Assembly (NCBI GenBank): GCA_963677595.1
Contig: OY782041.1
Span: 3,872,001-3,936,000 of the forward strand
Direction of reading: 5' to 3'
Length of the DNA stretch: 64,000 bases
DNA from: Spirochaetia bacterium
GTDB lineage: Bacteria > Spirochaetota > Spirochaetia > CAKZLE01
This document shows positions 1 through 64,000 of the stretch, one piece after another (positions within the stretch are counted from its first letter, which is position 1; every line of letters begins with the position of its first letter). The notes beneath the pieces are model-generated. The model had not been told where the DNA came from and made no database searches. It saw only the letters and a program-made list of their open reading frames with translations. Position numbers and translations under genes: made by a program.

Positions 1-104
1 AACATCTCATAGAAGTCTCCCAGGCGAAAGAAGAGGATCGCATCCTGCTGCTCCTGCTTGATCGCCCGGTACTGCTTCATCATCGGCGTCTCGTTACTAC
101 CCAA
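1..104 (-). CDS. mutS: DNA mismatch repair protein MutS, N-terminal fragment (continues off window)
   Basis: Manual translation from TTG at 104: [34 protein letters not shown], the MutS domain I motif TPMM.QY...[10 protein letters not shown]; AAGGAG RBS at 115-120. Confidence 0.95.
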
Positions 105-124
105 TGGACTGCAGCTCCTTATGA

Positions 125-2665
125 TCAGTAGAGGCTGTAGGTGATAGCCAGGACGAGGTTCAATCCGGAATCGGGGTTAGCCGCATTCGCGAAGATCTCA
201 CCGGGCTGCCACTCGATCGAGTTGTCATCGGCGACGGAGAACACCTTGGAGAGGTAGATCCCCAGGGGGAAGCCTGGGATATCGAGCTTCACCCCGCCGC
301 CCATGCTGAAGTAGAAGTCCTGGATCGATAGGCTCGTCCAGTCCTCGATCTGGCTCTTGAACCCGGTCCCACTCGCATAGATCTCGCCAGAGAGCACATT
401 GGGGACGATGGGGACCGTGATGTAGGCAGAGGTGTCCCACATGAACTCGAGGTTGTAGACGGGGTTATCGATCCCCCTGACGATGTTCATCCCGTCGATG
501 TAAAGCTTCTCGGACTGGGTCGCATAGGGCTGGTCCTGCCAGCCGAAGCCGTCGGTCCAGTCGAAGAACTGCGGGAAGATGTGTGAGATGTTCGAACGGG
601 CGGAGAGCACGATGTTCCTCGGGTTCAGCTCATCTTCGTTGAGCCTGAACAGCGTCTGGTAGGCCGAGAGGCCGAAGGTGTTCCTGATGTAGTTCGATGC
701 ACCGCCAAGCAGCCCGCCGGCATAGATGAGATTGTCGCTGATGAGGAAGCCCCTCGTCGTGTTCTCGACGAGGTCACGTCCGTCCCAGTTCGCGTTGAGA
801 CTGATCTTGTTGGAGAACTGCCAGGTATCCAGGTTGTCCCGGATGATGGGGTTGTACGGCCTGAAGAGCGCATCGTCATACTGTACATAGGTCAGCCCGA
901 TATCGAGGCCGGTACCCAGCCCGATCCTGCCGACATCGGTATGGAAGGTGTATCCGGTATCGAGGCCGAGGGATATCTTGTACTGCTCATAGTTCATCAG
1001 GTACTCATCGGCGATCACATCCCCGTTCTCGAGCGCTGCCTGGTACTCGGCATAGCTGTTGTAGGGGTCAGGCGCCGCTGTCCCGTTATAATAGTCGTCA
1101 CTGGAGAAGGTCACACCCGAGGCATCCTGGAGGATGGAGTCGTAGGAGTTGTGGCTCATGCTGAATGAGACCCCGCCGTTCCAACGTTTCCCGGCCAGCC
1201 AGTCCTCCGTGAAGGAGAAGTCGAGCGACTGCGAGGAGGATGCGATATTGGTCGCGATCGAGAAATCCTGTCCATAGCCCATGAAGTTCTTGTCCGTCCA
1301 GGAGAAGAAACCCGTCACCGGGAAACTGTCATTGCCGCCGAAGGTGGCACCGAACTGAAGCTCTACCTTCTTTGCCTCCTCGACGATGAACTCGAGGACG
1401 ATGTAACCGTCCTCGGTACCGAAGAGGACATTGTAGTCGACATTGCTGATGATGCCGGTATTATAGAGGTTCTGGACGCTCTCTATGAACTTCTCCTTGC
1501 TGAACACATCACCGACGTTGATCGCGAGTTCCCTCGAGAGCACATGATCCTTGGTCTTCTCATTACCCTTGATGATGATGTCCTCGACATAGGCCTGCTG
1601 CTTCTCGGTGATCGTGAGCGTGTAGCTGATCGTACGGTCACGCTCGTTCTTCGTCTCCTGCGGGACGATCTCGTTGTAGATATACCCCTCGTTCCAGTAG
1701 AGGTCAGCGATCGAAGAGATGTTCTTCTGGAGTGTGACGATATCGATCGGCTCACCGACATCGAGCGTGATCCTGCGCTCGATCTCCTCATTGGAGAAGA
1801 TCTCGTTCCCGGTCACCTCGAGCCCGCCGAAGAACCACTGGTCACCCTCATCGATGACGAACGTGAGGGTTATGAGGTCCTTGGTCGCGTCCGAGGTATC
1901 GGTCTCGATCCTCGTGTCCGTGACGGCAGCTTCGACATAGCCCCGTTCCCGGTAGTACTGGATGATGGCATTCTTATCTTGCTGGACCGTAGTCTCCGAG
2001 TAGTTGCCCTTATTGAAGAGCGACTGCTCCTTTGAGGTGATGATGCGCTTGAGCGAGTTCGAGGAGAATATCTCATTCCCCTCGAAGGCGATGACGTCTA
2101 TCTTGGACTGTCTCCCTTCATTGATAGTCACGGTGATGACCACGGTATTGGTCTCCTCATCCTTTACCGCATCCTGCTCCACTGCCGCACTGACGTATCC
2201 CTTGTCACGATACTCCGTGATAAGCGAGTTTATATCGGCGGTGAGGGCAGCATTGCTGTAGAAGGAGGCCTCCTTGGTCTTGAAGAGGTCTATGATGTCC
2301 TCGTCGGTGAAGAAGTCATTGCCTTCGAACACGATCTGCTCGATATAGGGGAGTTCGGTGACCTGGAAGCGTATCCTGATCCGGTTGGGGTTGTCCTGCA
2401 CCTGGTCCGCATAGGCGGTGAAGTATGAGAAATACTGCAGGGAATAGAGCTCGGACTGCAGCTCGTTGAACAGCTGCTCCGAGAAGGTCTTGTCGACATA
2501 TTTCTTCGTGATCTGGTCAAGGGCAGACTGCTCGATATTCACGAGGCCCTCGAAGACGACAGCGTCGATCCTCTTGCCGGCCACTGTCTGCTGGCCGGTC
2601 TCCTGCGCAGGGAGTAGTTGCATAGTCATAAAAAGAATCAGAATCAACCATAAAGCCCGTCTCAT
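125..2665 (-). CDS. bamA: Outer membrane protein assembly factor BamA
   Basis: Signal peptide from ATG 2665 ([16 protein letters not shown]), repeated POTRA motifs ([17 protein letters not shown]), DKNFMGYGQ barrel start and IVRG loop. The ORF track start at 2791 is probably too long. Confidence 0.93.
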
Positions 2666-2679
2666 AACATAAACTCCAT

Positions 2680-5600
2680 TTAAAAAGCTAGACTCCAAGA
2701 CATACCGATGCTCAGGCTGTCCAGGATGTCTTTTGTGGTGAATGACGCAGGTGCCATGGATATAGTGAGCGTGTTCAACGGATTGGTCCATTCATAACTC
2801 ACTTCTATATCCAATCCAATATCATCGGTGATGAACAGACCGGAATTGGTATCCTCGTCTATCGTGAACTGCATGATAGCCTGCAGGAACATATCTTCAG
2901 TGATATACTTTCCCAAGAAAATGGTGGTATTGTCAAGGTATCTGGCAATCGGATTTCTTGTGATCGTACTGTTGAAGTCTCCCGGTATGGTATCAAGCAC
3001 TATATTCTGCAGAACCTGCGAACGTATGGAAAACAAGTCAAGGTTCAAAGCGTTACGTATCGAAAGCTCAAGATCCTCGATCGGGTTGATATCGATGATC
3101 CCGACCTGCTGGATCACGTCGGTCGCGAGCGTCGCGACCGCCAAGGCTGTCGTGATATCGTTCGACCAGGTGAAGTCCTCGGGTATGATGTTGTTCCCGA
3201 GGATGCGGGAGATCTCCTCGATGCTCAGAGCCGGGGAGGATGAGAAGGTCGGGGAGAGTTCATAGACTGAATCATTGTCGACGGTGAGGTAGATATCGAC
3301 CTTATCCCCGGCACTGGTGAAATCCTTGAGCCGTGCGATGGCGGAGACCCTCGGGTCCATGGTATCCTGGGTGAGGTTGAGGTCGATGGTCCCCTCGGTG
3401 ATGTAGAAGTTCCTCTGGAAATAGACGATCTCCCCGCCGCGGATCCCGACCTTTCCGACAGCAGAGAACTGGTTCTGCCCGATATCGGCCTTCACCCGGA
3501 GCGTGTTCCCCTCAGAGGCTGTTGCCTTGAGGATCGGCAGGTCGAGACTCGGGAAGACAGCCGTCAGGTTCTTGCCGGTACGTACGGAGAGGTCGATGTT
3601 GCCGAGACTCGATGAGGAATCATTGACCTTCTTCGGCAGCATCGATACGACCCCGTTGCTCAGTACGGCAGTACCCGTCAGGTTGAGTTCCTTGAAATCC
3701 CCTGCCATCAGAATCTTCCCTGAGACATCCCCCTGGTATTTCATCCGGAACTGCCCGAACTCATGGTCGAAGGGGAATCCCCTGCTCTCATCGATGTTCA
3801 GCGACATGCTCATGCTCGTCGGGATCATCTCCTCTATATAGACTTCCAATGCAGCCTGCCCCCGTGAGTTCCCGCTCCGCAGGTAGAAGGGGGCGAAGAT
3901 GATCTCCTTCCCGATCATGGAGATATAGACGTCATCGATGATGATCTCCTCCGGGATCATGGGGATCGAGCCCACTACCGAGTCGCCGAAGAACTCCCCG
4001 TAGTACTCGAGGTCCCCGAAGGCACCGGTGATGTTCAACCTCCCGGCTGCCACACCCTCCGAGAAGGTGAGTAGGGGCAGCCCGAGCTTCTGGTAGAGGG
4101 AGAACTCCACCTGCAGGTCCTCGCTCACCGCGTCGATCGTGCCGTTCTCGATCACGCCGTTCATGGTGAAGGAGATCGGGTACTCATCAGTCATGCGGGC
4201 AGTGAAGCTGCCCGAAGAGGTATTATATTCGAGCCTGAACCCGTCCTCCTCGATATCCCCGAGGTCGAGCACCCTGCTCTGGTAGGTCATCCCGGTCTCC
4301 AGGTCAGCAAGCGGCTCATTGTCGAAGACGATATCGGTGAAGGCAAGGTCGAATTCGAGACGTTCCTCCCCCAGCACCTGCCTGACGGTGTTCAGGTTAA
4401 TGGTATAGGCAGAGAGGTCCGCACTGATCGATGCACGTGCCGAGAGGGAGGTCCGGTCCATCTCCATGGCGACCGAAGCCTCGGAGGCGAGGGTCTGGTC
4501 GGAGAAGACATAGGTCAGGTCGGCATCGGTGATGCTCACATCCCCGACCTCCCCCGTGAACGAGCTGAGGTGGAAGCGTTCAGGGGTGATATCGAACTGC
4601 AGGTCGCCGGAGTAGTTCGCCCGTCGCTTCCTGCCGTTCTCGAGCGACATGGTGGCATTGACGAGGAAATCATCGAGGTTCCCGTTGATCGATACATAGC
4701 CTGATGCATAACCGTCACCCAGCAGTATCGGGAGCCGGGAGATCCTGCTGTCCGTGATGTCGACCGATGCTGAGAGCCACTGATCCTCATAGCGTGCCTC
4801 GAGGAGGTAGCGTTCAACCTCATTGCTCAGTTCGATACTGAAGATCATGGGGTTGGAGAAGATGTCATGGGTGGAATAGGTCACCGACCCGTCACCGGAG
4901 AGCGGGATCCCGCCCTCGTTGAGGACCATGTCCTTCAGGACCACCGAGTCAGGGTTCATGTCAGCATCGAAGGCCAGGGTCATCTCCCGGTCCTTATAGC
5001 GGACTCCTCCCAGGAGTGCATCGGTGATAGTCAGGTCCCACTGTCGAAGATCAGTGAAACTGCCTGAGAAGCCGGCTTCCCTGATGACAGCAGGCCCGAT
5101 CTCATACCCCTGGAGTGAACCAGCGAGCATGACTGCCCCGCCCTCAAGCTGGGCTGTGACCAGGGCTGTCCCCTCCCTTATATCTGCAGAGACCTTCTGC
5201 TGAGCTATGTCGATCTCGGCTGCGAAGGGGAAGACCTGCTCACTGAGCATGAAGTCACCGGAGAGAGAGACCTGTTCAGCAGAGATCTCTGCAGCCGTGG
5301 AGATCGCAGCCTGAGGCAGCAGGTCTGACCGTATCTCAAGGTTCAGGCCGTCATCTCCCGAGGCCATGTCGATCCCTGCGAGCAGGCTGCCGTCACTGAG
5401 GTCGGTGAGGCTGAGCGTGCCGGTCGGGGTCAAGATCTGGTACTCCTCTAACCTTCCTGAGAAGTCAAGCTGGTAGGTCTCGTACTGCGTCAGCAGCCTG
5501 TCGACCTGCAGGAAAGAGGTATCCCCTTCTGCCTCCACGGTCGTATGTCCGAGCTGGATGTCATCAGTGACGTTGATACCATCCGTCCCGACCGATACAC

Positions 5601-6585
5601 GATAGGTGAACTTGCCGTCTTCCAACCCGTAGTCAGCTGCTATGTCGCCGGAGATGACGGGAATCTGCTCAGTAGAGAATCCGTCAGGCAGGGAGAAGAA
5701 CTCCTCAATAGGATACTGCTTGAGGTCGAGCAGGTCCGCTGCAGCCTCAACGCTCACCATCCGGCTCTCCGGATCGAACACCACGTGTGAAGCGAGGGTG
5801 TCCAAGAGGATGTCAGCGCTGAACAGCGATTCTCCCATGCGTGCGGCGATCTCCAGGCCATCGAGCTCCAGGCTGCCGTAGGTGATCGTGCTCCCATGCA
5901 GGTCAACAGAGCCGACCTGACTACCGAATGCCAGGCTGCCGTCCACCGCTGAGGAGAGAGCGACCGGCTCCCCTAGACCAGGGATGTCGGCGGTGATCGA
6001 GGCGCTGCCTGCGGTGAAGGTCAGTGCCCGGTTCGCCATGACGGCTGCGAGAGAAGAGAAGGTACCGGCGATACGGTTGTCTTCGGATATGTCCACCTCG
6101 ACTGATGCGTCATCGGAGGCAAGATGGAGGTAGAACTGCTCGTTCACCTTGAACATGGAGAAGAGTTCGGAGAAGAACTCTGCGATATTCCTGATCTCGT
6201 CCCCGTCGAGCCGCAGGTCAAGGCCGTCGAAGTCGACATAGACGTCGACCCGCCTCTTACCGCCTGCGGTGAGGAGGTCGTAGAGGCGATAGCTCACGGT
6301 GAGGGTGTCGGTAGATAGGAGCGGTTGGTCCGCAGTCTCAGAGGTCACGGAGAGGTCGTTGAAGGTCACGGAACTCATGGTGCGTAATTTCACCGTACGG
6401 TAGTCGATGCCGATACCGTAGCTCGTGAAGATCTCCTCATAGGTCCCGATGAGTTTGTCACGGATGATGGAATCCAGGTGGTTCATGGCTGTGAGAGCGA
6501 CCATGACAGTAAGGACCATGATGATCACCATAATGGCCGCGAACCGCAAGATCCTCTGTCTGTCCCAAAAACTCAACTTATCCAT
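2680..6585 (-). CDS. tamB: Translocation and assembly module TamB (DUF490) protein
   Basis: 1301 aa with N-terminal TM anchor, beta-rich body, C-terminal 'SSSPALS..EI..ILG' and 'FLGKYITEDMF' motifs; directly upstream of bamA as in other spirochetes. Confidence 0.85.
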   Translation of the reverse strand: MDKLSFWDRQRILRFAAIMVIIMVLTVMVALTAMNHLDSIIRDKLIGTYEEIFTSYGIGIDYRTVKLRTMSSVTFNDLSVTSETADQPLLSTDTLTVSYRLYDLLTAGGKRRVDVYVDFDGLDLRLDGDEIRNIAEFFSELFSMFKVNEQFYLHLASDDASVEVDISEDNRIAGTFSSLAAVMANRALTFTAGSASITADIPGLGEPVALSSAVDGSLAFGSQVGSVDLHGSTITYGSLELDGLEIAARMGESLFSADILLDTLASHVVFDPESRMVSVEAAADLLDLKQYPIEEFFSLPDGFSTEQIPVISGDIAADYGLEDGKFTYRVSVGTDGINVTDDIQLGHTTVEAEGDTSFLQVDRLLTQYETYQLDFSGRLEEYQILTPTGTLSLTDLSDGSLLAGIDMASGDDGLNLEIRSDLLPQAAISTAAEISAEQVSLSGDFMLSEQVFPFAAEIDIAQQKVSADIREGTALVTAQLEGGAVMLAGSLQGYEIGPAVIREAGFSGSFTDLRQWDLTITDALLGGVRYKDREMTLAFDADMNPDSVVLKDMVLNEGGIPLSGDGSVTYSTHDIFSNPMIFSIELSNEVERYLLEARYEDQWLSASVDITDSRISRLPILLGDGYASGYVSINGNLDDFLVNATMSLENGRKRRANYSGDLQFDITPERFHLSSFTGEVGDVSITDADLTYVFSDQTLASEASVAMEMDRTSLSARASISADLSAYTINLNTVRQVLGEERLEFDLAFTDIVFDNEPLADLETGMTYQSRVLDLGDIEEDGFRLEYNTSSGSFTARMTDEYPISFTMNGVIENGTIDAVSEDLQVEFSLYQKLGLPLLTFSEGVAAGRLNITGAFGDLEYYGEFFGDSVVGSIPMIPEEIIIDDVYISMIGKEIIFAPFYLRSGNSRGQAALEVYIEEMIPTSMSMSLNIDESRGFPFDHEFGQFRMKYQGDVSGKILMAGDFKELNLTGTAVLSNGVVSMLPKKVNDSSSSLGNIDLSVRTGKNLTAVFPSLDLPILKATASEGNTLRVKADIGQNQFSAVGKVGIRGGEIVYFQRNFYITEGTIDLNLTQDTMDPRVSAIARLKDFTSAGDKVDIYLTVDNDSVYELSPTFSSSPALSIEEISRILGNNIIPEDFTWSNDITTALAVATLATDVIQQVGIIDINPIEDLELSIRNALNLDLFSIRSQVLQNIVLDTIPGDFNSTITRNPIARYLDNTTIFLGKYITEDMFLQAIMQFTIDEDTNSGLFITDDIGLDIEVSYEWTNPLNTLTISMAPASFTTKDILDSLSIGMSWSLAF

Positions 6586-6625
6586 AACGTTATGTATAAC
6601 AACTAAAGGGCGAACCCATTACAAC

Positions 6626-8998
6626 TTAGAGCAGGATGACATACGTCTTCCCGTATCCGCCGTCCTCAGGAAGGGCAAAATGGAACTCCTTGACGTTGGA
6701 CATCCGTGAGAGGGCATCGTGTATTCCCCGCTGGAGTATCCCCTCACCCTTTCCGTGCACGATCGAGAGTTCACGCAGGTCATGGATGATCGCCGCATCG
6801 ATCATGCGCATGATCTCATCAACTGCTTCGGCGAGCGTCATGCCGCGGACATCAATCGAGGAGGAAGAGGAGCCGCTTTTATCGAGCGAGTAGCTGACCT
6901 TCGTATGCCAGGAGACCTGAGCTGCAGGTGTCTCCTTCTTCACCTCTCTCTTCATCGCCTTCTCCGCTAATGTCAGGCGCATCCCGTTATCGAGTTCAAC
7001 CTGCCATTCACGCTTCCTGCCTGCACGAAGGATCTTCCCGCTGATACCGGAGGAACGTACCGTGATCCTCTCGCCGGGACCAAACCCCTTCGGGCCCTCC
7101 TCTTCTTTCGGAGAAGCACCCTCCTCCCTGCGTATGGTATCGTTGACGCGGTCCGAGGTCTGCTCGAGCTCACGAATGTGCTCCCTCGCCCGTTCGACGC
7201 GTTCCTTGGTAAGCTCCTCTTCCCGCAGTTCCCGTATCGTCGTCTCAAGGAGGCTCCGGCTCTCCTTGATGTACTTCTGCAGGGATGTCGCATCAGACCG
7301 TTTCTGTATCATCTCATCCTGCCTGAGCTTCAGCCGGTAGAGGTCCGAATCGCGGATCTCGCCCTTCAGGCGCTGCTCACGCTCGTTCATCTGCTTCTCT
7401 CGCTGTCTCAACTGCTCATCACGTTCCTTCAGGGAGCGCATCATCGCCGAGATCTCGATGACCTCCTTGCCGACGATCTCCCTCGCACGCTCGATGATCG
7501 CCGGGGGGAAGTCCATCCTCACGGCAGTCTCGATGGCATGGCTGTCCCCGGGTTCCCCGAGGATGACCCGGTAGGTCGGGCTCTTCTCCGATTCGCTGAA
7601 CTCCATCGAGGCGTTCATGACACCGGGCTGGGCATAGGCGAACTGCTTCAGGGACGCATGGTGGCTCGTGATGAGCGTCAGTCCCGAGCGCTGGTGGCTG
7701 TACTCGATGACCGCCTGTGCCAGGGCAGCTCCCTCTACGGGGTCAGTCCCCGAACCGAGCTCGTCGAAGATGACCAGCGATCGTTCGTCAACCCGCTGGA
7801 GGATCGATCCTATGCGCTTGAGGTGGCCTGAGAAGGTCGAGAGATCGAGCTCTATCGACTGCTCATCCCCGATGTCGGTATGGATCGAGGAGAAGACCGG
7901 CAGTTCGCTGCCCTCCTCGGAAGGGATGAACATCCCCATCTGGTTCATGAGTGCGATGAACCCGACGGTCTTCAGGGTGACGGTCTTCCCCCCCGCATTA
8001 GGGCCGGACATGACGATCGACCGGGTTCCAGCATCGATCGTCAGGGTGATGGGAATCGCCTTCTCCTGGAGGATCGGGTGTCTTACCCCCGGCAGCACGA
8101 CCTTTCTCTCACTGGTCGCAGGGCGTGTGTAGCGGTGTTCCAGGGAGAACCTGGCCTTCGCATAGTGGTAGTCGAACTCACCGACTGCCTCCTGCAGCAG
8201 CCCGATCCCCTCATGGTGCTCACGGATCAGGTCACTAAGCTCCCGGAAGATCTTCTCGATCTCGATGAGCAGTTCCTGCTCGGCTAGGGAGACCTCGTTA
8301 TTACGTTCTATGAGGTCATAGGGCTCCACGAAGAGGGTGCTCCCGGTCTGTGAGGCCGAATGGACGAACCCGGGATACCGCTGCTTGTCTTTGGACTTTA
8401 TCGGGAGCACGATGCGGTTCTCCCTGATGGTGGCCTGGTCGGATTGCATAGAGTCAGAACCAGCACTCAGGTACTGCTGGACCAGGGAGGACCTGCTGCC
8501 CCGTGCCCGTTTCACCTGCTGCATCTTCTTCTGGATCCGGGGATGCTCCTCCCTGATGATCCCGGGGGTGATGAGGTACTCACCGATCCGTTCAGTCACC
8601 TCATCCAGGTCGGGGAAGCCTGAAAGCAGCTCCCTGATCCGGGGTATATCGATCTCCTCGTCGGAGAAATGGTCCTTCACCCGCTGGGAATTGCTGATGT
8701 AATCGTAGAAGAGCCAGACCTCCTCCCCCTCGAGGGAGATGCCGTCCCGTATGAGGCGTGCGAGCACCGTCGAGATATTCGGGAAGCGGGAGACCCTCCG
8801 GTCGTCCGCACTGAAAGACACCAGCAGTTCGCTGATCATCTCACGCTGGTACTCGATCTCCCCGGGGTCTGTGAGAAACCGAGCTCCCTCGAGTCTCCTG
8901 CAGCCTTCTGATGAGACAGCGCAGCGCTTGAGTCCCGTGATGAGGTAATCGAACTGCAGTTCGGATAGGGTCATGTCATCTATCATCATATCGTTCAT
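6626..8998 (-). CDS. mutS2: Endonuclease MutS2
   Basis: Walker A GPNAGGKT, DIGDEQSI, STFSGH, DELGSGTDP, coiled coil, C-terminal Smr domain (IDVRG...IVHGKGEGIL...GGYGKT). Confidence 0.95.
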   Translation of the reverse strand: MNDMMIDDMTLSELQFDYLITGLKRCAVSSEGCRRLEGARFLTDPGEIEYQREMISELLVSFSADDRRVSRFPNISTVLARLIRDGISLEGEEVWLFYDYISNSQRVKDHFSDEEIDIPRIRELLSGFPDLDEVTERIGEYLITPGIIREEHPRIQKKMQQVKRARGSRSSLVQQYLSAGSDSMQSDQATIRENRIVLPIKSKDKQRYPGFVHSASQTGSTLFVEPYDLIERNNEVSLAEQELLIEIEKIFRELSDLIREHHEGIGLLQEAVGEFDYHYAKARFSLEHRYTRPATSERKVVLPGVRHPILQEKAIPITLTIDAGTRSIVMSGPNAGGKTVTLKTVGFIALMNQMGMFIPSEEGSELPVFSSIHTDIGDEQSIELDLSTFSGHLKRIGSILQRVDERSLVIFDELGSGTDPVEGAALAQAVIEYSHQRSGLTLITSHHASLKQFAYAQPGVMNASMEFSESEKSPTYRVILGEPGDSHAIETAVRMDFPPAIIERAREIVGKEVIEISAMMRSLKERDEQLRQREKQMNEREQRLKGEIRDSDLYRLKLRQDEMIQKRSDATSLQKYIKESRSLLETTIRELREEELTKERVERAREHIRELEQTSDRVNDTIRREEGASPKEEEGPKGFGPGERITVRSSGISGKILRAGRKREWQVELDNGMRLTLAEKAMKREVKKETPAAQVSWHTKVSYSLDKSGSSSSSIDVRGMTLAEAVDEIMRMIDAAIIHDLRELSIVHGKGEGILQRGIHDALSRMSNVKEFHFALPEDGGYGKTYVILL

Positions 8999-9924
8999 TC
9001 GCCGAATTCCTGGTAACGTCGTTTCTTTCGTTCGATCATGGTATAGAGGATCTTCAGGTAGCTCTCATACCGCTCTGGGCTGATAATCCCCTCCTCGACT
9101 GCATCCCTGACGGCACAGCCCGGCTCCTCGTCATGGAGGCAGGGTGAGAACCTGCAGCCTCCTTCGAGCCTGGCGAACTCCGGGAACGATCCGCCGATCT
9201 CTGCCGGGTCCATCAGCGGGATCTCGATCTCACGCACACCGGGGGTGTCTATGATCGAGAAGTCACCGTGATCGATCCACCGGGCATAGTTGGTCGTATG
9301 CCGGCCCCGGTTGTATTTCGTCGAGACCGCACCGACGTTCTGGTCCGCATGGGGTATCAGGCGGTTGATCAGCGTCGACTTCCCGACACCGGACTGCCCG
9401 AAGAAGGCAGAGACCCTGCCGGCTACGGCAGCATGCAGCTCATCAAGCTCATCGTCCCTGGCTGAGACCTCCAGCACCTCGAACCCGATGTCACGGTAGA
9501 CATCAAGCTGCTGCTGCAGCTCCTCGGGGATGCCGAGGTCCGTCTTGTTGAGGACGATCGTCACCGGTATGGCATCAGCGCATACGGCGACCCGGTCGAT
9601 GAACCTCGGCCTGAACTCGGGGTAGGCAGTCGAGGTGATGCAGAAGAGCCTGTCTATATTGGCGGCGATGGTCTGGACGCTCTCACGCTTGAGGTTCCAT
9701 CTCCTGAAGCTGTTCCTCCGCTCGAGCCTCCCGGTCACCATGCCTTCTTGTTCATGGTGGACCTGGATCACCACCGAATCACCGGGGGCGAGCGGGTTGT
9801 ATTCGTTCTCCGCCCCGGTGAGCACCTTTCCTTTTATCCTGCACTGGAAGACCCGCTGGTCATCGCATTTTATCCTGTATATGTTGTTGATACCCTGCAG
9901 TACGATACCATGTCTTTCATCCAT
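8995..9924 (-). CDS. rsgA: Ribosome small subunit-dependent GTPase A
   Basis: OB fold, circularly permuted GTPase NKTD/GQSGVGKS/GRHTT/DTPG, Zn finger CRFSPCLHDEEPGC; likely start ATG 9924. Confidence 0.95.
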   Translation of the reverse strand: MDERHGIVLQGINNIYRIKCDDQRVFQCRIKGKVLTGAENEYNPLAPGDSVVIQVHHEQEGMVTGRLERRNSFRRWNLKRESVQTIAANIDRLFCITSTAYPEFRPRFIDRVAVCADAIPVTIVLNKTDLGIPEELQQQLDVYRDIGFEVLEVSARDDELDELHAAVAGRVSAFFGQSGVGKSTLINRLIPHADQNVGAVSTKYNRGRHTTNYARWIDHGDFSIIDTPGVREIEIPLMDPAEIGGSFPEFARLEGGCRFSPCLHDEEPGCAVRDAVEEGIISPERYESYLKILYTMIERKKRRYQEFGE

Positions 9925-9930
9925 ATCTGT

Positions 9931-9980
9931 ACTGTAAACTGTTTGAAAGGTATTGACAACTATAACCATTCTGATACTCT
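9931..9980. promoter_or_regulatory. Back-to-back sigma70 promoters sharing one -35 region
   Basis: Plus: TTGACA(9953-58)-16-TACTCT(9975-80, TGn extended), 6 nt before ATG 9987. Minus: TTGTCA-17-TACAGT, 6 nt before ATG 9924. Confidence 0.6.
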
Positions 9981-9986
9981 CTAAAC

Positions 9987-10583
9987 ATGTTTGATTTTAC
10001 CTACTGTAAAGAACCCTCATGCCACGAGTACGTGACGACCGGCAGTGACACCTGCCTCTTCCATGCAGGTGACCGCAAAGCCATCTCCGGAGCCTTCCTC
10101 TCCCGGATCGCGACGGGTGAACCGGTCTACTCCCTCTCGATCAGCGGTCTCGAGGTCAGGCAGCGAAAACTCCCCGGCCTGCGGCTCTATGCCTGCAACC
10201 TGGCCCACGGGCAGTTCATCGACGTGGATTTCTCGGACTCCTACTTCCAGCTCTGCTTCTTCGACTTCTCCACCTTCGTGCGCTGCAGGTTTAACAGTAT
10301 CGTCAGCAAGTATTCGGTCTTCTCGGGATCCACCTTCATCGACTGCGATTTCTCGGAGTCGGACATCCTCCACTCGAACTTCGTCGGCATCGATGCGCAG
10401 AACACGAAGTTCGATGACTCGGACCTCTACTATACCGATTTCGTGAATGCGGTCCTCGAGGATGTCTCATTCATGGACTGCAACCTCAAGAAGACCGACT
10501 TCGTCGCGAGCAAGCGGGAGAATGTCGTCTTCAAGTACTCGAACTTCGAGGAGGCGACGTTCACGAGGGAGTCCATGATATGA
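9987..10583 (+). CDS. Pentapeptide repeat protein with N-terminal Cys/His cluster
   Basis: Repeats such as STFIDCDFSESDILHSNF; N-terminal C-x4-C-x10-C-x2-H. Confidence 0.85.
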   Translation: MFDFTYCKEPSCHEYVTTGSDTCLFHAGDRKAISGAFLSRIATGEPVYSLSISGLEVRQRKLPGLRLYACNLAHGQFIDVDFSDSYFQLCFFDFSTFVRCRFNSIVSKYSVFSGSTFIDCDFSESDILHSNFVGIDAQNTKFDDSDLYYTDFVNAVLEDVSFMDCNLKKTDFVASKRENVVFKYSNFEEATFTRESMI

Positions 10584-11185
10584 AGGTGTTCTTCCACTTC
10601 TCCGTCATCGGGTTCTCCAACACCTACCTCGTCGGGAACGAGGATGGGGATGCCATCCTCATCGATCCCGGCCATATGGACCTGCAGCTGCTCGAGCTCA
10701 TCGAGAGCAACCACTACCGGCTCAAGCATATCCTGCTCACCCACCGGCATGCCTCGCACACAGCCGGCATCGGGACGCTCCTGAAGATCTATGATGCTGA
10801 TATCTACTCCTATTCGACCTTCGGGTCCTTCGATGCCCAGTACCACTCCATCGCCCACGGAGACACGCTCAGCCTTGCCGGTGTCGAGATCAAATGCCTC
10901 CATGTGCCGGGGCACTCATCCGATTCGGTCGTGTTCATCATCGACCAGGCGATGTTCACCGGGGATGTCCTGCTCTCAGGCCGCGTCGGCAGTACCGACT
11001 CCAAGCTCTCCCACTCCCTGCTCATCAGGTCGATCCGTGAACAGCTGCTCACCCTTGATGACCGGATGATCATCTTCCCGGGTCACGGAGCCCCGTCGAC
11101 CCTCAAGATCGAGAAGATGTTCAATGAAGACCTGATACATGAGAGGCGGGTGCACTCGGTTGAAGGGACCTCAGTGCCGCTCTGA
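10580..11185 (+). CDS. MBL-fold metallo-hydrolase (glyoxalase II-like)
   Basis: IDPG, THRHASH, PGHS, FTGD, PGHG motifs; ATGA overlap with upstream gene. Confidence 0.88.
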   Translation: MKVFFHFSVIGFSNTYLVGNEDGDAILIDPGHMDLQLLELIESNHYRLKHILLTHRHASHTAGIGTLLKIYDADIYSYSTFGSFDAQYHSIAHGDTLSLAGVEIKCLHVPGHSSDSVVFIIDQAMFTGDVLLSGRVGSTDSKLSHSLLIRSIREQLLTLDDRMIIFPGHGAPSTLKIEKMFNEDLIHERRVHSVEGTSVPL

Positions 11186-12077
11186 ACCGATCCGGCATCG
11201 GGGCGGTGAACTTCCGCTCCACCATATTCCCCGCATCATCCGGTATGGCTATCGTCAGCGAGAGTGCATGGAGCATGAGGGTCGCGTCCTTCAGGTGCTT
11301 GTCTGGACGCGAGTAGATCGGGTCCCCGATGATCGGGTGCCCGATATGCTTCATATGGACGCGCAGCTGGTGGGTCCTGCCGGTCTTCAGCGTCAGCCGT
11401 ACCAGGGCCGCCCCCATGAACTGCCGCAGCACCAGGTAATGGGTCTCCGCGAACTTCCCCTCTTCAGGGTTATCGCTGACGGTGAACTTCTTCCGGTCTC
11501 TCCGGTCCCGCACGATCTGCGTCTTTATGATCCCGCGCCGCTTCTGTACCGTTCCCTTGACGATGGCTATATAGACCTTTTGGGTACTCCGCCCGGAGAA
11601 CTGGGCAGAGAGCGCCTCGAGGGTCTTCGTCTCCTTGGCAACGATCATGACTCCCGAGGTGTCCTTGTCGAGACGGTGCACGATCCCCGGACGCGTCTCG
11701 TCGAGCGTCCCGAGCTCCCGGTACCGGTAGAGCAGGCCATGCACCAGGGTACCGTGCCAGTTGCCAGCAGCTGGGTGTACGACGAGGGACTGGGGCTTGT
11801 CGATGACGACGACATGCGAGTTCTCGAAGAGGATGGGGAATCCCACGGGTTCCGGCTCGATATGTTCCGGAGTCTCCCGCACGATCTCGAGGGAGACCAG
11901 GTCTCCCGGGGAGACCTTCCTGCTCTTCTTACACACCTTGCCGTTCAGCTTGATCACGGTAGACTCAAGGTCTATCTGGGACCGTGATACATCTTCGAGC
12001 TGCCCTGAGATGAAGGCATCGACCCTCACGGGTACGAAGTCTTCCGGTACTGCCAATTCATACTGTTCTGCAGCCAT
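11121..12077 (-). CDS. rluD: RluA/RluD family 23S rRNA pseudouridine synthase
   Basis: S4-like N-terminus, HRLDKDTSG catalytic motif, TGRTHQLRVH, GDPIY. Confidence 0.88.
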   Translation of the reverse strand: MAAEQYELAVPEDFVPVRVDAFISGQLEDVSRSQIDLESTVIKLNGKVCKKSRKVSPGDLVSLEIVRETPEHIEPEPVGFPILFENSHVVVIDKPQSLVVHPAAGNWHGTLVHGLLYRYRELGTLDETRPGIVHRLDKDTSGVMIVAKETKTLEALSAQFSGRSTQKVYIAIVKGTVQKRRGIIKTQIVRDRRDRKKFTVSDNPEEGKFAETHYLVLRQFMGAALVRLTLKTGRTHQLRVHMKHIGHPIIGDPIYSRPDKHLKDATLMLHALSLTIAIPDDAGNMVERKFTAPMPDRFRAALRSLQPSAPASHVSGLH

Positions 12078-12078
12078 C

Positions 12079-12417
12079 TCATTCCCCCTCGTTCAGGCCC
12101 AGGATATAATCGACTACGGCGATGGTGAGCGAAAGCCCTATCGTGATTCCCAGGCTCAGTTCCGTGGCGGGCAGGTCACTGGAGATAAGCGCATCAGCTG
12201 CGCTCACTACCAGGGAAGAGACCGCGAAGGTGATAGGCAGGGAGCCGAAGAAGATGGTCTCTGCCCGTCGCAGGTCCACTGCGAAGGGGGAGAACTCACT
12301 CTCGAGATAGGGTTCGTAGGTGGTCTCTTCCTCCTCTGCATCTTCGGCAAAGGCCGGTAGTGGTACGAGTACAGCTAAGAGTATGACCAGGGAGCAGAGG
12401 GAGAGGATCCTACGCAT
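12079..12417 (-). CDS. Hypothetical membrane protein with signal peptide
   Basis: 112 aa, signal peptide plus two hydrophobic segments, tightly packed between yggS and rluD. Confidence 0.7.
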   Translation of the reverse strand: MRRILSLCSLVILLAVLVPLPAFAEDAEEEETTYEPYLESEFSPFAVDLRRAETIFFGSLPITFAVSSLVVSAADALISSDLPATELSLGITIGLSLTIAVVDYILGLNEGE

Positions 12418-13108
12418 AATCCCTCTTGCCGAAGATGGCCGAGCCGATACGGATCATGGTCGAACCCTCTTCTATGGCGATCTGGTAATCGGAACTCATC
12501 CCCATCGAGATGGTATCGAAGAGGATCTCAGGGTACCGTTTTATAGAGTCGAAATAGAGCTTTCGCAGGTGTGCGAAGGCAGCGCGGAGCTCCTCTTCAG
12601 TCCCGCCGAGCGGACCGACGGTCATGAGTCCCCGCATCTCGATATGCTTCATCCCAAGGCCGGCCTCGATGGCGCTGAAGAGCTCCTCCTCATCCTGGAA
12701 GCCGGACTTCGCCTCCTCCCCGCTGGTATTGAACTCGAAGAGGACCTTCATGACCCTGCCGGTTGGCTGGAGTGCCTTCTCCAGCTTCTCCAGGAGCTTG
12801 AGCGAATCGACTGAATCGATCCAGGATACCTGTTCGACGATCTTCTTCACCTTGTTACTCTGCAGGTGGCCGATCATGTGGAGCTCCTCGGGGATCTGGT
12901 AGCCGGCGTACTTCTCCGAGACCTCCTGGACCCGATTCTCGCCGAAACAGTGGATGTCGCACTGCTCACGGGCATAGATGACCTTCTCGATCGGCTGGGT
13001 CTTGCTGACTGCCATCAGGGTGATCTCCTCAGGATCCCGTCCTGCTTTCAGGGCATAATCCCTGATCTCACCAGCAATTCCTGCAACAGCATCTTTTATG
13101 TATTCCAT
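12410..13108 (-). CDS. yggS: YggS family PLP-binding protein
   Basis: AVSK, FGENRVQE, HMIGHLQSNK, GLMT, SMGMSSDY, IRIGSAIFG; start ATG 13108 (or GTG 13120). Confidence 0.95.
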   Translation of the reverse strand: MEYIKDAVAGIAGEIRDYALKAGRDPEEITLMAVSKTQPIEKVIYAREQCDIHCFGENRVQEVSEKYAGYQIPEELHMIGHLQSNKVKKIVEQVSWIDSVDSLKLLEKLEKALQPTGRVMKVLFEFNTSGEEAKSGFQDEEELFSAIEAGLGMKHIEMRGLMTVGPLGGTEEELRAAFAHLRKLYFDSIKRYPEILFDTISMGMSSDYQIAIEEGSTMIRIGSAIFGKRDYA

Positions 13109-13200
13109 GAACGGCACCACCTCACTATACCAACTCGTGTACGCATGCAGTCAGTGTATCAATAATCAGGAGATAAAAAAAGCGGTATGGGCATTTTTTC

Positions 13201-14364
13201 TCACCCCTCCCAATCGAGGAGCCGCCGCTCACCGGAGAGCTTCTGCAGTCCTGAGATCTCCTGCAGGATCTCGAGGACCCCGTCATACACACCATCCGCA
13301 TCATAGAGTGCGATATAGTTGATCAGCAGGTACTTTTCCCCGATCGTCACCCTGAAGGAGGCGCGATCATGCTCTAATCTGCGAAACCCATCGAGGATCC
13401 GCTCGACGGTGCCGACACTCTTCGGGGGATGGCACTGCTGGACCTTCCGACCGATCACGGCCGGGGTCCTCGGGAAGATCCGCTCGGGCGGGGTGTTATA
13501 GAAGACGACGCGGTCTTCGGCATCCACGAGTGTGATATCGACGGGGAGGTTCGAGAAAATATTGACGAGCTGTTCCCTGCTGAGCGTCCCAGTCGGCAGG
13601 TCTATGCTCCCTGCCGGGGACGGCTGGTCAGAGATGAGTCGTTCATCTGCCTCATAGGAGGCGAGCTGTTCCCAGACCGAGGCCGGCAGCAGCTCGACCA
13701 TCGCAGGAAGGAGGATGGCGTTCTCCCGGAAGATGATCGTCCCGGCAGCAAAAAAGAACTTCCCTACCTGTTCATTGAACCTCCGCAGGCTGTCCCCCTC
13801 CTCCTGCAGCGCCTCGATACACTGTGCGAGTGCCGCGGCTGCATCGGTATGGATGGACCACATGAGCGAGGTGCAGGCATGTTCGCTCACCTCCTTCTCC
13901 AGGATGGGGAACACGTCGTTCTCCAGCTTCTCATAATGGTTTTTAAGCTGCTGGCTGAGGGCAGAGAGCTGCCCCACTACCTCCATACGCCGTGAATCAT
14001 CAGCTTCACCCTGTAAGAGACGCAGCTCCCCTTTCAGTGCAGCCAGCACAGACTCGATCTGCCGATTCTCCTGCAGGATCCCCGCTACATAGGGGATCGA
14101 GTCGAACCTGAGCTCATCACGTTCCAGGAACTTCGAGCAGGCATGGATCAGCCTGCTCACCTGGAGCTTCACGGAGCTGATATCCGCTTCCTGCGCCATG
14201 ATATAGTCTACGAGACTGACCAGCTCCAGGGGGGTGATCTCAGTCAAGAGCGGCTCGAAAACCTCCCAGCGGTCACGGAACTCCGTACGGTCAGAAAGCG
14301 TGTCGCAGACTACTTTCAGCCTCTCCAATCTCTCAGGTGACAACATATCTTCCAGCTGTTTCAT
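13201..14364 (-). CDS. DUF438-like / hemerythrin-like / PAS domain protein
   Basis: HYEKLENDVFP, MWSIH, IFRENAILLP (hemerythrin-like) and C-terminal PAS: LPVDITLVD...RIFPRTPAVIGRKVQQCHPPKS. Confidence 0.8.
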   Translation of the reverse strand: MKQLEDMLSPERLERLKVVCDTLSDRTEFRDRWEVFEPLLTEITPLELVSLVDYIMAQEADISSVKLQVSRLIHACSKFLERDELRFDSIPYVAGILQENRQIESVLAALKGELRLLQGEADDSRRMEVVGQLSALSQQLKNHYEKLENDVFPILEKEVSEHACTSLMWSIHTDAAAALAQCIEALQEEGDSLRRFNEQVGKFFFAAGTIIFRENAILLPAMVELLPASVWEQLASYEADERLISDQPSPAGSIDLPTGTLSREQLVNIFSNLPVDITLVDAEDRVVFYNTPPERIFPRTPAVIGRKVQQCHPPKSVGTVERILDGFRRLEHDRASFRVTIGEKYLLINYIALYDADGVYDGVLEILQEISGLQKLSGERRLLDWEG

Positions 14365-14436
14365 GGTTCCTCCCCCTTGGTGGCTCTATCTATCATACCA
14401 CAGAACAGGGGAACCCTGCCAAGTACAATCCTTCGG

Positions 14437-14913
14437 TCACTTCAGCTCCTCGAGGAGCCTCGCGAGCACCCGTAGACGTTCCCCGATGAGTTCATCATCC
14501 TCCCCGAGAGCCCGCATGAAGAGCTTCATGTCCTCATCGAGCATATCATTCTCCAGGCAGAATCGCATCGTCATGGCATCGCCCTGTAAGCCTACCCGGT
14601 CGATCTCGGGGTTCTCCGGGTCATAGTAGTTCTCATATATATATGACTCTTTCAGGTACTTCTTCGCCCGGATGATGAAGATGGCAAGGTCAAGTACCCT
14701 GTGCAGGGGGATCTCCTCCGACTGCCTTGACCACCGATTCCCCGAATGCCTCCAGATCTTCGCTGAGATCTCAACGTTCCCCCGGTCATTCCACTGGGCG
14801 AGCCCCAGTGAGAGCCCCTTCACGTCCGTGTCATAGGCGTACCGCCCGTCGATATGGTCATAGTCATCGGTGATGATCACCGGCTTATGCTTGAGTGTGG
14901 TAGGAATATCCAT
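14437..14913 (-). CDS. DUF6530-like conserved hypothetical protein
   Basis: IPTTLKHKPVI...GLSLGLAQWNDRG...WSRQSEE.PLHRVLDLAI recalled as this family's signature; AGGAGG RBS. Confidence 0.75.
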   Translation of the reverse strand: MDIPTTLKHKPVIITDDYDHIDGRYAYDTDVKGLSLGLAQWNDRGNVEISAKIWRHSGNRWSRQSEEIPLHRVLDLAIFIIRAKKYLKESYIYENYYDPENPEIDRVGLQGDAMTMRFCLENDMLDEDMKLFMRALGEDDELIGERLRVLARLLEELK

Positions 14914-14928
14914 TGTTCCCTCCTGTTT

Positions 14929-14988
14929 GATAGGTAATTACTAATTTACTACTTTACTAATTGTACATAAGGATAGGTAACGAGTCAA
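14929..14988 (-). promoter_or_regulatory. sigma70 promoter overlapped by 3 x 8-bp tandem repeat and flanking 9-bp direct repeats
   Basis: TTGACT-17-TACAAT on minus strand; TTACTAAT TTACTACT TTACTAAT at 14938-14961; GATAGGTAA at 14929 and 14972. Confidence 0.7.
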
Positions 14989-15280
14989 GCAGGGTTCACG
15001 AGCATGATCGTGTCACTAAACCGGAAATGAGAAATCTGGATTGTCCCTCACATGAACATTACCAAGAAGAGCGTTAGAGTGGTGTAATGGAAAGAAAAAG
15101 GGAGAGTCCCTAAGGGAGAAGTGAAGAGGAAGCCCCAAGTTAGTTGACCGCTGACAGAAACTTCCTCTCCACCAAAACAGATAGCAACAGTTCCTCCGAA
15201 GCGGCTGCAATTCAAGAGGCCATCCATCCTTGAACAAGGGCAACGGAGATTTGGTGGATTGTGGTACCAAAGTCAGGAAG

Positions 15281-16744
15281 TCAGTTTCTGTCCTTCTCTG
15301 CAACATAACGTTGTTTCTTGCTCTTTGGCCTATTGGGCAGAGTCATTCTCAGTTGAGCACGTTCCAGCAAGGGACGAAGGTACCTCGCCGTCATATAATA
15401 CACAGAGGAAAGACCGATATGCTTTGCAATTTCCACCTTTGAACGAGGCTCTGAGCAAAATTGAAGGATCTGTTTCAGGATTGCAGAGTCATTTTCACCC
15501 TCAGTATCAGTATCCTTCGGTGCATTACGATGGTTGAAGAGCGTAGCTCTAAACACTCCGCGCCGGCTTTCAAATACTGGTGGAAGCAGGTTCGCCTTCT
15601 CCATCTCAGCATAGATGGTTGGGATGCCGGAAAAACGATTCTCTGTCTCTGCCAGAACTTCCAAAGCGCCAGCAATGAATGGATTGCGGGTATCTGCTGA
15701 CATTTTTCCCAGTTCATCAATCGTGATCCGACCATACAGGCCTCCTGGGTTCTCGATCTCCAAACGATTTTCAAACACGAGAATGCGTATCGGCGAGTTG
15801 ATGGTATGAATGCTGTAGTCACGGTGGATCAGGGCATTGAGTACCAGCTCGCGAACTGCCTTGAGCGGATATTCCGGCCTGTCCATACGCTCCCCATGCT
15901 CATTAATGACGGTTGCCAGCCGGGTATTGCGGCTTATGAATCTCAAAGCACTCTCATACATCTGGATAATGGTGCCCTCGATGCGCTTGTTATCAACAAA
16001 CCGTTCATCATGCTGGCCAATTTCTGAATATGTGGTACCGGCGATGACCATGGCAGTAATACTGAGTTGTGGAAAGAATGCCTGAGGGTACTCTCCAAAA
16101 AGCATCAGTCCGGCTACTGTGGGCACCCCATGTACGGTGATGCCCTGAAGTTGCAGCACTTTCTGTAACGGAAGCTGGGAAAGGTTCTCCTTGAAACGCT
16201 TGATTTTCAGCATATACTCAGTCAGCCTATCATCACTCAGATCATCCATGGCGGCATGCTGCGCAGGATGCTTTTCATCCTGGATGTGTTGACGATACAC
16301 CTCATAGCTGTAAACTTCATATTCGGTCATGTGCTCATCTGAATCACCAACCCTGATATACGAGCCTTTTAATCGCCCGGCTCCAGCATAATAGCAGGGC
16401 TTCTCCAGTATGGGGCATTCTGCGATCTCTGCACTCACAACCTTTTTGCCGTCAATCTCTGCCACCGTGAATACGGGTCTGACAATCGGGATCATCTGTT
16501 TGGCTTGGTTGTTTACCTGTTGCTGGATAGTCTGGGGATCATCAACGCCTGTTATGGAATAAGCATCGTGCTCATGGATACCGAAAACAATGATCCCCCC
16601 ATCCTTCTGATTAGAAAAACTCGACAAGGTACCATAAAGACGCTTGGGGGCTTCAGTCTGTGAGCGTTTCAATTCAATGTGCTGCGACTCACAGCGCAGA
16701 TGGACGATATCATCGACCAATGATACCAGCTCGCTTGGCAACAT
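15281..16744 (-). CDS. Schlafen/AlbA_2 domain + RecG-C-like (HATPase_c_4) domain + C-terminal wHTH protein
   Basis: ESQHIELK, SFSNQKDGGIIVFGI; YPLKAVRELVLNALIHRDY, IENPGGL, RNPFIA, ENRFSGI; C-terminal YLRPLL...PNRPKSKKQRY. Confidence 0.85.
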   Translation of the reverse strand: MLPSELVSLVDDIVHLRCESQHIELKRSQTEAPKRLYGTLSSFSNQKDGGIIVFGIHEHDAYSITGVDDPQTIQQQVNNQAKQMIPIVRPVFTVAEIDGKKVVSAEIAECPILEKPCYYAGAGRLKGSYIRVGDSDEHMTEYEVYSYEVYRQHIQDEKHPAQHAAMDDLSDDRLTEYMLKIKRFKENLSQLPLQKVLQLQGITVHGVPTVAGLMLFGEYPQAFFPQLSITAMVIAGTTYSEIGQHDERFVDNKRIEGTIIQMYESALRFISRNTRLATVINEHGERMDRPEYPLKAVRELVLNALIHRDYSIHTINSPIRILVFENRLEIENPGGLYGRITIDELGKMSADTRNPFIAGALEVLAETENRFSGIPTIYAEMEKANLLPPVFESRRGVFRATLFNHRNAPKDTDTEGENDSAILKQILQFCSEPRSKVEIAKHIGLSSVYYMTARYLRPLLERAQLRMTLPNRPKSKKQRYVAEKDRN

Positions 16745-16817
16745 ATGGATTCCTCCTAGTCATACTATGACATAACCAAACGGGAAAATCAATATTTTTC
16801 ACAAATACAATCGTTAA

Positions 16818-16899
16818 CTTCTCAAATTTATACGTATTCTTCTCAAATGTTTTTGAATCTTCTTAAATTTCTTCATAAATCTATTCATTTTTCTCAAAT
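16818..16899 (+). repeat. Five degenerate 10-mers (consensus CTTCTCAAAT) in AT-rich spacer
   Basis: Copies start at 16818, 16839, 16859, 16871, 16890. Confidence 0.55.
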
Positions 16900-17069
16900 T
16901 TGCACTCAATAGATTTGTGAATTTTCAGCCTTTGTGTGAATTGCTGCCATTCTTTCGGCTCGCATCGATCACGTGCGTATCAATCTTCCTCAACGCAGGG
17001 TCGCGAGCATGGTGCGTATCAGTGGATGATGTTGAATAGGTGGTATTCCAAGAAGTAGTCTAATAAAGA

Positions 17070-17097
17070 TTAAGGAGCAGTTCTCACTGCTCCTTAA
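17070..17097 (-). terminator. Hairpin downstream of tRNA-Val
   Basis: Perfect 12-bp inverted repeat TTAAGGAGCAGT-tctc-ACTGCTCCTTAA. Confidence 0.75.
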
Positions 17098-17104
17098 GTG
17101 GTTG

Positions 17105-17177
<73 letters not shown>

Positions 17178-17191
17178 TCGCAACGTTGGCA

Positions 17192-17220
17192 AATATAGCA
17201 AACTGCATTTCTTTTGTCAA
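17192..17220 (-). promoter_or_regulatory. sigma70 promoter of tRNA-Val
   Basis: TTGACA-17-TATATT ending 14 nt upstream of the tRNA. Confidence 0.75.
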
Positions 17221-17296
17221 CACACATTTTACTCTTTTATCAATTTTGTCTTTATGGTATTATCCGGCCCGTAGACACAGCAAATGGAGAAATCGT

Positions 17297-19327
17297 ATGG
17301 GTGCTAAACAGACCAGGAACATCGGCATCATGGCACATATTGATGCAGGGAAGACAACTACTACTGAACGGATCCTCTTCTACTCTGGAGAGAACCACCG
17401 TATCGGCGAAGTCGATAACGGTGAGGCTACCATGGACTGGATGGAGCAGGAGCAGGACCGTGGGATCACCATCACCTCTGCTGCCACGACCTGTTACTGG
17501 AATGATACCAAGATCAATATCATCGACACGCCCGGGCATGTCGATTTCACCGCCGAAGTCGAGCGTGCCCTCCGTGTGCTTGACGGTGCGGTAGCGGTCT
17601 TCTGTGCGGTCGGCGGTGTGGAACCGCAGTCCGAGACCGTCTGGAGACAGTCTGAGAAATACCATATTCCGAAGATCGCGTTCGTGAACAAGATGGACCG
17701 GCTCGGGGCGGACTTCTTCGAGGTACTCGAGGAGATCGAGCAGAAGCTCGGGGCAAGCCCCTTCCCGCTCTTCATCCCCCACGGGGCTGAATCAGAATTC
17801 TGCGGGATCGTAGACCTCATCACGATGGAATACCTTTCCTTCGAGCCCACCTCCTACGGGAGCGAGGTCTCGCGCGGCCCGATACCAGAAGAACTCGCGG
17901 ACCTTTCCGAGCTTTGGCGCGAGCATATGCTCGATGCCGTCTCAGCCCATTCCGACGAGGTGACAGAACTGCTGCTCGAGGGTGAGGAGATACCGGTAGA
18001 GCTCATCAAGTCCGCTGTACGAGAGATCACGATCAAGCGACAGGGTATCCCGGTATTCGTCGGCTCCTCACTGAAGAACATCGGAGTCCAGCCCCTCATC
18101 GACGGGATCGTCTCCTACCTGCCCTCACCGGAGGACACCCCTCCCATCATCGGCCACCATGCGAAACATGACAGGGAGGTCAGCATCGGGCATGACCCTG
18201 ACGGCCAGGCACTGGCGTTGGTCTTCAAGATACAGCATGATCGTGAGGCAGGGCCGCTCTGCTTCTTCCGAGTCTACTCCGGCAGGATAAAGAAGGGCGC
18301 CGCAGTCCTCAACATAAACAAGAAGAAACGTGAACGGATCAACCGCCTGTTCAGGATGCATGCGAACAAGCCGGAAGCCATCGATACCGTCGAGGCAGGC
18401 GATATCGCGGTAGCGGTCGGGTTCAAGTTCTCCCAGACAGGCGATACGATCGGCTCCGAGGGGTTCCAGGTGCTCTTAGAGAACGTGGAGTTCCCCGAAC
18501 CCGTCATCTCGGTCGCGATCGAACCGAGGACGATCTCTGACCAGGACAAGCTCAAGCGGGTCCTCGATATGCTGACCAAGGAGGATCCCACCTTCACCTC
18601 GAAGGAGAACCCCGATACCGGTCAGCTCATCATCTCCGGCATGGGGGAGCTCCATCTCGACGTCCTCGTCACGAGGATCTTGAAGGAGTTCAAGGTAGAG
18701 GCACGTATCGGGAAGCCGCAGGTCACCTACCGTGAGTCGATCACGGATACCGTCTCGAAGACTGAGGTCTTTACCAAGGTCATCGCCGGCAAGGAGAACC
18801 ATGCCGAGGTCACCATCAGGGTCTCTCCCCAGCCTACCGGAGCCGGGAATCTCTACAGCACCACGCTCACCAAGCACGACTTGCCGCAGGCAATGCTCGA
18901 TGCTGTCGAACGCGGCGTCACGAACTCATTCCGTTCAGGCATCCAGCTTGGGTACCCGATCACGGACCTCAAGGCTGAGCTGGTCGGCGTGAAGTACCAT
19001 GAGCTCACTGCCTCCGAACTCGCCTATGAGGCTGCTGCCTCGATCTGTTTCGATGCAGCTTGTCGTGCTGCCTCACCGGTCCTGCTCGAACCGATCATGA
19101 AGGTCGATATCATGTGCCCGAAGGAGAATGTCGGGGACGTGATCAGTCACCTCACCTCCCTCGGCGGGATCATAGAATCCCTCGAGAGCCGTCCTACCAT
19201 CGAGCACATCAGGGCACAGGCTTCCATGGTGAATCTCTTCGGCTACTCTACCAAGCTCAGGTCACTCACGCAGGGACGTGGCACGTTCGCCCTCGAGTTC
19301 CACCATTTCTCGCCGAAAAACGGCTGA
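17297..19327 (+). CDS. fusA: Elongation factor G paralogue, spdEFG2-like (ribosome recycling type)
   Basis: [23 protein letters not shown] intact; domain IV loops divergent ([17 protein letters not shown]); start ATG 17297 with GGAG RBS. Confidence 0.9.
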
Positions 19328-19379
19328 TTCGCAAGGGATCGTATAATTAGTTATACGTTAGAAGGTTAAAATGATACTT

Positions 19380-19420
19380 GCAGGTATTACCGGTTTCTGC
19401 CATAATACCTGCTTTTTTTT
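19380..19420 (+). terminator. Rho-independent terminator after first EF-G gene
   Basis: GCAGGTATTA...TAATACCTGC followed by T8. Confidence 0.8.
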
Positions 19421-19488
19421 ATTGTTGACATATGGTTCTCCGCGTATTAGGGTTACATTTGACTCAAATCAAATAAAAGGAGGATTAT

Positions 19489-21561
19489 ATGAGTTTAACC
19501 AGCGCAGATATCCGTAATATTTCAATTGTTGGTCATAATGGAACTGGCAAGACCACCTTGTTGGAACATATGCTCTACTACAGTGGCATCATCTCTAAGA
19601 CCGAGTCTGTCGATTCAGGCAAGACCGTCAGTGATTACACAGATGAGGAGATCAATAGGAAGATCTCCATCCACTCCTCCCTTTCCTGTTTCGAATGGAA
19701 AGAGAAGTCATTCAATGTACTCGACACACCTGGCACCGCCGATTTCGTCGGCGAGGTCGTATCATCGTTCCGTGCCACCGAATCAGCACTGATGATCCTT
19801 GATGGGCGAGCGGGTGTGCAGATCGAGACCATCAAGCTGTGGCGTCGATTGAACAATCGAAACATGCCGAGGGTAGTCTTCATCAACAAGATGGACTTGG
19901 ACCGGGCAAGTTTCGATTCTTCGTTTGATGACCTTACCCATAAGTTCAAGAAGACCTGTGTCCCGGTCACCATCCCTGTCGGGTCCGGTGCTGAGTACCG
20001 CGGAGTCGTGAACCTCATCGAGAACAAGGCCTACCTCATCCCAGAACCCGGGGAGGCGGACGGACCGTCGGCAATTCCCGAAGACCTCACAGACCTCGTT
20101 GAGGAGTACCGTGAGCGGCTCATCGAGACGGCTGCGGAAGGTGATGACGACCTGCTCGATAAGTATTTCGAGGAAGGGACACTCACCCCTGATGAGATCA
20201 GGACCGGCCTGTTCGAGGGTCTGCGGGACAACAAGATCGTTCCCGTCCTCTGCGGGAGCGCAGAGAAGAACAACGGTATCGTCTCCCTGCTGAACTTCCT
20301 CTCCTTCGCTGCTCCCTCCCCTGACCGAATCAATGAGCGGATCAGCCTGAACGGTGAAGAACAGCTGCTCCCCGTCCATATGGACGACTCTCCCTCCCTC
20401 TTCTCATTCAAGACCACGATCGACCAGTTCTCCGGGAAACTCTCCTTCATCAAGGTCGTCACCGGGCGGATCGCCGGCGATACCGAGCTGGTCAATCCCC
20501 ATATCGGGAAGAAGGAGAAACCCGGGAAACTCTACAAGGCTGTCGGCAAGAAGCTCATCGAGACGAAGGAGCTCATCGCGGGCGAGATCGGCATCATCGC
20601 CAAGTCAAACTCCCTTGCGACGAATGAGACCTTCTGTGCGACTGACGTGAAATACACCTTCATGCCGCTTGACCTGCCGCACCCGACCTATTCACTCACG
20701 ATCAAGGCCGGCGACAAGAAATCTGAGGATAAGATGAATGCCGCCCTCCACCGTGTCACTGAAGAGGACCTCACCTTCCAGATGAGCTTCAACAAGGAGA
20801 CCAAGGAAGATGTCATCGGCGGTATGGGAGAGCTCCACCTCAACATGATCCTTGACAAGGTCATGGAGAAGAACAAGATCTCCATCACCACCGACATCCC
20901 GCAGGTAGCCTATCGTGAGACGATCACGAAATCTGCCAGTGCAGAGTATACCCACAAGAAGCAGTCAGGCGGTCACGGACAGTACGGGCGTGTCATCTTC
21001 AATGTCAAGCCGCTTCCCCGTGGTGAGTTCTACTCCTTCGAGAACCTGATCAAAGGCGGATCCGTCTCCAAGGGCTACATGCCTGGTATCGAGAAAGGTA
21101 TCCATGAGGCCATGGAAGAGGGGTTCCTCGCAGGGTTCCCGCTCGTCGATATCGGGGTCGAGATCGTAGATGGTAAGGAACACCCGGTCGACAGTTCTGA
21201 GATGGCATTCAAGCTCGCATCCAAGGGTGCCCTGAAGGCTGCCATGCAGAGTGCCGGTGCCGTGCTGCTCGAGCCGATCATGCGGCTCCATGTCTTCATC
21301 GAGGACACCTACCTCGGCGATATCCTCTCAGACCTCAGCTCCAAGCGGGGCAGAGTCCATGGGCAGGAAGATGTGGGCGGTGGTATCCAGGTGGTCGAAG
21401 CAGAGGTGCCCCAGTCCGAGATGCTCAAGTATGCCATCGACCTGAAGTCGATCACTTCAGGCACCGGTTCCTTCGAGCTCGAGTTCGACCACTACCAGAC
21501 ACTCTCGGGCAAGGCTGCCCAGGATGTCATCGACAGTGCTAAAGCACAACACGACGAATAA
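19489..21561 (+). CDS. Elongation factor G-like protein (EF-G II / FusA2 type)
   Basis: GHNGTGKTT, RKISI, DTPGT, NKMD; conserved domain IV KKQSGGHGQYG and HPVDSSEMAF; own promoter TTGACA(19425)-17-TAGGGT; AAGGAGG RBS. Confidence 0.9.
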   Translation: MSLTSADIRNISIVGHNGTGKTTLLEHMLYYSGIISKTESVDSGKTVSDYTDEEINRKISIHSSLSCFEWKEKSFNVLDTPGTADFVGEVVSSFRATESALMILDGRAGVQIETIKLWRRLNNRNMPRVVFINKMDLDRASFDSSFDDLTHKFKKTCVPVTIPVGSGAEYRGVVNLIENKAYLIPEPGEADGPSAIPEDLTDLVEEYRERLIETAAEGDDDLLDKYFEEGTLTPDEIRTGLFEGLRDNKIVPVLCGSAEKNNGIVSLLNFLSFAAPSPDRINERISLNGEEQLLPVHMDDSPSLFSFKTTIDQFSGKLSFIKVVTGRIAGDTELVNPHIGKKEKPGKLYKAVGKKLIETKELIAGEIGIIAKSNSLATNETFCATDVKYTFMPLDLPHPTYSLTIKAGDKKSEDKMNAALHRVTEEDLTFQMSFNKETKEDVIGGMGELHLNMILDKVMEKNKISITTDIPQVAYRETITKSASAEYTHKKQSGGHGQYGRVIFNVKPLPRGEFYSFENLIKGGSVSKGYMPGIEKGIHEAMEEGFLAGFPLVDIGVEIVDGKEHPVDSSEMAFKLASKGALKAAMQSAGAVLLEPIMRLHVFIEDTYLGDILSDLSSKRGRVHGQEDVGGGIQVVEAEVPQSEMLKYAIDLKSITSGTGSFELEFDHYQTLSGKAAQDVIDSAKAQHDE

Positions 21562-21584
21562 GTTCTATATATAACCAACGAACT

Positions 21585-21634
21585 GAGGCTGCAGCGACGG
21601 TAGGGATACCGGAACCTGCAGCCTCTCTTTTTTT
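21585..21634 (+). terminator. Terminator between convergent EF-G-like gene and trmB
   Basis: GAGGCTGCAG...CTGCAGCCTC followed by TCTTTTTTT. Confidence 0.75.
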
Positions 21635-22314
21635 CAGCGCCTCTCGAACCAGAGTTCCCTGATCTCATGGGATTTATCGATCCCCTTTGCCTCGAACTTG
21701 GTCTGGGGCCTCCAGGGGATATGCTCGGCATAGGTATCAGCACTGTTCTTCAGGAGCTCCTCACCGACGAGCACCTCCAGCATCTGTTCGGCGTACTCCA
21801 CCCAGTCCGTGACTGCGTAGATATAGCCGCCCTCCTTCAGCTTCGTGGCGAGCAGGTGCACGAATGCGGTATTGAGCAGTCTCCGCTTGTGGTGTTTCTT
21901 CTTCGGCCAGGGGTCTGGGAAGAAGATATGAAAGCCGTCGATGCTGCTGTCAGGGACCATGTATTTGAGTACCTCTACGGCATCGTGCTCGATGATCCTG
22001 AGGTTCTCCAACCCGTACCGCTCGATCTCGCTGAGCAGTTTCCCGATCCCGGGACGATGCACCTCGATCCCGAGGTAGTTGTTCTGCGGGAACTCTCTCG
22101 CGATCCTTGCTGTCGAGACCCCCATGCCGAAGCCGATCTCGATGATGGTCTGCCCCTCCTGAGCGAAACAGGAGGCTATATCGGTCTCTTTCCCGCTATA
22201 GGGTATGGCATAGGTATCGTACAGCCCATCGATCGCACGCTGCTGCAGCGGGCTGAGCCTGCCGCCCCGGATCACGAAACTCCTGATCTCTCTTCTCTTA
22301 CCAGTCTCTTCCAT
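21634..22314 (-). CDS. trmB: tRNA (guanine-N7)-methyltransferase
   Basis: RSFVIRGGR, IEIGFGMG, FFPDPWPKKKHHKRRL, TDWVEY, TKFE. Confidence 0.96.
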   Translation of the reverse strand: MEETGKRREIRSFVIRGGRLSPLQQRAIDGLYDTYAIPYSGKETDIASCFAQEGQTIIEIGFGMGVSTARIAREFPQNNYLGIEVHRPGIGKLLSEIERYGLENLRIIEHDAVEVLKYMVPDSSIDGFHIFFPDPWPKKKHHKRRLLNTAFVHLLATKLKEGGYIYAVTDWVEYAEQMLEVLVGEELLKNSADTYAEHIPWRPQTKFEAKGIDKSHEIRELWFERR

Positions 22315-22324
22315 TACCTCTTCC

Positions 22325-25300
22325 TTATAGGAGCCGCTGCAGCTTCTCGAGGATGAAAAGCGACTTATCCTTCAATGAGACTGCCTCGGTCTTGAGCAGC
22401 ATGATGTTCGGGGCCTTCGGGTCGATGGTGACCTGCCCGTTGCTCTCCTTGATCAGCTGCAGCACCTTCTCTATCGAAATCTCAGCAACCTTGGAGAACT
22501 CGGCTGATACGACTCCCCGGCTCTCTCTCATGGTGAATATAGACATCCTCTTGCACAGGACCTTCAGCTCCGCGATATACAGCAGGTTCGTCATATCCTC
22601 AGGCATCCTGCCGAACCGGTCCTCGAGTTCTGCCTCGAGCATCATCAGCTGCTCCGCCTCTGATATGGACGCGATCTTCTTGTAGATGTCGAACTTGACG
22701 CTCGGGTCACTGATATAGGTATCGGGGATGAAGCCCGAGTAGTCAAGGTCGAGAAAGACCTCACGGTCCTTATCGGTCGGGAGGTCCTGCAGGTCGGCTA
22801 TCGCCTCATCCAGGATCCTCAGGTACATGTCGAGCCCGACGGCAGCCATCTGCCCGTGCTGCTCACGCCCGAGCAGGTTCCCTGCCCCGCGGATCTCCAT
22901 GTCCTTCATGGCGATCTTGAACCCGGACCCGAGGTCGGTATGCTCCGAGAGGATCTTCAGCCGCTTCATGGCCACTTCCGAGAGCACATGCCTGCTCGGG
23001 TAGAGCAGGATCGCATGAGCTTCCACATTCGAGCGCCCGACACGCCCACGCAGCTGATAGAGCTGGCTGATCCCGTAGATATCAGCGCGGTCGATGATGA
23101 TGGTGTTCACGTTCGGGATGTCGATCCCGTTCTCGATGATCGTCGTCGCTACCAGGACCTGGAAGGCGCCATGGACGAAACGCCTCATCTTATCCTCGAT
23201 CTCGTCGGCATCCATCTGCCCGTGCGCGAAGTCGATTGATATCTCGGGGACGATACGGCCGAGCAGGCGTATCACCTCATCGAGCGTCCGGATACGGTTA
23301 TGGAGGAAAAAGACCTGCCCTCCCCGGGCGACCTCCTTCCTGATCGCTGCAGCGATGAGCTCCTCATCGAACTCCTCGATCGTCGTCTGGATCGGCCGTC
23401 TCTGGAACGGCGGGGTGGTGAGCAGGGACATGTCCCTGATCTTGAGCAGCGACATATAGAGGGTCCTCGGTATCGGGGTCGCCGACAGGGCGAGTGAATC
23501 GACCGCAGTACGCAGCTGCTTGATCCGCTCCTTATCCTTCACCCCGAAACGCTGCTCCTCATCGACGATCATGAGGCCTAAGTTGCTGAACTGCAGGTCT
23601 TTCTGTATGATCCGGTGCGTCCCCACGAGAATATCGATCTTGTTGGCATTGAACTGCGCGACCGTTGTCTTCTGGTGCTTCTTATCGACGAACCTTGAGA
23701 GCATGCCGACTGTTACCGGGTAGGACCCGATCCGCTCCTTGAGCGTGTCGTAATGCTGTTCGGCCAGGATCGTGGTCGGGGCGAGGAACGCCACCTGCTT
23801 ACCGGACATGACTGCCTTGAAGGCTGCCCTGATGGCGATCTCGGTCTTCCCGAACCCGACATCCCCGCAGATGAGCCGGTCCATGGTCCTGGTGCTCTCC
23901 ATGTCATCCTTGACATCCTGGATGCAGGTCAGCTGGTCGTCAGTCTCCTCATAGGGGAATGCAGCCTCGAACTCGAGCTGCCAGTCGGTATCCTTCGAGA
24001 AGGGGTATCCCGGGGTCTGCTGGCGCTTGGCGTAGAGCTCTATGAGCATCTTCGCTAAGTCCTCGGCAGACTTCCTCGCCTTGGCCTTGCGTCCTTCCCA
24101 AGACCGCCCCCCGATGGTATCGAGCCGCGGTGCCTTACCCTCGCTCCCGATATAGCGCTGTACGAGGTTGGCCTGCTCGATCGGGATGAAGATATGGTCT
24201 TCCTTGGCATACTCGATATCGATATAGTCCCGTTCCTTACCTGCGGCCTTGATCCGGTCTATCTTGGTGAACCGGCCGATACCGTAGTTGATATGGACGA
24301 CGATATCGCCGGGATTGAGGTCTATGAAGGAATCAAGGGGGCTGGTCTTGTAGTGGACATGGGCCTTCTGCACCTTCCTCCGCCTGCCGAAGATCTCATG
24401 TTCACAGATGACGATGAGCTTGCGCTCAGGCAGGGAGAAGCCGGTAGAGTACTCTTCCTCGATGACCGTGACCCGGTCATCGTGGAGCATATGTTCCAGC
24501 CGCTCCTGCTGCTGCTTGGACCCTGCCGATATGATGACCGTGTATGCTTCACCAAGCAGGGACTCCACCTCTTCGCGGAAATAGTTGATATTCCCGAAGA
24601 AGGACCGCGGCCCCCCCATCGAGAAGGCGACCGTCCCTTCCCGCTGGCCCTTGATGTCCAGGAAGTGTATGTTCTGGCCATGAGAGGCCTGCAGTGGTTC
24701 GATCTGGAGCAGGAGGTCCCTCGGCCGTATGAGCCCGGGATGGTCGTTGAACAGTGCTCCATACCCCCCCTTGCTCTCCGTGACGAAAGACTGCTCGGAG
24801 GTAAGGATGCTCGTATCCCCCATCCAGCAGAGGGTATCGGATTCTTTGATATATGCTTCAAGGGTGGCCAGTTCTGCCAAGTCGTTGGAATGGGACCCGA
24901 TGAACAGCGATACCGTATTGACTCGTTCCACGGAATCCTGGGTCAGCGGGTCGTAGAATACGATGTGGTCGATGGTATCCCATTCGATGAAGATACGTAC
25001 AGGCAGTTGGGCATCGAGGCTGTAGAGGTCGATGACCTCCCCCCTGATGCTGAACTCCCCGGGAACGGAGGTTCTCGGCACACGAAGGTAGTCCGCCTCA
25101 CCGAGCAGCCCGGCAAGCTGCTCCGGGTCTATCTCCTGCCCGACCGAGAACTCCAGGGTGTTCCCGCTGATCTCCTCAGGCTTGACCACCGGGGAGATGA
25201 AAGCACGAACGGTCGTGAGGATGATATGCCTCTCCTCGCTGGTCCTGATGGTATGAAGCACATGCTGCTGTTCATCGGTGTTCACACTCCCGTCAAGCAG

Positions 25301-25576
25301 TGTCGCATAGAGTTCTTTTCCTGTGGAGGGGAAAACAACATGTTCGCAGCCGAAGAGCCCCAGGTCGTCAGAGGCATGACGCACGCCCTCGACAGTCGGG
25401 AAGACCGCCCAGAGGTTCCCCCCTGACAGTCCTGCGATCTCGGAGAGCAGGACCGATGTCACGGGGAAATCTACCCCTTCGATGAAGGTGTCCTTACGCC
25501 TCGAGGCAAGCGAAGACAGGACCTGCTGCTGTGTCAGGTCCTCCTGGATGTATCTGCGAATAAGCTTCTTTTCCAT
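22325..25576 (-). CDS. mfd: Transcription-repair coupling factor
   Basis: [58 protein letters not shown]-terminal domain; start uncertain (25576 or 25648). Confidence 0.96.
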
Positions 25577-25683
25577 CTCTAGATGCAACCTATCACAATG
25601 CAAACCTTCATTCAATAGAATCTTGGGATAACTTGTCTCTCTCCCCATATGGACTATTCTCCCGATAACCCCGATAATACCGT

Positions 25684-26511
25684 ATGAGAGAAATGGAGAA
25701 GGACATGAGCATGAGACGAGAAGATTTCACTGCCCTGGTGGATGCTGTGCGGCACTGCGCTGACTATGCGGTCGAGGCCCAGCGGAACATCACGCGGGAC
25801 TACAAGGATGACGGGACGGTCCTGACAGCCACTGACCTCTATATAAGCGACTACCTGCTTGCAGTGATCAGGGAGCATTTCCCCGATTGCAGCGTCATCT
25901 CCGAAGAGGAGAAGACTGAGCGTCATCTGCAGGCTCCCTACACCTTCGTCATCGACCCCATCGACGGTACCGATGTCTACAGCCAGGGCTTCCCCTCCTG
26001 GTGCATCGCCGTAGGCATCATGGATGCCGGGTTCTCCCCGGTAGGATCGATCATCTCGGCACCCCGCTGGGGCGTCGGCACCATCGACGGCCTGCTGCTG
26101 ACCCTCTTCCCGGGAGATGAGCTCCCACAGCTGAACGGAGAGGTCTTCTCCATCGAGGGGAAGGATTTCTCATCCGTCAGCCAGCTTATTGTCTGTTCCG
26201 GCTCCTACAAGACGATCGACTTCTCCCGCATCTACGGGAAACTGCGGAGCTTCGGGAGCAACATCCTCCATATCCTCGCCCCGGGGATCTACAACCATAT
26301 CCAGGGTGCTGTGTTCGCCGGCTGCTACATCTGGGATATCGCAGCGGCTCATGCGATCGTGCAGTCACTCGGCCTGGAGATACGGTATCTCTCAGGTGAG
26401 CCCTTCAGCTATACCGAGGCCCTTCTCTCCCGTGACATCTTCTCAGGCTATGCACTTGTCAGCGACCCTGCAGGACTCGATATCCTGCAGGATGCCGTAC
26501 GGCTTCGATAA
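25684..26511 (+). CDS. Inositol monophosphatase family protein
   Basis: VISEE, IDPIDGT, WDIAAA motifs; start may be a few codons later. Confidence 0.88.
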   Translation: MREMEKDMSMRREDFTALVDAVRHCADYAVEAQRNITRDYKDDGTVLTATDLYISDYLLAVIREHFPDCSVISEEEKTERHLQAPYTFVIDPIDGTDVYSQGFPSWCIAVGIMDAGFSPVGSIISAPRWGVGTIDGLLLTLFPGDELPQLNGEVFSIEGKDFSSVSQLIVCSGSYKTIDFSRIYGKLRSFGSNILHILAPGIYNHIQGAVFAGCYIWDIAAAHAIVQSLGLEIRYLSGEPFSYTEALLSRDIFSGYALVSDPAGLDILQDAVRLR

Positions 26512-26531
26512 TTGTCACCAACAGTGACGTG

Positions 26532-27221
26532 TCAGTCCGTGATGACGCCTCTGTCCTTCCACTTGCGTGCGATGTAGATGAACGGGGTGTCCGCGAGCGC
26601 GACTACCCACTTGAGCAAGTAGGTAGTGACCACGATCTCTATGAGGACCGGGGTCGGGAAGACACCCATGAAAGCGATGAGGGTGAACACGACAGAATCG
26701 ATGAGCTGGCTCACCATGGTGCTCAGGTTGTTCCTGACCCAGATCTTGCCTGTTGAGGGGAACCGCTTCTTCCAGAAGTCATAGGCCCAGATATCATGGA
26801 GCTGGGAGATTCCGTAGGCTATGAGGGAGGCGATAGCGATCCGCGGCATGAGCGAGAAGATGGTGCTCATGCTCTCCTGCACGAAATCTGATTCGGCAGG
26901 GACGAAGAGCAGGGCGATGTTCATGAGGACGGTCATGATGATCAGTGAGAAGAACCCGATCCCGACAGCCTTCCTCGCCTGCTCCTTGCCGTAGTTCTCG
27001 CTGAGGATATCTGTGACGAGGAAACTCGTGGCATAGACGATGTTCCCGAGTGTTGCCTCGAACCCGAAGAGCTCGACAGTCTTCGTTACCTGTATGTTGG
27101 CGATGATCGCCGCGATCGGGACCCATATATAGAGACCGAGCTTCCCGAAGAGGCGATAACTCACCAGTATCGCCGCGAAGTTCAAGACCAGCATGAGAAG
27201 CCATAACCATTCATTCATCAT
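26532..27221 (-). CDS. Queuosine precursor transporter (VUT/YhhQ family)
   Basis: Six TM segments; FLVTDILSENYGKEQARKAV, IWVRNNLSTMVSQLIDS, ADTPFIY. Confidence 0.9.
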   Translation of the reverse strand: MMNEWLWLLMLVLNFAAILVSYRLFGKLGLYIWVPIAAIIANIQVTKTVELFGFEATLGNIVYATSFLVTDILSENYGKEQARKAVGIGFFSLIIMTVLMNIALLFVPAESDFVQESMSTIFSLMPRIAIASLIAYGISQLHDIWAYDFWKKRFPSTGKIWVRNNLSTMVSQLIDSVVFTLIAFMGVFPTPVLIEIVVTTYLLKWVVALADTPFIYIARKWKDRGVITD

Positions 27222-27736
27222 TGTTGTTGTACCCCACTATTTCTGCGTTCAGGTTCCACGATCTCGACAGACTCGAACGGTAGGCCGAAGGTACGGCATA
27301 CCCGGACGAGCAGCTCGTTCCGCACTACCAGCAGGAGCTGACCCGTATACTGCCGCAGAACCAAATTCAGGACATCATAATATCCTTTCCGCTCCAGTTC
27401 AAGATGCCCGATCTCATCTATGGCCAGAATCTCGTCAGAAAGCCCTGATTCTATCTCCCCGGCAGCCCATCCCATGACCGCGGGGTCCATCCAGAACCTG
27501 CCCACCGGCTGCCAGCCTGCATGCCCTGCACTATCCATGAGCAGCCGGTGTTCACCTCTCTTGATGGATGTGAGGGAGAACCCGCTCTTCCGGCTCCCCG
27601 TACCATCATAGATCCCGTCAGCGATGATCCCGGAGACTGATGTCGATTCAGGAAGGTCAGCGAGCATCTGCCGGAGCATGGTGGTCTTGCCGCAGTTTAT
27701 CTCGCCGGTTATGATTCTTATACTCAAATTATCCAT
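27218..27736 (-). CDS. Nucleoside-triphosphatase (THEP1/DUF2478-like P-loop NTPase)
   Basis: ITGEINCGKTT, VGRFWMD, AIDEIGHLE, LLVVR. Confidence 0.8.
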   Translation of the reverse strand: MDNLSIRIITGEINCGKTTMLRQMLADLPESTSVSGIIADGIYDGTGSRKSGFSLTSIKRGEHRLLMDSAGHAGWQPVGRFWMDPAVMGWAAGEIESGLSDEILAIDEIGHLELERKGYYDVLNLVLRQYTGQLLLVVRNELLVRVCRTFGLPFESVEIVEPERRNSGVQQQ

Positions 27737-27784
27737 GGAACCATGGTATCATGATAGGAGAGAAACGACTACAGGAGGAAACAG

Positions 27785-27955
27785 ATGGCTGAAAAAGAAC
27801 GACCGGCTATGGAACTGCTCATTGACCAGAAGGGGCTTCCCCTCAATCCCTTCGTCGAGGACCTGCTCATGAACCTCAACATCACCTTCATCGATACGCT
27901 GAAGAAGACAGAGGGCTGGGAGGAGCTGGTCCTGACGATCCGTCGACCCCGCTAG
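27785..27955 (+). CDS. Small protein (56 aa) missing from ORF track
   Basis: MAEKERPAMELLIDQKGLPLNPFVEDLLMNLNITFIDTLKKTEGWEELVLTIRRPR; AGGAGG RBS; host-like codon usage; TGG-TATCAT extended -10 at 27744-27752. Confidence 0.75.
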   Translation: MAEKERPAMELLIDQKGLPLNPFVEDLLMNLNITFIDTLKKTEGWEELVLTIRRPR

Positions 27956-28599
27956 AGGAAACTCTGCAGCACCTCATAGGCATTGTTCGAGTCGCTGCGT
28001 TCTATGACGAAGGTCAACTCGTTCATGGTGGACACGATCTCATAGACATTGATATTGTTCCAGGACAGCTTCCTCACAGCCTCGTAGACCACCCCTGGTG
28101 TGTGGAGGAAGTCACCTGAGAAGATCACGGTCAAGGCGACCATGTCATCGAGCCGGTGCAGGATCTCCTCACCGGCGATGATCTCCATCAATTCGGGTAT
28201 ATACTTATCGCTGATAGCGATACTCACCTCATTGTTCCCGAGCGTGATGTTGAGGAAGTCCCCACGCTCGATCGATACGATGTGGTAGAGCTGCTTGATC
28301 TTCTCTAAGACACTCGCAGTCTTCTCCAGGTTGATATCGAAGATATTGGTCTTCATCATCAGCTCATACTGGATGACAGCTGTCTCCTTATCCTCATCGC
28401 GCCGCTTAAGCTCATCCCCGTACCGCCTGAGCGCCATGACCACGGCAGAGTGTCGAACCTCCTTACCGAGCATCTCCTCGATCTCATCGGTGATGATGTC
28501 TGCGAGGTTCCCGAAGCTCACGATCCCCCGAGACATCGACTCGATGAGGAAGGGCTTCCTGTCTATGATGCGCTTGACGCAGTTACTGATGGTATCCAT
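27952..28599 (-). CDS. HTH + ACT domain protein (family often mislabelled aspartate kinase)
   Basis: N-terminal KPFLIESMSRGIVSFGNLA...AVVMALRR and C-terminal ACT (INVYEIVSTMNELTFVI); no kinase domain. Confidence 0.75.
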   Translation of the reverse strand: MDTISNCVKRIIDRKPFLIESMSRGIVSFGNLADIITDEIEEMLGKEVRHSAVVMALRRYGDELKRRDEDKETAVIQYELMMKTNIFDINLEKTASVLEKIKQLYHIVSIERGDFLNITLGNNEVSIAISDKYIPELMEIIAGEEILHRLDDMVALTVIFSGDFLHTPGVVYEAVRKLSWNNINVYEIVSTMNELTFVIERSDSNNAYEVLQSFL

Positions 28600-28756
28600 T
28601 AATCTTCCTTGTTACTATTACAACTGATTGTTATTATATGCACAAATTGTGAATTAATCAACAGATTTCATAACTTTCTAAGGGTGGGTCGCAGCCACTA
28701 TCGAACTGGTCATATCATGTTCATGGTACTTTTATAGTGCTGAAAATATTTTATCC

Positions 28757-28800
28757 TTGACAGACCGCTAATGAATAGCTAGAATGTTCATAACGTATCA
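28757..28800 (+). promoter_or_regulatory. sigma70 promoter of transketolase operon with operator-like motif at +1
   Basis: TTGACA-17-TAGAAT, overlapped by AATGTTCATAACGTATCA (28783-28800). Confidence 0.75.
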
Positions 28801-28875
28801 TTTTAACGAATATAATGTATCGTTAATTTGAATCGAGTATAATCATATGTCAATTAATTAAGCAGGAGTAATAAA

Positions 28876-29712
28876 ATGGATAAAACCGGCATACGCAAAT
28901 TGGAGCTCCAGGCCGCTTATTGCAGAAAAGCAGTTCTGCGGATGGTCAAAGCTAATCATGCAGGTCATCTCGGTCCGGCATTCTCATGCATGGACTTCGT
29001 CACCGCAGTCTATTTTCACGCCATGAAGGTAGACCCTAAGAACCCCAAGTTGCCTGAACGGGACCGTTTCATCCTGTCTGCTGGGCATAAATGTCTTGCA
29101 CAGTATGCTGCACTCTCAGAACTGGGGTTCTTTGATGAGGCTGTCCTCGATACCTTCGGGAGCCTCGATGCGAAGATTCCCGGTCACCCTGACATGCACA
29201 AGCTTCCTGGAGTCGAAGCAAATACCGGTGCATTGGGACATGGTCTCAACCTTGCATGCGGAATGGGGCTTGCCGCCCGGCTTGATGACAACGGATCACG
29301 TGTCTTCGTCATCATGGGTGACGGTGAACTTGCAGAGGGATCTAACTGGGAAGCTGCAGCTGTTGCCGCCCATTACAAACTCGACAATATCGTCGTGATC
29401 GTGGACCAGAACAACCTCCAGATCAGCGGCCGTACCTATGATGTGATGGATTTCACACCGGTAGCAGACCATTTCACCGGTTTCGGCTGGGCTGCTCGAG
29501 AGGTCAACGGACATGATATGGGCGAGATCGTAGACGCACTTGATGCCCTTCCCTTCGAAAAAGGCAAACCCAACCTCATAGTTGCCCATACCACCAAGGG
29601 AAAGGGATGCTCATTTGCAGAAGACCAGGCTTCTTACCATTACTGGAAGACCACCGATGAGACGCTCCTGCAGGCTGAGAAAGAGATAGCAGACATAATA
29701 GAGAGGATGTAG
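28876..29712 (+). CDS. Transketolase, N-terminal (TPP-binding) subunit
   Basis: GHLGPAFS, DRFILSAGH, GHPD, TGALGHG, GDGELAEGSNWEA, TTKGKG. Confidence 0.93.
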   Translation: MDKTGIRKLELQAAYCRKAVLRMVKANHAGHLGPAFSCMDFVTAVYFHAMKVDPKNPKLPERDRFILSAGHKCLAQYAALSELGFFDEAVLDTFGSLDAKIPGHPDMHKLPGVEANTGALGHGLNLACGMGLAARLDDNGSRVFVIMGDGELAEGSNWEAAAVAAHYKLDNIVVIVDQNNLQISGRTYDVMDFTPVADHFTGFGWAAREVNGHDMGEIVDALDALPFEKGKPNLIVAHTTKGKGCSFAEDQASYHYWKTTDETLLQAEKEIADIIERM

Positions 29713-29716
29713 TGAT

Positions 29717-30643
29717 ATGAATGTTGTAGATGCAAAGAAAATCTTAGGTGATGTAATCCTCGAAGAAGGAAAGAAAAACAGTAATGTGGTAGTCGTTTCT
29801 ACCGACAGTGCAAACAGGTCTGGACTGACCGATTTCATCGACAGTTTCCCGGAACGATATTATGAGCTCGGCATCATGGAGCAGGCTGCTGTCGGTGTCT
29901 CCTCAGGTCTTGCAACTGCAGGAAAGATACCCGTGTTCGTCGCTCCTGCCATGTTCGTGACTGGACGTCCTTTCGAGTTCTTCAGGATCGACTTGGGATA
30001 CATGAAGCAGAATGCTAAGATGATCGGTAGGAACTGCGGGATCAACTACTCTGACCTCGGACCTACCCACCACGGGCTTGAGGATATCGCGCTGATCCGT
30101 CTCATCCCTGGAGTCGTCATACTAGCTCCTCAGGACGCAGGAGAACTCGAAGGAGCCCTCCATGCCATGATGGAGTATGAAGGACCGGTCTATCTAAGGG
30201 TCAGCACTGCCCCCATCGCAGAACTGTTCGAGAAGGTCCCCTTCAAGATCGGCGAGGGACGCATGATCAGGGATGGTAAAGATGTGACGATCATCACCAC
30301 CGGTGAAATCACCGCCAATGTCATGGGAGCCGTAGACATCCTCACCGAGCAGGGATACGATCCCCAGGTCATCGGTATGCCGACTGTCCAGCCGATTGAT
30401 GCAGAGATGATCAAGGCTGCTGCTGCAAAGACAGGTAAGATCGTGACGGTGGAAGAGCATTTCAAGACTGGTGGGCTTGGTTCTGCCGTTGCTGAGATCT
30501 GCAGCGAATACTGTCCGGTCCCCGTCAAGCGAATCGCCATGCCTGATGCCTATAACGGCTCCGGAACCTATAAGGACATGATCCTGAAGTTCAAACTTGA
30601 TGCCGCAGGGATTGCTGAATCTATTCAAGAATTCCTGAAATAA
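29717..30643 (+). CDS. Transketolase, C-terminal subunit
   Basis: GIMEQ, GPTHH, GPVYLR, TVEEH..GGLGSAV. Confidence 0.93.
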   Translation: MNVVDAKKILGDVILEEGKKNSNVVVVSTDSANRSGLTDFIDSFPERYYELGIMEQAAVGVSSGLATAGKIPVFVAPAMFVTGRPFEFFRIDLGYMKQNAKMIGRNCGINYSDLGPTHHGLEDIALIRLIPGVVILAPQDAGELEGALHAMMEYEGPVYLRVSTAPIAELFEKVPFKIGEGRMIRDGKDVTIITTGEITANVMGAVDILTEQGYDPQVIGMPTVQPIDAEMIKAAAAKTGKIVTVEEHFKTGGLGSAVAEICSEYCPVPVKRIAMPDAYNGSGTYKDMILKFKLDAAGIAESIQEFLK

Positions 30644-30676
30644 GCATAGACGATCACACCCATAACCATTTGCCTT

Positions 30677-30707
30677 AGCTGCAGTCCCACCCTACTGGGA
30701 CTGCAGC
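30677..30707 (+). terminator. Terminator of transketolase operon
   Basis: Perfect 13-bp stem AGCTGCAGTCCCA-cctac-TGGGACTGCAGCT. Confidence 0.75.
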
Positions 30708-30809
30708 TTCTTCATGCCACTTCAACCCACCCTCACACAATCTCTCAAACTACCAGCAGCGTGCTCCATGCTTACATCTCACTTGCATGGTGAGACGTTC
30801 TTCGGACAT

Positions 30810-30858
30810 ACTAAAGGCCAGCGTACGACGGCTTTGCCGTTCTACGCTGACCTTTAGT
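30810..30858 (-). terminator. Long hairpin downstream of Fe-ADH gene
   Basis: ACTAAAGGCCAGCGTA...TACGCTGACCTTTAGT imperfect inverted repeat. Confidence 0.6.
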
Positions 30859-30885
30859 GGTTAATCTCTATGTTTCTGGTGTTTG

Positions 30886-32013
30886 TTAGAATCGTACCTG
30901 ATAGATCATCTGTGCATCTTCTTGGGTGAAGGGGACCGGACTGTTCACCAGGAGCCGTTCCTTTGCCATCATCTCTGAGGCAAAGAGCGGTATCTCCTCC
31001 TGCTTCATGCCTAAGGCCCTGAGGAATTGCAACGGCAGGACTTTGGACAGGACCGCTTCGAACTCAAGGAAAAAATCATGTCTTGATGTTTTCACACCAA
31101 GGCGTGTCAGTGGTCTGGCCAGCGTGTCTATGAGCTGGTTCATCCTCTCGTTTTCCACACGTTGGGTATAGAGGTGGAAGACCTGGGAGAAGAACTGGTA
31201 GATCGATACTCCATGGGGTACCTTGTAGTGTTCCCCGAGCGGGTATGCCAAGGCATGGACTGGACCTGCTCCTGCATTGTTGACGGTCACCCCTCCCATG
31301 CAGCTTGCCGTCACGAAGTCCCCAAGGAGTTCCTTCCGATACTCCTCCCCGTTCAGGATGATATCAACGAAACCGTTGATGATCAGGGAACAGGCTTTCA
31401 AGGAATAGGCATCGGTAAAGGGGTTCGCCTTCGGGGACATGAAGGCCTCTGCCGCATGGGCGAGCGCATCGATCGAGCTGCTGTAGAAGATCGTGGGGGG
31501 CAGGCCCGAAAGCAGTTCAGGTATCAGGACTGAATGGTTCGCCGGCATAGCTTCATGGTTCAGGGCTGTCTTCAGGCCGGACTCTGCCATCGTGACGATA
31601 GATCCGTTGGTAACCTCGCTCCCGGTACCACAGGTCGTGGGTACTATGATAAGTCCTTTTCCCTTCACGATCGGGATCTCCCCGTTCATGATGCGCGTGA
31701 TCGGATACGGATCCTTGAGTGAAAGCAGTTTAGCGATATCGATGACCGAACCGCCGCCTATCGCTACGATCCTGCTGCAGGGAATCCCCTGCAGTTCAAG
31801 TGCTATAGCATTGACCATCTCATCAGTCGGCTCCCCGCCACCATACTCATCGCGCAGGATAAGGCTGCACTCCAGTCCAGCCTCTTTGATATACTGTTCA
31901 TAGATGATGGTCTCAGTGAAGATGAGGTCATGCCTGGAGAGCGCGAACTCCCCTGCAAACTTCTTGAAGGTTTCACATCTGTGTATCTGTGGGATAATCT
32001 GTAACTGTTTCAT
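30886..32013 (-). CDS. Iron-containing alcohol dehydrogenase, 4-hydroxybutyrate dehydrogenase-like
   Basis: GEPTDEMV, GGGSVIDIAK, VPTTCGTGSEVT, SSIDALAHAAE, GPVHALAYPLG..Y.VPHG; own promoter TTGACA-17-TACACT at 32065-32093. Confidence 0.85.
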   Translation of the reverse strand: MKQLQIIPQIHRCETFKKFAGEFALSRHDLIFTETIIYEQYIKEAGLECSLILRDEYGGGEPTDEMVNAIALELQGIPCSRIVAIGGGSVIDIAKLLSLKDPYPITRIMNGEIPIVKGKGLIIVPTTCGTGSEVTNGSIVTMAESGLKTALNHEAMPANHSVLIPELLSGLPPTIFYSSSIDALAHAAEAFMSPKANPFTDAYSLKACSLIINGFVDIILNGEEYRKELLGDFVTASCMGGVTVNNAGAGPVHALAYPLGEHYKVPHGVSIYQFFSQVFHLYTQRVENERMNQLIDTLARPLTRLGVKTSRHDFFLEFEAVLSKVLPLQFLRALGMKQEEIPLFASEMMAKERLLVNSPVPFTQEDAQMIYQVRF

Positions 32014-32146
32014 GGCATCCTTCTTGTTCTCTCATGACCGGTCAGAAGGTTTTTATCTACCAACAGTGTACCAAATAACTAGATGCATGTCAATAGAATG
32101 CTTATTTGTGATTATTTTAATGTTTATAACTGATCATAAGAACAGA

Positions 32147-32935
32147 TCAATGATAATACCCGGTATATGCATGCACCAGTTCCCTGAACTGACCGATATC
32201 ATGTCCGTAGAGTATCCGGGCAGCATGCGTTTCCTTGTATTTCAGAATCCTCTCCACAGAACGTGAATAGCCTTCTTGGTCTTCCAGAATCGCAGGGAGT
32301 ATAGGTGGGGGGCCAAGATGACGTGCAGAATAGAGCGCATCGGAAGCCAGCAGGAAACTCCCAGAGTCCTGTAACTCGATCAGGAGCCCAAGCATGCCCC
32401 AGGAATGGCCCGAGCCGAGGTTTATGACTGTCAGGCCGTCAAGTACTTGGTATTCACCATCCTGTTCGCTGACTGTTTTCCAAGTGATATCTGCTTGGAT
32501 CCAGCTCTCGATATCTGAGACAAGATGGGCCCCGAGCTCCTCGCCGGCCTCATACCGGGTCATGGTATTGCGCAGCTCGACCTCACTCACGATCACTTCT
32601 GCGTTGGGGAAGTACTTCAGGCAGCCGGCATGGTCAAGATGCAGATGAGAAGCGACCACATAGCGAATATCTTCGAGTCGGTATCCCAGCCGTTCCAGGC
32701 TGTTCGGCAGGAGCTGTGCCTCATCTGCTATATACGGGAACTGCCGGAAAGCTTCAGGCCAGTTACCTAACATGCCTTCTGGATCACAGGCAGCATCGAA
32801 AAGTACCAATCCTTCCGGATGGTCTATCAGCACGGAATAGACTGGTATGTCTATCCACTTCTCTTCACTGCCACCCGTATAGATGGTGACTTCCGGCATC
32901 CTGATGATACCATTATCGAGAACGTACATGTTCAT
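32147..32935 (-). CDS. MBL-fold lactonase, GcL/AaL/AhlS-type N-acyl-homoserine lactonase family
   Basis: YVLDNG, VLIDHPEG, DIRYVVASHLHLDHAGCL, GSGHSWGMLGL, LASDALY, YGHD, C-terminal GYY; start 32935 (alternatives 32953/32956). Confidence 0.9.
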   Translation of the reverse strand: MNMYVLDNGIIRMPEVTIYTGGSEEKWIDIPVYSVLIDHPEGLVLFDAACDPEGMLGNWPEAFRQFPYIADEAQLLPNSLERLGYRLEDIRYVVASHLHLDHAGCLKYFPNAEVIVSEVELRNTMTRYEAGEELGAHLVSDIESWIQADITWKTVSEQDGEYQVLDGLTVINLGSGHSWGMLGLLIELQDSGSFLLASDALYSARHLGPPPILPAILEDQEGYSRSVERILKYKETHAARILYGHDIGQFRELVHAYTGYYH

Positions 32936-32952
32936 GTCATCACCTTGCAGCA

Positions 32953-33918
32953 TCAATTGCCTTCGAAGAACCGCTTGGGGTTCTCCGTACTCATCTTCAT
33001 GAGCAGGTCCAGGTCCACACCCATCTCTACAAGTTTGGGGAATACAACATTATGAAGGAAGAGGAATCGTTCGGGATTGAGTCCCTTTACGTATGCCAGT
33101 GTCTCTTCGGGAAGGGTATCGAACATCGTGGAAATGGACATGAAGTCATGCGAGAGGAGCATGATGTCAGACATACCTGCATCGATCATCCGCTTGATGG
33201 TCTTGATCCGGGTCTCGGTACTGACCGCGAAGTTTCCCGGGAAGGTGATCAGGGGGAGCCTGTCCACACCGATCCAGCAGCCCTGGTCTGCTACCCACTT
33301 GATATAGTCCATATCGGTGGTTTCCAGGATATGGTCGATCTTCACGCGGCTCATATCGAGGCCTTCTTCCTGCAGTATACGAAGCTGGTGCCTGCCTGAT
33401 TCTGCCTGCGGATAGGAATGGAGCATCACCGGGGCCCCAGTCTCCTTCGCTGCGATCGCAACGGCCCGGTGGAGCAGGTCACGTGCAGGGGTAAGCCCCT
33501 CACGGTCCATGGCAGCCTTGATGATCCCGGCCTTGATCCCGGTCTCGCCTACCCCTTTCTGGACATCATCGATGAACAGTGAAGCGATCTTCTCAGCCGT
33601 GAACCTTCCCAGCGTCGGCGCGAACTCCTGCCACCAGCCGGTACAGGCCACGATATGCACACCCGTTGCCTCTGAAGCAGCCTTCAGGCGCTTCACATCA
33701 CGTCCGAGGTCGATCGGGGAAGCTTCTATGACGGACTTGATCCCGACACTCTTCATCTCGTTGAGGTCCCCAATCACCACCTCATCCACATCATCCCGAT
33801 AGAGCTGCGGATAGTTCTCCGGCACCCCTATCGAGGAGGAATAGATATGCTCATGCATCAGGGTATAGCCAAGTTCATCAGGTGTGATCGGTCCGGTGAC
33901 CGTCTGGATCATCTTCAT
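32953..33918 (-). CDS. Phosphotriesterase-like lactonase (PTE family), copy 1
   Basis: QTVTGPI, TLMHEH, GIIKAA (carboxy-Lys), MLHS, IDH, LSHD: complete binuclear site. Confidence 0.9.
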   Translation of the reverse strand: MKMIQTVTGPITPDELGYTLMHEHIYSSSIGVPENYPQLYRDDVDEVVIGDLNEMKSVGIKSVIEASPIDLGRDVKRLKAASEATGVHIVACTGWWQEFAPTLGRFTAEKIASLFIDDVQKGVGETGIKAGIIKAAMDREGLTPARDLLHRAVAIAAKETGAPVMLHSYPQAESGRHQLRILQEEGLDMSRVKIDHILETTDMDYIKWVADQGCWIGVDRLPLITFPGNFAVSTETRIKTIKRMIDAGMSDIMLLSHDFMSISTMFDTLPEETLAYVKGLNPERFLFLHNVVFPKLVEMGVDLDLLMKMSTENPKRFFEGN

Positions 33919-34027
33919 ACTTCAAGCTCCTTACGCGACCTGCCGTTGAGGCGGTCATGTGTGTTACGTGTCTACAGATCAGTGATCAGTAACGCCACGT
34001 TTGGTTTTCTGGAAGGAATTCAATTCA

Positions 34028-34061
34028 GACAAGCATAATCTCTAAAGATCATGCTTGTCAA
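34028..34061 (-). promoter_or_regulatory. Promoter of PTE-lactonase operon embedded in a 32-bp palindrome
   Basis: GACAAGCATaATCTcTAaAGATcATGCTTGTC (14 of 16 pairs match) covering TTGACA-18-TATGCT. Confidence 0.7.
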
Positions 34062-34080
34062 AACAGATTCATACTCAGTA

Positions 34081-34119
34081 AAAAAATGTTTGCGGAAAGG
34101 CCTATGCCCTCCCGCAAAC
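34081..34119 (-). terminator. Terminator after rpiB-like gene
   Basis: GTTTGCGG...CCGCAAAC stem followed by T-run on minus strand. Confidence 0.7.
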
Positions 34120-34127
34120 TACAATCA

Positions 34128-34601
34128 CTACTTGAAGACTGCCCCTTCGTATCCGTCCCACATGGCTGCTCCGTCCTTGATCCGTTTGACTCTGAATTCA
34201 GGGAGTCCTTCTCCCCATTTGGTCTGGATGAAAACATCTGCCATCTCGCATGCCATCCTGAGACTGATAGTGGTTCCGCCTAATGCAAGTATATTCGCAT
34301 CATTCACGATCCGGCTGTCACGTGCAGCCCATACGCTCTCTACTCGGGCACATCGTGCGCCTTTGTTCTTGTTCGCCGCGATGCTGATACCGATTCCGGT
34401 ACCGCAAACGACGATCCCGAGTTCTGCTGCATCTGATGTAACTGCCTCTGCAACATTCCGGGCTACATCCATGTACATCACTGGATTGTCAGGATCTGTG
34501 GTCCCGAGGTCAGCAACATCATGTCCCTGTTCAACAAGGTGTTTCTTCAAATCTCCGATCAGTCCGAAACCGCCGGGATCTGCTCCAATCGCTAATTTCA
34601 T
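34128..34601 (-). CDS. RpiB/LacA/LacB family sugar isomerase (non-canonical)
   Basis: CGTGIGISIAANK, NDANILALG; GADPGG in place of GSDHAG. Confidence 0.88.
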   Translation of the reverse strand: MKLAIGADPGGFGLIGDLKKHLVEQGHDVADLGTTDPDNPVMYMDVARNVAEAVTSDAAELGIVVCGTGIGISIAANKNKGARCARVESVWAARDSRIVNDANILALGGTTISLRMACEMADVFIQTKWGEGLPEFRVKRIKDGAAMWDGYEGAVFK

Positions 34602-34663
34602 TTCTTACCTCCATTATTAGTTATTATCATACAACTGCGAATACATCCGATTCGTTCTCTCTC

Positions 34664-35974
34664 CTACATCATTCCCGTGATCCTCGGAAGCCACTCGACG
34701 ATCCCCGGAACCAATAGCAGCAGGATAAGGTGTGCCGCATCCGCTATGAGGAAGGGTGCGATACCCTTGAAGACCCTCGAAAGCGGCACATCCTTATAGA
34801 GCCCCTTCAGGAAGAAGGCCGTCATGCCCATAGGCGGGGTGAGCCCCCCGATATCACCCATACGTACCATGACGACGCCGAACCATACAGCCGAGAACCC
34901 GCAGGCCTGTACGATCGGCAGGAAGATACCGACGGTAAGCAATACCATCGACATGACTTCAACAACACAACCTAATGCGATATAGATCATCATGATGATG
35001 ACCATCAGCAGCATCGTCGGGAACTGCATGGCCATGACTGTGTCAGAAAGCCAGAACGGCAAACCGCTTACGGCGATCATCTGCTTCAGCACGTTTGCGC
35101 CAACGATGAGAAAGTAGATCATCCCGATCATCTTCGCTGAAGAGATCATTACTTGTTTCAGCTTCTCACGATCGAGTCTTCTTTTCAGCAGTGCCAGGAT
35201 GAACGCACCTAATGCACCGATGGATCCAGCCTCTGTGGGGGTGAACCAACCTGCGAATAGTCCTCCAAGCACGAGGATGACGATGAGGATGATCCCAAGG
35301 CTTCCCGGGAGGGACTTGATCTTCTCCTCCATCGAGGTTTTCGGTCCACGCGGTCCATAACTCGGGTTTATCTTGCAGTTGATCGCGATGACGATCATAT
35401 AGAATACCGCAAGGATCAAACCGGGAATAATACCAGCGATCAGGAGCGTACCGATTGAAGTACCTGAGATCATACCGTAAATAATGAACATGGCACTCGG
35501 TGGTATAAGGTCTCCCAACTCACTTCCTGCCGCGACCGACCCGATCGCGAGTTCCGTCGAGTACTTGTACTTCCTCATCTGCGGGATGGCGATCGCCCCG
35601 ATACTCACGATAGCTGCCCAGGGGAACGCAGTAACAGCCGCAAAGACTGCACAGGCACCGATAGTCGCGATCGCCAAGCCTCCAGGGATCTGGCCGAGCC
35701 AGGTCGAAGCAGTCTTGTAGAGGTCAGAACCCATCTCCGAGACCGTGATGATCTGAGCCATGAGGATGAACATCGGCAATACTGCGAAGTCATAACTCGA
35801 TACGACCGAGAATACGTTCGTTCCAAGGACAGTGATCGCTCCCCTCCAGCTCGTCATCAGGACTAACCCGATGAATCCAGTGGTCAGCATAGAGAAACCG
35901 ATCTTTACACCCATCATGGAAAGGATGAAGAAAGCTGCTATACAGATCAGCCCGATAGCAATAGCACTAGTCAT
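34664..35974 (-). CDS. dctM: TRAP transporter large permease (DctM)
   Basis: About 12 TM segments, LPMFILM, LIPPS, FTPTEA, GLTPPMG. Confidence 0.92.
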   Translation of the reverse strand: MTSAIAIGLICIAAFFILSMMGVKIGFSMLTTGFIGLVLMTSWRGAITVLGTNVFSVVSSYDFAVLPMFILMAQIITVSEMGSDLYKTASTWLGQIPGGLAIATIGACAVFAAVTAFPWAAIVSIGAIAIPQMRKYKYSTELAIGSVAAGSELGDLIPPSAMFIIYGMISGTSIGTLLIAGIIPGLILAVFYMIVIAINCKINPSYGPRGPKTSMEEKIKSLPGSLGIILIVILVLGGLFAGWFTPTEAGSIGALGAFILALLKRRLDREKLKQVMISSAKMIGMIYFLIVGANVLKQMIAVSGLPFWLSDTVMAMQFPTMLLMVIIMMIYIALGCVVEVMSMVLLTVGIFLPIVQACGFSAVWFGVVMVRMGDIGGLTPPMGMTAFFLKGLYKDVPLSRVFKGIAPFLIADAAHLILLLLVPGIVEWLPRITGMM

Positions 35975-36536
35975 TATTCTGCTCCTCTCCTCCAAGTAGA
36001 ACTATGGAATCGTCTTGTTCATCGAATATCGTCGCGACTTCTTTTCCCATCGCCAGCCTGATAAAATCTACTGTCTCGATGATTATGGCAAGGGCCAGAA
36101 GAACCAGGCCGAAGACCCAGACCCACCGAAAGATCCAGGTAGGGAGATTCCCGGAGAGCGTCTTCTCGAAAACCAGGGTCTTCGTATAGGCATACTTCCC
36201 GCCTGCATAGATCATCATGAAGATAATACCGATACTGATGAGCCCTGATATTGACTCACTTACCTTCCTCATACCGGATGGCATCTTTCCAAGGACTAAA
36301 TCCATTACAGTATGGTCCTGAAGCAATGCACAATATGGAATAGCAAGAGATGCCGCAAAGGCTGCAGAAAGACCTGCAAGGTCATAGATATAACGCATAG
36401 CCAGGCCGAACGGCCTGATAAAGATATTGATCACCATGAAGGTGGTACCCACGATCAGCGCGACACCTGCGATGATGCCCAGCAGATTGGCTATGGTCTT
36501 AGTCCACTTGATCTTCAACCTGTCATATTCACCCAT
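35967..36536 (-). CDS. dctQ: TRAP transporter small permease (DctQ)
   Basis: Four TM segments, HTVMDLV motif, located between dctP and dctM. Confidence 0.85.
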   Translation of the reverse strand: MGEYDRLKIKWTKTIANLLGIIAGVALIVGTTFMVINIFIRPFGLAMRYIYDLAGLSAAFAASLAIPYCALLQDHTVMDLVLGKMPSGMRKVSESISGLISIGIIFMMIYAGGKYAYTKTLVFEKTLSGNLPTWIFRWVWVFGLVLLALAIIIETVDFIRLAMGKEVATIFDEQDDSIVLLGGEEQNND

Positions 36537-36593
36537 AAGCCTTCTTCCTCCAAAGAAAAACTGTAAACTAGGACGCTAAACTTTAGACATTCA

Positions 36594-36630
36594 ACAATAC
36601 AGGACCTGCTCATGCAGGATCCTGTATTGT
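36594..36630 (-). terminator. Intra-operon stem-loop after dctP
   Basis: ACAATACAGGA-CCTGC tcat GCAGG-a-TCCTGTATTGT. Confidence 0.65.
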
Positions 36631-36652
36631 GATTTAAAGTATTTAGCGATTC

Positions 36653-37699
36653 TTAATTATACTTAGCAGAATATTCTGCCACTGCCTTCACGAAGGCAGT
36701 ACCGGGAAGCCCCTGTGCATCAAGTTCTTTAGCAACCTTCAGGTTTGCATTCATGAGAACTTGGTTGAACTCAGCAGCTGCTGCTGCATCAGGATAGATC
36801 GCTGTTGTCCCATGATTCTCAACTGCCCAGTCCAATGCAGATGCCTCTGAAGCCTGGAAACCCTTAGCATTCTCAGCCTCCACGAAGGAAGCCTGGCTGT
36901 TGATGATATCCTTGATGTCATCCGGAAGAGCGTTCCAAGAGTCCTTGTTGATTATATGTCCAGGACCGGTAGCATATGCGATATTGACCATGTTCACATA
37001 CTTACATACTTCAGCGAAATTACATGACTGTAATGTCTCGGTCGGGATCATCATACCGTCGAAGAGGTTTTTCTGCAGTGAGCTGTAGACCTCTGGGAAG
37101 GGTGCGTTGATCGGGGTTGCGCCACAGTCGAGCACGAACTGATTGAAGTCAGCCTCACACCAGATCTGCATACCCTTCATGTCAGCAACCTTGGTGATAG
37201 GTTTATTGACTGAAAGGATCTGGTATACCGTACCACCGTTGAATGCCTGGGCTGGTACATATACATCCTTGAACTCATCTCTAAGTTCCGGGAAACCGTT
37301 CCACAGATCATAGGAGACATCTGCTTCATGACCTACCGGTACACCTGTCGTGATTGCTTTCCAGTGCTCGGAGAGAACAAAACCTGAAGAAGCAAATCGG
37401 TGGACATCCGCGATATCAGCGATGCCGTCTACGAGCTGCTCATAGGCATTGAGGCTGTCTACCAGAGTGTCATCATAGTAAAATGTGAATGTGAGCCTGC
37501 CGTCAGTCTCATCAGTGATCTTCTGTGCCCAAGCTCTCCATGCAGCTGACATGAAGTTGTTCTCGCTGATGGCAAGACTGAATTTCCAATTGATCGGTTT
37601 GTCGCTTGCGGTCTCACTCTGTCCACCTGCGAATGCACTGACTGCCCCAAAGAGCAGCAACGAAATGACCAGGATCGAAATGATTTTTCTCATACTCAT
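36653..37699 (-). CDS. dctP: TRAP transporter substrate-binding protein (DctP)
   Basis: Spirochete-type signal (SAFAGGQSE), GATPINAPFPEVYSSLQ, INKDSWNALPDD. Confidence 0.9.
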   Translation of the reverse strand: MSMRKIISILVISLLLFGAVSAFAGGQSETASDKPINWKFSLAISENNFMSAAWRAWAQKITDETDGRLTFTFYYDDTLVDSLNAYEQLVDGIADIADVHRFASSGFVLSEHWKAITTGVPVGHEADVSYDLWNGFPELRDEFKDVYVPAQAFNGGTVYQILSVNKPITKVADMKGMQIWCEADFNQFVLDCGATPINAPFPEVYSSLQKNLFDGMMIPTETLQSCNFAEVCKYVNMVNIAYATGPGHIINKDSWNALPDDIKDIINSQASFVEAENAKGFQASEASALDWAVENHGTTAIYPDAAAAAEFNQVLMNANLKVAKELDAQGLPGTAFVKAVAEYSAKYN

Positions 37700-38538
37700 A
37701 CCTTCCTTTTAAATATGTTCCTAATCGCGGCACAGTCTTCTGCAGCTATCTGCATGAAGTCCCCGCCTTGATTTATAGGTTCCGCGTAATAGTAGCTCTC
37801 TGATATGACCCAGCCGTCAAACCCGGTGGCCAGGACGATATCAGCGGACTCCTGTATCCTTGAATCACCCTTTCCCATCAGGATCGGGGCAGGACGACCG
37901 ATGAGGAACTCTTCCCTCCTCGTGTCCTTCACATGGTAGTGGTCGATGATCTCAGGATCTGTCGCCATCATGTCTGCGAGCATCTCAGGCGCCTCCCCGG
38001 AATCGTAGATGTAGGGGTTGCAGGTATCGAAACAGACCTTCAGCCCGGTACCGGTGCGCTCCCGCATCCTGAAGATATCGTCGTTCGAGAGATTGGACTC
38101 GAACGCGATGACGATCCCCTTCTCTGCACCCAGCGAGCAGGCATAGGAGAGGTTATCGGCCACATTGCGGAAGACTTCCTCATCCCCTGCTCCGATGAAG
38201 CCCGAGATCATCACGACCGGGACCTTCATGTCCACTGCGGCTGTAACGGCAGAAAGGATATCCATGCGGGCACGATCAGAATCAGGGGTGCCTTTTGACG
38301 CATAGATCGTCTTCTCCTGGTACATCGTCCTGGTATGGATGGAGTGGAAGCTCACCCCGGCAGTTTCAGCTGCCTGGAGGTACTCCTGCTGCACACGCCG
38401 ATGGTTCAGGGGATATGCCATCTTCTTGCCGCCGCAGTCCCCGAGCTGGAGACCGTCAAACCCGATCTCAGCTGCCAGCCTGACAGCAAAGGGCCCCGTC
38501 ATGGGAAGTGCCCATTCACAAACGCCTATCTGTATCAT
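37696..38538 (-). CDS. Sugar phosphate isomerase/epimerase (AP-endonuclease-2 TIM barrel)
   Basis: GFDGLQL, IAFES, VCFDTCN, HYHVKD, GFDGWVISE; promoter TTGACA-16-TATAAT at 38650-38677. Confidence 0.85.
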   Translation of the reverse strand: MIQIGVCEWALPMTGPFAVRLAAEIGFDGLQLGDCGGKKMAYPLNHRRVQQEYLQAAETAGVSFHSIHTRTMYQEKTIYASKGTPDSDRARMDILSAVTAAVDMKVPVVMISGFIGAGDEEVFRNVADNLSYACSLGAEKGIVIAFESNLSNDDIFRMRERTGTGLKVCFDTCNPYIYDSGEAPEMLADMMATDPEIIDHYHVKDTRREEFLIGRPAPILMGKGDSRIQESADIVLATGFDGWVISESYYYAEPINQGGDFMQIAAEDCAAIRNIFKRKV

Positions 38539-38771
38539 TCTCTATCCCCTGGGGCGTAAAAAGAACCATACTGAATATTTTAATACTTTTCATGTTTCTT
38601 TTTTCGCTTGTTTGTTATCACTATGTGTATATTTATGATTACAATATTAATTATACACTGCTTTCATGCGTTGTCAAACTAAAAAACTATTTTATGATCA
38701 CTTATTTTTACCCTTGTGATAGCTTTTGCTTACAAATACACACTCCTACAGAATGCGTAGCAATGGGGTAC

Positions 38772-38810
38772 AAAAAAAATGCATCATCCCGCCATGGAAC
38801 GATGCATCTT
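38772..38810 (-). terminator. Terminator of ABC operon 1
   Basis: ATGCATC...GATGCAT stem followed by T8 on minus strand. Confidence 0.65.
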
Positions 38811-38829
38811 TGTGATTAGTAAGGATGGA

Positions 38830-39780
38830 TCAGCCTATCTGGATCTTCCTGGCATCCGTGTTGATCGACATCACGACGATGATCAGGATGACGCCATTCA
38901 CGACAGCTTCGGTCCAGAACGGGGCTCCCATGATGCTGATGCCGTTGAAGGTGATGCCGAGCATGATGAGCGATGCAACCATTCCCGGCACATTGTACCG
39001 TCCCGTGGTATGGGTCGTGATGCTGAAGAAGACGACCGCAAGACCCGGCAGCAGGTAGGATGGGCCGGTATCTGGATAGGCGTTACCGGTCCTCGCGAGC
39101 GTGATCAGTCCGCCGACCCCGATATAGAAGGAGGCCAGGACGAAGGCCGCGAACCTGACCAGTTTTGTCTTGATACCGGCGAGGTAGGCCACCCGCTCTG
39201 AGAGGCCGACCGCATAGATGTGCTTACCCAGCGGGGTATGTTCCATGATGTAGTAGAGGCTTGCGGCACAGATGAAGAAGATCCATACTGTGATGTTCAG
39301 GTTGAGGAACTTCACCCGGAACATCGACAGGACTGCATCCGGAACAACGCCGTTGATGGCAGAGCCGTTGTTCATACTCAGGCTGATACCGTAGAAGATG
39401 GTCCCGACTCCCAGCGTCGAGATGGTTGACGGTACTTTCAGGACGACATTGATGATCCCGTTCACGGCACCCAAGGCCACGGCGAAGAGGATCATGGCAG
39501 CGAACGCCAGCCCGATCGGTAAGCCGCTCTCGGCCAGCCGCGCCCCGAACATGATCGTGAGCCCGAGCATGTAGCCAAGCGAGATATCGAACTCACCGAC
39601 TGCCAGCGGGATCATGGCGCCGAGGGCGAAGAAGCCTACGATGACCTGCCCTGTTGCGAGCATGTTGATATTCCTCCAGCTTAAGAAGAATTCCGACAGG
39701 AAGGAGAAGAGCACCATGAGCAGCAGACTGACTCCGATGACACCATAGTTCTTTAGGATATGAAATTTTGAGGTAATCAT
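38830..39780 (-). CDS. Sugar ABC transporter permease (RbsC type), operon 1
   Basis: GEFDIS, PSTISTLG, TPLGKHIYAVG...AYLAGI; ATGA overlap with ATPase stop. Confidence 0.92.
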   Translation of the reverse strand: MITSKFHILKNYGVIGVSLLLMVLFSFLSEFFLSWRNINMLATGQVIVGFFALGAMIPLAVGEFDISLGYMLGLTIMFGARLAESGLPIGLAFAAMILFAVALGAVNGIINVVLKVPSTISTLGVGTIFYGISLSMNNGSAINGVVPDAVLSMFRVKFLNLNITVWIFFICAASLYYIMEHTPLGKHIYAVGLSERVAYLAGIKTKLVRFAAFVLASFYIGVGGLITLARTGNAYPDTGPSYLLPGLAVVFFSITTHTTGRYNVPGMVASLIMLGITFNGISIMGAPFWTEAVVNGVILIIVVMSINTDARKIQIG

Positions 39781-41333
39781 GCGTAACACCACCTTGCAAC
39801 AGATTCTCGGGTAAGGGAGCCATCCTCATGGGTCAGCTCGGCAGCAATCTTTCCATGCTGCAGTACGATAACGCGGGTACAGATAAGAGCGAGCTGCTCA
39901 GGTTCTGTCGAGAAGATGACCACGCCGACATGGTTCTCCGAGGCACTCTTGATCGCCTCGAACACGGTGATCCTCGAAGCCGGGTCCACACCGTAGGTCG
40001 GGTCATCGAGAACGAAGACTGAAGGCGACAGGGAGAGCCACTTCGCGAGGATCGCCTTCTGCTGGTTACCCCCGGAGAACTTCCCGAACTTCATGTTCAT
40101 ATCGTGCCCTGGGTTCACATCGAAGACGTTGATACAGGTCTTCATGACCTTCTTAGCAAGTTTCCTGTTGTGCCAGAACTTTATCTCGTTGGGCATCAGC
40201 ATGTTGTCCCGCAGTGAACAGGACATGATGCCGCCGTTTCGGATCCGGTCACAGGGGAGCATGTTGAGTCCCTGTTTGTACAGAGTCCTCGGGGAAGTGC
40301 TCATCGGCATCTCATGGCCATTCACGACGAAGTCACCGGACTTGCGCTGCATCATCCCGCCTAACAGTGACGGAAGTTCACCTACCCCGCTGTCCCCGAG
40401 TCCGACGAACCCGATGATCTCATTGTTCTTGACCGTGAAGCTCAGTCCGTCGATGTTCTTCGCCTGGACATCTTTGAACTCAAGGACCGTCTTCACGACA
40501 TCTTCATGGGGCTTGCGGTCGAGCATCTTCCAGATATCGACGAGATCGAGCTCCTCATCAGCAGCTTTCAGCTCATCGGCGGTATCATCATGCTTCTTGA
40601 GCATATTGGCGATGACGACCTCCTCGGTCGCTTCCTCTGAGAGGCCGCTGAAGACGACCTTCCCGCCGTTGAGGATCGTGACATCATCACAGATCTTCTT
40701 GATCTCCTTGAGGCGGTGGGTGACGGTTATGACCGGGATCCCCATGTCTGCGATCTTGCGGACATGCTCGAGGAAGAACTCTGCCTCTGCCTCAGGGATC
40801 GAGGCATCGGCCTCGTCAAGGATGAGGGCTTTCGTACGCTTGAGTTCCTCGCCCTTCCCGATTGCGATCGCCATGGCGATCATGTTCCGTTCCGATGCCT
40901 TCAGGTTTGTGGTCAGGGTCTTCGGGCTGATCCCGATGTTGAACACCTCGAAGAGTTCGGTGACGTAATCATAGACATGCTTCCAGTCTATGTTGCCGAA
41001 CCGGTTCTTGGGATAACCCTTGAACAGGGCCACACATTCCGCGATGGTGAACGTATCGATCAGGGGGGTCTCCTGGTGGACGACCCGGATCCCCAGGTCA
41101 TATGCCACGCTCGGGTTCTCGATCCTGCCGAGGACCGTCCCGTCGATGTTTATCTCTGAACCGCAGTCCCGGTCCGGCTGGTATACCCCGGTGAGGAATT
41201 TCACCAGGGTGGACTTCCCGCTGCCGTTGGCCCCAAGGACTGCATGCACCCTGTTCGGCTTGAACTCGACACTCACATCATCGAGGGCCTTCACACCGGG
41301 AAATGAAACTGATATATGGTTAGCTGTTAGCAT
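39777..41333 (-). CDS. Sugar ABC transporter ATP-binding protein (CUT2, two NBDs), operon 1
   Basis: FPGVKALD, GANGSGKS, FSGGNQQK, LDDPTYGVD. Confidence 0.94.
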   Translation of the reverse strand: MLTANHISVSFPGVKALDDVSVEFKPNRVHAVLGANGSGKSTLVKFLTGVYQPDRDCGSEINIDGTVLGRIENPSVAYDLGIRVVHQETPLIDTFTIAECVALFKGYPKNRFGNIDWKHVYDYVTELFEVFNIGISPKTLTTNLKASERNMIAMAIAIGKGEELKRTKALILDEADASIPEAEAEFFLEHVRKIADMGIPVITVTHRLKEIKKICDDVTILNGGKVVFSGLSEEATEEVVIANMLKKHDDTADELKAADEELDLVDIWKMLDRKPHEDVVKTVLEFKDVQAKNIDGLSFTVKNNEIIGFVGLGDSGVGELPSLLGGMMQRKSGDFVVNGHEMPMSTSPRTLYKQGLNMLPCDRIRNGGIMSCSLRDNMLMPNEIKFWHNRKLAKKVMKTCINVFDVNPGHDMNMKFGKFSGGNQQKAILAKWLSLSPSVFVLDDPTYGVDPASRITVFEAIKSASENHVGVVIFSTEPEQLALICTRVIVLQHGKIAAELTHEDGSLTRESVARWCYA

Positions 41334-41378
41334 GTCATCCCCTTTCTCACTTCTTCGTTACACATGAGTATCACTATC

Positions 41379-42356
41379 TTATTCATCAGCCTTGTCCTTG
41401 TTTTGGTCAAGTTTGTTCGCAAGGAGCATGGCAACGACAAGGATGACACCTTCATAGATGTAGCTCGCCCATGGCGGTGCACCGACGATGGTCATGCCGT
41501 TACTGCCGATCCCCACGAAGAGGATGGCAAGGATGAGGCCGCCAATATTGAAGTACCCGGGCTTGAAGGAGATCTTGCTTAAGAATACGATCGCATAGGC
41601 CGGAAGCAGTACGGAGTGTCCGTACGCAGCACTTGCAGCACCCAGTTTCCCAAGCAGGAGGAATGCACCGATCGCGGTGAAGAAACCTGCTGCCGAGAAT
41701 GCGAAGATCCTTACGTAATTCGTCTTGATCCCAGCCAGGAATGAAGCTTTTTCTGAACTTCCCACAGAATAGAGCTTCCTGCCTAGCGGTCTGTGATTCA
41801 ACAGAAAATAGACGACCAAACATAAGAACAGCCAGAAGACGACTGAATACCCGATCTGTCCCCATCTGCCCTGGGCAAATGTACTGATTGCTCTCGGGAT
41901 CCCATGATTGAGCACCATACCGCCGCTCACTGCCTGGGTCAGACCGGAAAGGGTCAACCCGACACTCAGAGTGACGATGAAAGAGCTGATGCTGAACTTC
42001 ACGGCGATGATCCCGTTGATGAACCCCGACAGGGTACCGGCTGCGATCATGACCAGGACGAGAACGAGTGCGCTGTTTACGCCGTTCTCGGCTAGTTTCG
42101 CACCGAGCACCATGCAGAAGGATGTCAGGTAGCCTAACGAGAGGTCGAACTCACCCACTACGAGTATGAACATCGCACCAAGGGCCACACAGCCTATGGT
42201 AACCTGGGTGATGAGGATGTTGCCGAAGTTCTGCATACTGAAGAACGTATCAGAAAGGGCACTGAACACTGCTATGATGACTAGCAGCAGGAACACCATC
42301 CCGTATTTGTAGAATAGAGTCTTGATATCGAAGGACCCAGCATTATTTTCTCGCAT
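41379..42356 (-). CDS. Sugar ABC transporter permease, operon 1
   Basis: GEFDLS, SSFIVTL, LGRKLYSVG..ASFLAGI. Confidence 0.92.
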   Translation of the reverse strand: MRENNAGSFDIKTLFYKYGMVFLLLVIIAVFSALSDTFFSMQNFGNILITQVTIGCVALGAMFILVVGEFDLSLGYLTSFCMVLGAKLAENGVNSALVLVLVMIAAGTLSGFINGIIAVKFSISSFIVTLSVGLTLSGLTQAVSGGMVLNHGIPRAISTFAQGRWGQIGYSVVFWLFLCLVVYFLLNHRPLGRKLYSVGSSEKASFLAGIKTNYVRIFAFSAAGFFTAIGAFLLLGKLGAASAAYGHSVLLPAYAIVFLSKISFKPGYFNIGGLILAILFVGIGSNGMTIVGAPPWASYIYEGVILVVAMLLANKLDQNKDKADE

Positions 42357-42376
42357 ACACTAAACACTCCAAATAT

Positions 42377-42404
42377 AAGATGAGAGGCTTTCGCCTCTCA
42401 TCTT
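42377..42404 (-). terminator. Stem-loop after SBP gene 1 (GAAA tetraloop on mRNA)
   Basis: Perfect 12-bp stem AAGATGAGAGGC-tttc-GCCTCTCATCTT. Confidence 0.7.
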
Positions 42405-42424
42405 GTAATCTTATCTAAACTCTA

Positions 42425-43537
42425 TCAATCCCAGAGCGCGTAGAATGCACTCTTATAATCATAGGCCGGGGTCCAAGCCTCACCCTCCGGCGGGAGCAGT
42501 GACTTGTCGACGATCGCCATCGGGAGGTTCTCGTTGTGCGGGGTGATCAGCGGCTGCCCGTTGAGGACTCGAATTGCCTGATCAACTTCAGCGTACCCGA
42601 GGTAGGTCGAATCATAGGCTGCTGTACCAGCTGCTATGGGAGATCTCTTGATGAGTGACATCATCTCAGTCGTACCGAGCACACTAACGACCTTCACCTC
42701 AGTGAGGTCAGCTGCTTCGAGTGCAGCGATAGGGCCGAGGGCTGCCGGATCAAACGGGATGAACACATAATCGACCTGCGGGTGTGACATGACATACCCG
42801 GTTACCATCCTGTTGAGGGTATCGCCGAGCTGGTCAAAGCTGAAGACCTGGGGTTTCGGGTCGAAGGTGATGTTCCGTGCTGTCAGTTCATCGATGAGTC
42901 CTTCCTCGAACAGGTCTACTGATGGGAGACCGGGGCAGGAGAAGATCACGACATTAGCCTTGCCGTTGGAATCCTCATCCATCCATGCTGCCATGGTCTG
43001 TCCGAGACCATAATAATACGGACCGACATCATAGAGGAAGTTCAGGTTCCCTGCACCAACATCAAGGATCGGGTTCGGGTCATCTGTACCGCTCGAACCG
43101 CTGACGATAGGGATACCAGCAGTCTTCGCAGCATTCAAGCCTTCCTGGAAGCTTCGCGGGTCAAGGGAAATAGTCATGATGACATCCGCATTCCATGCTA
43201 TCGCATTCAGGATAGCCTTGTTCCCTCCCTCCGGAGTTCCCCTTCCATCAAAGATCTGGACATCCCAGTCATATCGTTCGCCGATCTCGACCATGGCATC
43301 GCCAGGGACGATACAACCGGAAAGTGAAGCCATTGCTGGAACAATTGCTACCTTGATACCCCTTGGAGCTTTTGCCTTGACTGTGGGTCCTGGGAACCCT
43401 TCAGTCGTCTTCGCCGGGGCTGCTGCCTGTACTTCAGCCTTCGTATCAGCTGCTTTTTCCTGCTGGCCGCCTGCCATCACGGAAAAACTGACCAGCATGA
43501 TCAGCAAGATTGCCAGAATCCTCTTACATCTCAACAT
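42425..43537 (-). CDS. Sugar ABC transporter substrate-binding protein, operon 1
   Basis: Signal MLRCKRILAILL...MAGGQQE from ATG 43537 (GAGGAGG RBS); periplasmic type I motifs (FDGRG, AGIPIV, PFDPAA). Confidence 0.9.
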   Translation of the reverse strand: MLRCKRILAILLIMLVSFSVMAGGQQEKAADTKAEVQAAAPAKTTEGFPGPTVKAKAPRGIKVAIVPAMASLSGCIVPGDAMVEIGERYDWDVQIFDGRGTPEGGNKAILNAIAWNADVIMTISLDPRSFQEGLNAAKTAGIPIVSGSSGTDDPNPILDVGAGNLNFLYDVGPYYYGLGQTMAAWMDEDSNGKANVVIFSCPGLPSVDLFEEGLIDELTARNITFDPKPQVFSFDQLGDTLNRMVTGYVMSHPQVDYVFIPFDPAALGPIAALEAADLTEVKVVSVLGTTEMMSLIKRSPIAAGTAAYDSTYLGYAEVDQAIRVLNGQPLITPHNENLPMAIVDKSLLPPEGEAWTPAYDYKSAFYALWD

Positions 43538-43702
43538 TTGAGACCTCCTCTTTTTTAACTTCATTATGTAAGGCAAACGCTTACTAATTAAAGCCATTCT
43601 TATGATACCACACTCATCAGGAGAACAATACTATAAGAAATACGATCAGACCTACTCTTCAGTATGACCGAATCATGTAACAATCAGCTTTATTGCTCTT
43701 TC

Positions 43703-43746
43703 TGATTAGTTATGAACATTTTACATCCACATATGTACGCTGTCAA
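43703..43746 (-). promoter_or_regulatory. sigma70 promoter of ABC operon 1 with operator-like motif at +1
   Basis: TTGACA-17-TAAAAT overlapped by AATGTTCATAACTAATCA. Confidence 0.75.
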
Positions 43747-43864
43747 GGAATTGTTTTTATCAAAATAGTTTACATTTATGCTAATAATGACCTACTTTTC
43801 TGTTCTTTCCTGTTCATACAATGGGTATCACTCACTCCTGTTCATAGGAGTTTGGATGATATAG

Positions 43865-43901
43865 AAAAAAAAAGCAGGTTCAACGTATGAACCCGCTCTT
43901 T
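43865..43901 (-). terminator. Terminator of ABC operon 2-PTE-VOC transcript
   Basis: GCGGGTTCA-tacgt-TGAACCTGC followed by T9 on minus strand. Confidence 0.75.
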
Positions 43902-43937
43902 CATATATAAGTCTCTTCCAAAAGGTAACTGTATTCC

Positions 43938-44474
43938 CTATTTCAGCTCCAGACCTACCTTCTCATCGACGAAATCAGGGTTGAATACTTTAGCCAGGGG
44001 TCCCACGACCGTATCACCGCATTCGAACATGACTCCTAGCTGTTCACGAACGTCATAGAATTTACAGGTCTTACCCTGGGCTGACGCATCAAGCATGACT
44101 GGTATACCATTCTCCTCCATCGCCTCACTGAACCCGTCACGGTCTTCCAGCAGAACGTTCACATGATGGATCCCGGGGCCGTGTTCCCGCAGCCAGGTCG
44201 CATACATATCATCCCCATCCTTGTCGAGCGGTTCGATGATCTCGAAATCAAGGCCGCCCATGTCGAACCGTACGATATTGATCCAGAGTTCTGACTCCTC
44301 CCCATAGTATTTTGGGTTCTCGTACTTGCCTACTGCAGCCAGATCCCTGGTATTCTTCTGAATGATGGTAGACTCATCTATATTGAAATATTTCTGCCAT
44401 TGTGCAAGTGTGGCCTTAGCGTCCCGGACGCAAACGCCGACTTGGAACATACTCTTCATATTTGTCTTCTTCAT
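43938..44474 (-). CDS. VOC family protein (methylmalonyl-CoA epimerase/glyoxalase-like)
   Basis: FQVGVCVRD, FEIIEPL, HGPGIHHV, GVMFE metal ligands; start 44474 with GGAGG RBS (alternative 44486). Confidence 0.85.
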   Translation of the reverse strand: MKKTNMKSMFQVGVCVRDAKATLAQWQKYFNIDESTIIQKNTRDLAAVGKYENPKYYGEESELWINIVRFDMGGLDFEIIEPLDKDGDDMYATWLREHGPGIHHVNVLLEDRDGFSEAMEENGIPVMLDASAQGKTCKFYDVREQLGVMFECGDTVVGPLAKVFNPDFVDEKVGLELK

Positions 44475-44515
44475 CTCTTCCTCCATATACGACTGTTTGG
44501 TTTCTGCTGTATTGT

Positions 44516-45481
44516 TCAGCAGCCCTCGAAGAACCGTCTTGGGTTCTCATAGCAGATCTTGTTGAGCACGGTTTCATCGACGCCCATTTCGAGCAGTTTG
44601 ACGATCACGTAGTCCTTGATGAACAGCCAGTGTTGGGGAGCAAGGGATTCGATGAACTCGAGTTCCTCAGGGCTCTTCGTGTTCCACATGGTGGATAAGA
44701 CACCGGTATCATGTGAGAGGAGCATCTGGTCAGCCATCCCGGCATCTATCATCTGCTTGACCATCTTGATCCGTGTCTCCGTGGCAACACCGTGCTCATG
44801 GGGAAGGTGCAGACACGGCAGCCGTTCCACTCCCAACCAGACGCCCTGGTCTGCGATCCACTTGATATAGTCCAGATCGGTGGTCTCGAGGCAGTGGTCG
44901 ACCTTCACGCGGTTCATGTCGATCCCCTCTGCCTTGAGGAACTCGAGCTGGAACCGTGCAGTCTGCTTGAATGCCAGGGTATGCATGAATACCGGGGTAC
45001 CCGTCTCATTCGAGGCGATCGCCGCGGCCCGGTGCTGGATCTCCCGTCCCTTCGTGGGGCCTTCCATATCCATGACACCCTTGATCATACCTGCTTTGAT
45101 ATCAGTACCTGACATACCCTTCTTCAGGTCCTTGATCATGCAGGCAGCCAGGTCATCGGGAGTATAGTTCCCGAGCATGGGACTTAAGTCCATGAAAAAA
45201 CCCGTGGTCGCCACGATGTTCATCCCCGATTTTTCAGCCAGTTCCTTCAGGGTCCTCGGGTCCCGTCCCAGGTCATACGGAGCTGTATCGACGATCAGCT
45301 CGATACCATTTGCCTTCAGGTCCTTAAGATCCTTCAGGGCTTTCTCATAATACCCTTTTACATAGAGTTCAGGATAGTTTTCCGGGATGCCAGCTGCTGA
45401 AGCGACGACATGCTCATGCATGAGGGAGAACCCTATCTTCGAGGTCTCAAGCGGACCGGTCACTGTCTGTACATATTTCAT
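44516..45481 (-). CDS. Phosphotriesterase-like lactonase (PTE family), copy 2
   Basis: SLMHEH, GMIKG, FMHT, VDH, LSHD; colinear with 32953-33918. Confidence 0.9.
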   Translation of the reverse strand: MKYVQTVTGPLETSKIGFSLMHEHVVASAAGIPENYPELYVKGYYEKALKDLKDLKANGIELIVDTAPYDLGRDPRTLKELAEKSGMNIVATTGFFMDLSPMLGNYTPDDLAACMIKDLKKGMSGTDIKAGMIKGVMDMEGPTKGREIQHRAAAIASNETGTPVFMHTLAFKQTARFQLEFLKAEGIDMNRVKVDHCLETTDLDYIKWIADQGVWLGVERLPCLHLPHEHGVATETRIKMVKQMIDAGMADQMLLSHDTGVLSTMWNTKSPEELEFIESLAPQHWLFIKDYVIVKLLEMGVDETVLNKICYENPRRFFEGC

Positions 45482-45508
45482 TGGTGTTACTCCTTATATA
45501 TTTGTTCG

Positions 45509-46459
45509 TTAGCCTGAGAGCGCCGCTCTCGCATTCTTCCCGTTCGTCAGGACGACTCCGAGGATCACGATGCCATTCATCACGTTCTCGAACCAGAAGG
45601 GGGCACCCATCAGTCCTGCAATATTGTAGACGACTCCCAAAAGCAACAGCCCCACTAACATACCGGGAATGTTGTACCTTCCAATTCGATGTGTCGTAAT
45701 ACTCAAGAAAGTGACTGCCAGACACGGCATCAGATACATAGGACCGGTAGTGATATATGCATTACCGCTCTGTGCAATGAGCAATGCACCTGCTACACCG
45801 ACACTTGCCCCTCCGAAGGTGAATGCGAGAAACTTCACGAGTTTCGTCCGAATTCCTGCAAGATGCGATACTCTCTTTGAGAACCCGACTGCATATATCT
45901 GCCCGCCAAGAGGAGTGAACTCAAGCAGCCAATAAGCGAGAATTACTACTACAAAGAAGGCCCAGATACAGGGATTGAATCCAAAATATTTAGCTTTGAA
46001 CATTTTCGTGACTACTTTTGGCATTACAGATGTGATACTCAAAGAGTTGTTCGTCCAGCTGCTTATACCGTACATAACCATTCCAGAGCCTAGCGTCGAG
46101 ATGGTAGAAGGTATTTTGATCACCATGGTAAGCAGTCCATTCATGGCGCCGAACACCACCCCGGAAAGAAGAGCAACGAGTATGATCACAACAGGATCAG
46201 CGCCCATCTTCCCGACTTTCGCCGCGATCATGACAGTCGCACCGAGCATATAGCCTACGGAGATGTCCATTTCGCCTGATGACATGATGATGACCATCGC
46301 TATCGCCAGGAACCCTACGGTGACACGTCCAAGGAGCATCGTCCTGATGTTCTGAAGTGACAGGAAGGCACTATTCCAGACCCCTCCAAATATAACTGCA
46401 ATTATGAGAATAATTAAGAGTCCATAATTTGAAACGATTTTTTTTTGTAGTTTCATCAT
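45509..46459 (-). CDS. Sugar ABC transporter permease, operon 2
   Basis: Paralogue of 38830-39780 (PSTISTLG, TPLG.QIYAVG, FLSITTH); ATGA overlap. Confidence 0.92.
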   Translation of the reverse strand: MMKLQKKIVSNYGLLIILIIAVIFGGVWNSAFLSLQNIRTMLLGRVTVGFLAIAMVIIMSSGEMDISVGYMLGATVMIAAKVGKMGADPVVIILVALLSGVVFGAMNGLLTMVIKIPSTISTLGSGMVMYGISSWTNNSLSITSVMPKVVTKMFKAKYFGFNPCIWAFFVVVILAYWLLEFTPLGGQIYAVGFSKRVSHLAGIRTKLVKFLAFTFGGASVGVAGALLIAQSGNAYITTGPMYLMPCLAVTFLSITTHRIGRYNIPGMLVGLLLLGVVYNIAGLMGAPFWFENVMNGIVILGVVLTNGKNARAALSG

Positions 46460-48009
46460 AGGTAGCACCACCTTGCGATTTCCTGTCTAGTCAATAAACC
46501 GTTTTCAGGTGTTAGCTCTGCCTTAATCTCTCCATTATGCAGAGCGATCATCCTTGTGCAGATATTCACCAGCTGTTCCGGTTCTGTTGAGAAAATGACC
46601 ATCGCCACTTGTTTATCGGCAGCTTCTTTGATCGCTTCGAAGATCCTGATTCTTGAGGCAGGATCGACTCCGTATGTAGGATCATCAAGAACGAATACTT
46701 TCGGACAAGTCGAGAGCCATTTTGCCATGATGGCTTTTTGCTGATTCCCGCCGGAGAACTTCCCAAAGAGCATGGAGTAGTTGTTACCAGGATGTATATC
46801 GAAGATATCAACGCACATCGCCATAGTTTTCTTTGCCAGCTTACTCTTGTTCCAATATTGTATGAGATTAGGCAGTAATAAATTCTCCTGTAATGTACAT
46901 GACATAATGCATCCCCTAGTCGGCCTATCGCTCGGGAGCACACTTACCCCGGATTGATATGCCTTGCGGGGACTGAGGCTCTTCGGGAGCACTTTGTTTT
47001 CTACCATATACGTCCCGCTCTCAATCTCTAAATCTCCACCAAGAACCATTGGCAATTCTTTTACACCGCTGTCCGGATTTCCGATGATGCCAAGAATCTC
47101 CCCGCTCCGAACGGTAAAGGAAACATCATTCAGTCCTTTTGCAACAAGATGCTGCAGCTCGAGAATCGAAGAAGTTTTTTTTGGAGGTTGCTTATCGAGC
47201 AACTTCCACAAATCCTCCATGGAAAAGGTAGTCTGTTCTTCTCCGATCTTGATATCAACATCATTTCCTTGTCGGATCATTTTTGAGATGATGAAATTCT
47301 CATTGACATCATCTTTCAATCCAGTGAATACCAGTTTCCCACCATTGAGGATCGATATATCATCACAGTAGCTCATCACTTCTTTCATTCGGTGTGTTAC
47401 CATGACGACCGGTATGCCAAGATTAGCAACATAATGCACTCTTTGGAGAAAACTCTCTGTCTCGGATTCGGGTATCGATGCATCAGCTTCATCAAGAACA
47501 AGGAGTTTCGTAGATTTCATCTCCTCCTCATTGCCCATTGCCATAGCCATCGCTATCATGTTTCTGTCTGCAGCAGTTAGATCATCAGTAAGCATCTGTG
47601 GGTCTACCTTGATGTTATACAACTCGAGCAGTTCGTTGATATAGGAATTGACCCGTTTCCAATCGATTCTGAAACCCTTTTTGGGAAACCCTTTGAATAG
47701 CGCAACGCATTCAGCTACTGTGAACGTATTCAGTAGGGGGCTTTCCTGATGGACTACCCGAACGCCAAGGCTGTCTGCCTGGCGAGGGGTTAGAATATCA
47801 CTAACTATATTTCCATTAAAATCTATACTGGCATTACAATTCTTATCAGGGTGATAGTTCCCGGTAAGGACCTTTACTAAGGTCGATTTTCCGCTCCCAT
47901 TTGCCCCGAGGACCGCATGGATCCTGTTCTCTTCAAACCGGAAACTGGCATCTGATAAAGCCTTAACACCGGGGAATGAAACGGATATATTCTTAGCTAT
48001 AATAGGCAT
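46456..48009 (-). CDS. Sugar ABC transporter ATP-binding protein, operon 2
   Basis: GANGSGKS, LDEADASIPE, FSGGNQQK, LDDPTYGVD, C-terminal ARWCY. Confidence 0.94.
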   Translation of the reverse strand: MPIIAKNISVSFPGVKALSDASFRFEENRIHAVLGANGSGKSTLVKVLTGNYHPDKNCNASIDFNGNIVSDILTPRQADSLGVRVVHQESPLLNTFTVAECVALFKGFPKKGFRIDWKRVNSYINELLELYNIKVDPQMLTDDLTAADRNMIAMAMAMGNEEEMKSTKLLVLDEADASIPESETESFLQRVHYVANLGIPVVMVTHRMKEVMSYCDDISILNGGKLVFTGLKDDVNENFIISKMIRQGNDVDIKIGEEQTTFSMEDLWKLLDKQPPKKTSSILELQHLVAKGLNDVSFTVRSGEILGIIGNPDSGVKELPMVLGGDLEIESGTYMVENKVLPKSLSPRKAYQSGVSVLPSDRPTRGCIMSCTLQENLLLPNLIQYWNKSKLAKKTMAMCVDIFDIHPGNNYSMLFGKFSGGNQQKAIMAKWLSTCPKVFVLDDPTYGVDPASRIRIFEAIKEAADKQVAMVIFSTEPEQLVNICTRMIALHNGEIKAELTPENGLLTRQEIARWCYL

Positions 48010-48035
48010 TTTTCTTCTCCCTTTTCCCAGTACAT

Positions 48036-48992
48036 CTATTTGATTTCAATAGGAGATACCCGCTGAGACAACCACATGGAAAACATCAGGATAAGACCGC
48101 TGAAGATGTTTTCACTCCACGTAGGGGCACCTGCCATCTGTATACCATTGACTCCGACGGTTATTAATGCAACTGACAGTACCAGTCCCGGCACATTGAT
48201 ATATCCTGGTTTAAAAACTGCTTTGCTCAAAAACACCGTCGCATATGCAGGAAGTAGTAAAGAAGTCCCATAACCGGAGCTTGCTGCACCTAACTGACCT
48301 AGAAGTATGATTCCGGCAATAGATGCGAAGAATCCAGCGCTTGTGAATGCGAAGATACGAACATATGCTGTCTTGATCCCAGCGAGGAACGCAATCTTCT
48401 CTGAAGTCCCAACTGCATACATCTGACGCCCAATGGGGGTTTGGGTGAATAGCAAATGAAGTCCTATTGCAGCAACTATGAAAAACAGTACACAGTAACC
48501 CAGATGCCCGAAACCATCACGCGTGAATGCCAGCAGCCAAGCCGGGGAATCAATGTAAATATTGCCGCTGTTGGTAATCGCCTGTGCCAATCCCGATAGT
48601 GTCATACCCACTGCCAGGGTCACGATAAATGAACTTATCTTCATATGTACAACGATAAGTCCGTTAATCAGTCCTGCAGTAATCCCGCATAGTATCGGAA
48701 TTATCACTATCAAAGCACTGTTTACTCCAAGATTTTCAAGATATGCAGCAATTACCATGGTGAAGGTTAGATTGAACCCTATTGAGAGATCGAACTCCCC
48801 GGTTACGATGATGAACAAGCCGGCAAGAGAAAGAACTGCACTTGCCATCTTGGTCAGAAACATATTACCGAAATTCATGGTTGTTAAAAACGTATCTGAT
48901 ATCAATCCGAATACCAACAACAATGCAGCGAAAACAATAATCATGCTGAATCTGCTGATAAGCTCGGAGATCTTTGTTGTTTTTGTTGTCAT
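48036..48992 (-). CDS. Sugar ABC transporter permease, operon 2
   Basis: Paralogue of 41379-42356 (GEFDLS, SSFIVTL, LLPAYA.VFLSK..FKPGY); start 48992 with GGAGG RBS. Confidence 0.92.
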   Translation of the reverse strand: MTTKTTKISELISRFSMIIVFAALLLVFGLISDTFLTTMNFGNMFLTKMASAVLSLAGLFIIVTGEFDLSIGFNLTFTMVIAAYLENLGVNSALIVIIPILCGITAGLINGLIVVHMKISSFIVTLAVGMTLSGLAQAITNSGNIYIDSPAWLLAFTRDGFGHLGYCVLFFIVAAIGLHLLFTQTPIGRQMYAVGTSEKIAFLAGIKTAYVRIFAFTSAGFFASIAGIILLGQLGAASSGYGTSLLLPAYATVFLSKAVFKPGYINVPGLVLSVALITVGVNGIQMAGAPTWSENIFSGLILMFSMWLSQRVSPIEIK

Positions 48993-49027
48993 TGAAATCA
49001 GCCTCCATTCCATTGATTTCAAGAATA

Positions 49028-49057
49028 TTTGCAGGGAGAGAAACCTCTCCCTGCAAA
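49028..49057 (-). terminator. Stem-loop after SBP gene 2
   Basis: Perfect 13-bp stem TTTGCAGGGAGAG-aaac-CTCTCCCTGCAAA. Confidence 0.7.
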
Positions 49058-49090
49058 CGATCTGATAATATCTATGAATGTAGGTTCAGA

Positions 49091-50185
49091 CTACTCCCAT
49101 AATGCATAGAATTTCGACTTATAATCAAAATCAGGAGCCCATGCTCCATCCGATGGAACATTGGTAATATCAAGAATAGCATATGGTGTATTCTCTCCAT
49201 GCGGCTCGAACAGGGGGTCACCGTTCAGATGCCGAATCATCTGGTCCATTGCAGCGTAACCAAGATAGGTGTTGTCATACGCAGCCGATGCGGAAGCAAC
49301 TGTATCCTGACTTATGAGTGCACACATCTCAATATTACCGAGCACACTGGCTACCTTCACGTCAGTAAAACCTGCAAGTTCCAATGCCTCACTAACCGGT
49401 ACTGCTGCCGGGTCGAAGGGGAAGAATATGAACTCTGTATCAGGATTATTGGTCAGATAGGTAGTCACCTGTCGGTTCAGCTGATCTCCGATCAAATCGA
49501 AGGTGAAATATCCTACAGGATCATAATCCATCCCTAATTCCTCGAATCCTTCATAGAGGCCTTTTCTTGTGTTGTCTATCGAGTAGGCTCCCTCAAAGTC
49601 CCAACATGCGACCTTACCGCTGCCTTCAATATTATTGTACATCCATTCCGCCATGGCGTGTCCCATTTCGTTGTAACTTGCACCGACATCATACACATAG
49701 TCATATTCATTTCTTATGACAGGATTGGGAGTATCGGTACCGGCTGAAGCACAACCTATTGGGATGCCAGCTTCTACAGCAGCTTTCACACCTGCCTGTA
49801 GAGAACTAGATTCCTGTGCTGTCATAAGAATAGCATCTGCACCCCATGCGATAGCACTCATGATTGCAGGGTTCATGACATCAGGTGATCCCTGACCATC
49901 CCAAGTCTGCACTTCCCAGCCGAAATGATTTGCGATCTCTACCATTGCATCTGCAGGGATACTCGCACCGGACATCGATGCGTGACCAATGATAACCGCA
50001 AGCTTCAAATCTTCAGGAGCTTTTGAAGGGGTCGTTGGGCCTTCATACCCTTTGTCGTACGCAGGTGCGGCAGCTTTTACAGGAGCTGCTGGTTCCGCCG
50101 GCTTCTCCTGGCTACCACCTGCAAACAGCGAGAAACTGACAACCATGATAAGCAAAATAGAAACGATTCTTTTACTTTTCAACAT
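49091..50185 (-). CDS. Sugar ABC transporter substrate-binding protein, operon 2
   Basis: Signal ...SLFAGGSQE; paralogue of 42425-43537 (PFDPAA, AAYD.TYLGYA, DYKS.FYALW). Confidence 0.9.
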   Translation of the reverse strand: MLKSKRIVSILLIMVVSFSLFAGGSQEKPAEPAAPVKAAAPAYDKGYEGPTTPSKAPEDLKLAVIIGHASMSGASIPADAMVEIANHFGWEVQTWDGQGSPDVMNPAIMSAIAWGADAILMTAQESSSLQAGVKAAVEAGIPIGCASAGTDTPNPVIRNEYDYVYDVGASYNEMGHAMAEWMYNNIEGSGKVACWDFEGAYSIDNTRKGLYEGFEELGMDYDPVGYFTFDLIGDQLNRQVTTYLTNNPDTEFIFFPFDPAAVPVSEALELAGFTDVKVASVLGNIEMCALISQDTVASASAAYDNTYLGYAAMDQMIRHLNGDPLFEPHGENTPYAILDITNVPSDGAWAPDFDYKSKFYALWE

Positions 50186-50216
50186 CTGAAAACCTCCTCT
50201 TTCTTATGTTGACGAG

Positions 50217-50296
50217 AATCACAAAATAGATAGTTATAATCACTTATAATCTTTTTGTGATTAATTTATGTTATCCCTACAATCACTATTTGTCAA
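50217..50296 (-). promoter_or_regulatory. Promoter of ABC operon 2 with inverted and tandem AATCA repeats
   Basis: TTGACA-17-TAACAT (50268-50296); AATCACAAAA (50217) and TTTTGTGATT (50253) inverted repeat enclosing TTATAATC twice at 10-bp spacing. Confidence 0.65.
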
Positions 50297-50472
50297 ACAA
50301 TTATTCCAGTTTTTTCTTGTAGTAACAGGTTTAGAAAGCTTCCTAACGCTGGATTTCGCTGTTTACGAAGCATTTTTTATGTAGATATAATCATGAAAGA
50401 GGTTCTCGATGATAATTTCAGATAGCTGAGAAGCCAGACGTGACCGCCGGCTCCTCATCCATCTCCTGCTGC

Positions 50473-51684
50473 TTACAATCTTGATGCCAGTGCCAGCCCG
50501 ATCAGGCACGCGATGCCGGGGACGATGAACGTCCAACTCGTAGGGTTGCCGTTCACGCTGACTACTCCGGCGATGATCGGGGAGAGGATCCCTGCTGCCA
50601 GGATCGCGATCCCGGTCAGCCCGAGGACTGACCCGATATGCTTCGTCCCGAAGAGATCCGTGATGAGTACAGGGTTGATCCCGGCGCTTCCTCCGTAGGC
50701 GAAGGCAACGAAGAAGATGACGAGGAGGAAGACGATCCCCTTCGCGAAGATACCCAGGATGACGCATGCGATCATGATCAGGTAGAGGCTCTGCATCACA
50801 CGCTTCGACCCGATGTAATCGGACATCTTTGCGGCGACCATCCTGCCGCTCGCCGATGCCGCGCCGGTGAGCATGATGCCGCCGACTGCCAGGCTCTCGG
50901 AGAGTCCCCTGGCCTGTCCAAGGGTCTTGAAGATGGGGTTCAGGATGTAATAGGTCGGGATCAGCAGCATCAGGCTCGCGAGCAGGATATAGAATTTCTT
51001 CATCCTGATTACCTCACCTGCTGAGTAATGCCGCTGGTTCTCCTTCTTCGCAGATCCTTTGCGCAGCCCGTCCTCGAACCCTCCTGGGGGGTCGGAGACG
51101 AACAGGCCGAAGATGCTGAACATCACCGCATAGAAGACAGCGAGCATCCGGAACGTAGCGACGACGCCGAAGGATGACAGGAGGCGATTCACGACCGGGG
51201 CGAAGAGGATGGTTGCCGCACCGAAGGCGGTGACCGTGACCCCGCTTGCCAGGCCGCTCTTGTCGACCCACCATTTCTGGTTCGAGGAGACGTTCGTCGT
51301 GTAGACGATACCGCTGCCGAACCCGGTGATGACGCCATAGGTCAGATAGATCAGCCAGGGCATATGGACCGGGACGAGTGAAGATAGGAGCATACCGCAG
51401 GTAAAGAAGGCTCCACCGGTATAGACCGTGAAACGTGGACCGGTGCGGTCATAGATCCTGCCGCCGATGATGTTCCCCAGTACATTCGCCACGATCATGA
51501 CATAGAAGGTCATGGATGCCTTGGTTGGGTTCCAGTCGAAGTAGGTCATGACCGGTTCCTGGAATACTCCCCATATATAATAGATTCCGATACAGAGCTG
51601 CAGGATCACGCTTACTACCAGATGCCTGACCCTGCTCGGGGCCCTCAGGTTCCCCGTAAGCCCGATACTCACGTCTTCACTCAT
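50473..51684 (-). CDS. MFS transporter, oxalate/formate antiporter (OFA)-like
   Basis: 12 TM segments, GIYYIWGVF, GRIYDRTGPR, KWWVDKSGLASG, DLFGTKH. Confidence 0.88.
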   Translation of the reverse strand: MSEDVSIGLTGNLRAPSRVRHLVVSVILQLCIGIYYIWGVFQEPVMTYFDWNPTKASMTFYVMIVANVLGNIIGGRIYDRTGPRFTVYTGGAFFTCGMLLSSLVPVHMPWLIYLTYGVITGFGSGIVYTTNVSSNQKWWVDKSGLASGVTVTAFGAATILFAPVVNRLLSSFGVVATFRMLAVFYAVMFSIFGLFVSDPPGGFEDGLRKGSAKKENQRHYSAGEVIRMKKFYILLASLMLLIPTYYILNPIFKTLGQARGLSESLAVGGIMLTGAASASGRMVAAKMSDYIGSKRVMQSLYLIMIACVILGIFAKGIVFLLVIFFVAFAYGGSAGINPVLITDLFGTKHIGSVLGLTGIAILAAGILSPIIAGVVSVNGNPTSWTFIVPGIACLIGLALASRL

Positions 51685-52874
51685 GCAGACACACTCCTTA
51701 CCTCACCCGCTAGTTGTCGCTGCCTGAGGATCAATGCGGCTATGAATGCAACCAGGGCACCGATCGCGATCCCCATGATCATATAGAACGCATAGGAGAA
51801 CCCGGCGTAATCGACTGCCGCACCGACCAGGGCCCCTGCGGCAGCCCCGCCGACCCCTGTCGCCGACATCATGAAGTTGGAGGCAAGCCCGGTGTTCTTC
51901 GGGTAGAGGTCGATCGTGATGCTCATGATCGTCGGGAAGAGCGGGCCGCTCGAGAGCCCGAGCAGCAGGCTGCAGGCGACAGCTACTGCGGGGACCTTGA
52001 AGGTTGCCATGATGAAGATGAGGATGGCGTCTGCGGCAAGGCAGCAGATCACCAGCAGTTTCTTGTTCTTGTGGATGAAACTCGCGATCAACCTGGCCGG
52101 AATGGTCCCGATCCAGATGAGGGAGACCCCGAGGGAGCCGAGTACCGGGTCATCTAGTTCAGATATGAAGAAGGCCTTGATGAAGCTCTGGATCCCGGTA
52201 TCGATCATGAAGTAGAGGACCATGGCGATGAGCAGCAGGATGAAGGAAGCCGAAAGGATGACCTTGAGGCTCTTCTCCTCTGTATGTGTCGCTTCAGCAT
52301 GGTGTATGAATGATTCTTTATGTTCTATCCTGATCAGCATCCAGATCACTACGACAGCAGCACTGAACAGTGATACGACCGCAAAATGGAATCTCCAGTC
52401 AAGTCCCTCATTGATGATCCGGTTCACGATCAGCGGGGCGATCACGGCGCCTGCACCGACGAGCATCATGGATTGGTTGGAGTATCGATTGCTCTTCCGG
52501 GGATTCTCCGCAGCCAGGGCCGCGATGATCGTCCCCATGAGCAGGCTCGTGGCGCCCCCGATGAGGAGGATGCCGAGCACGAGGATCATGGGTGAGGCTG
52601 ACAGGGCTATCAGGATGCAGCCGGCGATGAAGACCAGCGTGAAGATCGAAACACTCTTCTTCTTGCTGATACGGTCCGTGAGCGGGCCGACGAGCAGCGG
52701 GGTCACGATCGTCGCCGAATAGAGGACGGTGACGAGAAGTCCCATCTGGGTCCCGGAGAGACCGAAATCTTCCGCCATATTATAGAGGAGGGCCTGATAC
52801 CCCCCGATCTCCAGGCCGAGCGCAAAACACAGCAGGTAGCCTGCCGGCACGAACCATCTCTGCGAAATCCTCAT
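51681..52874 (-). CDS. MFS transporter (FucP/TsgA-like)
   Basis: 12 TM segments, GPLTDRISKK motif A, GPLFPTIMS. Confidence 0.85.
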   Translation of the reverse strand: MRISQRWFVPAGYLLCFALGLEIGGYQALLYNMAEDFGLSGTQMGLLVTVLYSATIVTPLLVGPLTDRISKKKSVSIFTLVFIAGCILIALSASPMILVLGILLIGGATSLLMGTIIAALAAENPRKSNRYSNQSMMLVGAGAVIAPLIVNRIINEGLDWRFHFAVVSLFSAAVVVIWMLIRIEHKESFIHHAEATHTEEKSLKVILSASFILLLIAMVLYFMIDTGIQSFIKAFFISELDDPVLGSLGVSLIWIGTIPARLIASFIHKNKKLLVICCLAADAILIFIMATFKVPAVAVACSLLLGLSSGPLFPTIMSITIDLYPKNTGLASNFMMSATGVGGAAAGALVGAAVDYAGFSYAFYMIMGIAIGALVAFIAALILRQRQLAGEVRSVSA

Positions 52875-52921
52875 AGATCCTCCCTCTTCCGGTCAGGGAG
52901 GATCCTCTTACCTGAGGAGTT

Positions 52922-53764
52922 TCACACCGTGCCGGTCGTATTGCAAATCGTAAGCTGTTCCTTCACGAACCCGACAGCAGCAGCGAATGCCGCCTGTGTG
53001 AGCCCGGGATACCGTCTCTCCCCGCTGTTGTACATATCGCCGGCAGCGGCCCCGGCTGCGATCATCAGCCCAGTGAAGATATTCACCTTCTTCACACCGA
53101 GACTGATCGTGTGCCTGATATCATCGGCAGGCAGGCCGGTGGACCCGTGGAGCACCAGGGGAAGGTCGACCGCTTTCGAGATCGCCTCAAGCCGGTCGAA
53201 GTCAAGCTTCGGCTCTTCCCTGAACAGTCCATGCACCGTACCGAATGCCACGGCCAGGGCATCTATCTGCGTACTGTCGGCAAAGCGTACCGCATCCTCT
53301 ACCCTGGTATATTTCGCGCTGTCAGGCATACCCTTGCCGGTAGTGCCCTCAGGCCCGGAGACGTGCCCGATCTCTGCCTCAACGCTCACACCGGCAGCTC
53401 GTGAGAACTCGACGACCCGGTTGGTCAATGCGATGTTCTCATCGATCGGGAGGGCCGACCCATCGAACATGACTGAGGAGCAGCCGTAGCGTATAGCTCT
53501 CTCGGCAGCCTCTATACTGGTCCCATGGTCCAGGTGGAGGGCTGCCGGTATAGTAGAGGCCCTGCAGCGCCCAGCGATAGCCGGGATGACATAGGGAGCA
53601 TAGGGTTTGTGAATGAGACTCCCGATCATGATGATCACCGGGGATCCCGCCTCTTCCGCGGCAGAGAGGATTGCCTCTGCCATGAGGTAGTCCGTGGTCC
53701 CGACAGCGGCGACCGCCGAACCTTCCTCAACCTTCAATATTTCCTGTAATGTTATCAGTCCCAT
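52922..53764 (-). CDS. Class II ketose-bisphosphate aldolase family protein
   Basis: LHLDHG, SVMFDGS, VEAEIG, GTVHG, LVLHGSTG, KVN. Confidence 0.9.
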   Translation of the reverse strand: MGLITLQEILKVEEGSAVAAVGTTDYLMAEAILSAAEEAGSPVIIMIGSLIHKPYAPYVIPAIAGRCRASTIPAALHLDHGTSIEAAERAIRYGCSSVMFDGSALPIDENIALTNRVVEFSRAAGVSVEAEIGHVSGPEGTTGKGMPDSAKYTRVEDAVRFADSTQIDALAVAFGTVHGLFREEPKLDFDRLEAISKAVDLPLVLHGSTGLPADDIRHTISLGVKKVNIFTGLMIAAGAAAGDMYNSGERRYPGLTQAAFAAAVGFVKEQLTICNTTGTV

Positions 53765-53852
53765 GCCGACAGTATAGTATGTTTCCGCGTTCTGGTGAAT
53801 ATATCTTTCACCTGAACTTCTTCAGCATGTGTGTATTGTGTTCATCTTGCTT

Positions 53853-54281
53853 TCAAGGGTCGATCCGGTAGAGGTCTACCCGCTCCTGCACACCGGAGGC
53901 CGACACCAGGAGGATGTTGGCGCAGGGGGTATCCTCAGCAGTCCTGATGAAGAACCGTGCATCCGCAGCCCGCTTCCTGAACTCAGGCAGGTCGGCATAG
54001 CCGATCTCCTGCTTCGTCAGCAATCCCGTGACCTCATCATGCATGTGGGGGTTGGCCGTCTTGACGCACTCCATGAGTACCGCTTCCTGCACGACCATCT
54101 CACCTATGACGGCCTTGAGTGTCTGCATGAGGCCCGGTATGCCCCGAACGAGGGCTAAGTCTATCCTGACTGCGCCCTGTGGAATGGGAAAGCCCATGTC
54201 GCAGATCACGAATGAGTCGAAATGTCCTAAGGCAGTCAATTCCCGAATGAGTCCCGGGTGCAGTATGCCGTCCTTCTTCAT
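53853..54281 (-). CDS. rbsD: RbsD/FucU family pyranase (mutarotase)
   Basis: MKK.GILH..L, LGH.D...ICD.GFPIP, RIDLAL, IRT.E.TP.ANI. Confidence 0.85.
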   Translation of the reverse strand: MKKDGILHPGLIRELTALGHFDSFVICDMGFPIPQGAVRIDLALVRGIPGLMQTLKAVIGEMVVQEAVLMECVKTANPHMHDEVTGLLTKQEIGYADLPEFRKRAADARFFIRTAEDTPCANILLVSASGVQERVDLYRIDP

Positions 54282-54386
54282 CTGTTACCCTCCTGTCCTG
54301 TTTATTATACGCTTCCAGGACAGCGGGATAGGGAGATAAGGCAGCAATGAGATAAGAGCGTAAGGGAACAGGTCCTTGGTAGCGGA

Positions 54387-55148
54387 TCAGCCTGCTACGA
54401 CGACCTCGACGTTGAGCTCTGCCAGGTGCTTCTTCAGTTCCTTGTCCTTGATGGGCTTCGACGTGATGATCATGTCAAGCTCCTCGAACTTGGCAAAGAG
54501 CACCATGCCGGAGACATCGAACTTGCTGGAGTCTGCGAGCAGGATCTTCTTGCTGGCTGACTGGATCATGGCTTTCTTGATACTCGCCTGGAAGGGGGAG
54601 ACACAGGTCAGCCCGTCGGGATGGCGGATCCCCGTCGTCGACAGGAAGAGCAGCGGTGCATGGATCTTCTTCATGAACTCCTCGGCATCAGGACCGATGA
54701 CCGCCTGCTGCCGGTGAGCGAGATACCCGCCCGTGATCGTCGTGGATACATCAGTATTGGCGAACGCGTTGACGATCGCCACGGAGTTCGTCACGACCGA
54801 CAGGTTAGCCTTGTTGACCAGCTGGTTTGCCAGGGCCAGGGTCGTCGTACCGGAATCCATGATGATCGACATGCCGTCATCGACAAGTTCTGCGGCGTAC
54901 TTAGCGATCGCGAGCTTCTCCGATGAGAACATGACGTTCCTCGTCGGGAAGGGGTTCACGATCTTCGCAGCCCCGCGGGTTCGCATGATAGCACCTGTCT
55001 TCTCGAGAAACGTCAGGTCCCGCCTGATCGTTGCCGGTGTCGCGTCGAGCCTCTTGATGATATCCTCTACCAGCATGGTCGATTCCAGTGAGAGCATCTT
55101 GATAATTTCCTGACGTCTGAATTCCGTATGCACTTTTACCACTTCCAA
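54387..55148 (-). CDS. DeoR/GlpR family transcriptional regulator
   Basis: TPATIRRDL, RTRGAA, EKLAIAKYAA, MDSGTTT, VVTNS, LLADSSKF. Confidence 0.93.
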   Translation of the reverse strand: MEVVKVHTEFRRQEIIKMLSLESTMLVEDIIKRLDATPATIRRDLTFLEKTGAIMRTRGAAKIVNPFPTRNVMFSSEKLAIAKYAAELVDDGMSIIMDSGTTTLALANQLVNKANLSVVTNSVAIVNAFANTDVSTTITGGYLAHRQQAVIGPDAEEFMKKIHAPLLFLSTTGIRHPDGLTCVSPFQASIKKAMIQSASKKILLADSSKFDVSGMVLFAKFEELDMIITSKPIKDKELKKHLAELNVEVVVAG

Positions 55149-55598
55149 TTCTTTGATTTATAACAGCTCGAATGTTTGCACTTTACAATCAAAAACGAAC
55201 ATATATATTCCCTATTATATGTTCACATCTCAAATAATTCAATTAAATTATTCAAAAATTACCGTATTTCGCTCAGTTACTCGAACGTACCATGATCAAT
55301 TCCCAAAATCTCTATTCTATCTCTCTACCGTACCTCTGGATCCCGCTGAGCCCTCCTTCACATCAAATGATGCATCATTGTAATAATCACTATTTTTCCT
55401 ATAATGATTAATTATTTCTTATTTACGATACGTTATGTGCAAATATACCATGACCATACAGGGCTGTCAATAGGTATCCATACGGCAAGAGGACGTACTC
55501 CCACGGCTGATTTGGGCACGTTCTCGAAAATTATCAGGAAAAAGAACACAGCCTGGTTTTCTATGATAGAATAGGGAAAAAGTGATTTGGAGTGAACC

Positions 55599-56057
55599 AT
55601 GAGATGCCCTCATTGCAGTTCTATGGATGATAAAGTACTCGAGTCCCGACAGAACTCGAGCGGTTCGACGATCAGGCGGCGCCGTGAATGCCTTGCCTGC
55701 GGGTACCGTTACACCTCGTACGAACGTATCGAGGAGAAGCCCCTGATGGTCATCAAGCGTGACGGCAGAAGAGAAGTATTCGACATCCTCAAGCTCGAGC
55801 ACGGCCTGCAGACCTCGCTGCAGAAGCGTGATGTGAGCCAGGAGGTGGTGGAGAACCTCCTCCATGAGATCGAGGATGAGTCGATGATCCTTGCGGGGAG
55901 CAAGCGGGAGGTCTCCTCCCATGAGATCGGGGATCTTGTCTTAAGGAAACTCTATGCGATAGACCCGGTCGCCTATGTACGGTTCGCCTCGGTCTACCGC
56001 ATGTTCGATAATGTCACCCAGTTCATCCAGGAGATCGAGAAGCTCTCCTCGAGTTAA
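55599..56057 (+). CDS. nrdR: Transcriptional repressor NrdR
   Basis: MRCPHC, IRRRREC..CG.R.T.YE, ATP cone, VAYVRFASVY. Confidence 0.97.
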   Translation: MRCPHCSSMDDKVLESRQNSSGSTIRRRRECLACGYRYTSYERIEEKPLMVIKRDGRREVFDILKLEHGLQTSLQKRDVSQEVVENLLHEIEDESMILAGSKREVSSHEIGDLVLRKLYAIDPVAYVRFASVYRMFDNVTQFIQEIEKLSSS

Positions 56058-56058
56058 G

Positions 56059-57180
56059 TCATTCCATCAGGAACCGGTTGAACTGCTCGTACATATACTT
56101 TGGCGTGATGATCTCATTGACGCAGTCCAGAGCATAGTTGTCGCTCATGCCCACGATATAATCGATGATCAGGTTGTCAAAGGACCCGTCATGCCCCTCA
56201 TAGAAGTCCTCCATCTTCCTGATGTAGTTCCCGAACCTGACGGCTAAGAGGTTCCGCTCAGCCCGGTAGGCCTCCCAGTCCCTGCCGAAGGTGTCGAAGA
56301 TGCCCTGGAGGTACTCATGGATGAGTTTCAGGATCCGCTCGAAATAGGTATGGTAGTCCGCGAGGAGGTGGGATTCATAGATCTTCCGGTAGTTGAACTC
56401 CTTGAGGGCGAACACTGCCTCGAACACCCCGTCAGAGAACCCGAGCTTATCCCGGGAATTGGCACTCTTCACCACATCGTCGACGAGGGTCCCAATGATC
56501 TCACTGTTGGAGGTGCCGAGCCGCTTCCTGACGATTTCGGGAAGCTCATCCCGCCTGATGATCTTCAGCTTCACCGCATCCTCGTAATCACGGCCGAGAT
56601 AGGCGATCTTGTCAGCTACCCGCACGGCTACCCCTTCCCAGGTGGCCGGCAGGATATTCCTGCCGGTGACCGCAGAGAGGTCCTTGACGGTATGGTCAGG
56701 CGAAAGGTACTGCTCGAACTTCTCACCGCAGTGGCTGATGATGCCGTCGCGCACCGCATAGGTGAGGTTGAGTCCCTTACCGTAATAGGCAAGGAAGTCG
56801 ACAACCCGCAGCGAGTAGAGTTCGTGGATGAACCCACCTGCCCTACCGTTGAGCTCTGCGATGATCGTCTCGCCGACATGGCCGAAGGGTGCATGCCCGA
56901 GATCATGACCGAGGCCGATCGCCCAGGCGAGTTCATCATCGAGGTCGAGGCCCTTGCAGATGGAGGCCGCGATCGTGGCGACATGCTGGACATGCTCTAT
57001 CCTCGTGCAGATATGGTCATTGCTCGGGGCGAAGAAGACCTGCGTCTTATGCTTGAGTCTCCGAAACGGATAGGAGTGGATGATCGCCGTCGTATCACGG
57101 AAGTAGGCCCCCCTGAGGTCCTCCTCCTTCTCGACCGAGCGAGCCGTCAGCTGTTCTCCGGGCAGTTCATTGACCAACAT
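56059..57180 (-). CDS. dGTP triphosphohydrolase-like HD protein
   Basis: FRRLKHKTQVF, TRIEH, GHDLGHAPFGHVGE, LNLT..VRDGI..H, ADKIAY. Confidence 0.9.
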   Translation of the reverse strand: MLVNELPGEQLTARSVEKEEDLRGAYFRDTTAIIHSYPFRRLKHKTQVFFAPSNDHICTRIEHVQHVATIAASICKGLDLDDELAWAIGLGHDLGHAPFGHVGETIIAELNGRAGGFIHELYSLRVVDFLAYYGKGLNLTYAVRDGIISHCGEKFEQYLSPDHTVKDLSAVTGRNILPATWEGVAVRVADKIAYLGRDYEDAVKLKIIRRDELPEIVRKRLGTSNSEIIGTLVDDVVKSANSRDKLGFSDGVFEAVFALKEFNYRKIYESHLLADYHTYFERILKLIHEYLQGIFDTFGRDWEAYRAERNLLAVRFGNYIRKMEDFYEGHDGSFDNLIIDYIVGMSDNYALDCVNEIITPKYMYEQFNRFLME

Positions 57181-57253
57181 TCTCTCCCCCTTTTACTTGC
57201 TATAACAATAAGTATAATGGTAAGGTGAACATGTATCAATCAGAGGTTTACAC

Positions 57254-58447
57254 ATGAGTACATTCTATATCGATTTATTGAGTATCTTCTTCCTGTTCCT
57301 CACCGCCCTCACCTGTTTCTTCGCGCTCTTCAAGAAGGGGGGCATCTACTGGTTCCTCCCCTTCCTCGCCGCCTCGATACTCTGCGGGCTCAGGATACTC
57401 AAGCTCATCGATCCCGAGTACCTCCCTGCCATCCTGGCCGGCCGGAAACTCTACATCGAGATGATGACCCCGACCGCCCTGCTCCTGCTGTTCCTCAGCA
57501 GCCTCTTCCTCCGGTACGGGATCAGGAACCGGCCGTCTTCAAGGAAGACGGAACGACAGTCTTCCTCACACCACCTCAGCAGTTTCGATGATGACCATAT
57601 CGCGCTTGATCACGGGCAGCCCCATAAAGAGAAGCCGGTCCCCACTCCGGCCGTTCCGGCACGAAGGACAGCGGAACCTGCAGCGTCACCGACCATGATA
57701 TTCGAACCCGATGAACAGGAGCCAGACGTGAATCCCGATGAGTACATCGAGGAGGTCCCGTATGAACCCTACGAGGCAAGCCCGGATGATTCGGTCGAGA
57801 CCCGACAGCTCGAACTCTTCTTCGACCGGCTCGCAGAGGTGACCGGTACCCAGACGATCCGCCATGATGAGGGCTACATCTATATCACGGGTATCAAGCA
57901 CAGCGGGAAGACCACCAAGGGGCGTATGGCAGCGAACATGCTCGATTGTGATTTCCACGACCTCGATGAGCTGATCCTCGACCTCTGTGAGTTCTCACCC
58001 CTGTCGGACCTCTCCATCCGCGAGATCTACTCGGCAGTCGGCAAGGAACGGTTCATGCTCCTCGAGTATGCGACCATGCACCAGTTCATCTTCATGCACC
58101 AGCAGGAGCCCAACGAGAACTCCTCGATCCACCTCATCGCCCTCGGCGGCGGGGCATGCGACAATGCTACTCTCATGGAGCTTCTCCAATGGACCGGCAG
58201 CATCATCTATATCGCGGCCGAGGAAGCAGTCCTCTATTCCAGGATCATCAAAAACGGCATCCCGCCCTTCCTCGATGCATCCGACCCGAGGAAGAGTTTC
58301 CATACCCTCTTCGTGAATCGGGATGCGGCATACCGGGAGGCGGCAGGGTACGTCATAACTTCTTCTCCTGAAGCCCCGGTGGAAGAGGGGGCGAACAGCC
58401 TCTATGAAACCATAGGATCGATCCGCGGAGGGACAGATGAGCAGTAA
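57254..58447 (+). CDS. aroK: Shikimate kinase fused to an N-terminal three-TM membrane domain
   Basis: C-terminal GIKHSGKTT, FHDLD, IREIY...G...F, IALGGG, R.A.Y; overlaps aroC start. Confidence 0.85.
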   Translation: MSTFYIDLLSIFFLFLTALTCFFALFKKGGIYWFLPFLAASILCGLRILKLIDPEYLPAILAGRKLYIEMMTPTALLLLFLSSLFLRYGIRNRPSSRKTERQSSSHHLSSFDDDHIALDHGQPHKEKPVPTPAVPARRTAEPAASPTMIFEPDEQEPDVNPDEYIEEVPYEPYEASPDDSVETRQLELFFDRLAEVTGTQTIRHDEGYIYITGIKHSGKTTKGRMAANMLDCDFHDLDELILDLCEFSPLSDLSIREIYSAVGKERFMLLEYATMHQFIFMHQQEPNENSSIHLIALGGGACDNATLMELLQWTGSIIYIAAEEAVLYSRIIKNGIPPFLDASDPRKSFHTLFVNRDAAYREAAGYVITSSPEAPVEEGANSLYETIGSIRGGTDEQ

Positions 58448-59492
58448 CACATTCGGCAGTATCGTGACGATCACCACCTTCGGTGAATCACACGGGAAGG
58501 CGATCGGCGTCATCCTCGATGGGATCGAGTCAGGCTTCCCCGTTGACGTGGAAGCGATCCAGCATGAGCTAGACCGGAGGCGTCCGGGCCAGAGCAGCGT
58601 CACCACTCCCCGCAAGGAGTCAGATACCGTAATGGTCCTCTCAGGGCTCTATGAGGGCATGACCCTCGGGACCCCGGTTGCCATGGTCATCCAGAACGCA
58701 GACCAGCACAGCAGGGACTACTCGAACCTGAAGGACCTCTTCAGGCCGGGACATGCTGACTACACCTACCAGGAGAAGTACGGGATCCGCGATCACCGCG
58801 GCGGCGGCCGGTCCTCAGGCCGGGAGACCGCCGCCAGGGTAGCTGCCGGGGCACTCGCCCGGCAAGTGCTCTCTTCCAAGGGGATCGAGATAACCGCCTA
58901 CACGAAGGAGGCTGCCGGTATCGCCTGCTCCACGATCGACTACTCGGTCATCGAGCAGAACATACTGAGGGCACCTGACCTTGATGCGGCAGCTAGTATG
59001 CTCGAACGCATGGAGGATATCATAGACCGGGGAGACAGCTGCGGCGGCATCGTCGAATGCGTTATCAGCGGTGTCCCTGCAGGGCTGGGGGATCCCATGT
59101 TCAAGAAGCTCGATGCTCTTCTCTCCCTGGCGGTCGTCTCCATCGGTGCCGTGAAGGGGATAGAGTTCGGACTCGGCTTCAAGGCAGCAGGCCTGACCGG
59201 TTCCCAGAACAATGACTCCTTCGACGGGGAGCATTGGGGGAACAATGCAGGTGGTATCCTCGGCGGGATCAGCACCGGTGAGGAGATCATCTTCCGATGT
59301 CCGGTCAAACCGACCCCCTCCATCTCGATCGAGCAGCAGACGATGAACAGCGATGGTGAGGTGGAGCTGATCCAGATCAAAGGTCGTCATGACCCCTGCA
59401 TCTGTCCGAGAATCGTCCCCGTGATCGAATCGATGGCAGCCCTGACGCTGCTCGATGCCTATTATGCCCAGTTTGGTAGAGGAAGAGGATGA
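58437..59492 (+). CDS. aroC: Chorismate synthase
   Basis: TFGESHG, RRRPG, RPGHAD, GGGRSSGRETAARVAAG, VKPTPSI, GRHDPC. Confidence 0.97.
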   Translation: MSSNTFGSIVTITTFGESHGKAIGVILDGIESGFPVDVEAIQHELDRRRPGQSSVTTPRKESDTVMVLSGLYEGMTLGTPVAMVIQNADQHSRDYSNLKDLFRPGHADYTYQEKYGIRDHRGGGRSSGRETAARVAAGALARQVLSSKGIEITAYTKEAAGIACSTIDYSVIEQNILRAPDLDAAASMLERMEDIIDRGDSCGGIVECVISGVPAGLGDPMFKKLDALLSLAVVSIGAVKGIEFGLGFKAAGLTGSQNNDSFDGEHWGNNAGGILGGISTGEEIIFRCPVKPTPSISIEQQTMNSDGEVELIQIKGRHDPCICPRIVPVIESMAALTLLDAYYAQFGRGRG

Positions 59493-60271
59493 GAGTAGGC
59501 TGCTACCAGTTCGAGCCGATTCCCTTCGGCGTTGAGGAGAACTGCACGACCATCAGCAAAATGATCTCTGAAGCAGGTCTAGACCTGCTTGTCTTCCCTG
59601 AACTCTCACTCTCCGGCTACGTCTTCGAGACGGCAGAGGAGCTGTATGCGGTATCTTTGAGGGCAGAAAGCCATCAGTTCAAGCCTGTTCAGGAAGCTGT
59701 GGACCGTTCCGGCTGCGCTGCGGTGATCGGGTTCGCGGAGGCTGGGGAGCAGGATCATACGGTGTACAACAGCTCGATCTGCCTCAAGCCTGGGGAGGTT
59801 CCGACTGTCTACCGGAAGGCCCACCTCTTCGGGACGGAGACCCTCTTCTTCTCACCCGGTGATTCCGGGTTCTTCACCTTCGACTATCTCGACACCAGGA
59901 TTGGGATGCTCGTCTGTTTCGACCACTACTTCCCTGAGGCTGCCAGGTCGCTCATGCTCTCCGGGGCACAGGTGATCTGCCATCCCTCGAACCTCGTGCT
60001 CGAGGGTGCGGCACAGCTCACCACGAGGGTACGGGCCATGGAGAACCGTGTATTCTGGCTGCTTGGGAACCGATGCGGAGCCCAGGGGGAGCTCACCTTC
60101 ACCGGCGGGTCGCAGATCGTCGCCCCGAATGGCGGTATCCTCGCGAATGCCGGCAGGGATACCACAGAACTGATCACCGCGGTGATCGACCCGGGTCTTT
60201 CAGATGACAAGCATATCTCCCGGTACAATGAGATACTGCAAGATCGAAGGACCGACCTCTATTCGACCTGA
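59489..60271 (+). CDS. Carbon-nitrogen hydrolase (nitrilase superfamily)
   Basis: Catalytic triad motifs FPE, YRKAHL, CFD. Confidence 0.9.
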   Translation: MRVGCYQFEPIPFGVEENCTTISKMISEAGLDLLVFPELSLSGYVFETAEELYAVSLRAESHQFKPVQEAVDRSGCAAVIGFAEAGEQDHTVYNSSICLKPGEVPTVYRKAHLFGTETLFFSPGDSGFFTFDYLDTRIGMLVCFDHYFPEAARSLMLSGAQVICHPSNLVLEGAAQLTTRVRAMENRVFWLLGNRCGAQGELTFTGGSQIVAPNGGILANAGRDTTELITAVIDPGLSDDKHISRYNEILQDRRTDLYST

Positions 60272-60278
60272 AACGCCT

Positions 60279-61766
60279 ATGAGAGAAGACCTGCATGAAC
60301 TGACCAGGGAACTGAACCCCCTGCACATCCATGGTGCTGCACCAATAGGGTGCTGTCACATCACCAATGACTCCCGTGAGTGCAAGCCTGGTTCTATCTA
60401 TGCCGCGCTGCCCGGGTCCCTGACGGACGGGCACCGCTTCATCTACCAGGCCATCGATGCCGGGGCTGTATGCATCATACATGAGCTCCCGCTCTCCTCC
60501 TATGCAGCAGATATTCTCTACCTCCAGGTCCCGTGCGCACGCAAGGCTCTTTCGTACGCGAGTTCCTGGCTCTATGAGACTGATCGTTCCCCGATCAAGG
60601 TAGTCGGGGTTACCGGCACGGACGGGAAATCGTCTACCTGCCACTTCATCTACCAGCTGCTCCATGCAGTGGGGATCCCTTGCAGCCTCCTGACCACGGT
60701 CTCGTATGATGACGGGTCGGGACTCCGTCCCAACCCGGGCCGCATGACGACCCCTGAAGCCCCTGCGATCCATAGGTTCCTCCATGATTCCCTGCAGAAC
60801 GGTGCGTCGATCGCGATCCTCGAAGCGTCCTCCCATGCCCTCTCAGAGAAGACCCACCGTCTTGCCGACCTGAGGTTCTCCCTCGCTGTCACGACGACGA
60901 TCAGCAGCGAGCACCTAGACTTCCATGGCTCGATCGACGAGTATATCGCGGACAAGCTCTCCATCTATTCCCGACTGGATGGGAAGGCTGTCGCACAGGC
61001 AGGCTCCCCTTACAGGGAACGCATGGTCGGACTCTCCCCGGAAGCACCCCTCACCTACGGCGTTGATGATAGGACTGCCGACCTTGCGTTCATCCCAGGT
61101 GGGGAACGCCTCCATCTCAGGAGCAGCTGCTATGGTATAGCAAGAGACATGCCTGCCCCCTTCGGGCAGCCGTTCTTCCTCCTCGATGCGGCAGCAGCCC
61201 TCATCGCTGCCATAGAGCTTGCCGGCAGGGACCGTATCCCGGAACTGGTCGAGGCCTGTTCCCGGCTGCAGCTCATCACGGGGCGATGCAATGAGATCTC
61301 CTTCTCCGGCCGGCTGGCCGTCATCGACTATGCCCATACTGCGGATTCGTTCGAGCGGCTCTTCCAACATTACCGGAAACAGTACCCCAGAAACAGGTTC
61401 ATCACCGTCTTCGGCTCAGCCGGCAGGAGGGACCACGGGAAGCGTGCGGCAATGGGTCATACAGCTGCCGCTGACTCACAACTGGTCATCATCACCAACG
61501 AGGACCCGAGGGACGAGGACCCGGGTGCTATCTACGAAGAGATTACCGCCGGGGTACCGAAATTAGAGAGAGGGGTCTTCACCCGGATCGACGACCGCCG
61601 TGAGGCGATGAGGTCCGCAGTAGCCGGCTCCCTCCCCGGTGATATCCTCTTCTTCCTTGGGAAGGGGCATGAGTCCTCGATCGTCATCGGGGAAGAAGCT
61701 GTCCCCTGGGACGAGGAAGCCGAGCTGAAGCGTATGATCAACAGGGAGGGACTATGGAAACACTGA
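60279..61766 (+). CDS. murE: UDP-MurNAc-dipeptide:diamino acid ligase MurE
   Basis: TNDSR, GVTGTDGKSST, TTPEA, EASSH, EHLDFH, DYAHT, NEDPR, GKGHE; start ATG 60279. Confidence 0.92.
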   Translation: MREDLHELTRELNPLHIHGAAPIGCCHITNDSRECKPGSIYAALPGSLTDGHRFIYQAIDAGAVCIIHELPLSSYAADILYLQVPCARKALSYASSWLYETDRSPIKVVGVTGTDGKSSTCHFIYQLLHAVGIPCSLLTTVSYDDGSGLRPNPGRMTTPEAPAIHRFLHDSLQNGASIAILEASSHALSEKTHRLADLRFSLAVTTTISSEHLDFHGSIDEYIADKLSIYSRLDGKAVAQAGSPYRERMVGLSPEAPLTYGVDDRTADLAFIPGGERLHLRSSCYGIARDMPAPFGQPFFLLDAAAALIAAIELAGRDRIPELVEACSRLQLITGRCNEISFSGRLAVIDYAHTADSFERLFQHYRKQYPRNRFITVFGSAGRRDHGKRAAMGHTAAADSQLVIITNEDPRDEDPGAIYEEITAGVPKLERGVFTRIDDRREAMRSAVAGSLPGDILFFLGKGHESSIVIGEEAVPWDEEAELKRMINREGLWKH

Positions 61767-62815
61767 TGCTGCTCTACGGCGGGAACTCTACCGAACATGA
61801 GGTCTCCTGCCTCTCCGCGGAGAACATCTACAGCCTGCTTGCAGGTATTGGCTATGACCTCATCCCTGTCGGTATCTCCCGCAGCGGGTCCTTCTACCTC
61901 CAGGAGCCTGAGATGATGGCGTCCGGAGAGGTAACAGTCGTCGAGGATCCTGCCATGGAGCTGCTCATCAAGCCCGGGACCGGGTTCCTCCTCCAAGGCG
62001 CGGTCCTGAACCCCGATGTCATACTCCCGGTGACCCACGGGACCTTCGGCGAGGATGGCATACTGCAGGGACTGCTCTCCATGCTGCCCTTCCCCTACAT
62101 CGGCTCTGACCATGCCGCGAGCGCGGCTGGCATGAGGAAATCGTCCACGAAGCGGCTCCTCTCCCCTGACATACCCATCACCCCCTACCGGCTCTGTGAT
62201 GACTCGAGCCTGCCTGATACCTCTGAGGTGATCAGGGTATTCGGTCTTCCCCTCGTCGTGAAGCCCGACTGCGGCGGGTCATCGGTAGGAGTCTCCATCA
62301 TCCATGACGCACCTTCACTGATCCCTGCTGTCAGGACAGCCCTGCAGTATGATGATGCGGTCCTCATCGAACCCTGCATCAACGCGATCGAGATCGAGTG
62401 CGGAGTCTTCGGGACACGCCATGACGTGAGTGCCACGCTCCCAGGGACGGTATCCCCTTCCCATGGCTTCTACAGCTATGAGGAGAAGTACCACGACCCG
62501 CTTCTTGCCTACACGATCCCGGCGCCGCTCGAGCAGGCCATGCTTTCCCGTATCCAGGAGTATGCTCGGTCAGCCTTCTCCCTGCTCGGGTGTTCGGGTT
62601 TCGCCCGGGTCGACTTCTTCCTCGACCGGGATAGTGGAGAGCTCTATCTCAATGAGATCAATACGATACCGGGGCTCACTCCAACGAGCCTTTTCCTCAA
62701 GCTTGTCGAGGCCAGCGGCATCACGCTCCCTGCGCTCTTCTCCCGGCTGGTCGATGATGCTGTGACCTCCTATAGGAAGAGACGTTCGCTCGTGAGGGAT
62801 ATTCCCTCCCCATGA
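61754..62815 (+). CDS. ddl: D-alanine--D-alanine ligase
   Basis: GGNSTEHEVS, HGTFGEDG, GSSVG, FYSYEEKY (Tyr omega loop), RVDFF, NEINTIPG. Confidence 0.95.
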   Translation: METLMLLYGGNSTEHEVSCLSAENIYSLLAGIGYDLIPVGISRSGSFYLQEPEMMASGEVTVVEDPAMELLIKPGTGFLLQGAVLNPDVILPVTHGTFGEDGILQGLLSMLPFPYIGSDHAASAAGMRKSSTKRLLSPDIPITPYRLCDDSSLPDTSEVIRVFGLPLVVKPDCGGSSVGVSIIHDAPSLIPAVRTALQYDDAVLIEPCINAIEIECGVFGTRHDVSATLPGTVSPSHGFYSYEEKYHDPLLAYTIPAPLEQAMLSRIQEYARSAFSLLGCSGFARVDFFLDRDSGELYLNEINTIPGLTPTSLFLKLVEASGITLPALFSRLVDDAVTSYRKRRSLVRDIPSP

Positions 62816-64000
62816 GTGATACCTGGTTCTTCCATATCGACCTTGATGCGTTCTACGCCTCTGTGGAACAGTATGACGACCCTTCCCTCAAGGGGCGTCC
62901 AGTCATCGTCGGGGGAGCCGACTCAAACCGGGGAGTCGTCTCAGCCTGTTCCTACGAGGCACGGAAGTACGGGGTACACTCCGCGATGCCGATCTTCAAG
63001 GCACGGGAGCTCTGCCCAAAGGGTGTCTACCTTCCTGTCAGGATGAAGCGGTACCAGCGGGTCAGCGAGCATATCATGTCGATCTTCTCCCGCTACAGCC
63101 CGGTCATGCAGCAGATATCCATCGATGAGGCCTTCCTCGACATGACCGGCACGGTATCGCTCTGGGGACCTGTCGAGGAGACGGCGCAGAGGCTGCAGCA
63201 GGATGTCTACGCCGAGTCGGGACTTACCGCCTCGATCGGGGTGGCTCCGAACAAATATATCGCGAAGATGGCATCGGACCGCAACAAGCCGAACGGGATC
63301 TGCTTCGTACCACAGGGCGGTGAGTATGAGTTCATCTCTTCCCAGCCGTTCAGTAAACTCTGGGGAATCGGGCAGAAGGGACGGGAGAACCTCTATCGTC
63401 ACCAGATCACCTCGGTCGATTCACTGCGCTCCTTCTCGCTCGAGTGGCTCCAGCGGACCTTCGGCGAGGCTTCGGGGAGTTTCTACTACCATGCGGTTCG
63501 GGGGATCGACCCGGGGATCTTCTCCACGGTCCAGAAGAGCCGCTCGGTGAGCAACGAGATCACCCTCGAGGAGGATACGGCTGATATGGAACAGCTCAGG
63601 GGGATGATCCACCAGCTTTCGCACCATGTGATGTTCAGGCTCTTGAAGAACGGGCTCACGGCAACGACGGTCGGTGTGAAGTACAAGCTCTCCAACTTCA
63701 CTGTACACTCTGCCCAGGTGACCCCGGTAAAGCCGATCTACTCTGCCGAGGAGATCTACTCCTACGTCTGGGCGCTCTTCACCGAGCGATGGGACCACTC
63801 TTCCCCCATCCGGCTGATCGGCGTGACGGTGAACTCCCTGCAGGAGCGGGCCGTTCCCCTCCAGGAGGAGCTCTTCGAGGATGATTTCAAGCGCAAGCAC
63901 ACCGTCGAGAAGACGGTGCTGAAGCTCAGGTCGATGGGGAACCGGATCATGAAGGCATCGGACCTCCTCGGGGAGAATCGAATCACAGGAAAGAAGGACT
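62812..64000 (+). CDS. dinB: DNA polymerase IV (stop codon just beyond window)
   Basis: Manual translation from ATG 62812: MSDTWFFHIDLDAFYASVEQ, CSYEARKYGV, SIDEAFLD, AKMASD.NKPNG; frame reads ...RITGKKD at the window edge. Confidence 0.95.
   Translation, partial: MSDTWFFHIDLDAFYASVEQYDDPSLKGRPVIVGGADSNRGVVSACSYEARKYGVHSAMPIFKARELCPKGVYLPVRMKRYQRVSEHIMSIFSRYSPVMQQISIDEAFLDMTGTVSLWGPVEETAQRLQQDVYAESGLTASIGVAPNKYIAKMASDRNKPNGICFVPQGGEYEFISSQPFSKLWGIGQKGRENLYRHQITSVDSLRSFSLEWLQRTFGEASGSFYYHAVRGIDPGIFSTVQKSRSVSNEITLEEDTADMEQLRGMIHQLSHHVMFRLLKNGLTATTVGVKYKLSNFTVHSAQVTPVKPIYSAEEIYSYVWALFTERWDHSSPIRLIGVTVNSLQERAVPLQEELFEDDFKRKHTVEKTVLKLRSMGNRIMKASDLLGENRITGKKD

What the first reader, a model, noticed from the sequence alone, without database searches (positions are those of the whole stretch)
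28741..55230. Kinase-free lactone/sugar-acid catabolic island: candidate undescribed pathway
Seen: about 26.5 kb of contiguous catabolic genes between housekeeping blocks. It holds three lactonase-family enzymes, a 4-HB-dehydrogenase-like Fe-ADH, split transketolase, RpiB-like isomerase, TIM-barrel epimerase, VOC enzyme, class II aldolase, RbsD-like mutarotase, five transport systems and a DeoR regulator, yet no FGGY, PfkB or ROK kinase and no PTS. Established: the sulfo-TK sulfoquinovose pathway uses split TK (SqwGH), an RpiB-family isomerase (SqwI) and an Fe-ADH (SqwF) without a kinase, because the substrate anion replaces phosphate. Inference: here a lactone is imported by ABC or its open acid by TRAP, and is hydrolysed. 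The carboxylate may stand in for phosphate while TK and the isomerase strip C2 units. The leftover semialdehyde could be reduced by the Fe-ADH and exported by the OFA-type MFS. The substrate cannot be read from sequence.
Basis: partly seen in the sequence, partly recalled or inferred. Interest (0 to 1): 0.85.

Follow-up and report, generated by a model that had tools for sequence, protein, structure and literature searches.

The report
Kinase-free double-transketolase sugar-acid pathway
This gene island is one of three pieces of a rare, conserved gene set of anaerobic bacteria that likely breaks down an as yet unidentified sugar acid without first phosphorylating it, by clipping off two-carbon units with two specialised transketolases, much as the known sulfoquinovose pathway does for a sulfo-sugar.

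Summary
The inventory is right: 25 genes, five transport systems, no sugar kinase or PTS gene. The kinase-free reading gains real support. The RpiB has lost its phosphate-binding and ring-opening residues across a 43-member clade, the same losses seen in this genome's separate SqwI-like enzyme. The island transketolase (TK1) lacks the canonical phosphate site and has Leu for the hydroxyl-binding Asp.

But the island is incomplete. In Clostridia-type loci the RpiB sits with TK1, a second split transketolase (TK2, sister of the SqwH-like protein), two or three zinc dehydrogenases and the Fe-ADH; no sugar kinase was found in 29 loci. Here TK2 and the dehydrogenases lie in two other loci.

Likely route: sugar acid → keto acid → TK2 → RpiB → TK1 → C3–C4 semialdehyde → hydroxy acid, exported. 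Lactonases are accessory (4 of 11 locus groups), the island TRAP binder lacks the carboxylate arginine, and the aldolase is not co-conserved. It is not sulfo-TK. The substrate is unknown; a deoxy-aldonate fits best. The scan noted analogous kinase-free transketolase operons on other DNA (e1-3312028, e1-6581501); sequence look-ups did not link them to this one.

The parts
28876..29712 (+). Split transketolase TK1, N subunit (core)
   Evidence: PF00456; 62-68% homologues beside the RpiB clade
29717..30643 (+). Split transketolase TK1, C subunit; canonical phosphate site and Asp469 equivalent replaced (K7, R34, N106, L114, T164) (core)
30886..32013 (-). Fe-ADH of the 4-hydroxybutyrate dehydrogenase type; Y257 and R353 kept (core)
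   Evidence: best PDB hit 30SM Cvir-Hbd2, E 1.4e-74; residues; 10 of 11 locus groups
32147..32956 (-). Metallo-beta-lactamase-fold lactonase, AhlS/AttM-like (accessory)
   Evidence: PF00753; NF047976 281 bits, cut-off 475; 3 of 11 locus groups
32953..33918 (-). PTE-family lactonase 1 (accessory)
   Evidence: PF02126; H22, H24, K134, H167, H196, D258 invariant in 50 aligned rows
34128..34601 (-). RpiB-family isomerase lacking phosphate-binding and ring-opening residues, catalytic Cys66 kept (core marker)
34664..37699 (-). TRAP transporter DctM, DctQ, DctP; DctP has Trp180 at the usual Arg position
37696..38538 (-). AP_endonuc_2 TIM barrel, predicted ketose 3-epimerase (E147, D171, H202, E247)
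   Evidence: 5 of 11 locus groups
38830..43597 (-). Sugar-type ABC importer 1 (binding protein, two permeases, ATPase)
43938..44486 (-). VOC protein, methylmalonyl-CoA-epimerase-like (Q15, E82, H108, E155)
   Evidence: 6 of 11 locus groups
44516..45481 (-). PTE-family lactonase 2 (50% identical to PTE 1)
45509..50185 (-). Sugar-type ABC importer 2, low GC3 (0.43-0.54)
50473..51684 (-). OFA / monocarboxylate-type MFS, predicted exporter
   Evidence: NF049980 260 bits (cut-off 320), TIGR00890; 37-39% homologues in L090, L095
51681..52874 (-). Second MFS transporter, no close homologue in related loci
52922..53764 (-). Class II aldolase; keeps the motifs of its genome paralogues; not co-conserved
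53853..54281 (-). RbsD/FucU pyranase; seen with DeoR and the RpiB in one short locus (L099)
54387..55148 (-). DeoR-family regulator, co-conserved (42-66%)

Best explanation
The island is one of three loci in this genome that together hold a gene set found as one kinase-free cluster in Clostridia-type anaerobes, and this set likely ferments an unphosphorylated sugar acid by two rounds of transketolase cleavage. Predicted steps: the acid enters by TRAP, or its lactone by ABC and is opened by the lactonases; a Zn dehydrogenase oxidises the next-to-last carbon to give a keto acid; TK2 moves a C2 unit to glyceraldehyde-3-phosphate; the RpiB turns the open-chain aldose acid into a ketose; the TIM barrel or VOC protein sets the C3 configuration where needed; TK1 moves a second C2 unit; the leftover C3-C4 semialdehyde, which likely has no 2-hydroxyl, is reduced by the Fe-ADH and leaves by the OFA-type MFS. 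The best-fitting substrates are deoxy-aldonates shaped like sulfofructose with a carboxylate tail in place of sulfonate (end product 3-hydroxypropionate or 2,4-dihydroxybutyrate); ordinary hexonates ending in glycolate fit second best. Shown: gene content, co-occurrence, residue changes, family trees. Inferred: every reaction and the substrate.
For: RpiB clade: H9→P 40 of 43, H99 lost 43 of 43, R110→T 41 of 43, R133 and H134 lost, C66 kept 43 of 43; the next 77 hits keep these residues in 73-75 rows. Roles of the residues from PMC4783025 passages. The SqwI-like RpiB of this genome's own sulfo-TK-type cluster shows the same losses and lies on the same side of the tree, apart from canonical RpiB (100/99). 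TK1-C: K, R/N, N, L, T/N at the five sites in 15 of 15 distinct rows; TK2-C keeps the R520 site, has Asn for Asp469, and is sister to the SqwH-like protein (100/97) (roles from PMC11387542). Of 11 locus groups with at least 10 kb: TK2 10, ZnADH-b 10, Fe-ADH 10, TK1 9. G219 has the whole set in one run between a V-ATPase operon and a gene that reads as a transposase, without kinase. No FGGY, PfkB or ROK hit in 29 loci or among 56 unlabelled ORFs. Fe-ADH keeps Y256/R348 equivalents of Cvir-Hbd2 in 13 of 13 rows. ZnADH-b is closest to PDB 5VM2 and sorbitol dehydrogenases. The third locus's DctP has the Arg motif. Cleavage of 5-keto-gluconate by transketolase has precedent (PMC11066805 passages).
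Against: No biochemistry or expression data. The genome has many kinases that could act in trans, and an FGGY kinase gene converges on the second locus's DeoR 5 bp away. The class II aldolase keeps the motifs of its paralogues and would need a phosphorylated substrate. TK1 must still bind an acceptor, probably phosphorylated, although its canonical phosphate site is gone. Most other split-TK paralogues of this genome also depart from the canonical residues (1 of 9 listed keeps R, H, D, R), so TK residue loss alone is weak. Island DctP lacks the Arg, and its nearest folds are 21-23% identical TRAP binders that do not point to sugar acids. L106 holds the RpiB without the core; L102 lacks TK1 in the DNA held. 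No phosphoketolase in G000 or G219, so the energy yield would be modest. Many loci are related Clostridia, so counts overstate independence.
Confidence: 0.62

Rival explanations
1. Same kinase-free chemistry, but the distal group is not a plain carboxylate: a sulfonate (an unstudied sulfo-alditol or sulfo-sugar) or an amino-acid or other substituent (for example a reduced Amadori compound).
For: TK2 and the RpiB are sisters of the SqwH-like and SqwI-like proteins; island DctP lacks the Arg motif; ZnADH-b is sorbitol-dehydrogenase-like.
Against: No YihQ, SqvD or SqvB-type gene in the island or among the ORFs scanned; the Fe-ADH scores 130 bits on the sulfoacetaldehyde reductase model (cut-off 700) and is closest to a 4-hydroxybutyrate dehydrogenase; lactonases imply a carboxylate.
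Confidence: 0.15
2. The substrate is phosphorylated by a kinase encoded elsewhere, and the enzymes work on sugar phosphates with remodelled binding sites.
For: 16 FGGY, 15 PfkB, 17 ROK matches in the genome; FGGY next to locus 2; aldolase in the island; TK1 has basic residues K7, R34, R105 and TK2 keeps R164; the related E. coli ydj operon uses a kinase on carboxylated ketoses (PMC9602453 passage).
Against: No kinase in any of 29 homologous loci; RpiB has lost four of five basic phosphate-side residues as SqwI-like proteins have.
Confidence: 0.12
3. The island is a mosaic of separate modules (a lactone/omega-hydroxy-acid uptake module, two sugar ABC operons, an aldolase block), and only TK1, RpiB, Fe-ADH and DeoR belong to the conserved pathway.
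For: GC3 spread 0.43-0.79; PTE and DctP relatives share contig lengths in several records where the RpiB clade does not appear; aldolase and second MFS not co-conserved; Fe-ADH plus AttM-like lactonase resembles the BlcBC gamma-butyrolactone module (recalled).
Against: L102 and L107 hold ABC, PTE, VOC and (L102) TIM, DctP at 39-77% identity inside the core cluster; a shared half-site motif is dense in 4 island intergenic regions and the locus-3 promoter (post hoc).
Confidence: 0.11

Closest known systems
Sulfo-TK sulfoquinovose pathway (YihQ, SqvB, SqvD, SqwGH, SqwI, SqwF or SqwD/SqwKL, SqwE); read as passages in PMC9594981 and PMC11659671
   Same: Split TK, RpiB-family isomerase, aldehyde-removing enzyme, exporter, no kinase; RpiB and TK2 are sister families of this genome's SqwI-like and SqwH-like proteins.
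   Different: Two different TKs instead of one; entry by Zn dehydrogenases and lactonases instead of glycosidase and isomerase; 4HB-type Fe-ADH; this genome has its own sulfo-TK-type cluster at 1.452-1.472 Mb, whose RpiB is only 31% identical.
E. coli ydj operon (YdjEFGHIJKL); seen only through a passage of PMC9602453
   Same: Zn dehydrogenases, class II aldolase, MFS, DeoR, AKR; acts on long sugars with a terminal carboxylate. ZnADH-b's best PDB hit is 5VM2, which I recall as YdjJ.
   Different: Uses a PfkB kinase and aldol cleavage, has no transketolase or RpiB.
Proposed tartrate route: L-idonate → 5-keto-D-gluconate → transketolase → tartrate semialdehyde (PMC11066805 passages)
   Same: Aldonate 5-dehydrogenase followed by TK cleavage of an unphosphorylated keto acid.
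   Different: One cleavage, oxidation to tartrate, plant or engineered enzymes; no dedicated bacterial gene cluster described there.
[quoted passage not shown]
   Same: Metal ligands, Tyr256 and Arg348 equivalents kept.
   Different: Asn270 is replaced (Ile/Val/Asn among homologues); different gene context; activity untested.

Membership tests
Sulfo-TK pathway | Split transketolase SqwGH orthologue | tested here: not met
   Island TK1-C is a separate lineage; TK2-C (other locus) is a sister clade of the SqwH-like protein, not inside it. Reference was this genome's SqwH-like protein, not the characterised enzyme.
Sulfo-TK pathway | RpiB-family SqwI orthologue | tested here: inconclusive
   Same residue losses and same side of the tree, but 31% identity and a separate clade; the SqwI-like row has a long branch.
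Sulfo-TK pathway | SQ isomerase SqvD, SqvB (PF16161) and sulfoquinovosidase YihQ in the cluster | tested here: not met
   Absent from the island and from 56 unlabelled ORFs of homologous loci; PF16161 and GH31 matches lie elsewhere in the genome.
Sulfo-TK pathway | Sulfoacetaldehyde reductase or CoA-acylating dehydrogenase | tested here: not met
   Fe-ADH 130 bits on SarD model, cut-off 700; closest structure is a 4HB dehydrogenase. No SqwF-specific model was available.
Sulfo-TK pathway | No sugar kinase needed | tested here: met
   No kinase gene in island or 29 homologous loci; a kinase acting in trans is not excluded.
Sulfo-TK pathway | Growth on sulfoquinovose with excretion of isethionate or sulfoacetate | not testable with these tools
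   Needs culture or enzyme assay.
Canonical ribose-5-phosphate isomerase B | H9/H10, R110, R133, H134 phosphate side and H99 ring opening | tested here: not met
Canonical ribose-5-phosphate isomerase B | Catalytic Cys66 with Asp8, Thr68, Asn100, Arg137 | tested here: met
   C66 43 of 43, N100 43 of 43, R137 42 of 43, D8 and T68 41 of 43
Housekeeping transketolase | R358, S385, H461, R520 and D469 (E. coli numbers) | tested here: not met
   the mapping from human/Carboxydothermus columns to E. coli numbers is recalled; the paralogue at 940609 keeps R, H, D, R in the same columns
4-Hydroxybutyrate dehydrogenase (Fe-ADH) | His3Asp metal site, Tyr256, Arg348 | tested here: met
4-Hydroxybutyrate dehydrogenase (Fe-ADH) | Activity on 4-hydroxybutyrate / succinic semialdehyde | not testable with these tools
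   NF058672 111 bits, cut-off 500; needs assay
ydj-type kinase/aldolase ketouronate pathway | PfkB kinase paired with class II aldolase | tested here: not met
   No PfkB in island or loci; aldolase in 0 of 11 locus groups

The most novel reading that the evidence does not exclude
A natural carboxylate counterpart of sulfoglycolysis: a dedicated pair of transketolases and a phosphate-blind RpiB strip four carbons from a deoxy sugar acid (KDO-derived 2-deoxy-heptonate or 3-deoxy-octonate, with 2-deoxyribonate or 3-deoxyhexonate entering at the second cut) and excrete 3-hydroxypropionate or 2,4-dihydroxybutyrate; TK1 would be a natural version of the engineered Asp469 variants that accept aldehydes without a 2-hydroxyl.
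Probability: 0.33. Interest if true: 0.88.

Novelty: new variant of a known kind. Interest (0 to 1): 0.74.

Why it matters
If right, kinase-free transketolase catabolism is not limited to sulfo-sugars, and anaerobes have an undescribed fermentation route for sugar acids. The marker residues (RpiB P9/V99/T110; TK1-C N106/L114) make the set easy to find. TK1 and TK2 would be natural enzymes for unphosphorylated and anionic substrates, a long-standing target of transketolase engineering. The G219 operon gives a compact 13-gene set that can be rebuilt in vitro.

Tried and rejected
Genome-collection scan with the PTE alignment filled up with distant relatives (30-44%) and gave no useful context; those 80 loci were not analysed, apart from using L054 as a centre. 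PTE search of 41 relatives: only distant matches outside G000. RpiB clade at E ≤ 1e-50: 1 of 400 genomes in a class-level sample around G041, 2 of 56 in G219's family, only G000 among 401 of its own phylum: rare, not shown absent. DctP clade: 0 of 400 (only 5 candidates scored per genome). Metagenome loci could not be extended. Folds of DctP and the ABC binding protein were confident (pLDDT 93, 91) but matched many binders at 14-23% identity, so no ligand can be read. ESM Atlas gave only generic TIM-barrel clusters. Rfam found only a tRNA outside the island. Sequencing runs: no RNA holder listed. The operator motif is suggestive only: half-site count ≥5 in 17 of 1224 intergenic regions, including 4 of 9 island regions and the locus-3 promoter, but not locus 2; it was defined after seeing the data, and the TIM promoter was missed by the gap list. 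Rejected: sulfo-TK membership (entry genes absent, separate cluster exists); isosaccharinate (no hydroxyl next to the ketone for TK, by reasoning); apiose TK route (needs a kinase, recalled). The YdjI paper was not held. No complex prediction was run.
Full report
Observation. The two TK subunits are on the + strand and converge on 23 genes of the − strand. Gaps are at most 340 bp. The genome (4.33 Mb, one contig; called a spirochaete in earlier scan notes) has 16 FGGY, 15 PfkB and 17 ROK matches, none in the window. It is rich in split TKs (11 N and 13 C hits), so a split TK alone would be ordinary here.

The RpiB is the marker. Its homologues split at a score gap (149 to 125 bits) into 43 close rows and 77 others. 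The 43 keep C66 (43), N100 (43), R137 (42), D8 and T68 (41), but have Pro for His9 (40), no His99 (43), Thr for Arg110 (41), and no Arg133 or His134; the 77 keep these in 73-75 rows (one of the 77 is a clade fragment). PMC4783025 (passages) assigns the His10, Arg133 and Arg137 equivalents to phosphate binding, lists the Arg110 and His134 equivalents under substrate recognition, and ties His99 to ring opening. So the enzyme likely acts on an open-chain, unphosphorylated aldose.

An internal reference exists. At 1.452-1.472 Mb the genome has DUF4867, a GH31 above the PRK10426 cut-off, an SQ-isomerase-like and an acylating sulfoacetaldehyde-dehydrogenase-like gene (both below cut-off), split TK and RpiB: a sulfo-TK-type cluster by content, as defined in PMC9594981 and PMC11659671 (passages). 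Its RpiB, and two metagenome RpiBs next to SQ-isomerase-like genes (L117, L118), have lost the same residues. In the tree the canonical rows form their own clade (100/99), leaving the island clade and the SqwI-like rows on one side (unrooted, narrow outgroup, one long branch).

Neighbourhoods. A metagenome scan gave 60 loci. I analysed the 28 best (L089-L116) and left out 32 weaker ones (31-47% identity) except L117 and L118. A class-level search added G219. These 29 collapse to 19 groups, 11 with at least 10 kb. Among the 11: TK2 10, ZnADH-b 10, an a/c-type ZnADH 10 (both types in 7), Fe-ADH 10, TK1 9, DeoR 8, VOC 6, TIM 5, a lactonase 4, aldolase 0, RbsD 0 (RbsD occurs in the short locus L099). 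L106 has the RpiB without the core. No FGGY, PfkB or ROK was found in six frames of any of them, and Pfam on 56 unlabelled ORFs found only a housekeeping cytidylate kinase. G219 carries DeoR, then ZnADH-a, RpiB, TK1, ZnADH-b, TK2, OFA-MFS, TRAP, ZnADH-c, Fe-ADH, VOC, TIM in one run. Named members of the RpiB clade are Clostridia MAGs.

In this genome the set is split in three. Locus 2 (994083-1006377) has DeoR, ZnADH-b, TIM, an AKR, VOC, ZnADH-a, TK2, a second RpiB (86% identical), MFS, an aldehyde:ferredoxin oxidoreductase and ThiF. Locus 3 (3424966-3429054) has a TRAP system and ZnADH-c. The island supplies TK1, the Fe-ADH, lactonases and importers.

Transketolases. PMC11387542 (passage) names R358, S385, H461, R520 as the phosphate site and D469 as a hydroxyl binder. 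Aligned through the human and Carboxydothermus enzymes (E. coli numbering recalled), TK1-C has K, R/N, N, T/N and Leu at these sites in 15 of 15 distinct rows, with a new invariant Arg105; TK2-C has T/K, C, A/D, R and Asn, with an invariant Arg83, in 12 of 12. TK2-C is sister to the SqwH-like protein (100/97); TK1-C is a separate lineage. D469T is a known propanal-accepting change (PMC10787763 passage), so TK1 likely releases an aldehyde without a 2-hydroxyl. Caution: only 1 of 9 other TK-C paralogues listed keeps R, H, D, R.

Other enzymes. The Fe-ADH is closest to Cvir-Hbd2, a C4-selective 4-hydroxybutyrate dehydrogenase; its Tyr256 and carboxylate-recruiting Arg348 (PMC13495136 passages) are kept in 13 of 13 clade rows. 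The TIM barrel has the four catalytic residues of ketose 3-epimerases, weakly UlaE-like (residue roles recalled). The VOC protein is methylmalonyl-CoA-epimerase-like. ZnADH-b is closest to 5VM2 and sorbitol dehydrogenases. The locus-3 DctP has the Arg motif typical of carboxylate binders; the island DctP has Trp in 46 of 46 clade rows (role of the Arg recalled).

Mechanism (inferred). Acid or lactone uptake; oxidation of the next-to-last carbon; TK2 cut; RpiB isomerisation; optional epimerisation; TK1 cut; reduction and export of the leftover. A deoxy-aldonate explains most marks at once: a 6-deoxy-fructose-shaped donor for a SqwH sister, a 4-deoxy-erythrose-shaped aldose for a SqwI sister, an aldehyde without 2-hydroxyl for TK1, and a C3-C4 omega-oxo acid for the Fe-ADH. 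Plain hexonates (5-keto-gluconate → tartrate semialdehyde → 3-oxo-tetronate → glyoxylate) also fit, and the first cut has precedent (PMC11066805 passages). I cannot choose the substrate from sequence. Neither G000 nor G219 has phosphoketolase, so C2 units would pass through the pentose phosphate shunt.

Against. No assay or expression data; kinases could act in trans, and an FGGY gene converges on locus 2; the aldolase is unexplained; the island DctP may bind something else; the loci are related and few.

Prior work. Three full-text searches aimed at such a pathway listed no paper whose title or abstract start describes it; subscription journals, including the primary sulfo-TK papers, are mostly outside this library, and no supplements were read. 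PMC7661550 (passages) and the first third of PMC13663882 describe split TKs as biocatalysts only. Earlier scan notes describe analogous kinase-free TK operons in other genomes; look-ups with the RpiB, TK1-N and TK2-N sequences did not return them.

Verdict. Observation confirmed; interpretation partly supported and extended. It works like sulfo-TK but is not a member. New variant of a known kind, interest 0.74.

Noticed in passing
G000:C1:1452781-1472049 (L157, L158): A sulfo-TK-type sulfoquinovose cluster: DUF4867, YihQ-type GH31, SQ-isomerase-like gene, acylating sulfoacetaldehyde dehydrogenase-like gene, ABC importer, ROK regulator, split TK, RpiB; also a Gfo/Idh/MocA gene, amidohydrolase and Na:sulfate symporter in between.
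   Followed up: partly
G000:C1:629472-634699 (L159): Two split-TK pairs in tandem, both in the SqwH-like clade, next to a PGK-like and an archaeal-type GAPDH-like gene, TIM barrel, Gfo/Idh/MocA and IolB-family genes; a second undescribed double-transketolase cluster.
   Followed up: partly
G000:C1:994083-1006377 (L008): Locus 2 of the pathway adds an aldehyde:ferredoxin oxidoreductase, ThiF and an AKR with a 4Fe-4S domain, which suggests an oxidative branch for the leftover aldehyde; L106 also has an AFOR beside the RpiB.
   Followed up: partly
G000:C1:1006383-1016004: Genes that read as an ascorbate-type block (FGGY kinase, AraD-like, UlaG-like, tripartite transporter) directly beyond locus 2; only the FGGY was confirmed by a family scan.
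   Followed up: no
G000:C1:2229024-2242533 (L160): A ydj-like cluster: class II aldolase, Zn dehydrogenase 45% identical to ZnADH-b, PfkB kinase, second Zn dehydrogenase, TIM barrel, AFOR.
   Followed up: partly
   Followed up: no
window:28600-28875, 38539-38829, 43598-43937, 50186-50472, 55149-55598: Repeated ATCA…TGAT and ATGTTCA half-sites near promoter-like boxes; candidate DeoR operators, also upstream of locus 3.
   Followed up: partly
window:57254-58447: A 397-aa protein with a shikimate kinase domain only in its C-terminal half (217-385), probably a fused shikimate enzyme, before chorismate synthase.
   Followed up: no

Follow-up and report, generated by a model that had tools for sequence, protein, structure and literature searches.

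Agrobacterium attKLM (blcABC) brings together a metallo-beta-lactamase-fold (MBL) lactonase, an iron-dependent alcohol dehydrogenase (Fe-ADH) and a semialdehyde dehydrogenase. Of related single enzymes, GcL is described as a generalist lactonase (PMC11423328), the lactonase activity of PLLs is supported by a Tyr where OPH has Trp131 (PMC4338136), and R348 and Y256 of the C. viride 4-hydroxybutyrate (4HB) dehydrogenase Cvir-Hbd2 are assigned to carboxylate recruitment and catalytic aid in a report that names the clostridial 4HB dehydrogenases as subfamily cd14860 (PMC13495136). Two sugar pathways are also pertinent: the sulfo-transketolase pathway combines a transketolase (TK), a PF02502 isomerase and a PF00465 ADH with no substrate kinase and reduces the leftover aldehyde (PMC9594981), and Luteolibacter LG18 converts L-glucose and L-galactose via the aldonate to a 5-keto-aldonate that is passed to a tagatose-3-epimerase-like enzyme, with rbsD adjacent (PMC12632266).

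The window, a 64,000-nucleotide stretch of a Spirochaetia genome (contig OY782041.1, positions 3,872,001 to 3,936,000), holds three intact ORFs on the minus strand, each with a full metal-ligand set, which confirms the claim of the initial annotation that two unrelated lactonase folds with complete ligands lie side by side:

32953..33918, minus strand, PTE1 (321 aa), phosphotriesterase (PTE)-family metallohydrolase of an uncharacterised subfamily, predicted ring-opening hydrolase
32147..32935, minus strand, MBL (262 aa), predicted GcL/AhlS-like MBL-fold lactonase, N-terminal loop 9 residues shorter
30886..32013, minus strand, Fe-ADH (375 aa), related to clostridial 4HB dehydrogenases, predicted omega-oxo-acid reductase
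34088..34119, minus strand, terminator-like 14-bp hairpin after rpiB, behind which the PTE1 promoter-like site lies
34032..34061, minus strand, sigma-70-like promoter site (consensus match) before PTE1-MBL
32065..32093, minus strand, sigma-70-like promoter site before the ADH gene (10/12 consensus match, extended -10, two TGATHA words near)
30677..30708, no strand assigned, perfect 13-bp hairpin read from the sequence, where the TK-B and ADH genes converge

The MBL start is an ATG behind an AAGGTGA site, and the TTG at 32956 is a mechanical start. The three genes had been described as standing in series: they are real and share a strand, but MBL and the ADH gene are 133 bp apart, and this AT-rich spacer contains a promoter-like site. 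A three-gene operon was rejected because the ADH gene has this separate promoter-like site (consensus matches overall being no commoner than in shuffles, 18 versus 13.2 ± 4.1) and because gene order is not conserved: the PTE-MBL-ADH series recurs in none of 28 loci of the PTE clade, in none of the 13 other loci with both a PTE and an MBL do the two adjoin, and the ADH gene adjoins a lactonase gene in 0 of 6 other loci.

The MBL carries the catalytic set H97-x-H99-x-D101-H102, H177, D199, Y202 and H245, and its best PDB match is GcL (245 bits). With GcL, AaL and AhlS it has in common the fold, the metal ligands, the D122 and Y223 equivalents and the ring-binding subsite (I11, M13, I30 and Y202 for GcL M20, M22, F48 and Y223), but it differs by a 9-residue gap in the N-terminal loop, by the loss of GcL W26 and M86 from the N-acyl subsite (F87, L121 and I237 are kept) and by a score of 281.5 bits against the AhlS family NF047976, below the curated cut-off of 475. 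The shortened loop suspected from the outset thus holds (36 residues versus 45 in 14/14 named Bacilli AhlS-like proteins); the MBL is 43-48% identical to Bacilli AhlS-type proteins but falls outside the Bacilli set, among enzymes of anaerobes that likewise have the short loop. As in attKLM/blcABC, the MBL gene lies near an Fe-ADH gene, but the adjacency is not conserved, the score against the AttM family NF045700 (126 bits) is below the cut-off of 390, and no semialdehyde dehydrogenase is linked. This last absence, correctly noted before, extends to the 26 proteins of the surrounding island, among which no aldehyde dehydrogenase is annotated; aldehyde dehydrogenase matches elsewhere in the genome are at least 200 kb away, except for one weak match.

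PTE1 matches PF02126 at 227 bits, and its ligands H22, H24, K134, H167, H196 and D258 are invariant in 56/56 aligned sequences. These six ligands and an Arg after the strand-7 Asp are common to PPH/QsdA-type PLLs and OPH, R220 is present, and PTE1 is 33-34% identical to a PPH/QsdA-type PLL-like reference and to OPH, each. At the OPH Trp131/PLL Tyr position, PTE1 has W96 and its paralogue PTE2 has F96, with Tyr in none of 25 PTE-clade rows, and the loop-7 span is 21-22 residues versus 16 in the PLL-like reference and 30 in OPH. The clade is set by the tree with support 100/100, apart from the one PLL-like reference included, a Nonomuraea protein that we take to be PLL-like, with QsdA itself outside the tree. 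Given Trp for Tyr and the separate clade, PTE1 does not belong to the QsdA/PPH type. A sister relation of the subfamily to OPH is possible but weak in the sequence tree (87/68), and the clade supplies natural PTE sequences between lactonase-type PLLs and OPH. PTE1 scores 174.5 bits against the OPH family NF041153 (cut-off 500; loop-7 span 21 versus 30) and 46.6 bits against the phospho-furanose lactonase family NF045706 (cut-off 630). OPH is the best match of its predicted structure among the matches listed (Z 44.4, rmsd 1.9 Å, 316 residues), and the top 50 are all OPH variants because the structure library is rich in OPH. Both hydrolases are plausible lactonases, as proposed before, and are predicted to open lactone rings; some side activity on AHLs and GBL is likely.

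The Fe-ADH has the iron ligands D182, H186, H253 and H267, and its best PDB match is Cvir-Hbd2 (255 bits; next entry 119). It falls into a 15-row group with clostridial 4HB dehydrogenases (SH-aLRT 100) rather than with butanol or glycerol dehydrogenases, in agreement with its first description as 4HB-dehydrogenase-like. With these enzymes it has in common the His3Asp site and, as Y257 and R353, the equivalents of Y256 and R348, kept in 7/7 cluster ADHs. However, the cluster ADHs stand apart as a clade of 7 rows (SH-aLRT 100), replace N34 by Glu and N270 by Ile or Val in 7/7 cases (E34 and I271 in the window) and have thiamine-enzyme neighbours: in 6/6 other loci inspected the ADH gene adjoins a transketolase or an E1 complex, the direct neighbour being transketolase in L043, L104, L109 and L204 and E1-alpha in L028 and L206. 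Six of the eight other ADHs of the 15-row group adjoin AbfD-like or CoA-transferase genes. Fermentation of 4HB by the host was rejected, as baits for AbfD-like (4HB-CoA dehydratase) and CoA-transferase genes found no match in its genome. The suggestion that the ADH may run reductively or serve a transketolase agrees with this neighbourhood, whereas the proposal of an attKLM-like module for lactone scavenging or quorum quenching finds no support, given the unconserved gene order, an ADH that travels with thiamine enzymes, a PTE outside the QsdA/PPH type, sub-cut-off MBL scores and the lack of matches to the two kinds of 4HB bait.

The trio forms the tail of a 27-kb island that also includes a class II aldolase and the following genes:

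28876..29712, plus strand, split transketolase B (TK-B), N-terminal subunit
29717..30643, plus strand, TK-B, C-terminal subunit, with an SDLGPTH motif (Leu where canonical transketolases have Asp)
34128..34601, minus strand, RpiB/LacAB-family isomerase
34664..37699, minus strand, TRAP transporter DctM, DctQ and DctP (DctP at 36653..37699)
37696..38538, minus strand, xylose-isomerase-like TIM barrel (PF01261)
38830..43537, minus strand, sugar-type ABC importer 1 (two permeases, ATPase, binding protein)
43938..44486, minus strand, VOC protein, glyoxalase/methylmalonyl-CoA epimerase-like (Q15, E82, H107)
44516..45481, minus strand, PTE2, 50% identical to PTE1
45509..50185, minus strand, sugar-type ABC importer 2, paralogue of importer 1 (44-55%)
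50473..52874, minus strand, two MFS transporters, the first with 24-25% relatives in 3/28 clade loci
53853..54281, minus strand, RbsD/FucU-family ring-opening mutarotase
54387..55148, minus strand, DeoR-family regulator, 41-54% identical to regulators in 6/28 clade loci

The N-terminal subunit of TK-B shows 62-63% identity to its TK-B counterparts in three further clusters, and the same figure holds between the convergent transketolase of the window and the one after the ADH gene in L109 and L204. The D469 position is Leu in 4/4 TK-B and Asn in 6/6 TK-A, and is not diagnostic because only 2/9 unrelated split transketolases of the genome keep Asp. Searches with a DctP model (pLDDT 88) and with DctP, the ABC binding protein, the TIM barrel and the VOC protein returned only distant or unnamed matches; the TIM barrel had no solved relative from which to read a ligand, and those of the binding proteins are distant (22-24% identity).

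In metagenomes and anaerobic Firmicutes the island families turn up again, in altered order, around genes of the PTE clade. At least 3 of 10 partner families occur in 21/28 PTE-clade loci, a set that includes near-duplicates and amounts to about 16 lineages by our grouping, versus 0/129 loci of more distant PTEs; for loci longer than 9 kb the counts are 21/22 versus 0/79, with identity thresholds that favour close relatives. Cluster members missing from the island are encoded elsewhere in the host genome (dehydrogenase A at 81%, transketolase A at 84%, dehydrogenase B at 67-69%), and two relatives of dehydrogenase A are named 'D-arabinitol dehydrogenase' by a source. A cluster native to the host lineage was rejected: at E 1e-40 the PTE matched nothing in 300 other genomes from the phylum, and in 60 relatives nothing that spanned most of the MBL exceeded 31%. 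The cluster is rare elsewhere too, with 0/398 sampled Clostridia-class genomes and 0/250 Emergencia-family genomes besides the centre (two unscored); Emergencia timonensis SN18 is a cultured carrier. The literature searched, with most subscription papers outside its coverage, contained no description of the cluster.

The trio is the tail of a rare cluster, shared with anaerobes of the gut and of digesters, that likely serves to break down a sugar-like lactone or acid in unphosphorylated form rather than to destroy quorum-sensing signals. We lean, by a little more than an even chance, towards a kinase-free pathway in which a sugar-derived lactone is opened, C2 units are removed by a thiamine enzyme and the leftover oxo-acid is reduced. 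From the observed gene content, co-occurrence, clades and residues we infer each reaction and their order as follows. TRAP and ABC systems would import the substrates; several stereoisomers would be funnelled together through redox and epimerisation steps of zinc dehydrogenases, TIM barrels and VOC enzymes; the PTE and MBL hydrolases would open the lactone, and the acid would be oxidised to a ketol acid. Transketolase A would then perform a first C2 transfer, RpiB an isomerisation and TK-B a second transfer, an E1/E2/E3 complex taking the place of TK-B in gut Firmicutes, and the Fe-ADH would reduce the residual aldehyde-acid with NADH before export. Five kinase baits, all of FGGY, PfkB or PfkA type, had no match in the 28 clade loci, six flanking loci or the island. 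Against a kinase-free reading, the satellite locus in the host genome borders on an FGGY kinase gene and ascorbate-6-phosphate genes, and the island has its class II aldolase. Also against the reading as a whole are PTEs without the lactonase Tyr, an ADH that is optional (its cluster type occurs in 4/10 cluster genomes searched, completeness not given) and nearest TRAP structures that bind aromatic acids, not sugars.

The window cluster has the TK, PF02502 and PF00465 set of the sulfo-transketolase pathway for sulfoquinovose (SqwGH, SqwI and SqwF), but neither a sulfoquinovosidase nor a FucI-type/SqvD isomerase is annotated in the island or in families of at least 3 clade loci, and in their place come two transketolases, lactonases, VOC, TIM barrels and zinc dehydrogenases; variants with an E1 complex also exist. 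The Luteolibacter LG18 route goes on by dehydratase, kinase and aldolase, whereas the window cluster has transketolases and none of the known type of those enzymes. Tentatively, and with the odds against it, the cluster may encode an undescribed 'carboxy-transketolase' pathway, a sulfo-transketolase counterpart in which a lactone-derived carboxylate replaces the sulfonate or phosphate. Starting from cyclic 2-keto-sugars (osones released by the breakdown of ascorbate or by Maillard chemistry), VOC enzymes would here form aldonolactones directly and without glutathione, and either two transketolases or the E1 complex would close the pathway. If so, GcL/AhlS-type 'quorum-quenching' lactonases and a PTE subfamily would have a native metabolic role. 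The kinase-free reading, if right, would add to the metabolism of gut and digester anaerobes a catabolic route that is so far uncharacterised and that draws on several enzyme subfamilies in which no member is solved or named. It would also allow a test of whether lactonases labelled 'quorum-quenching' in truth serve the catabolism of sugar lactones.

Degradation of cyclitols (inositol isomers, methyl-inositols, quercitols) is an unlikely alternative. Inososes would then be formed and epimerised by the dehydrogenases, TIM barrels and VOC enzymes, cyclitols being substrates of the VOC and TIM epimerases ValD and AcbO. Ring opening of a diketo-inositol, or of its lactone, by the two hydrolases would yield a 5-keto-hexonate that enters the same TK/ADH tail. 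The scyllo-inosose 3-dehydrogenase IolM is the top NCBIfam match for 5/6 cluster dehydrogenases tested, but at 148-186 bits versus a cut-off of 450 and in a near tie with threonine dehydrogenase. An ABC binding protein faintly matches a rhizopine-binding family (E 1e-4), and the DctP family, with W180-C181-E182 and D184 invariant, has W-C-E at what we take to be the carboxylate-binding Arg position, which suits a neutral polyol. However, the MBL keeps a lactonase active site and its 245-bit match to GcL, and RbsD, present in 7/28 clade loci, speaks for a ring-chain sugar. Still less probable is a non-carbohydrate substrate, a small heterocycle or aromatic-like compound such as a furanone or pyrone, on which the PTE would work not as a lactonase but as an esterase or some other hydrolase: the TRAP relatives with aromatic ligands and the OPH-like Trp and model of PTE1 favour it, as do the crotonase, acyl-CoA dehydrogenase, ETF and AbfD-like gene carried by E1-type clusters. 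Yet the TRAP similarities are only 21-24%, the OPH matches reflect the OPH-rich library, and RbsD, RpiB, two transketolases, DeoR and sugar-type ABC importers are carbohydrate families.

That lactone scavenging or quorum quenching, with lactonases opening AHLs or GBL and the ADH turning over 4HB, is the main role strikes us as improbable, and as the least likely of these readings. The ring-binding subsite and GcL/AaL kinship of the MBL and the 4HB dehydrogenase as closest solved relative of the ADH are in its favour, but PTE-MBL and ADH-lactonase adjacency recur nowhere (0/13 and 0/6), the AhlS and AttM scores are sub-cut-off with W26 and M86 lost, and the genome has no AbfD-like or CoA-transferase match and no linked aldehyde dehydrogenase. 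No LuxR-type domain was found in the host genome (95% complete), and a LuxI search had no match anywhere, controls included.

Regulation of the cluster may involve TGATHA words, which as candidate operators are a lead only, since the word was picked from promoters of the host genome and counts at single promoters are not significant (2 versus 0.43 before the ADH gene). In nine TK/ABC-type loci of other species TGATHA occurs 52 times versus 21.4 expected, compared with 14 versus 16.4 in seven E1-type loci and 13 versus 19.5 in nine controls. The promoter of the convergent transketolase has 47 nt at 70% in common with that of ABC importer 1.

The initial annotation had described two lactonase-fold enzymes and a dehydrogenase in series; the three ORFs on the minus strand, the complete metal-ligand set in each and the observation of the three-gene stretch as a whole were all confirmed:

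32953..33918, minus strand: PTE1
32147..32935, minus strand: MBL, GcL/AhlS-like
30886..32013, minus strand: Fe-ADH

PTE1 matches PF02126 with 227 bits, the MBL is closest to GcL (245 bits) and AaL (237 bits), and the Fe-ADH has its best match, at 255 bits, in the Clostridium viride 4-hydroxybutyrate (4HB) dehydrogenase Hbd2, compared with 119 for the next entry and 35 for butanol dehydrogenase. PTE1 and MBL are spaced by 17 bp and probably share a single transcript, the ADH is preceded by a 133-bp AT-rich gap with a promoter-like site inside it, and a perfect 13-bp hairpin at the ADH end is common to the ADH and the convergent split transketolase.

The trio forms the end of a 27-kb island (27.9-55.2 kb; G+C 0.51 versus 0.55 in the genome) that also contains a split transketolase, RpiB, a TRAP system, a TIM barrel, a VOC protein, a second PTE (PTE2, 44516..45481, minus strand), two paralogous sugar-type ABC importers, two MFS genes, a class II aldolase, RbsD and DeoR. 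A search of 300 other genomes from the host's phylum gave no PTE match at E 1e-40. An alignment of 56 PTEs led to 157 loci, and both window PTEs fall inside one fully supported clade (25 rows; 100/100), to which 28 loci were assigned, the other 129 serving for comparison. At the set identity thresholds, at least three of ten partner families were present at 21 of the 28 clade loci versus 0 of the 129 others, the 28 including near-duplicates and amounting to about 16 lineages by our own grouping. VOC proteins occur at 22 of these 28 loci, TIM barrels and the TRAP binding protein DctP at 15 each, the MBL at 13, RbsD at seven and the ADH at five; zinc dehydrogenases occur at 21, yet are missing from the island. 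The cluster is rare in genome samples, its named carriers are mainly Firmicutes (Emergencia, Oscillibacter, Suipraeoptans, CAG:145, Absicoccus), and five kinase baits gave no match in the clusters. The class II aldolase (window 52922-53764) and an ACT-domain protein (27952-28599) flank the cluster genes and have no match among the 157 loci. The longest inverted repeat of the island pairs the promoters of transketolase B (28754-28800) and ABC-1 (43703-43749), 47 nt at 70% identity, and DeoR-type clusters are enriched in TGATHA words.

Gene order is reshuffled between clade loci: PTE and MBL are direct neighbours at 0 of 13 other loci holding both, and the cluster-type ADH, which directly adjoins a transketolase in L043, L104, L109 and L204 and an E1-alpha gene in L028 and L206, lies beside a lactonase at none of the six. 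This ADH is optional: of ten cluster genomes searched, four have the cluster type. The end modules alternate between two transketolases with RpiB and an E1/E2/E3 complex with lipoate ligase, to which some loci add crotonase, acyl-CoA dehydrogenase, ETF and a gene resembling AbfD, a member of the HpaB Pfam families. At five loci (L033:16092-20959, L206, L208, L209, L030), E1/E2/E3 with a short E2 catalytic gene stands beside AbfD-like, acyl-CoA dehydrogenase and ETF genes with no CoA-transferase in the stretches read, which suggests that the complex forms the acyl-CoA directly.

A PLL Tyr at the OPH Trp131 position supports lactone binding, according to PMC4338136; Trp96 replaces it in the PTE, and Tyr occurs in 0 of 25 clade rows. 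Together with a loop-7 span of 21 (16 in the PLL-like reference, 30 in OPH) and 33-34% identity to each, this sets the PTE apart from both PPH/QsdA-type lactonases and OPH. The missing Tyr weakens the case for lactonase activity without overturning it, since the residue is likewise absent from the three other Bacilli references of the PTE family. The predicted model (pLDDT 97) gives Z 44.4 to OPH structures, although OPH variants are heavily represented in the library searched. In Chloroflexota and marine Gammaproteobacteria, a large group of uncharacterised PTEs (L137, L083, L150, L035 and other loci) combines a PLL-like short loop 7 (span 15 in 26/37 rows) with Trp at the OPH Trp131 position (28/37) and is 41-43% identical to OPH, versus 34% between OPH and a PLL-like reference; it may be nearer the origin of OPH than known PLLs (weak tree support, 87/68).

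The MBL retains the ring-binding subsite, catalytic Asp and catalytic Tyr of GcL and is likely to have side activity on AHLs. W26 and M86 are absent, however, from the subsite that holds the amide and the start of the acyl chain (PMC11423328). The shortened loop of the MBL bears out the first reading; in the tree the enzyme falls among short-loop relatives, with all 8 cluster MBLs sampled there, and outside the Bacilli AhlS set, and its scores reach neither the AhlS nor the AttM cut-off. No LuxR-type domain was found in the genome and the genomic context does not indicate signal degradation; quorum quenching or GBL use as the main role is considered improbable.

The 4HB-dehydrogenase likeness of the ADH survived phylogeny. 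The ADHs of the clusters make up a clade of 7 rows (SH-aLRT 100) within a 15-row 4HB-dehydrogenase-like group, apart from seven other Fe-ADHs of this genome, so a placement with glycerol/butanol dehydrogenases did not emerge. Among the eight non-cluster members, six adjoin AbfD-like or CoA-transferase genes (baits for which found no match in this genome), one stands alone, and the eighth, in L214, has an aldehyde dehydrogenase and a transketolase of another kind as neighbours. The latter locus (L214:9876-15369) is a second, unrelated cluster, in which the 4HB-dehydrogenase-like ADH is coupled to this aldehyde dehydrogenase, a zinc dehydrogenase and a split transketolase. Equivalents of R348 and Y256, which recruit the carboxylate and aid catalysis in Cvir-Hbd2 (PMC13495136), are retained in 7/7 cluster ADHs, whereas N34 is replaced by E and N270 by I or V in all seven. 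From these residues the ADH would be an omega-oxo-acid reductase, acting on a relative of succinic semialdehyde and probably not on succinic semialdehyde itself.

The closest logic to the cluster is the sulfo-transketolase pathway, in which a transketolase works with a PF02502 isomerase and a PF00465 ADH to take C2 units off an unphosphorylated sugar and reduce the leftover aldehyde (PMC9594981). We infer every reaction of the corresponding route here: lactonases would yield a carboxylate standing where the sulfonate stands, polyol-type dehydrogenases (two relatives are named D-arabinitol dehydrogenase in one source) would give a ketol, and TIM barrels with RbsD would epimerise and ring-open it, a step with precedent in the Luteolibacter L-glucose pathway (PMC12632266). 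Because DctP, dehydrogenase, TIM barrel, VOC and PTE have many paralogues per locus, the arrangement suggests a funnel taking in several stereoisomers. Candidate substrates are cyclitols, aldonolactones or their deoxy forms, and products of ascorbate breakdown, the last in view of the ula-like genes beside the satellite locus. At the site expected to carry a carboxylate-binding Arg, the DctP family has invariant W180-C181-E182 and D184, and its nearest structures (21-24% identity) bind aromatic acids. The Trp-Cys-Glu is invariant in DctP (window 36653-37699) and 17 homologues; a single locus can have as many as three or four paralogues, and the unusual Cys might form an adduct with a ligand that is an aldehyde or dicarbonyl.

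All protein families here are already known and the transketolase/RpiB/ADH logic has precedent; our searches returned no named or solved member of these subfamilies nor the same gene combination, and the main texts of the open-access literature searched held no description of the cluster.

Zinc dehydrogenase orthologues sit outside the island in this genome, at ~1.0 Mb alongside a second transketolase (84%), an RpiB paralogue (86%), VOC and TIM barrel, and at 3.43 Mb a TRAP system accompanies another dehydrogenase. The genome has at least ten split transketolase pairs and 15 DctM matches. The ~1.0 Mb satellite locus (L178, G000:C1 996.8-1005.3 kb) carries dehydrogenases A and C, TIM barrel, VOC, transketolase A, RpiB and MFS, together with an Fe-S aldo-keto reductase and an aldehyde:ferredoxin oxidoreductase that could oxidise the same aldehyde that the ADH reduces. 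Adjoining it, in this genome only, are an ascorbate-6-phosphate lactonase (UlaG; 649 bits versus a cut-off of 306) and ula-like genes; this L-ascorbate utilisation stretch (L224:1386-7970, G000:C1 1006-1013 kb) comprises UlaG, an AraD/UlaF-like gene, an FGGY kinase and two more ula-like ORFs, and is followed by a non-PTS three-gene transporter.
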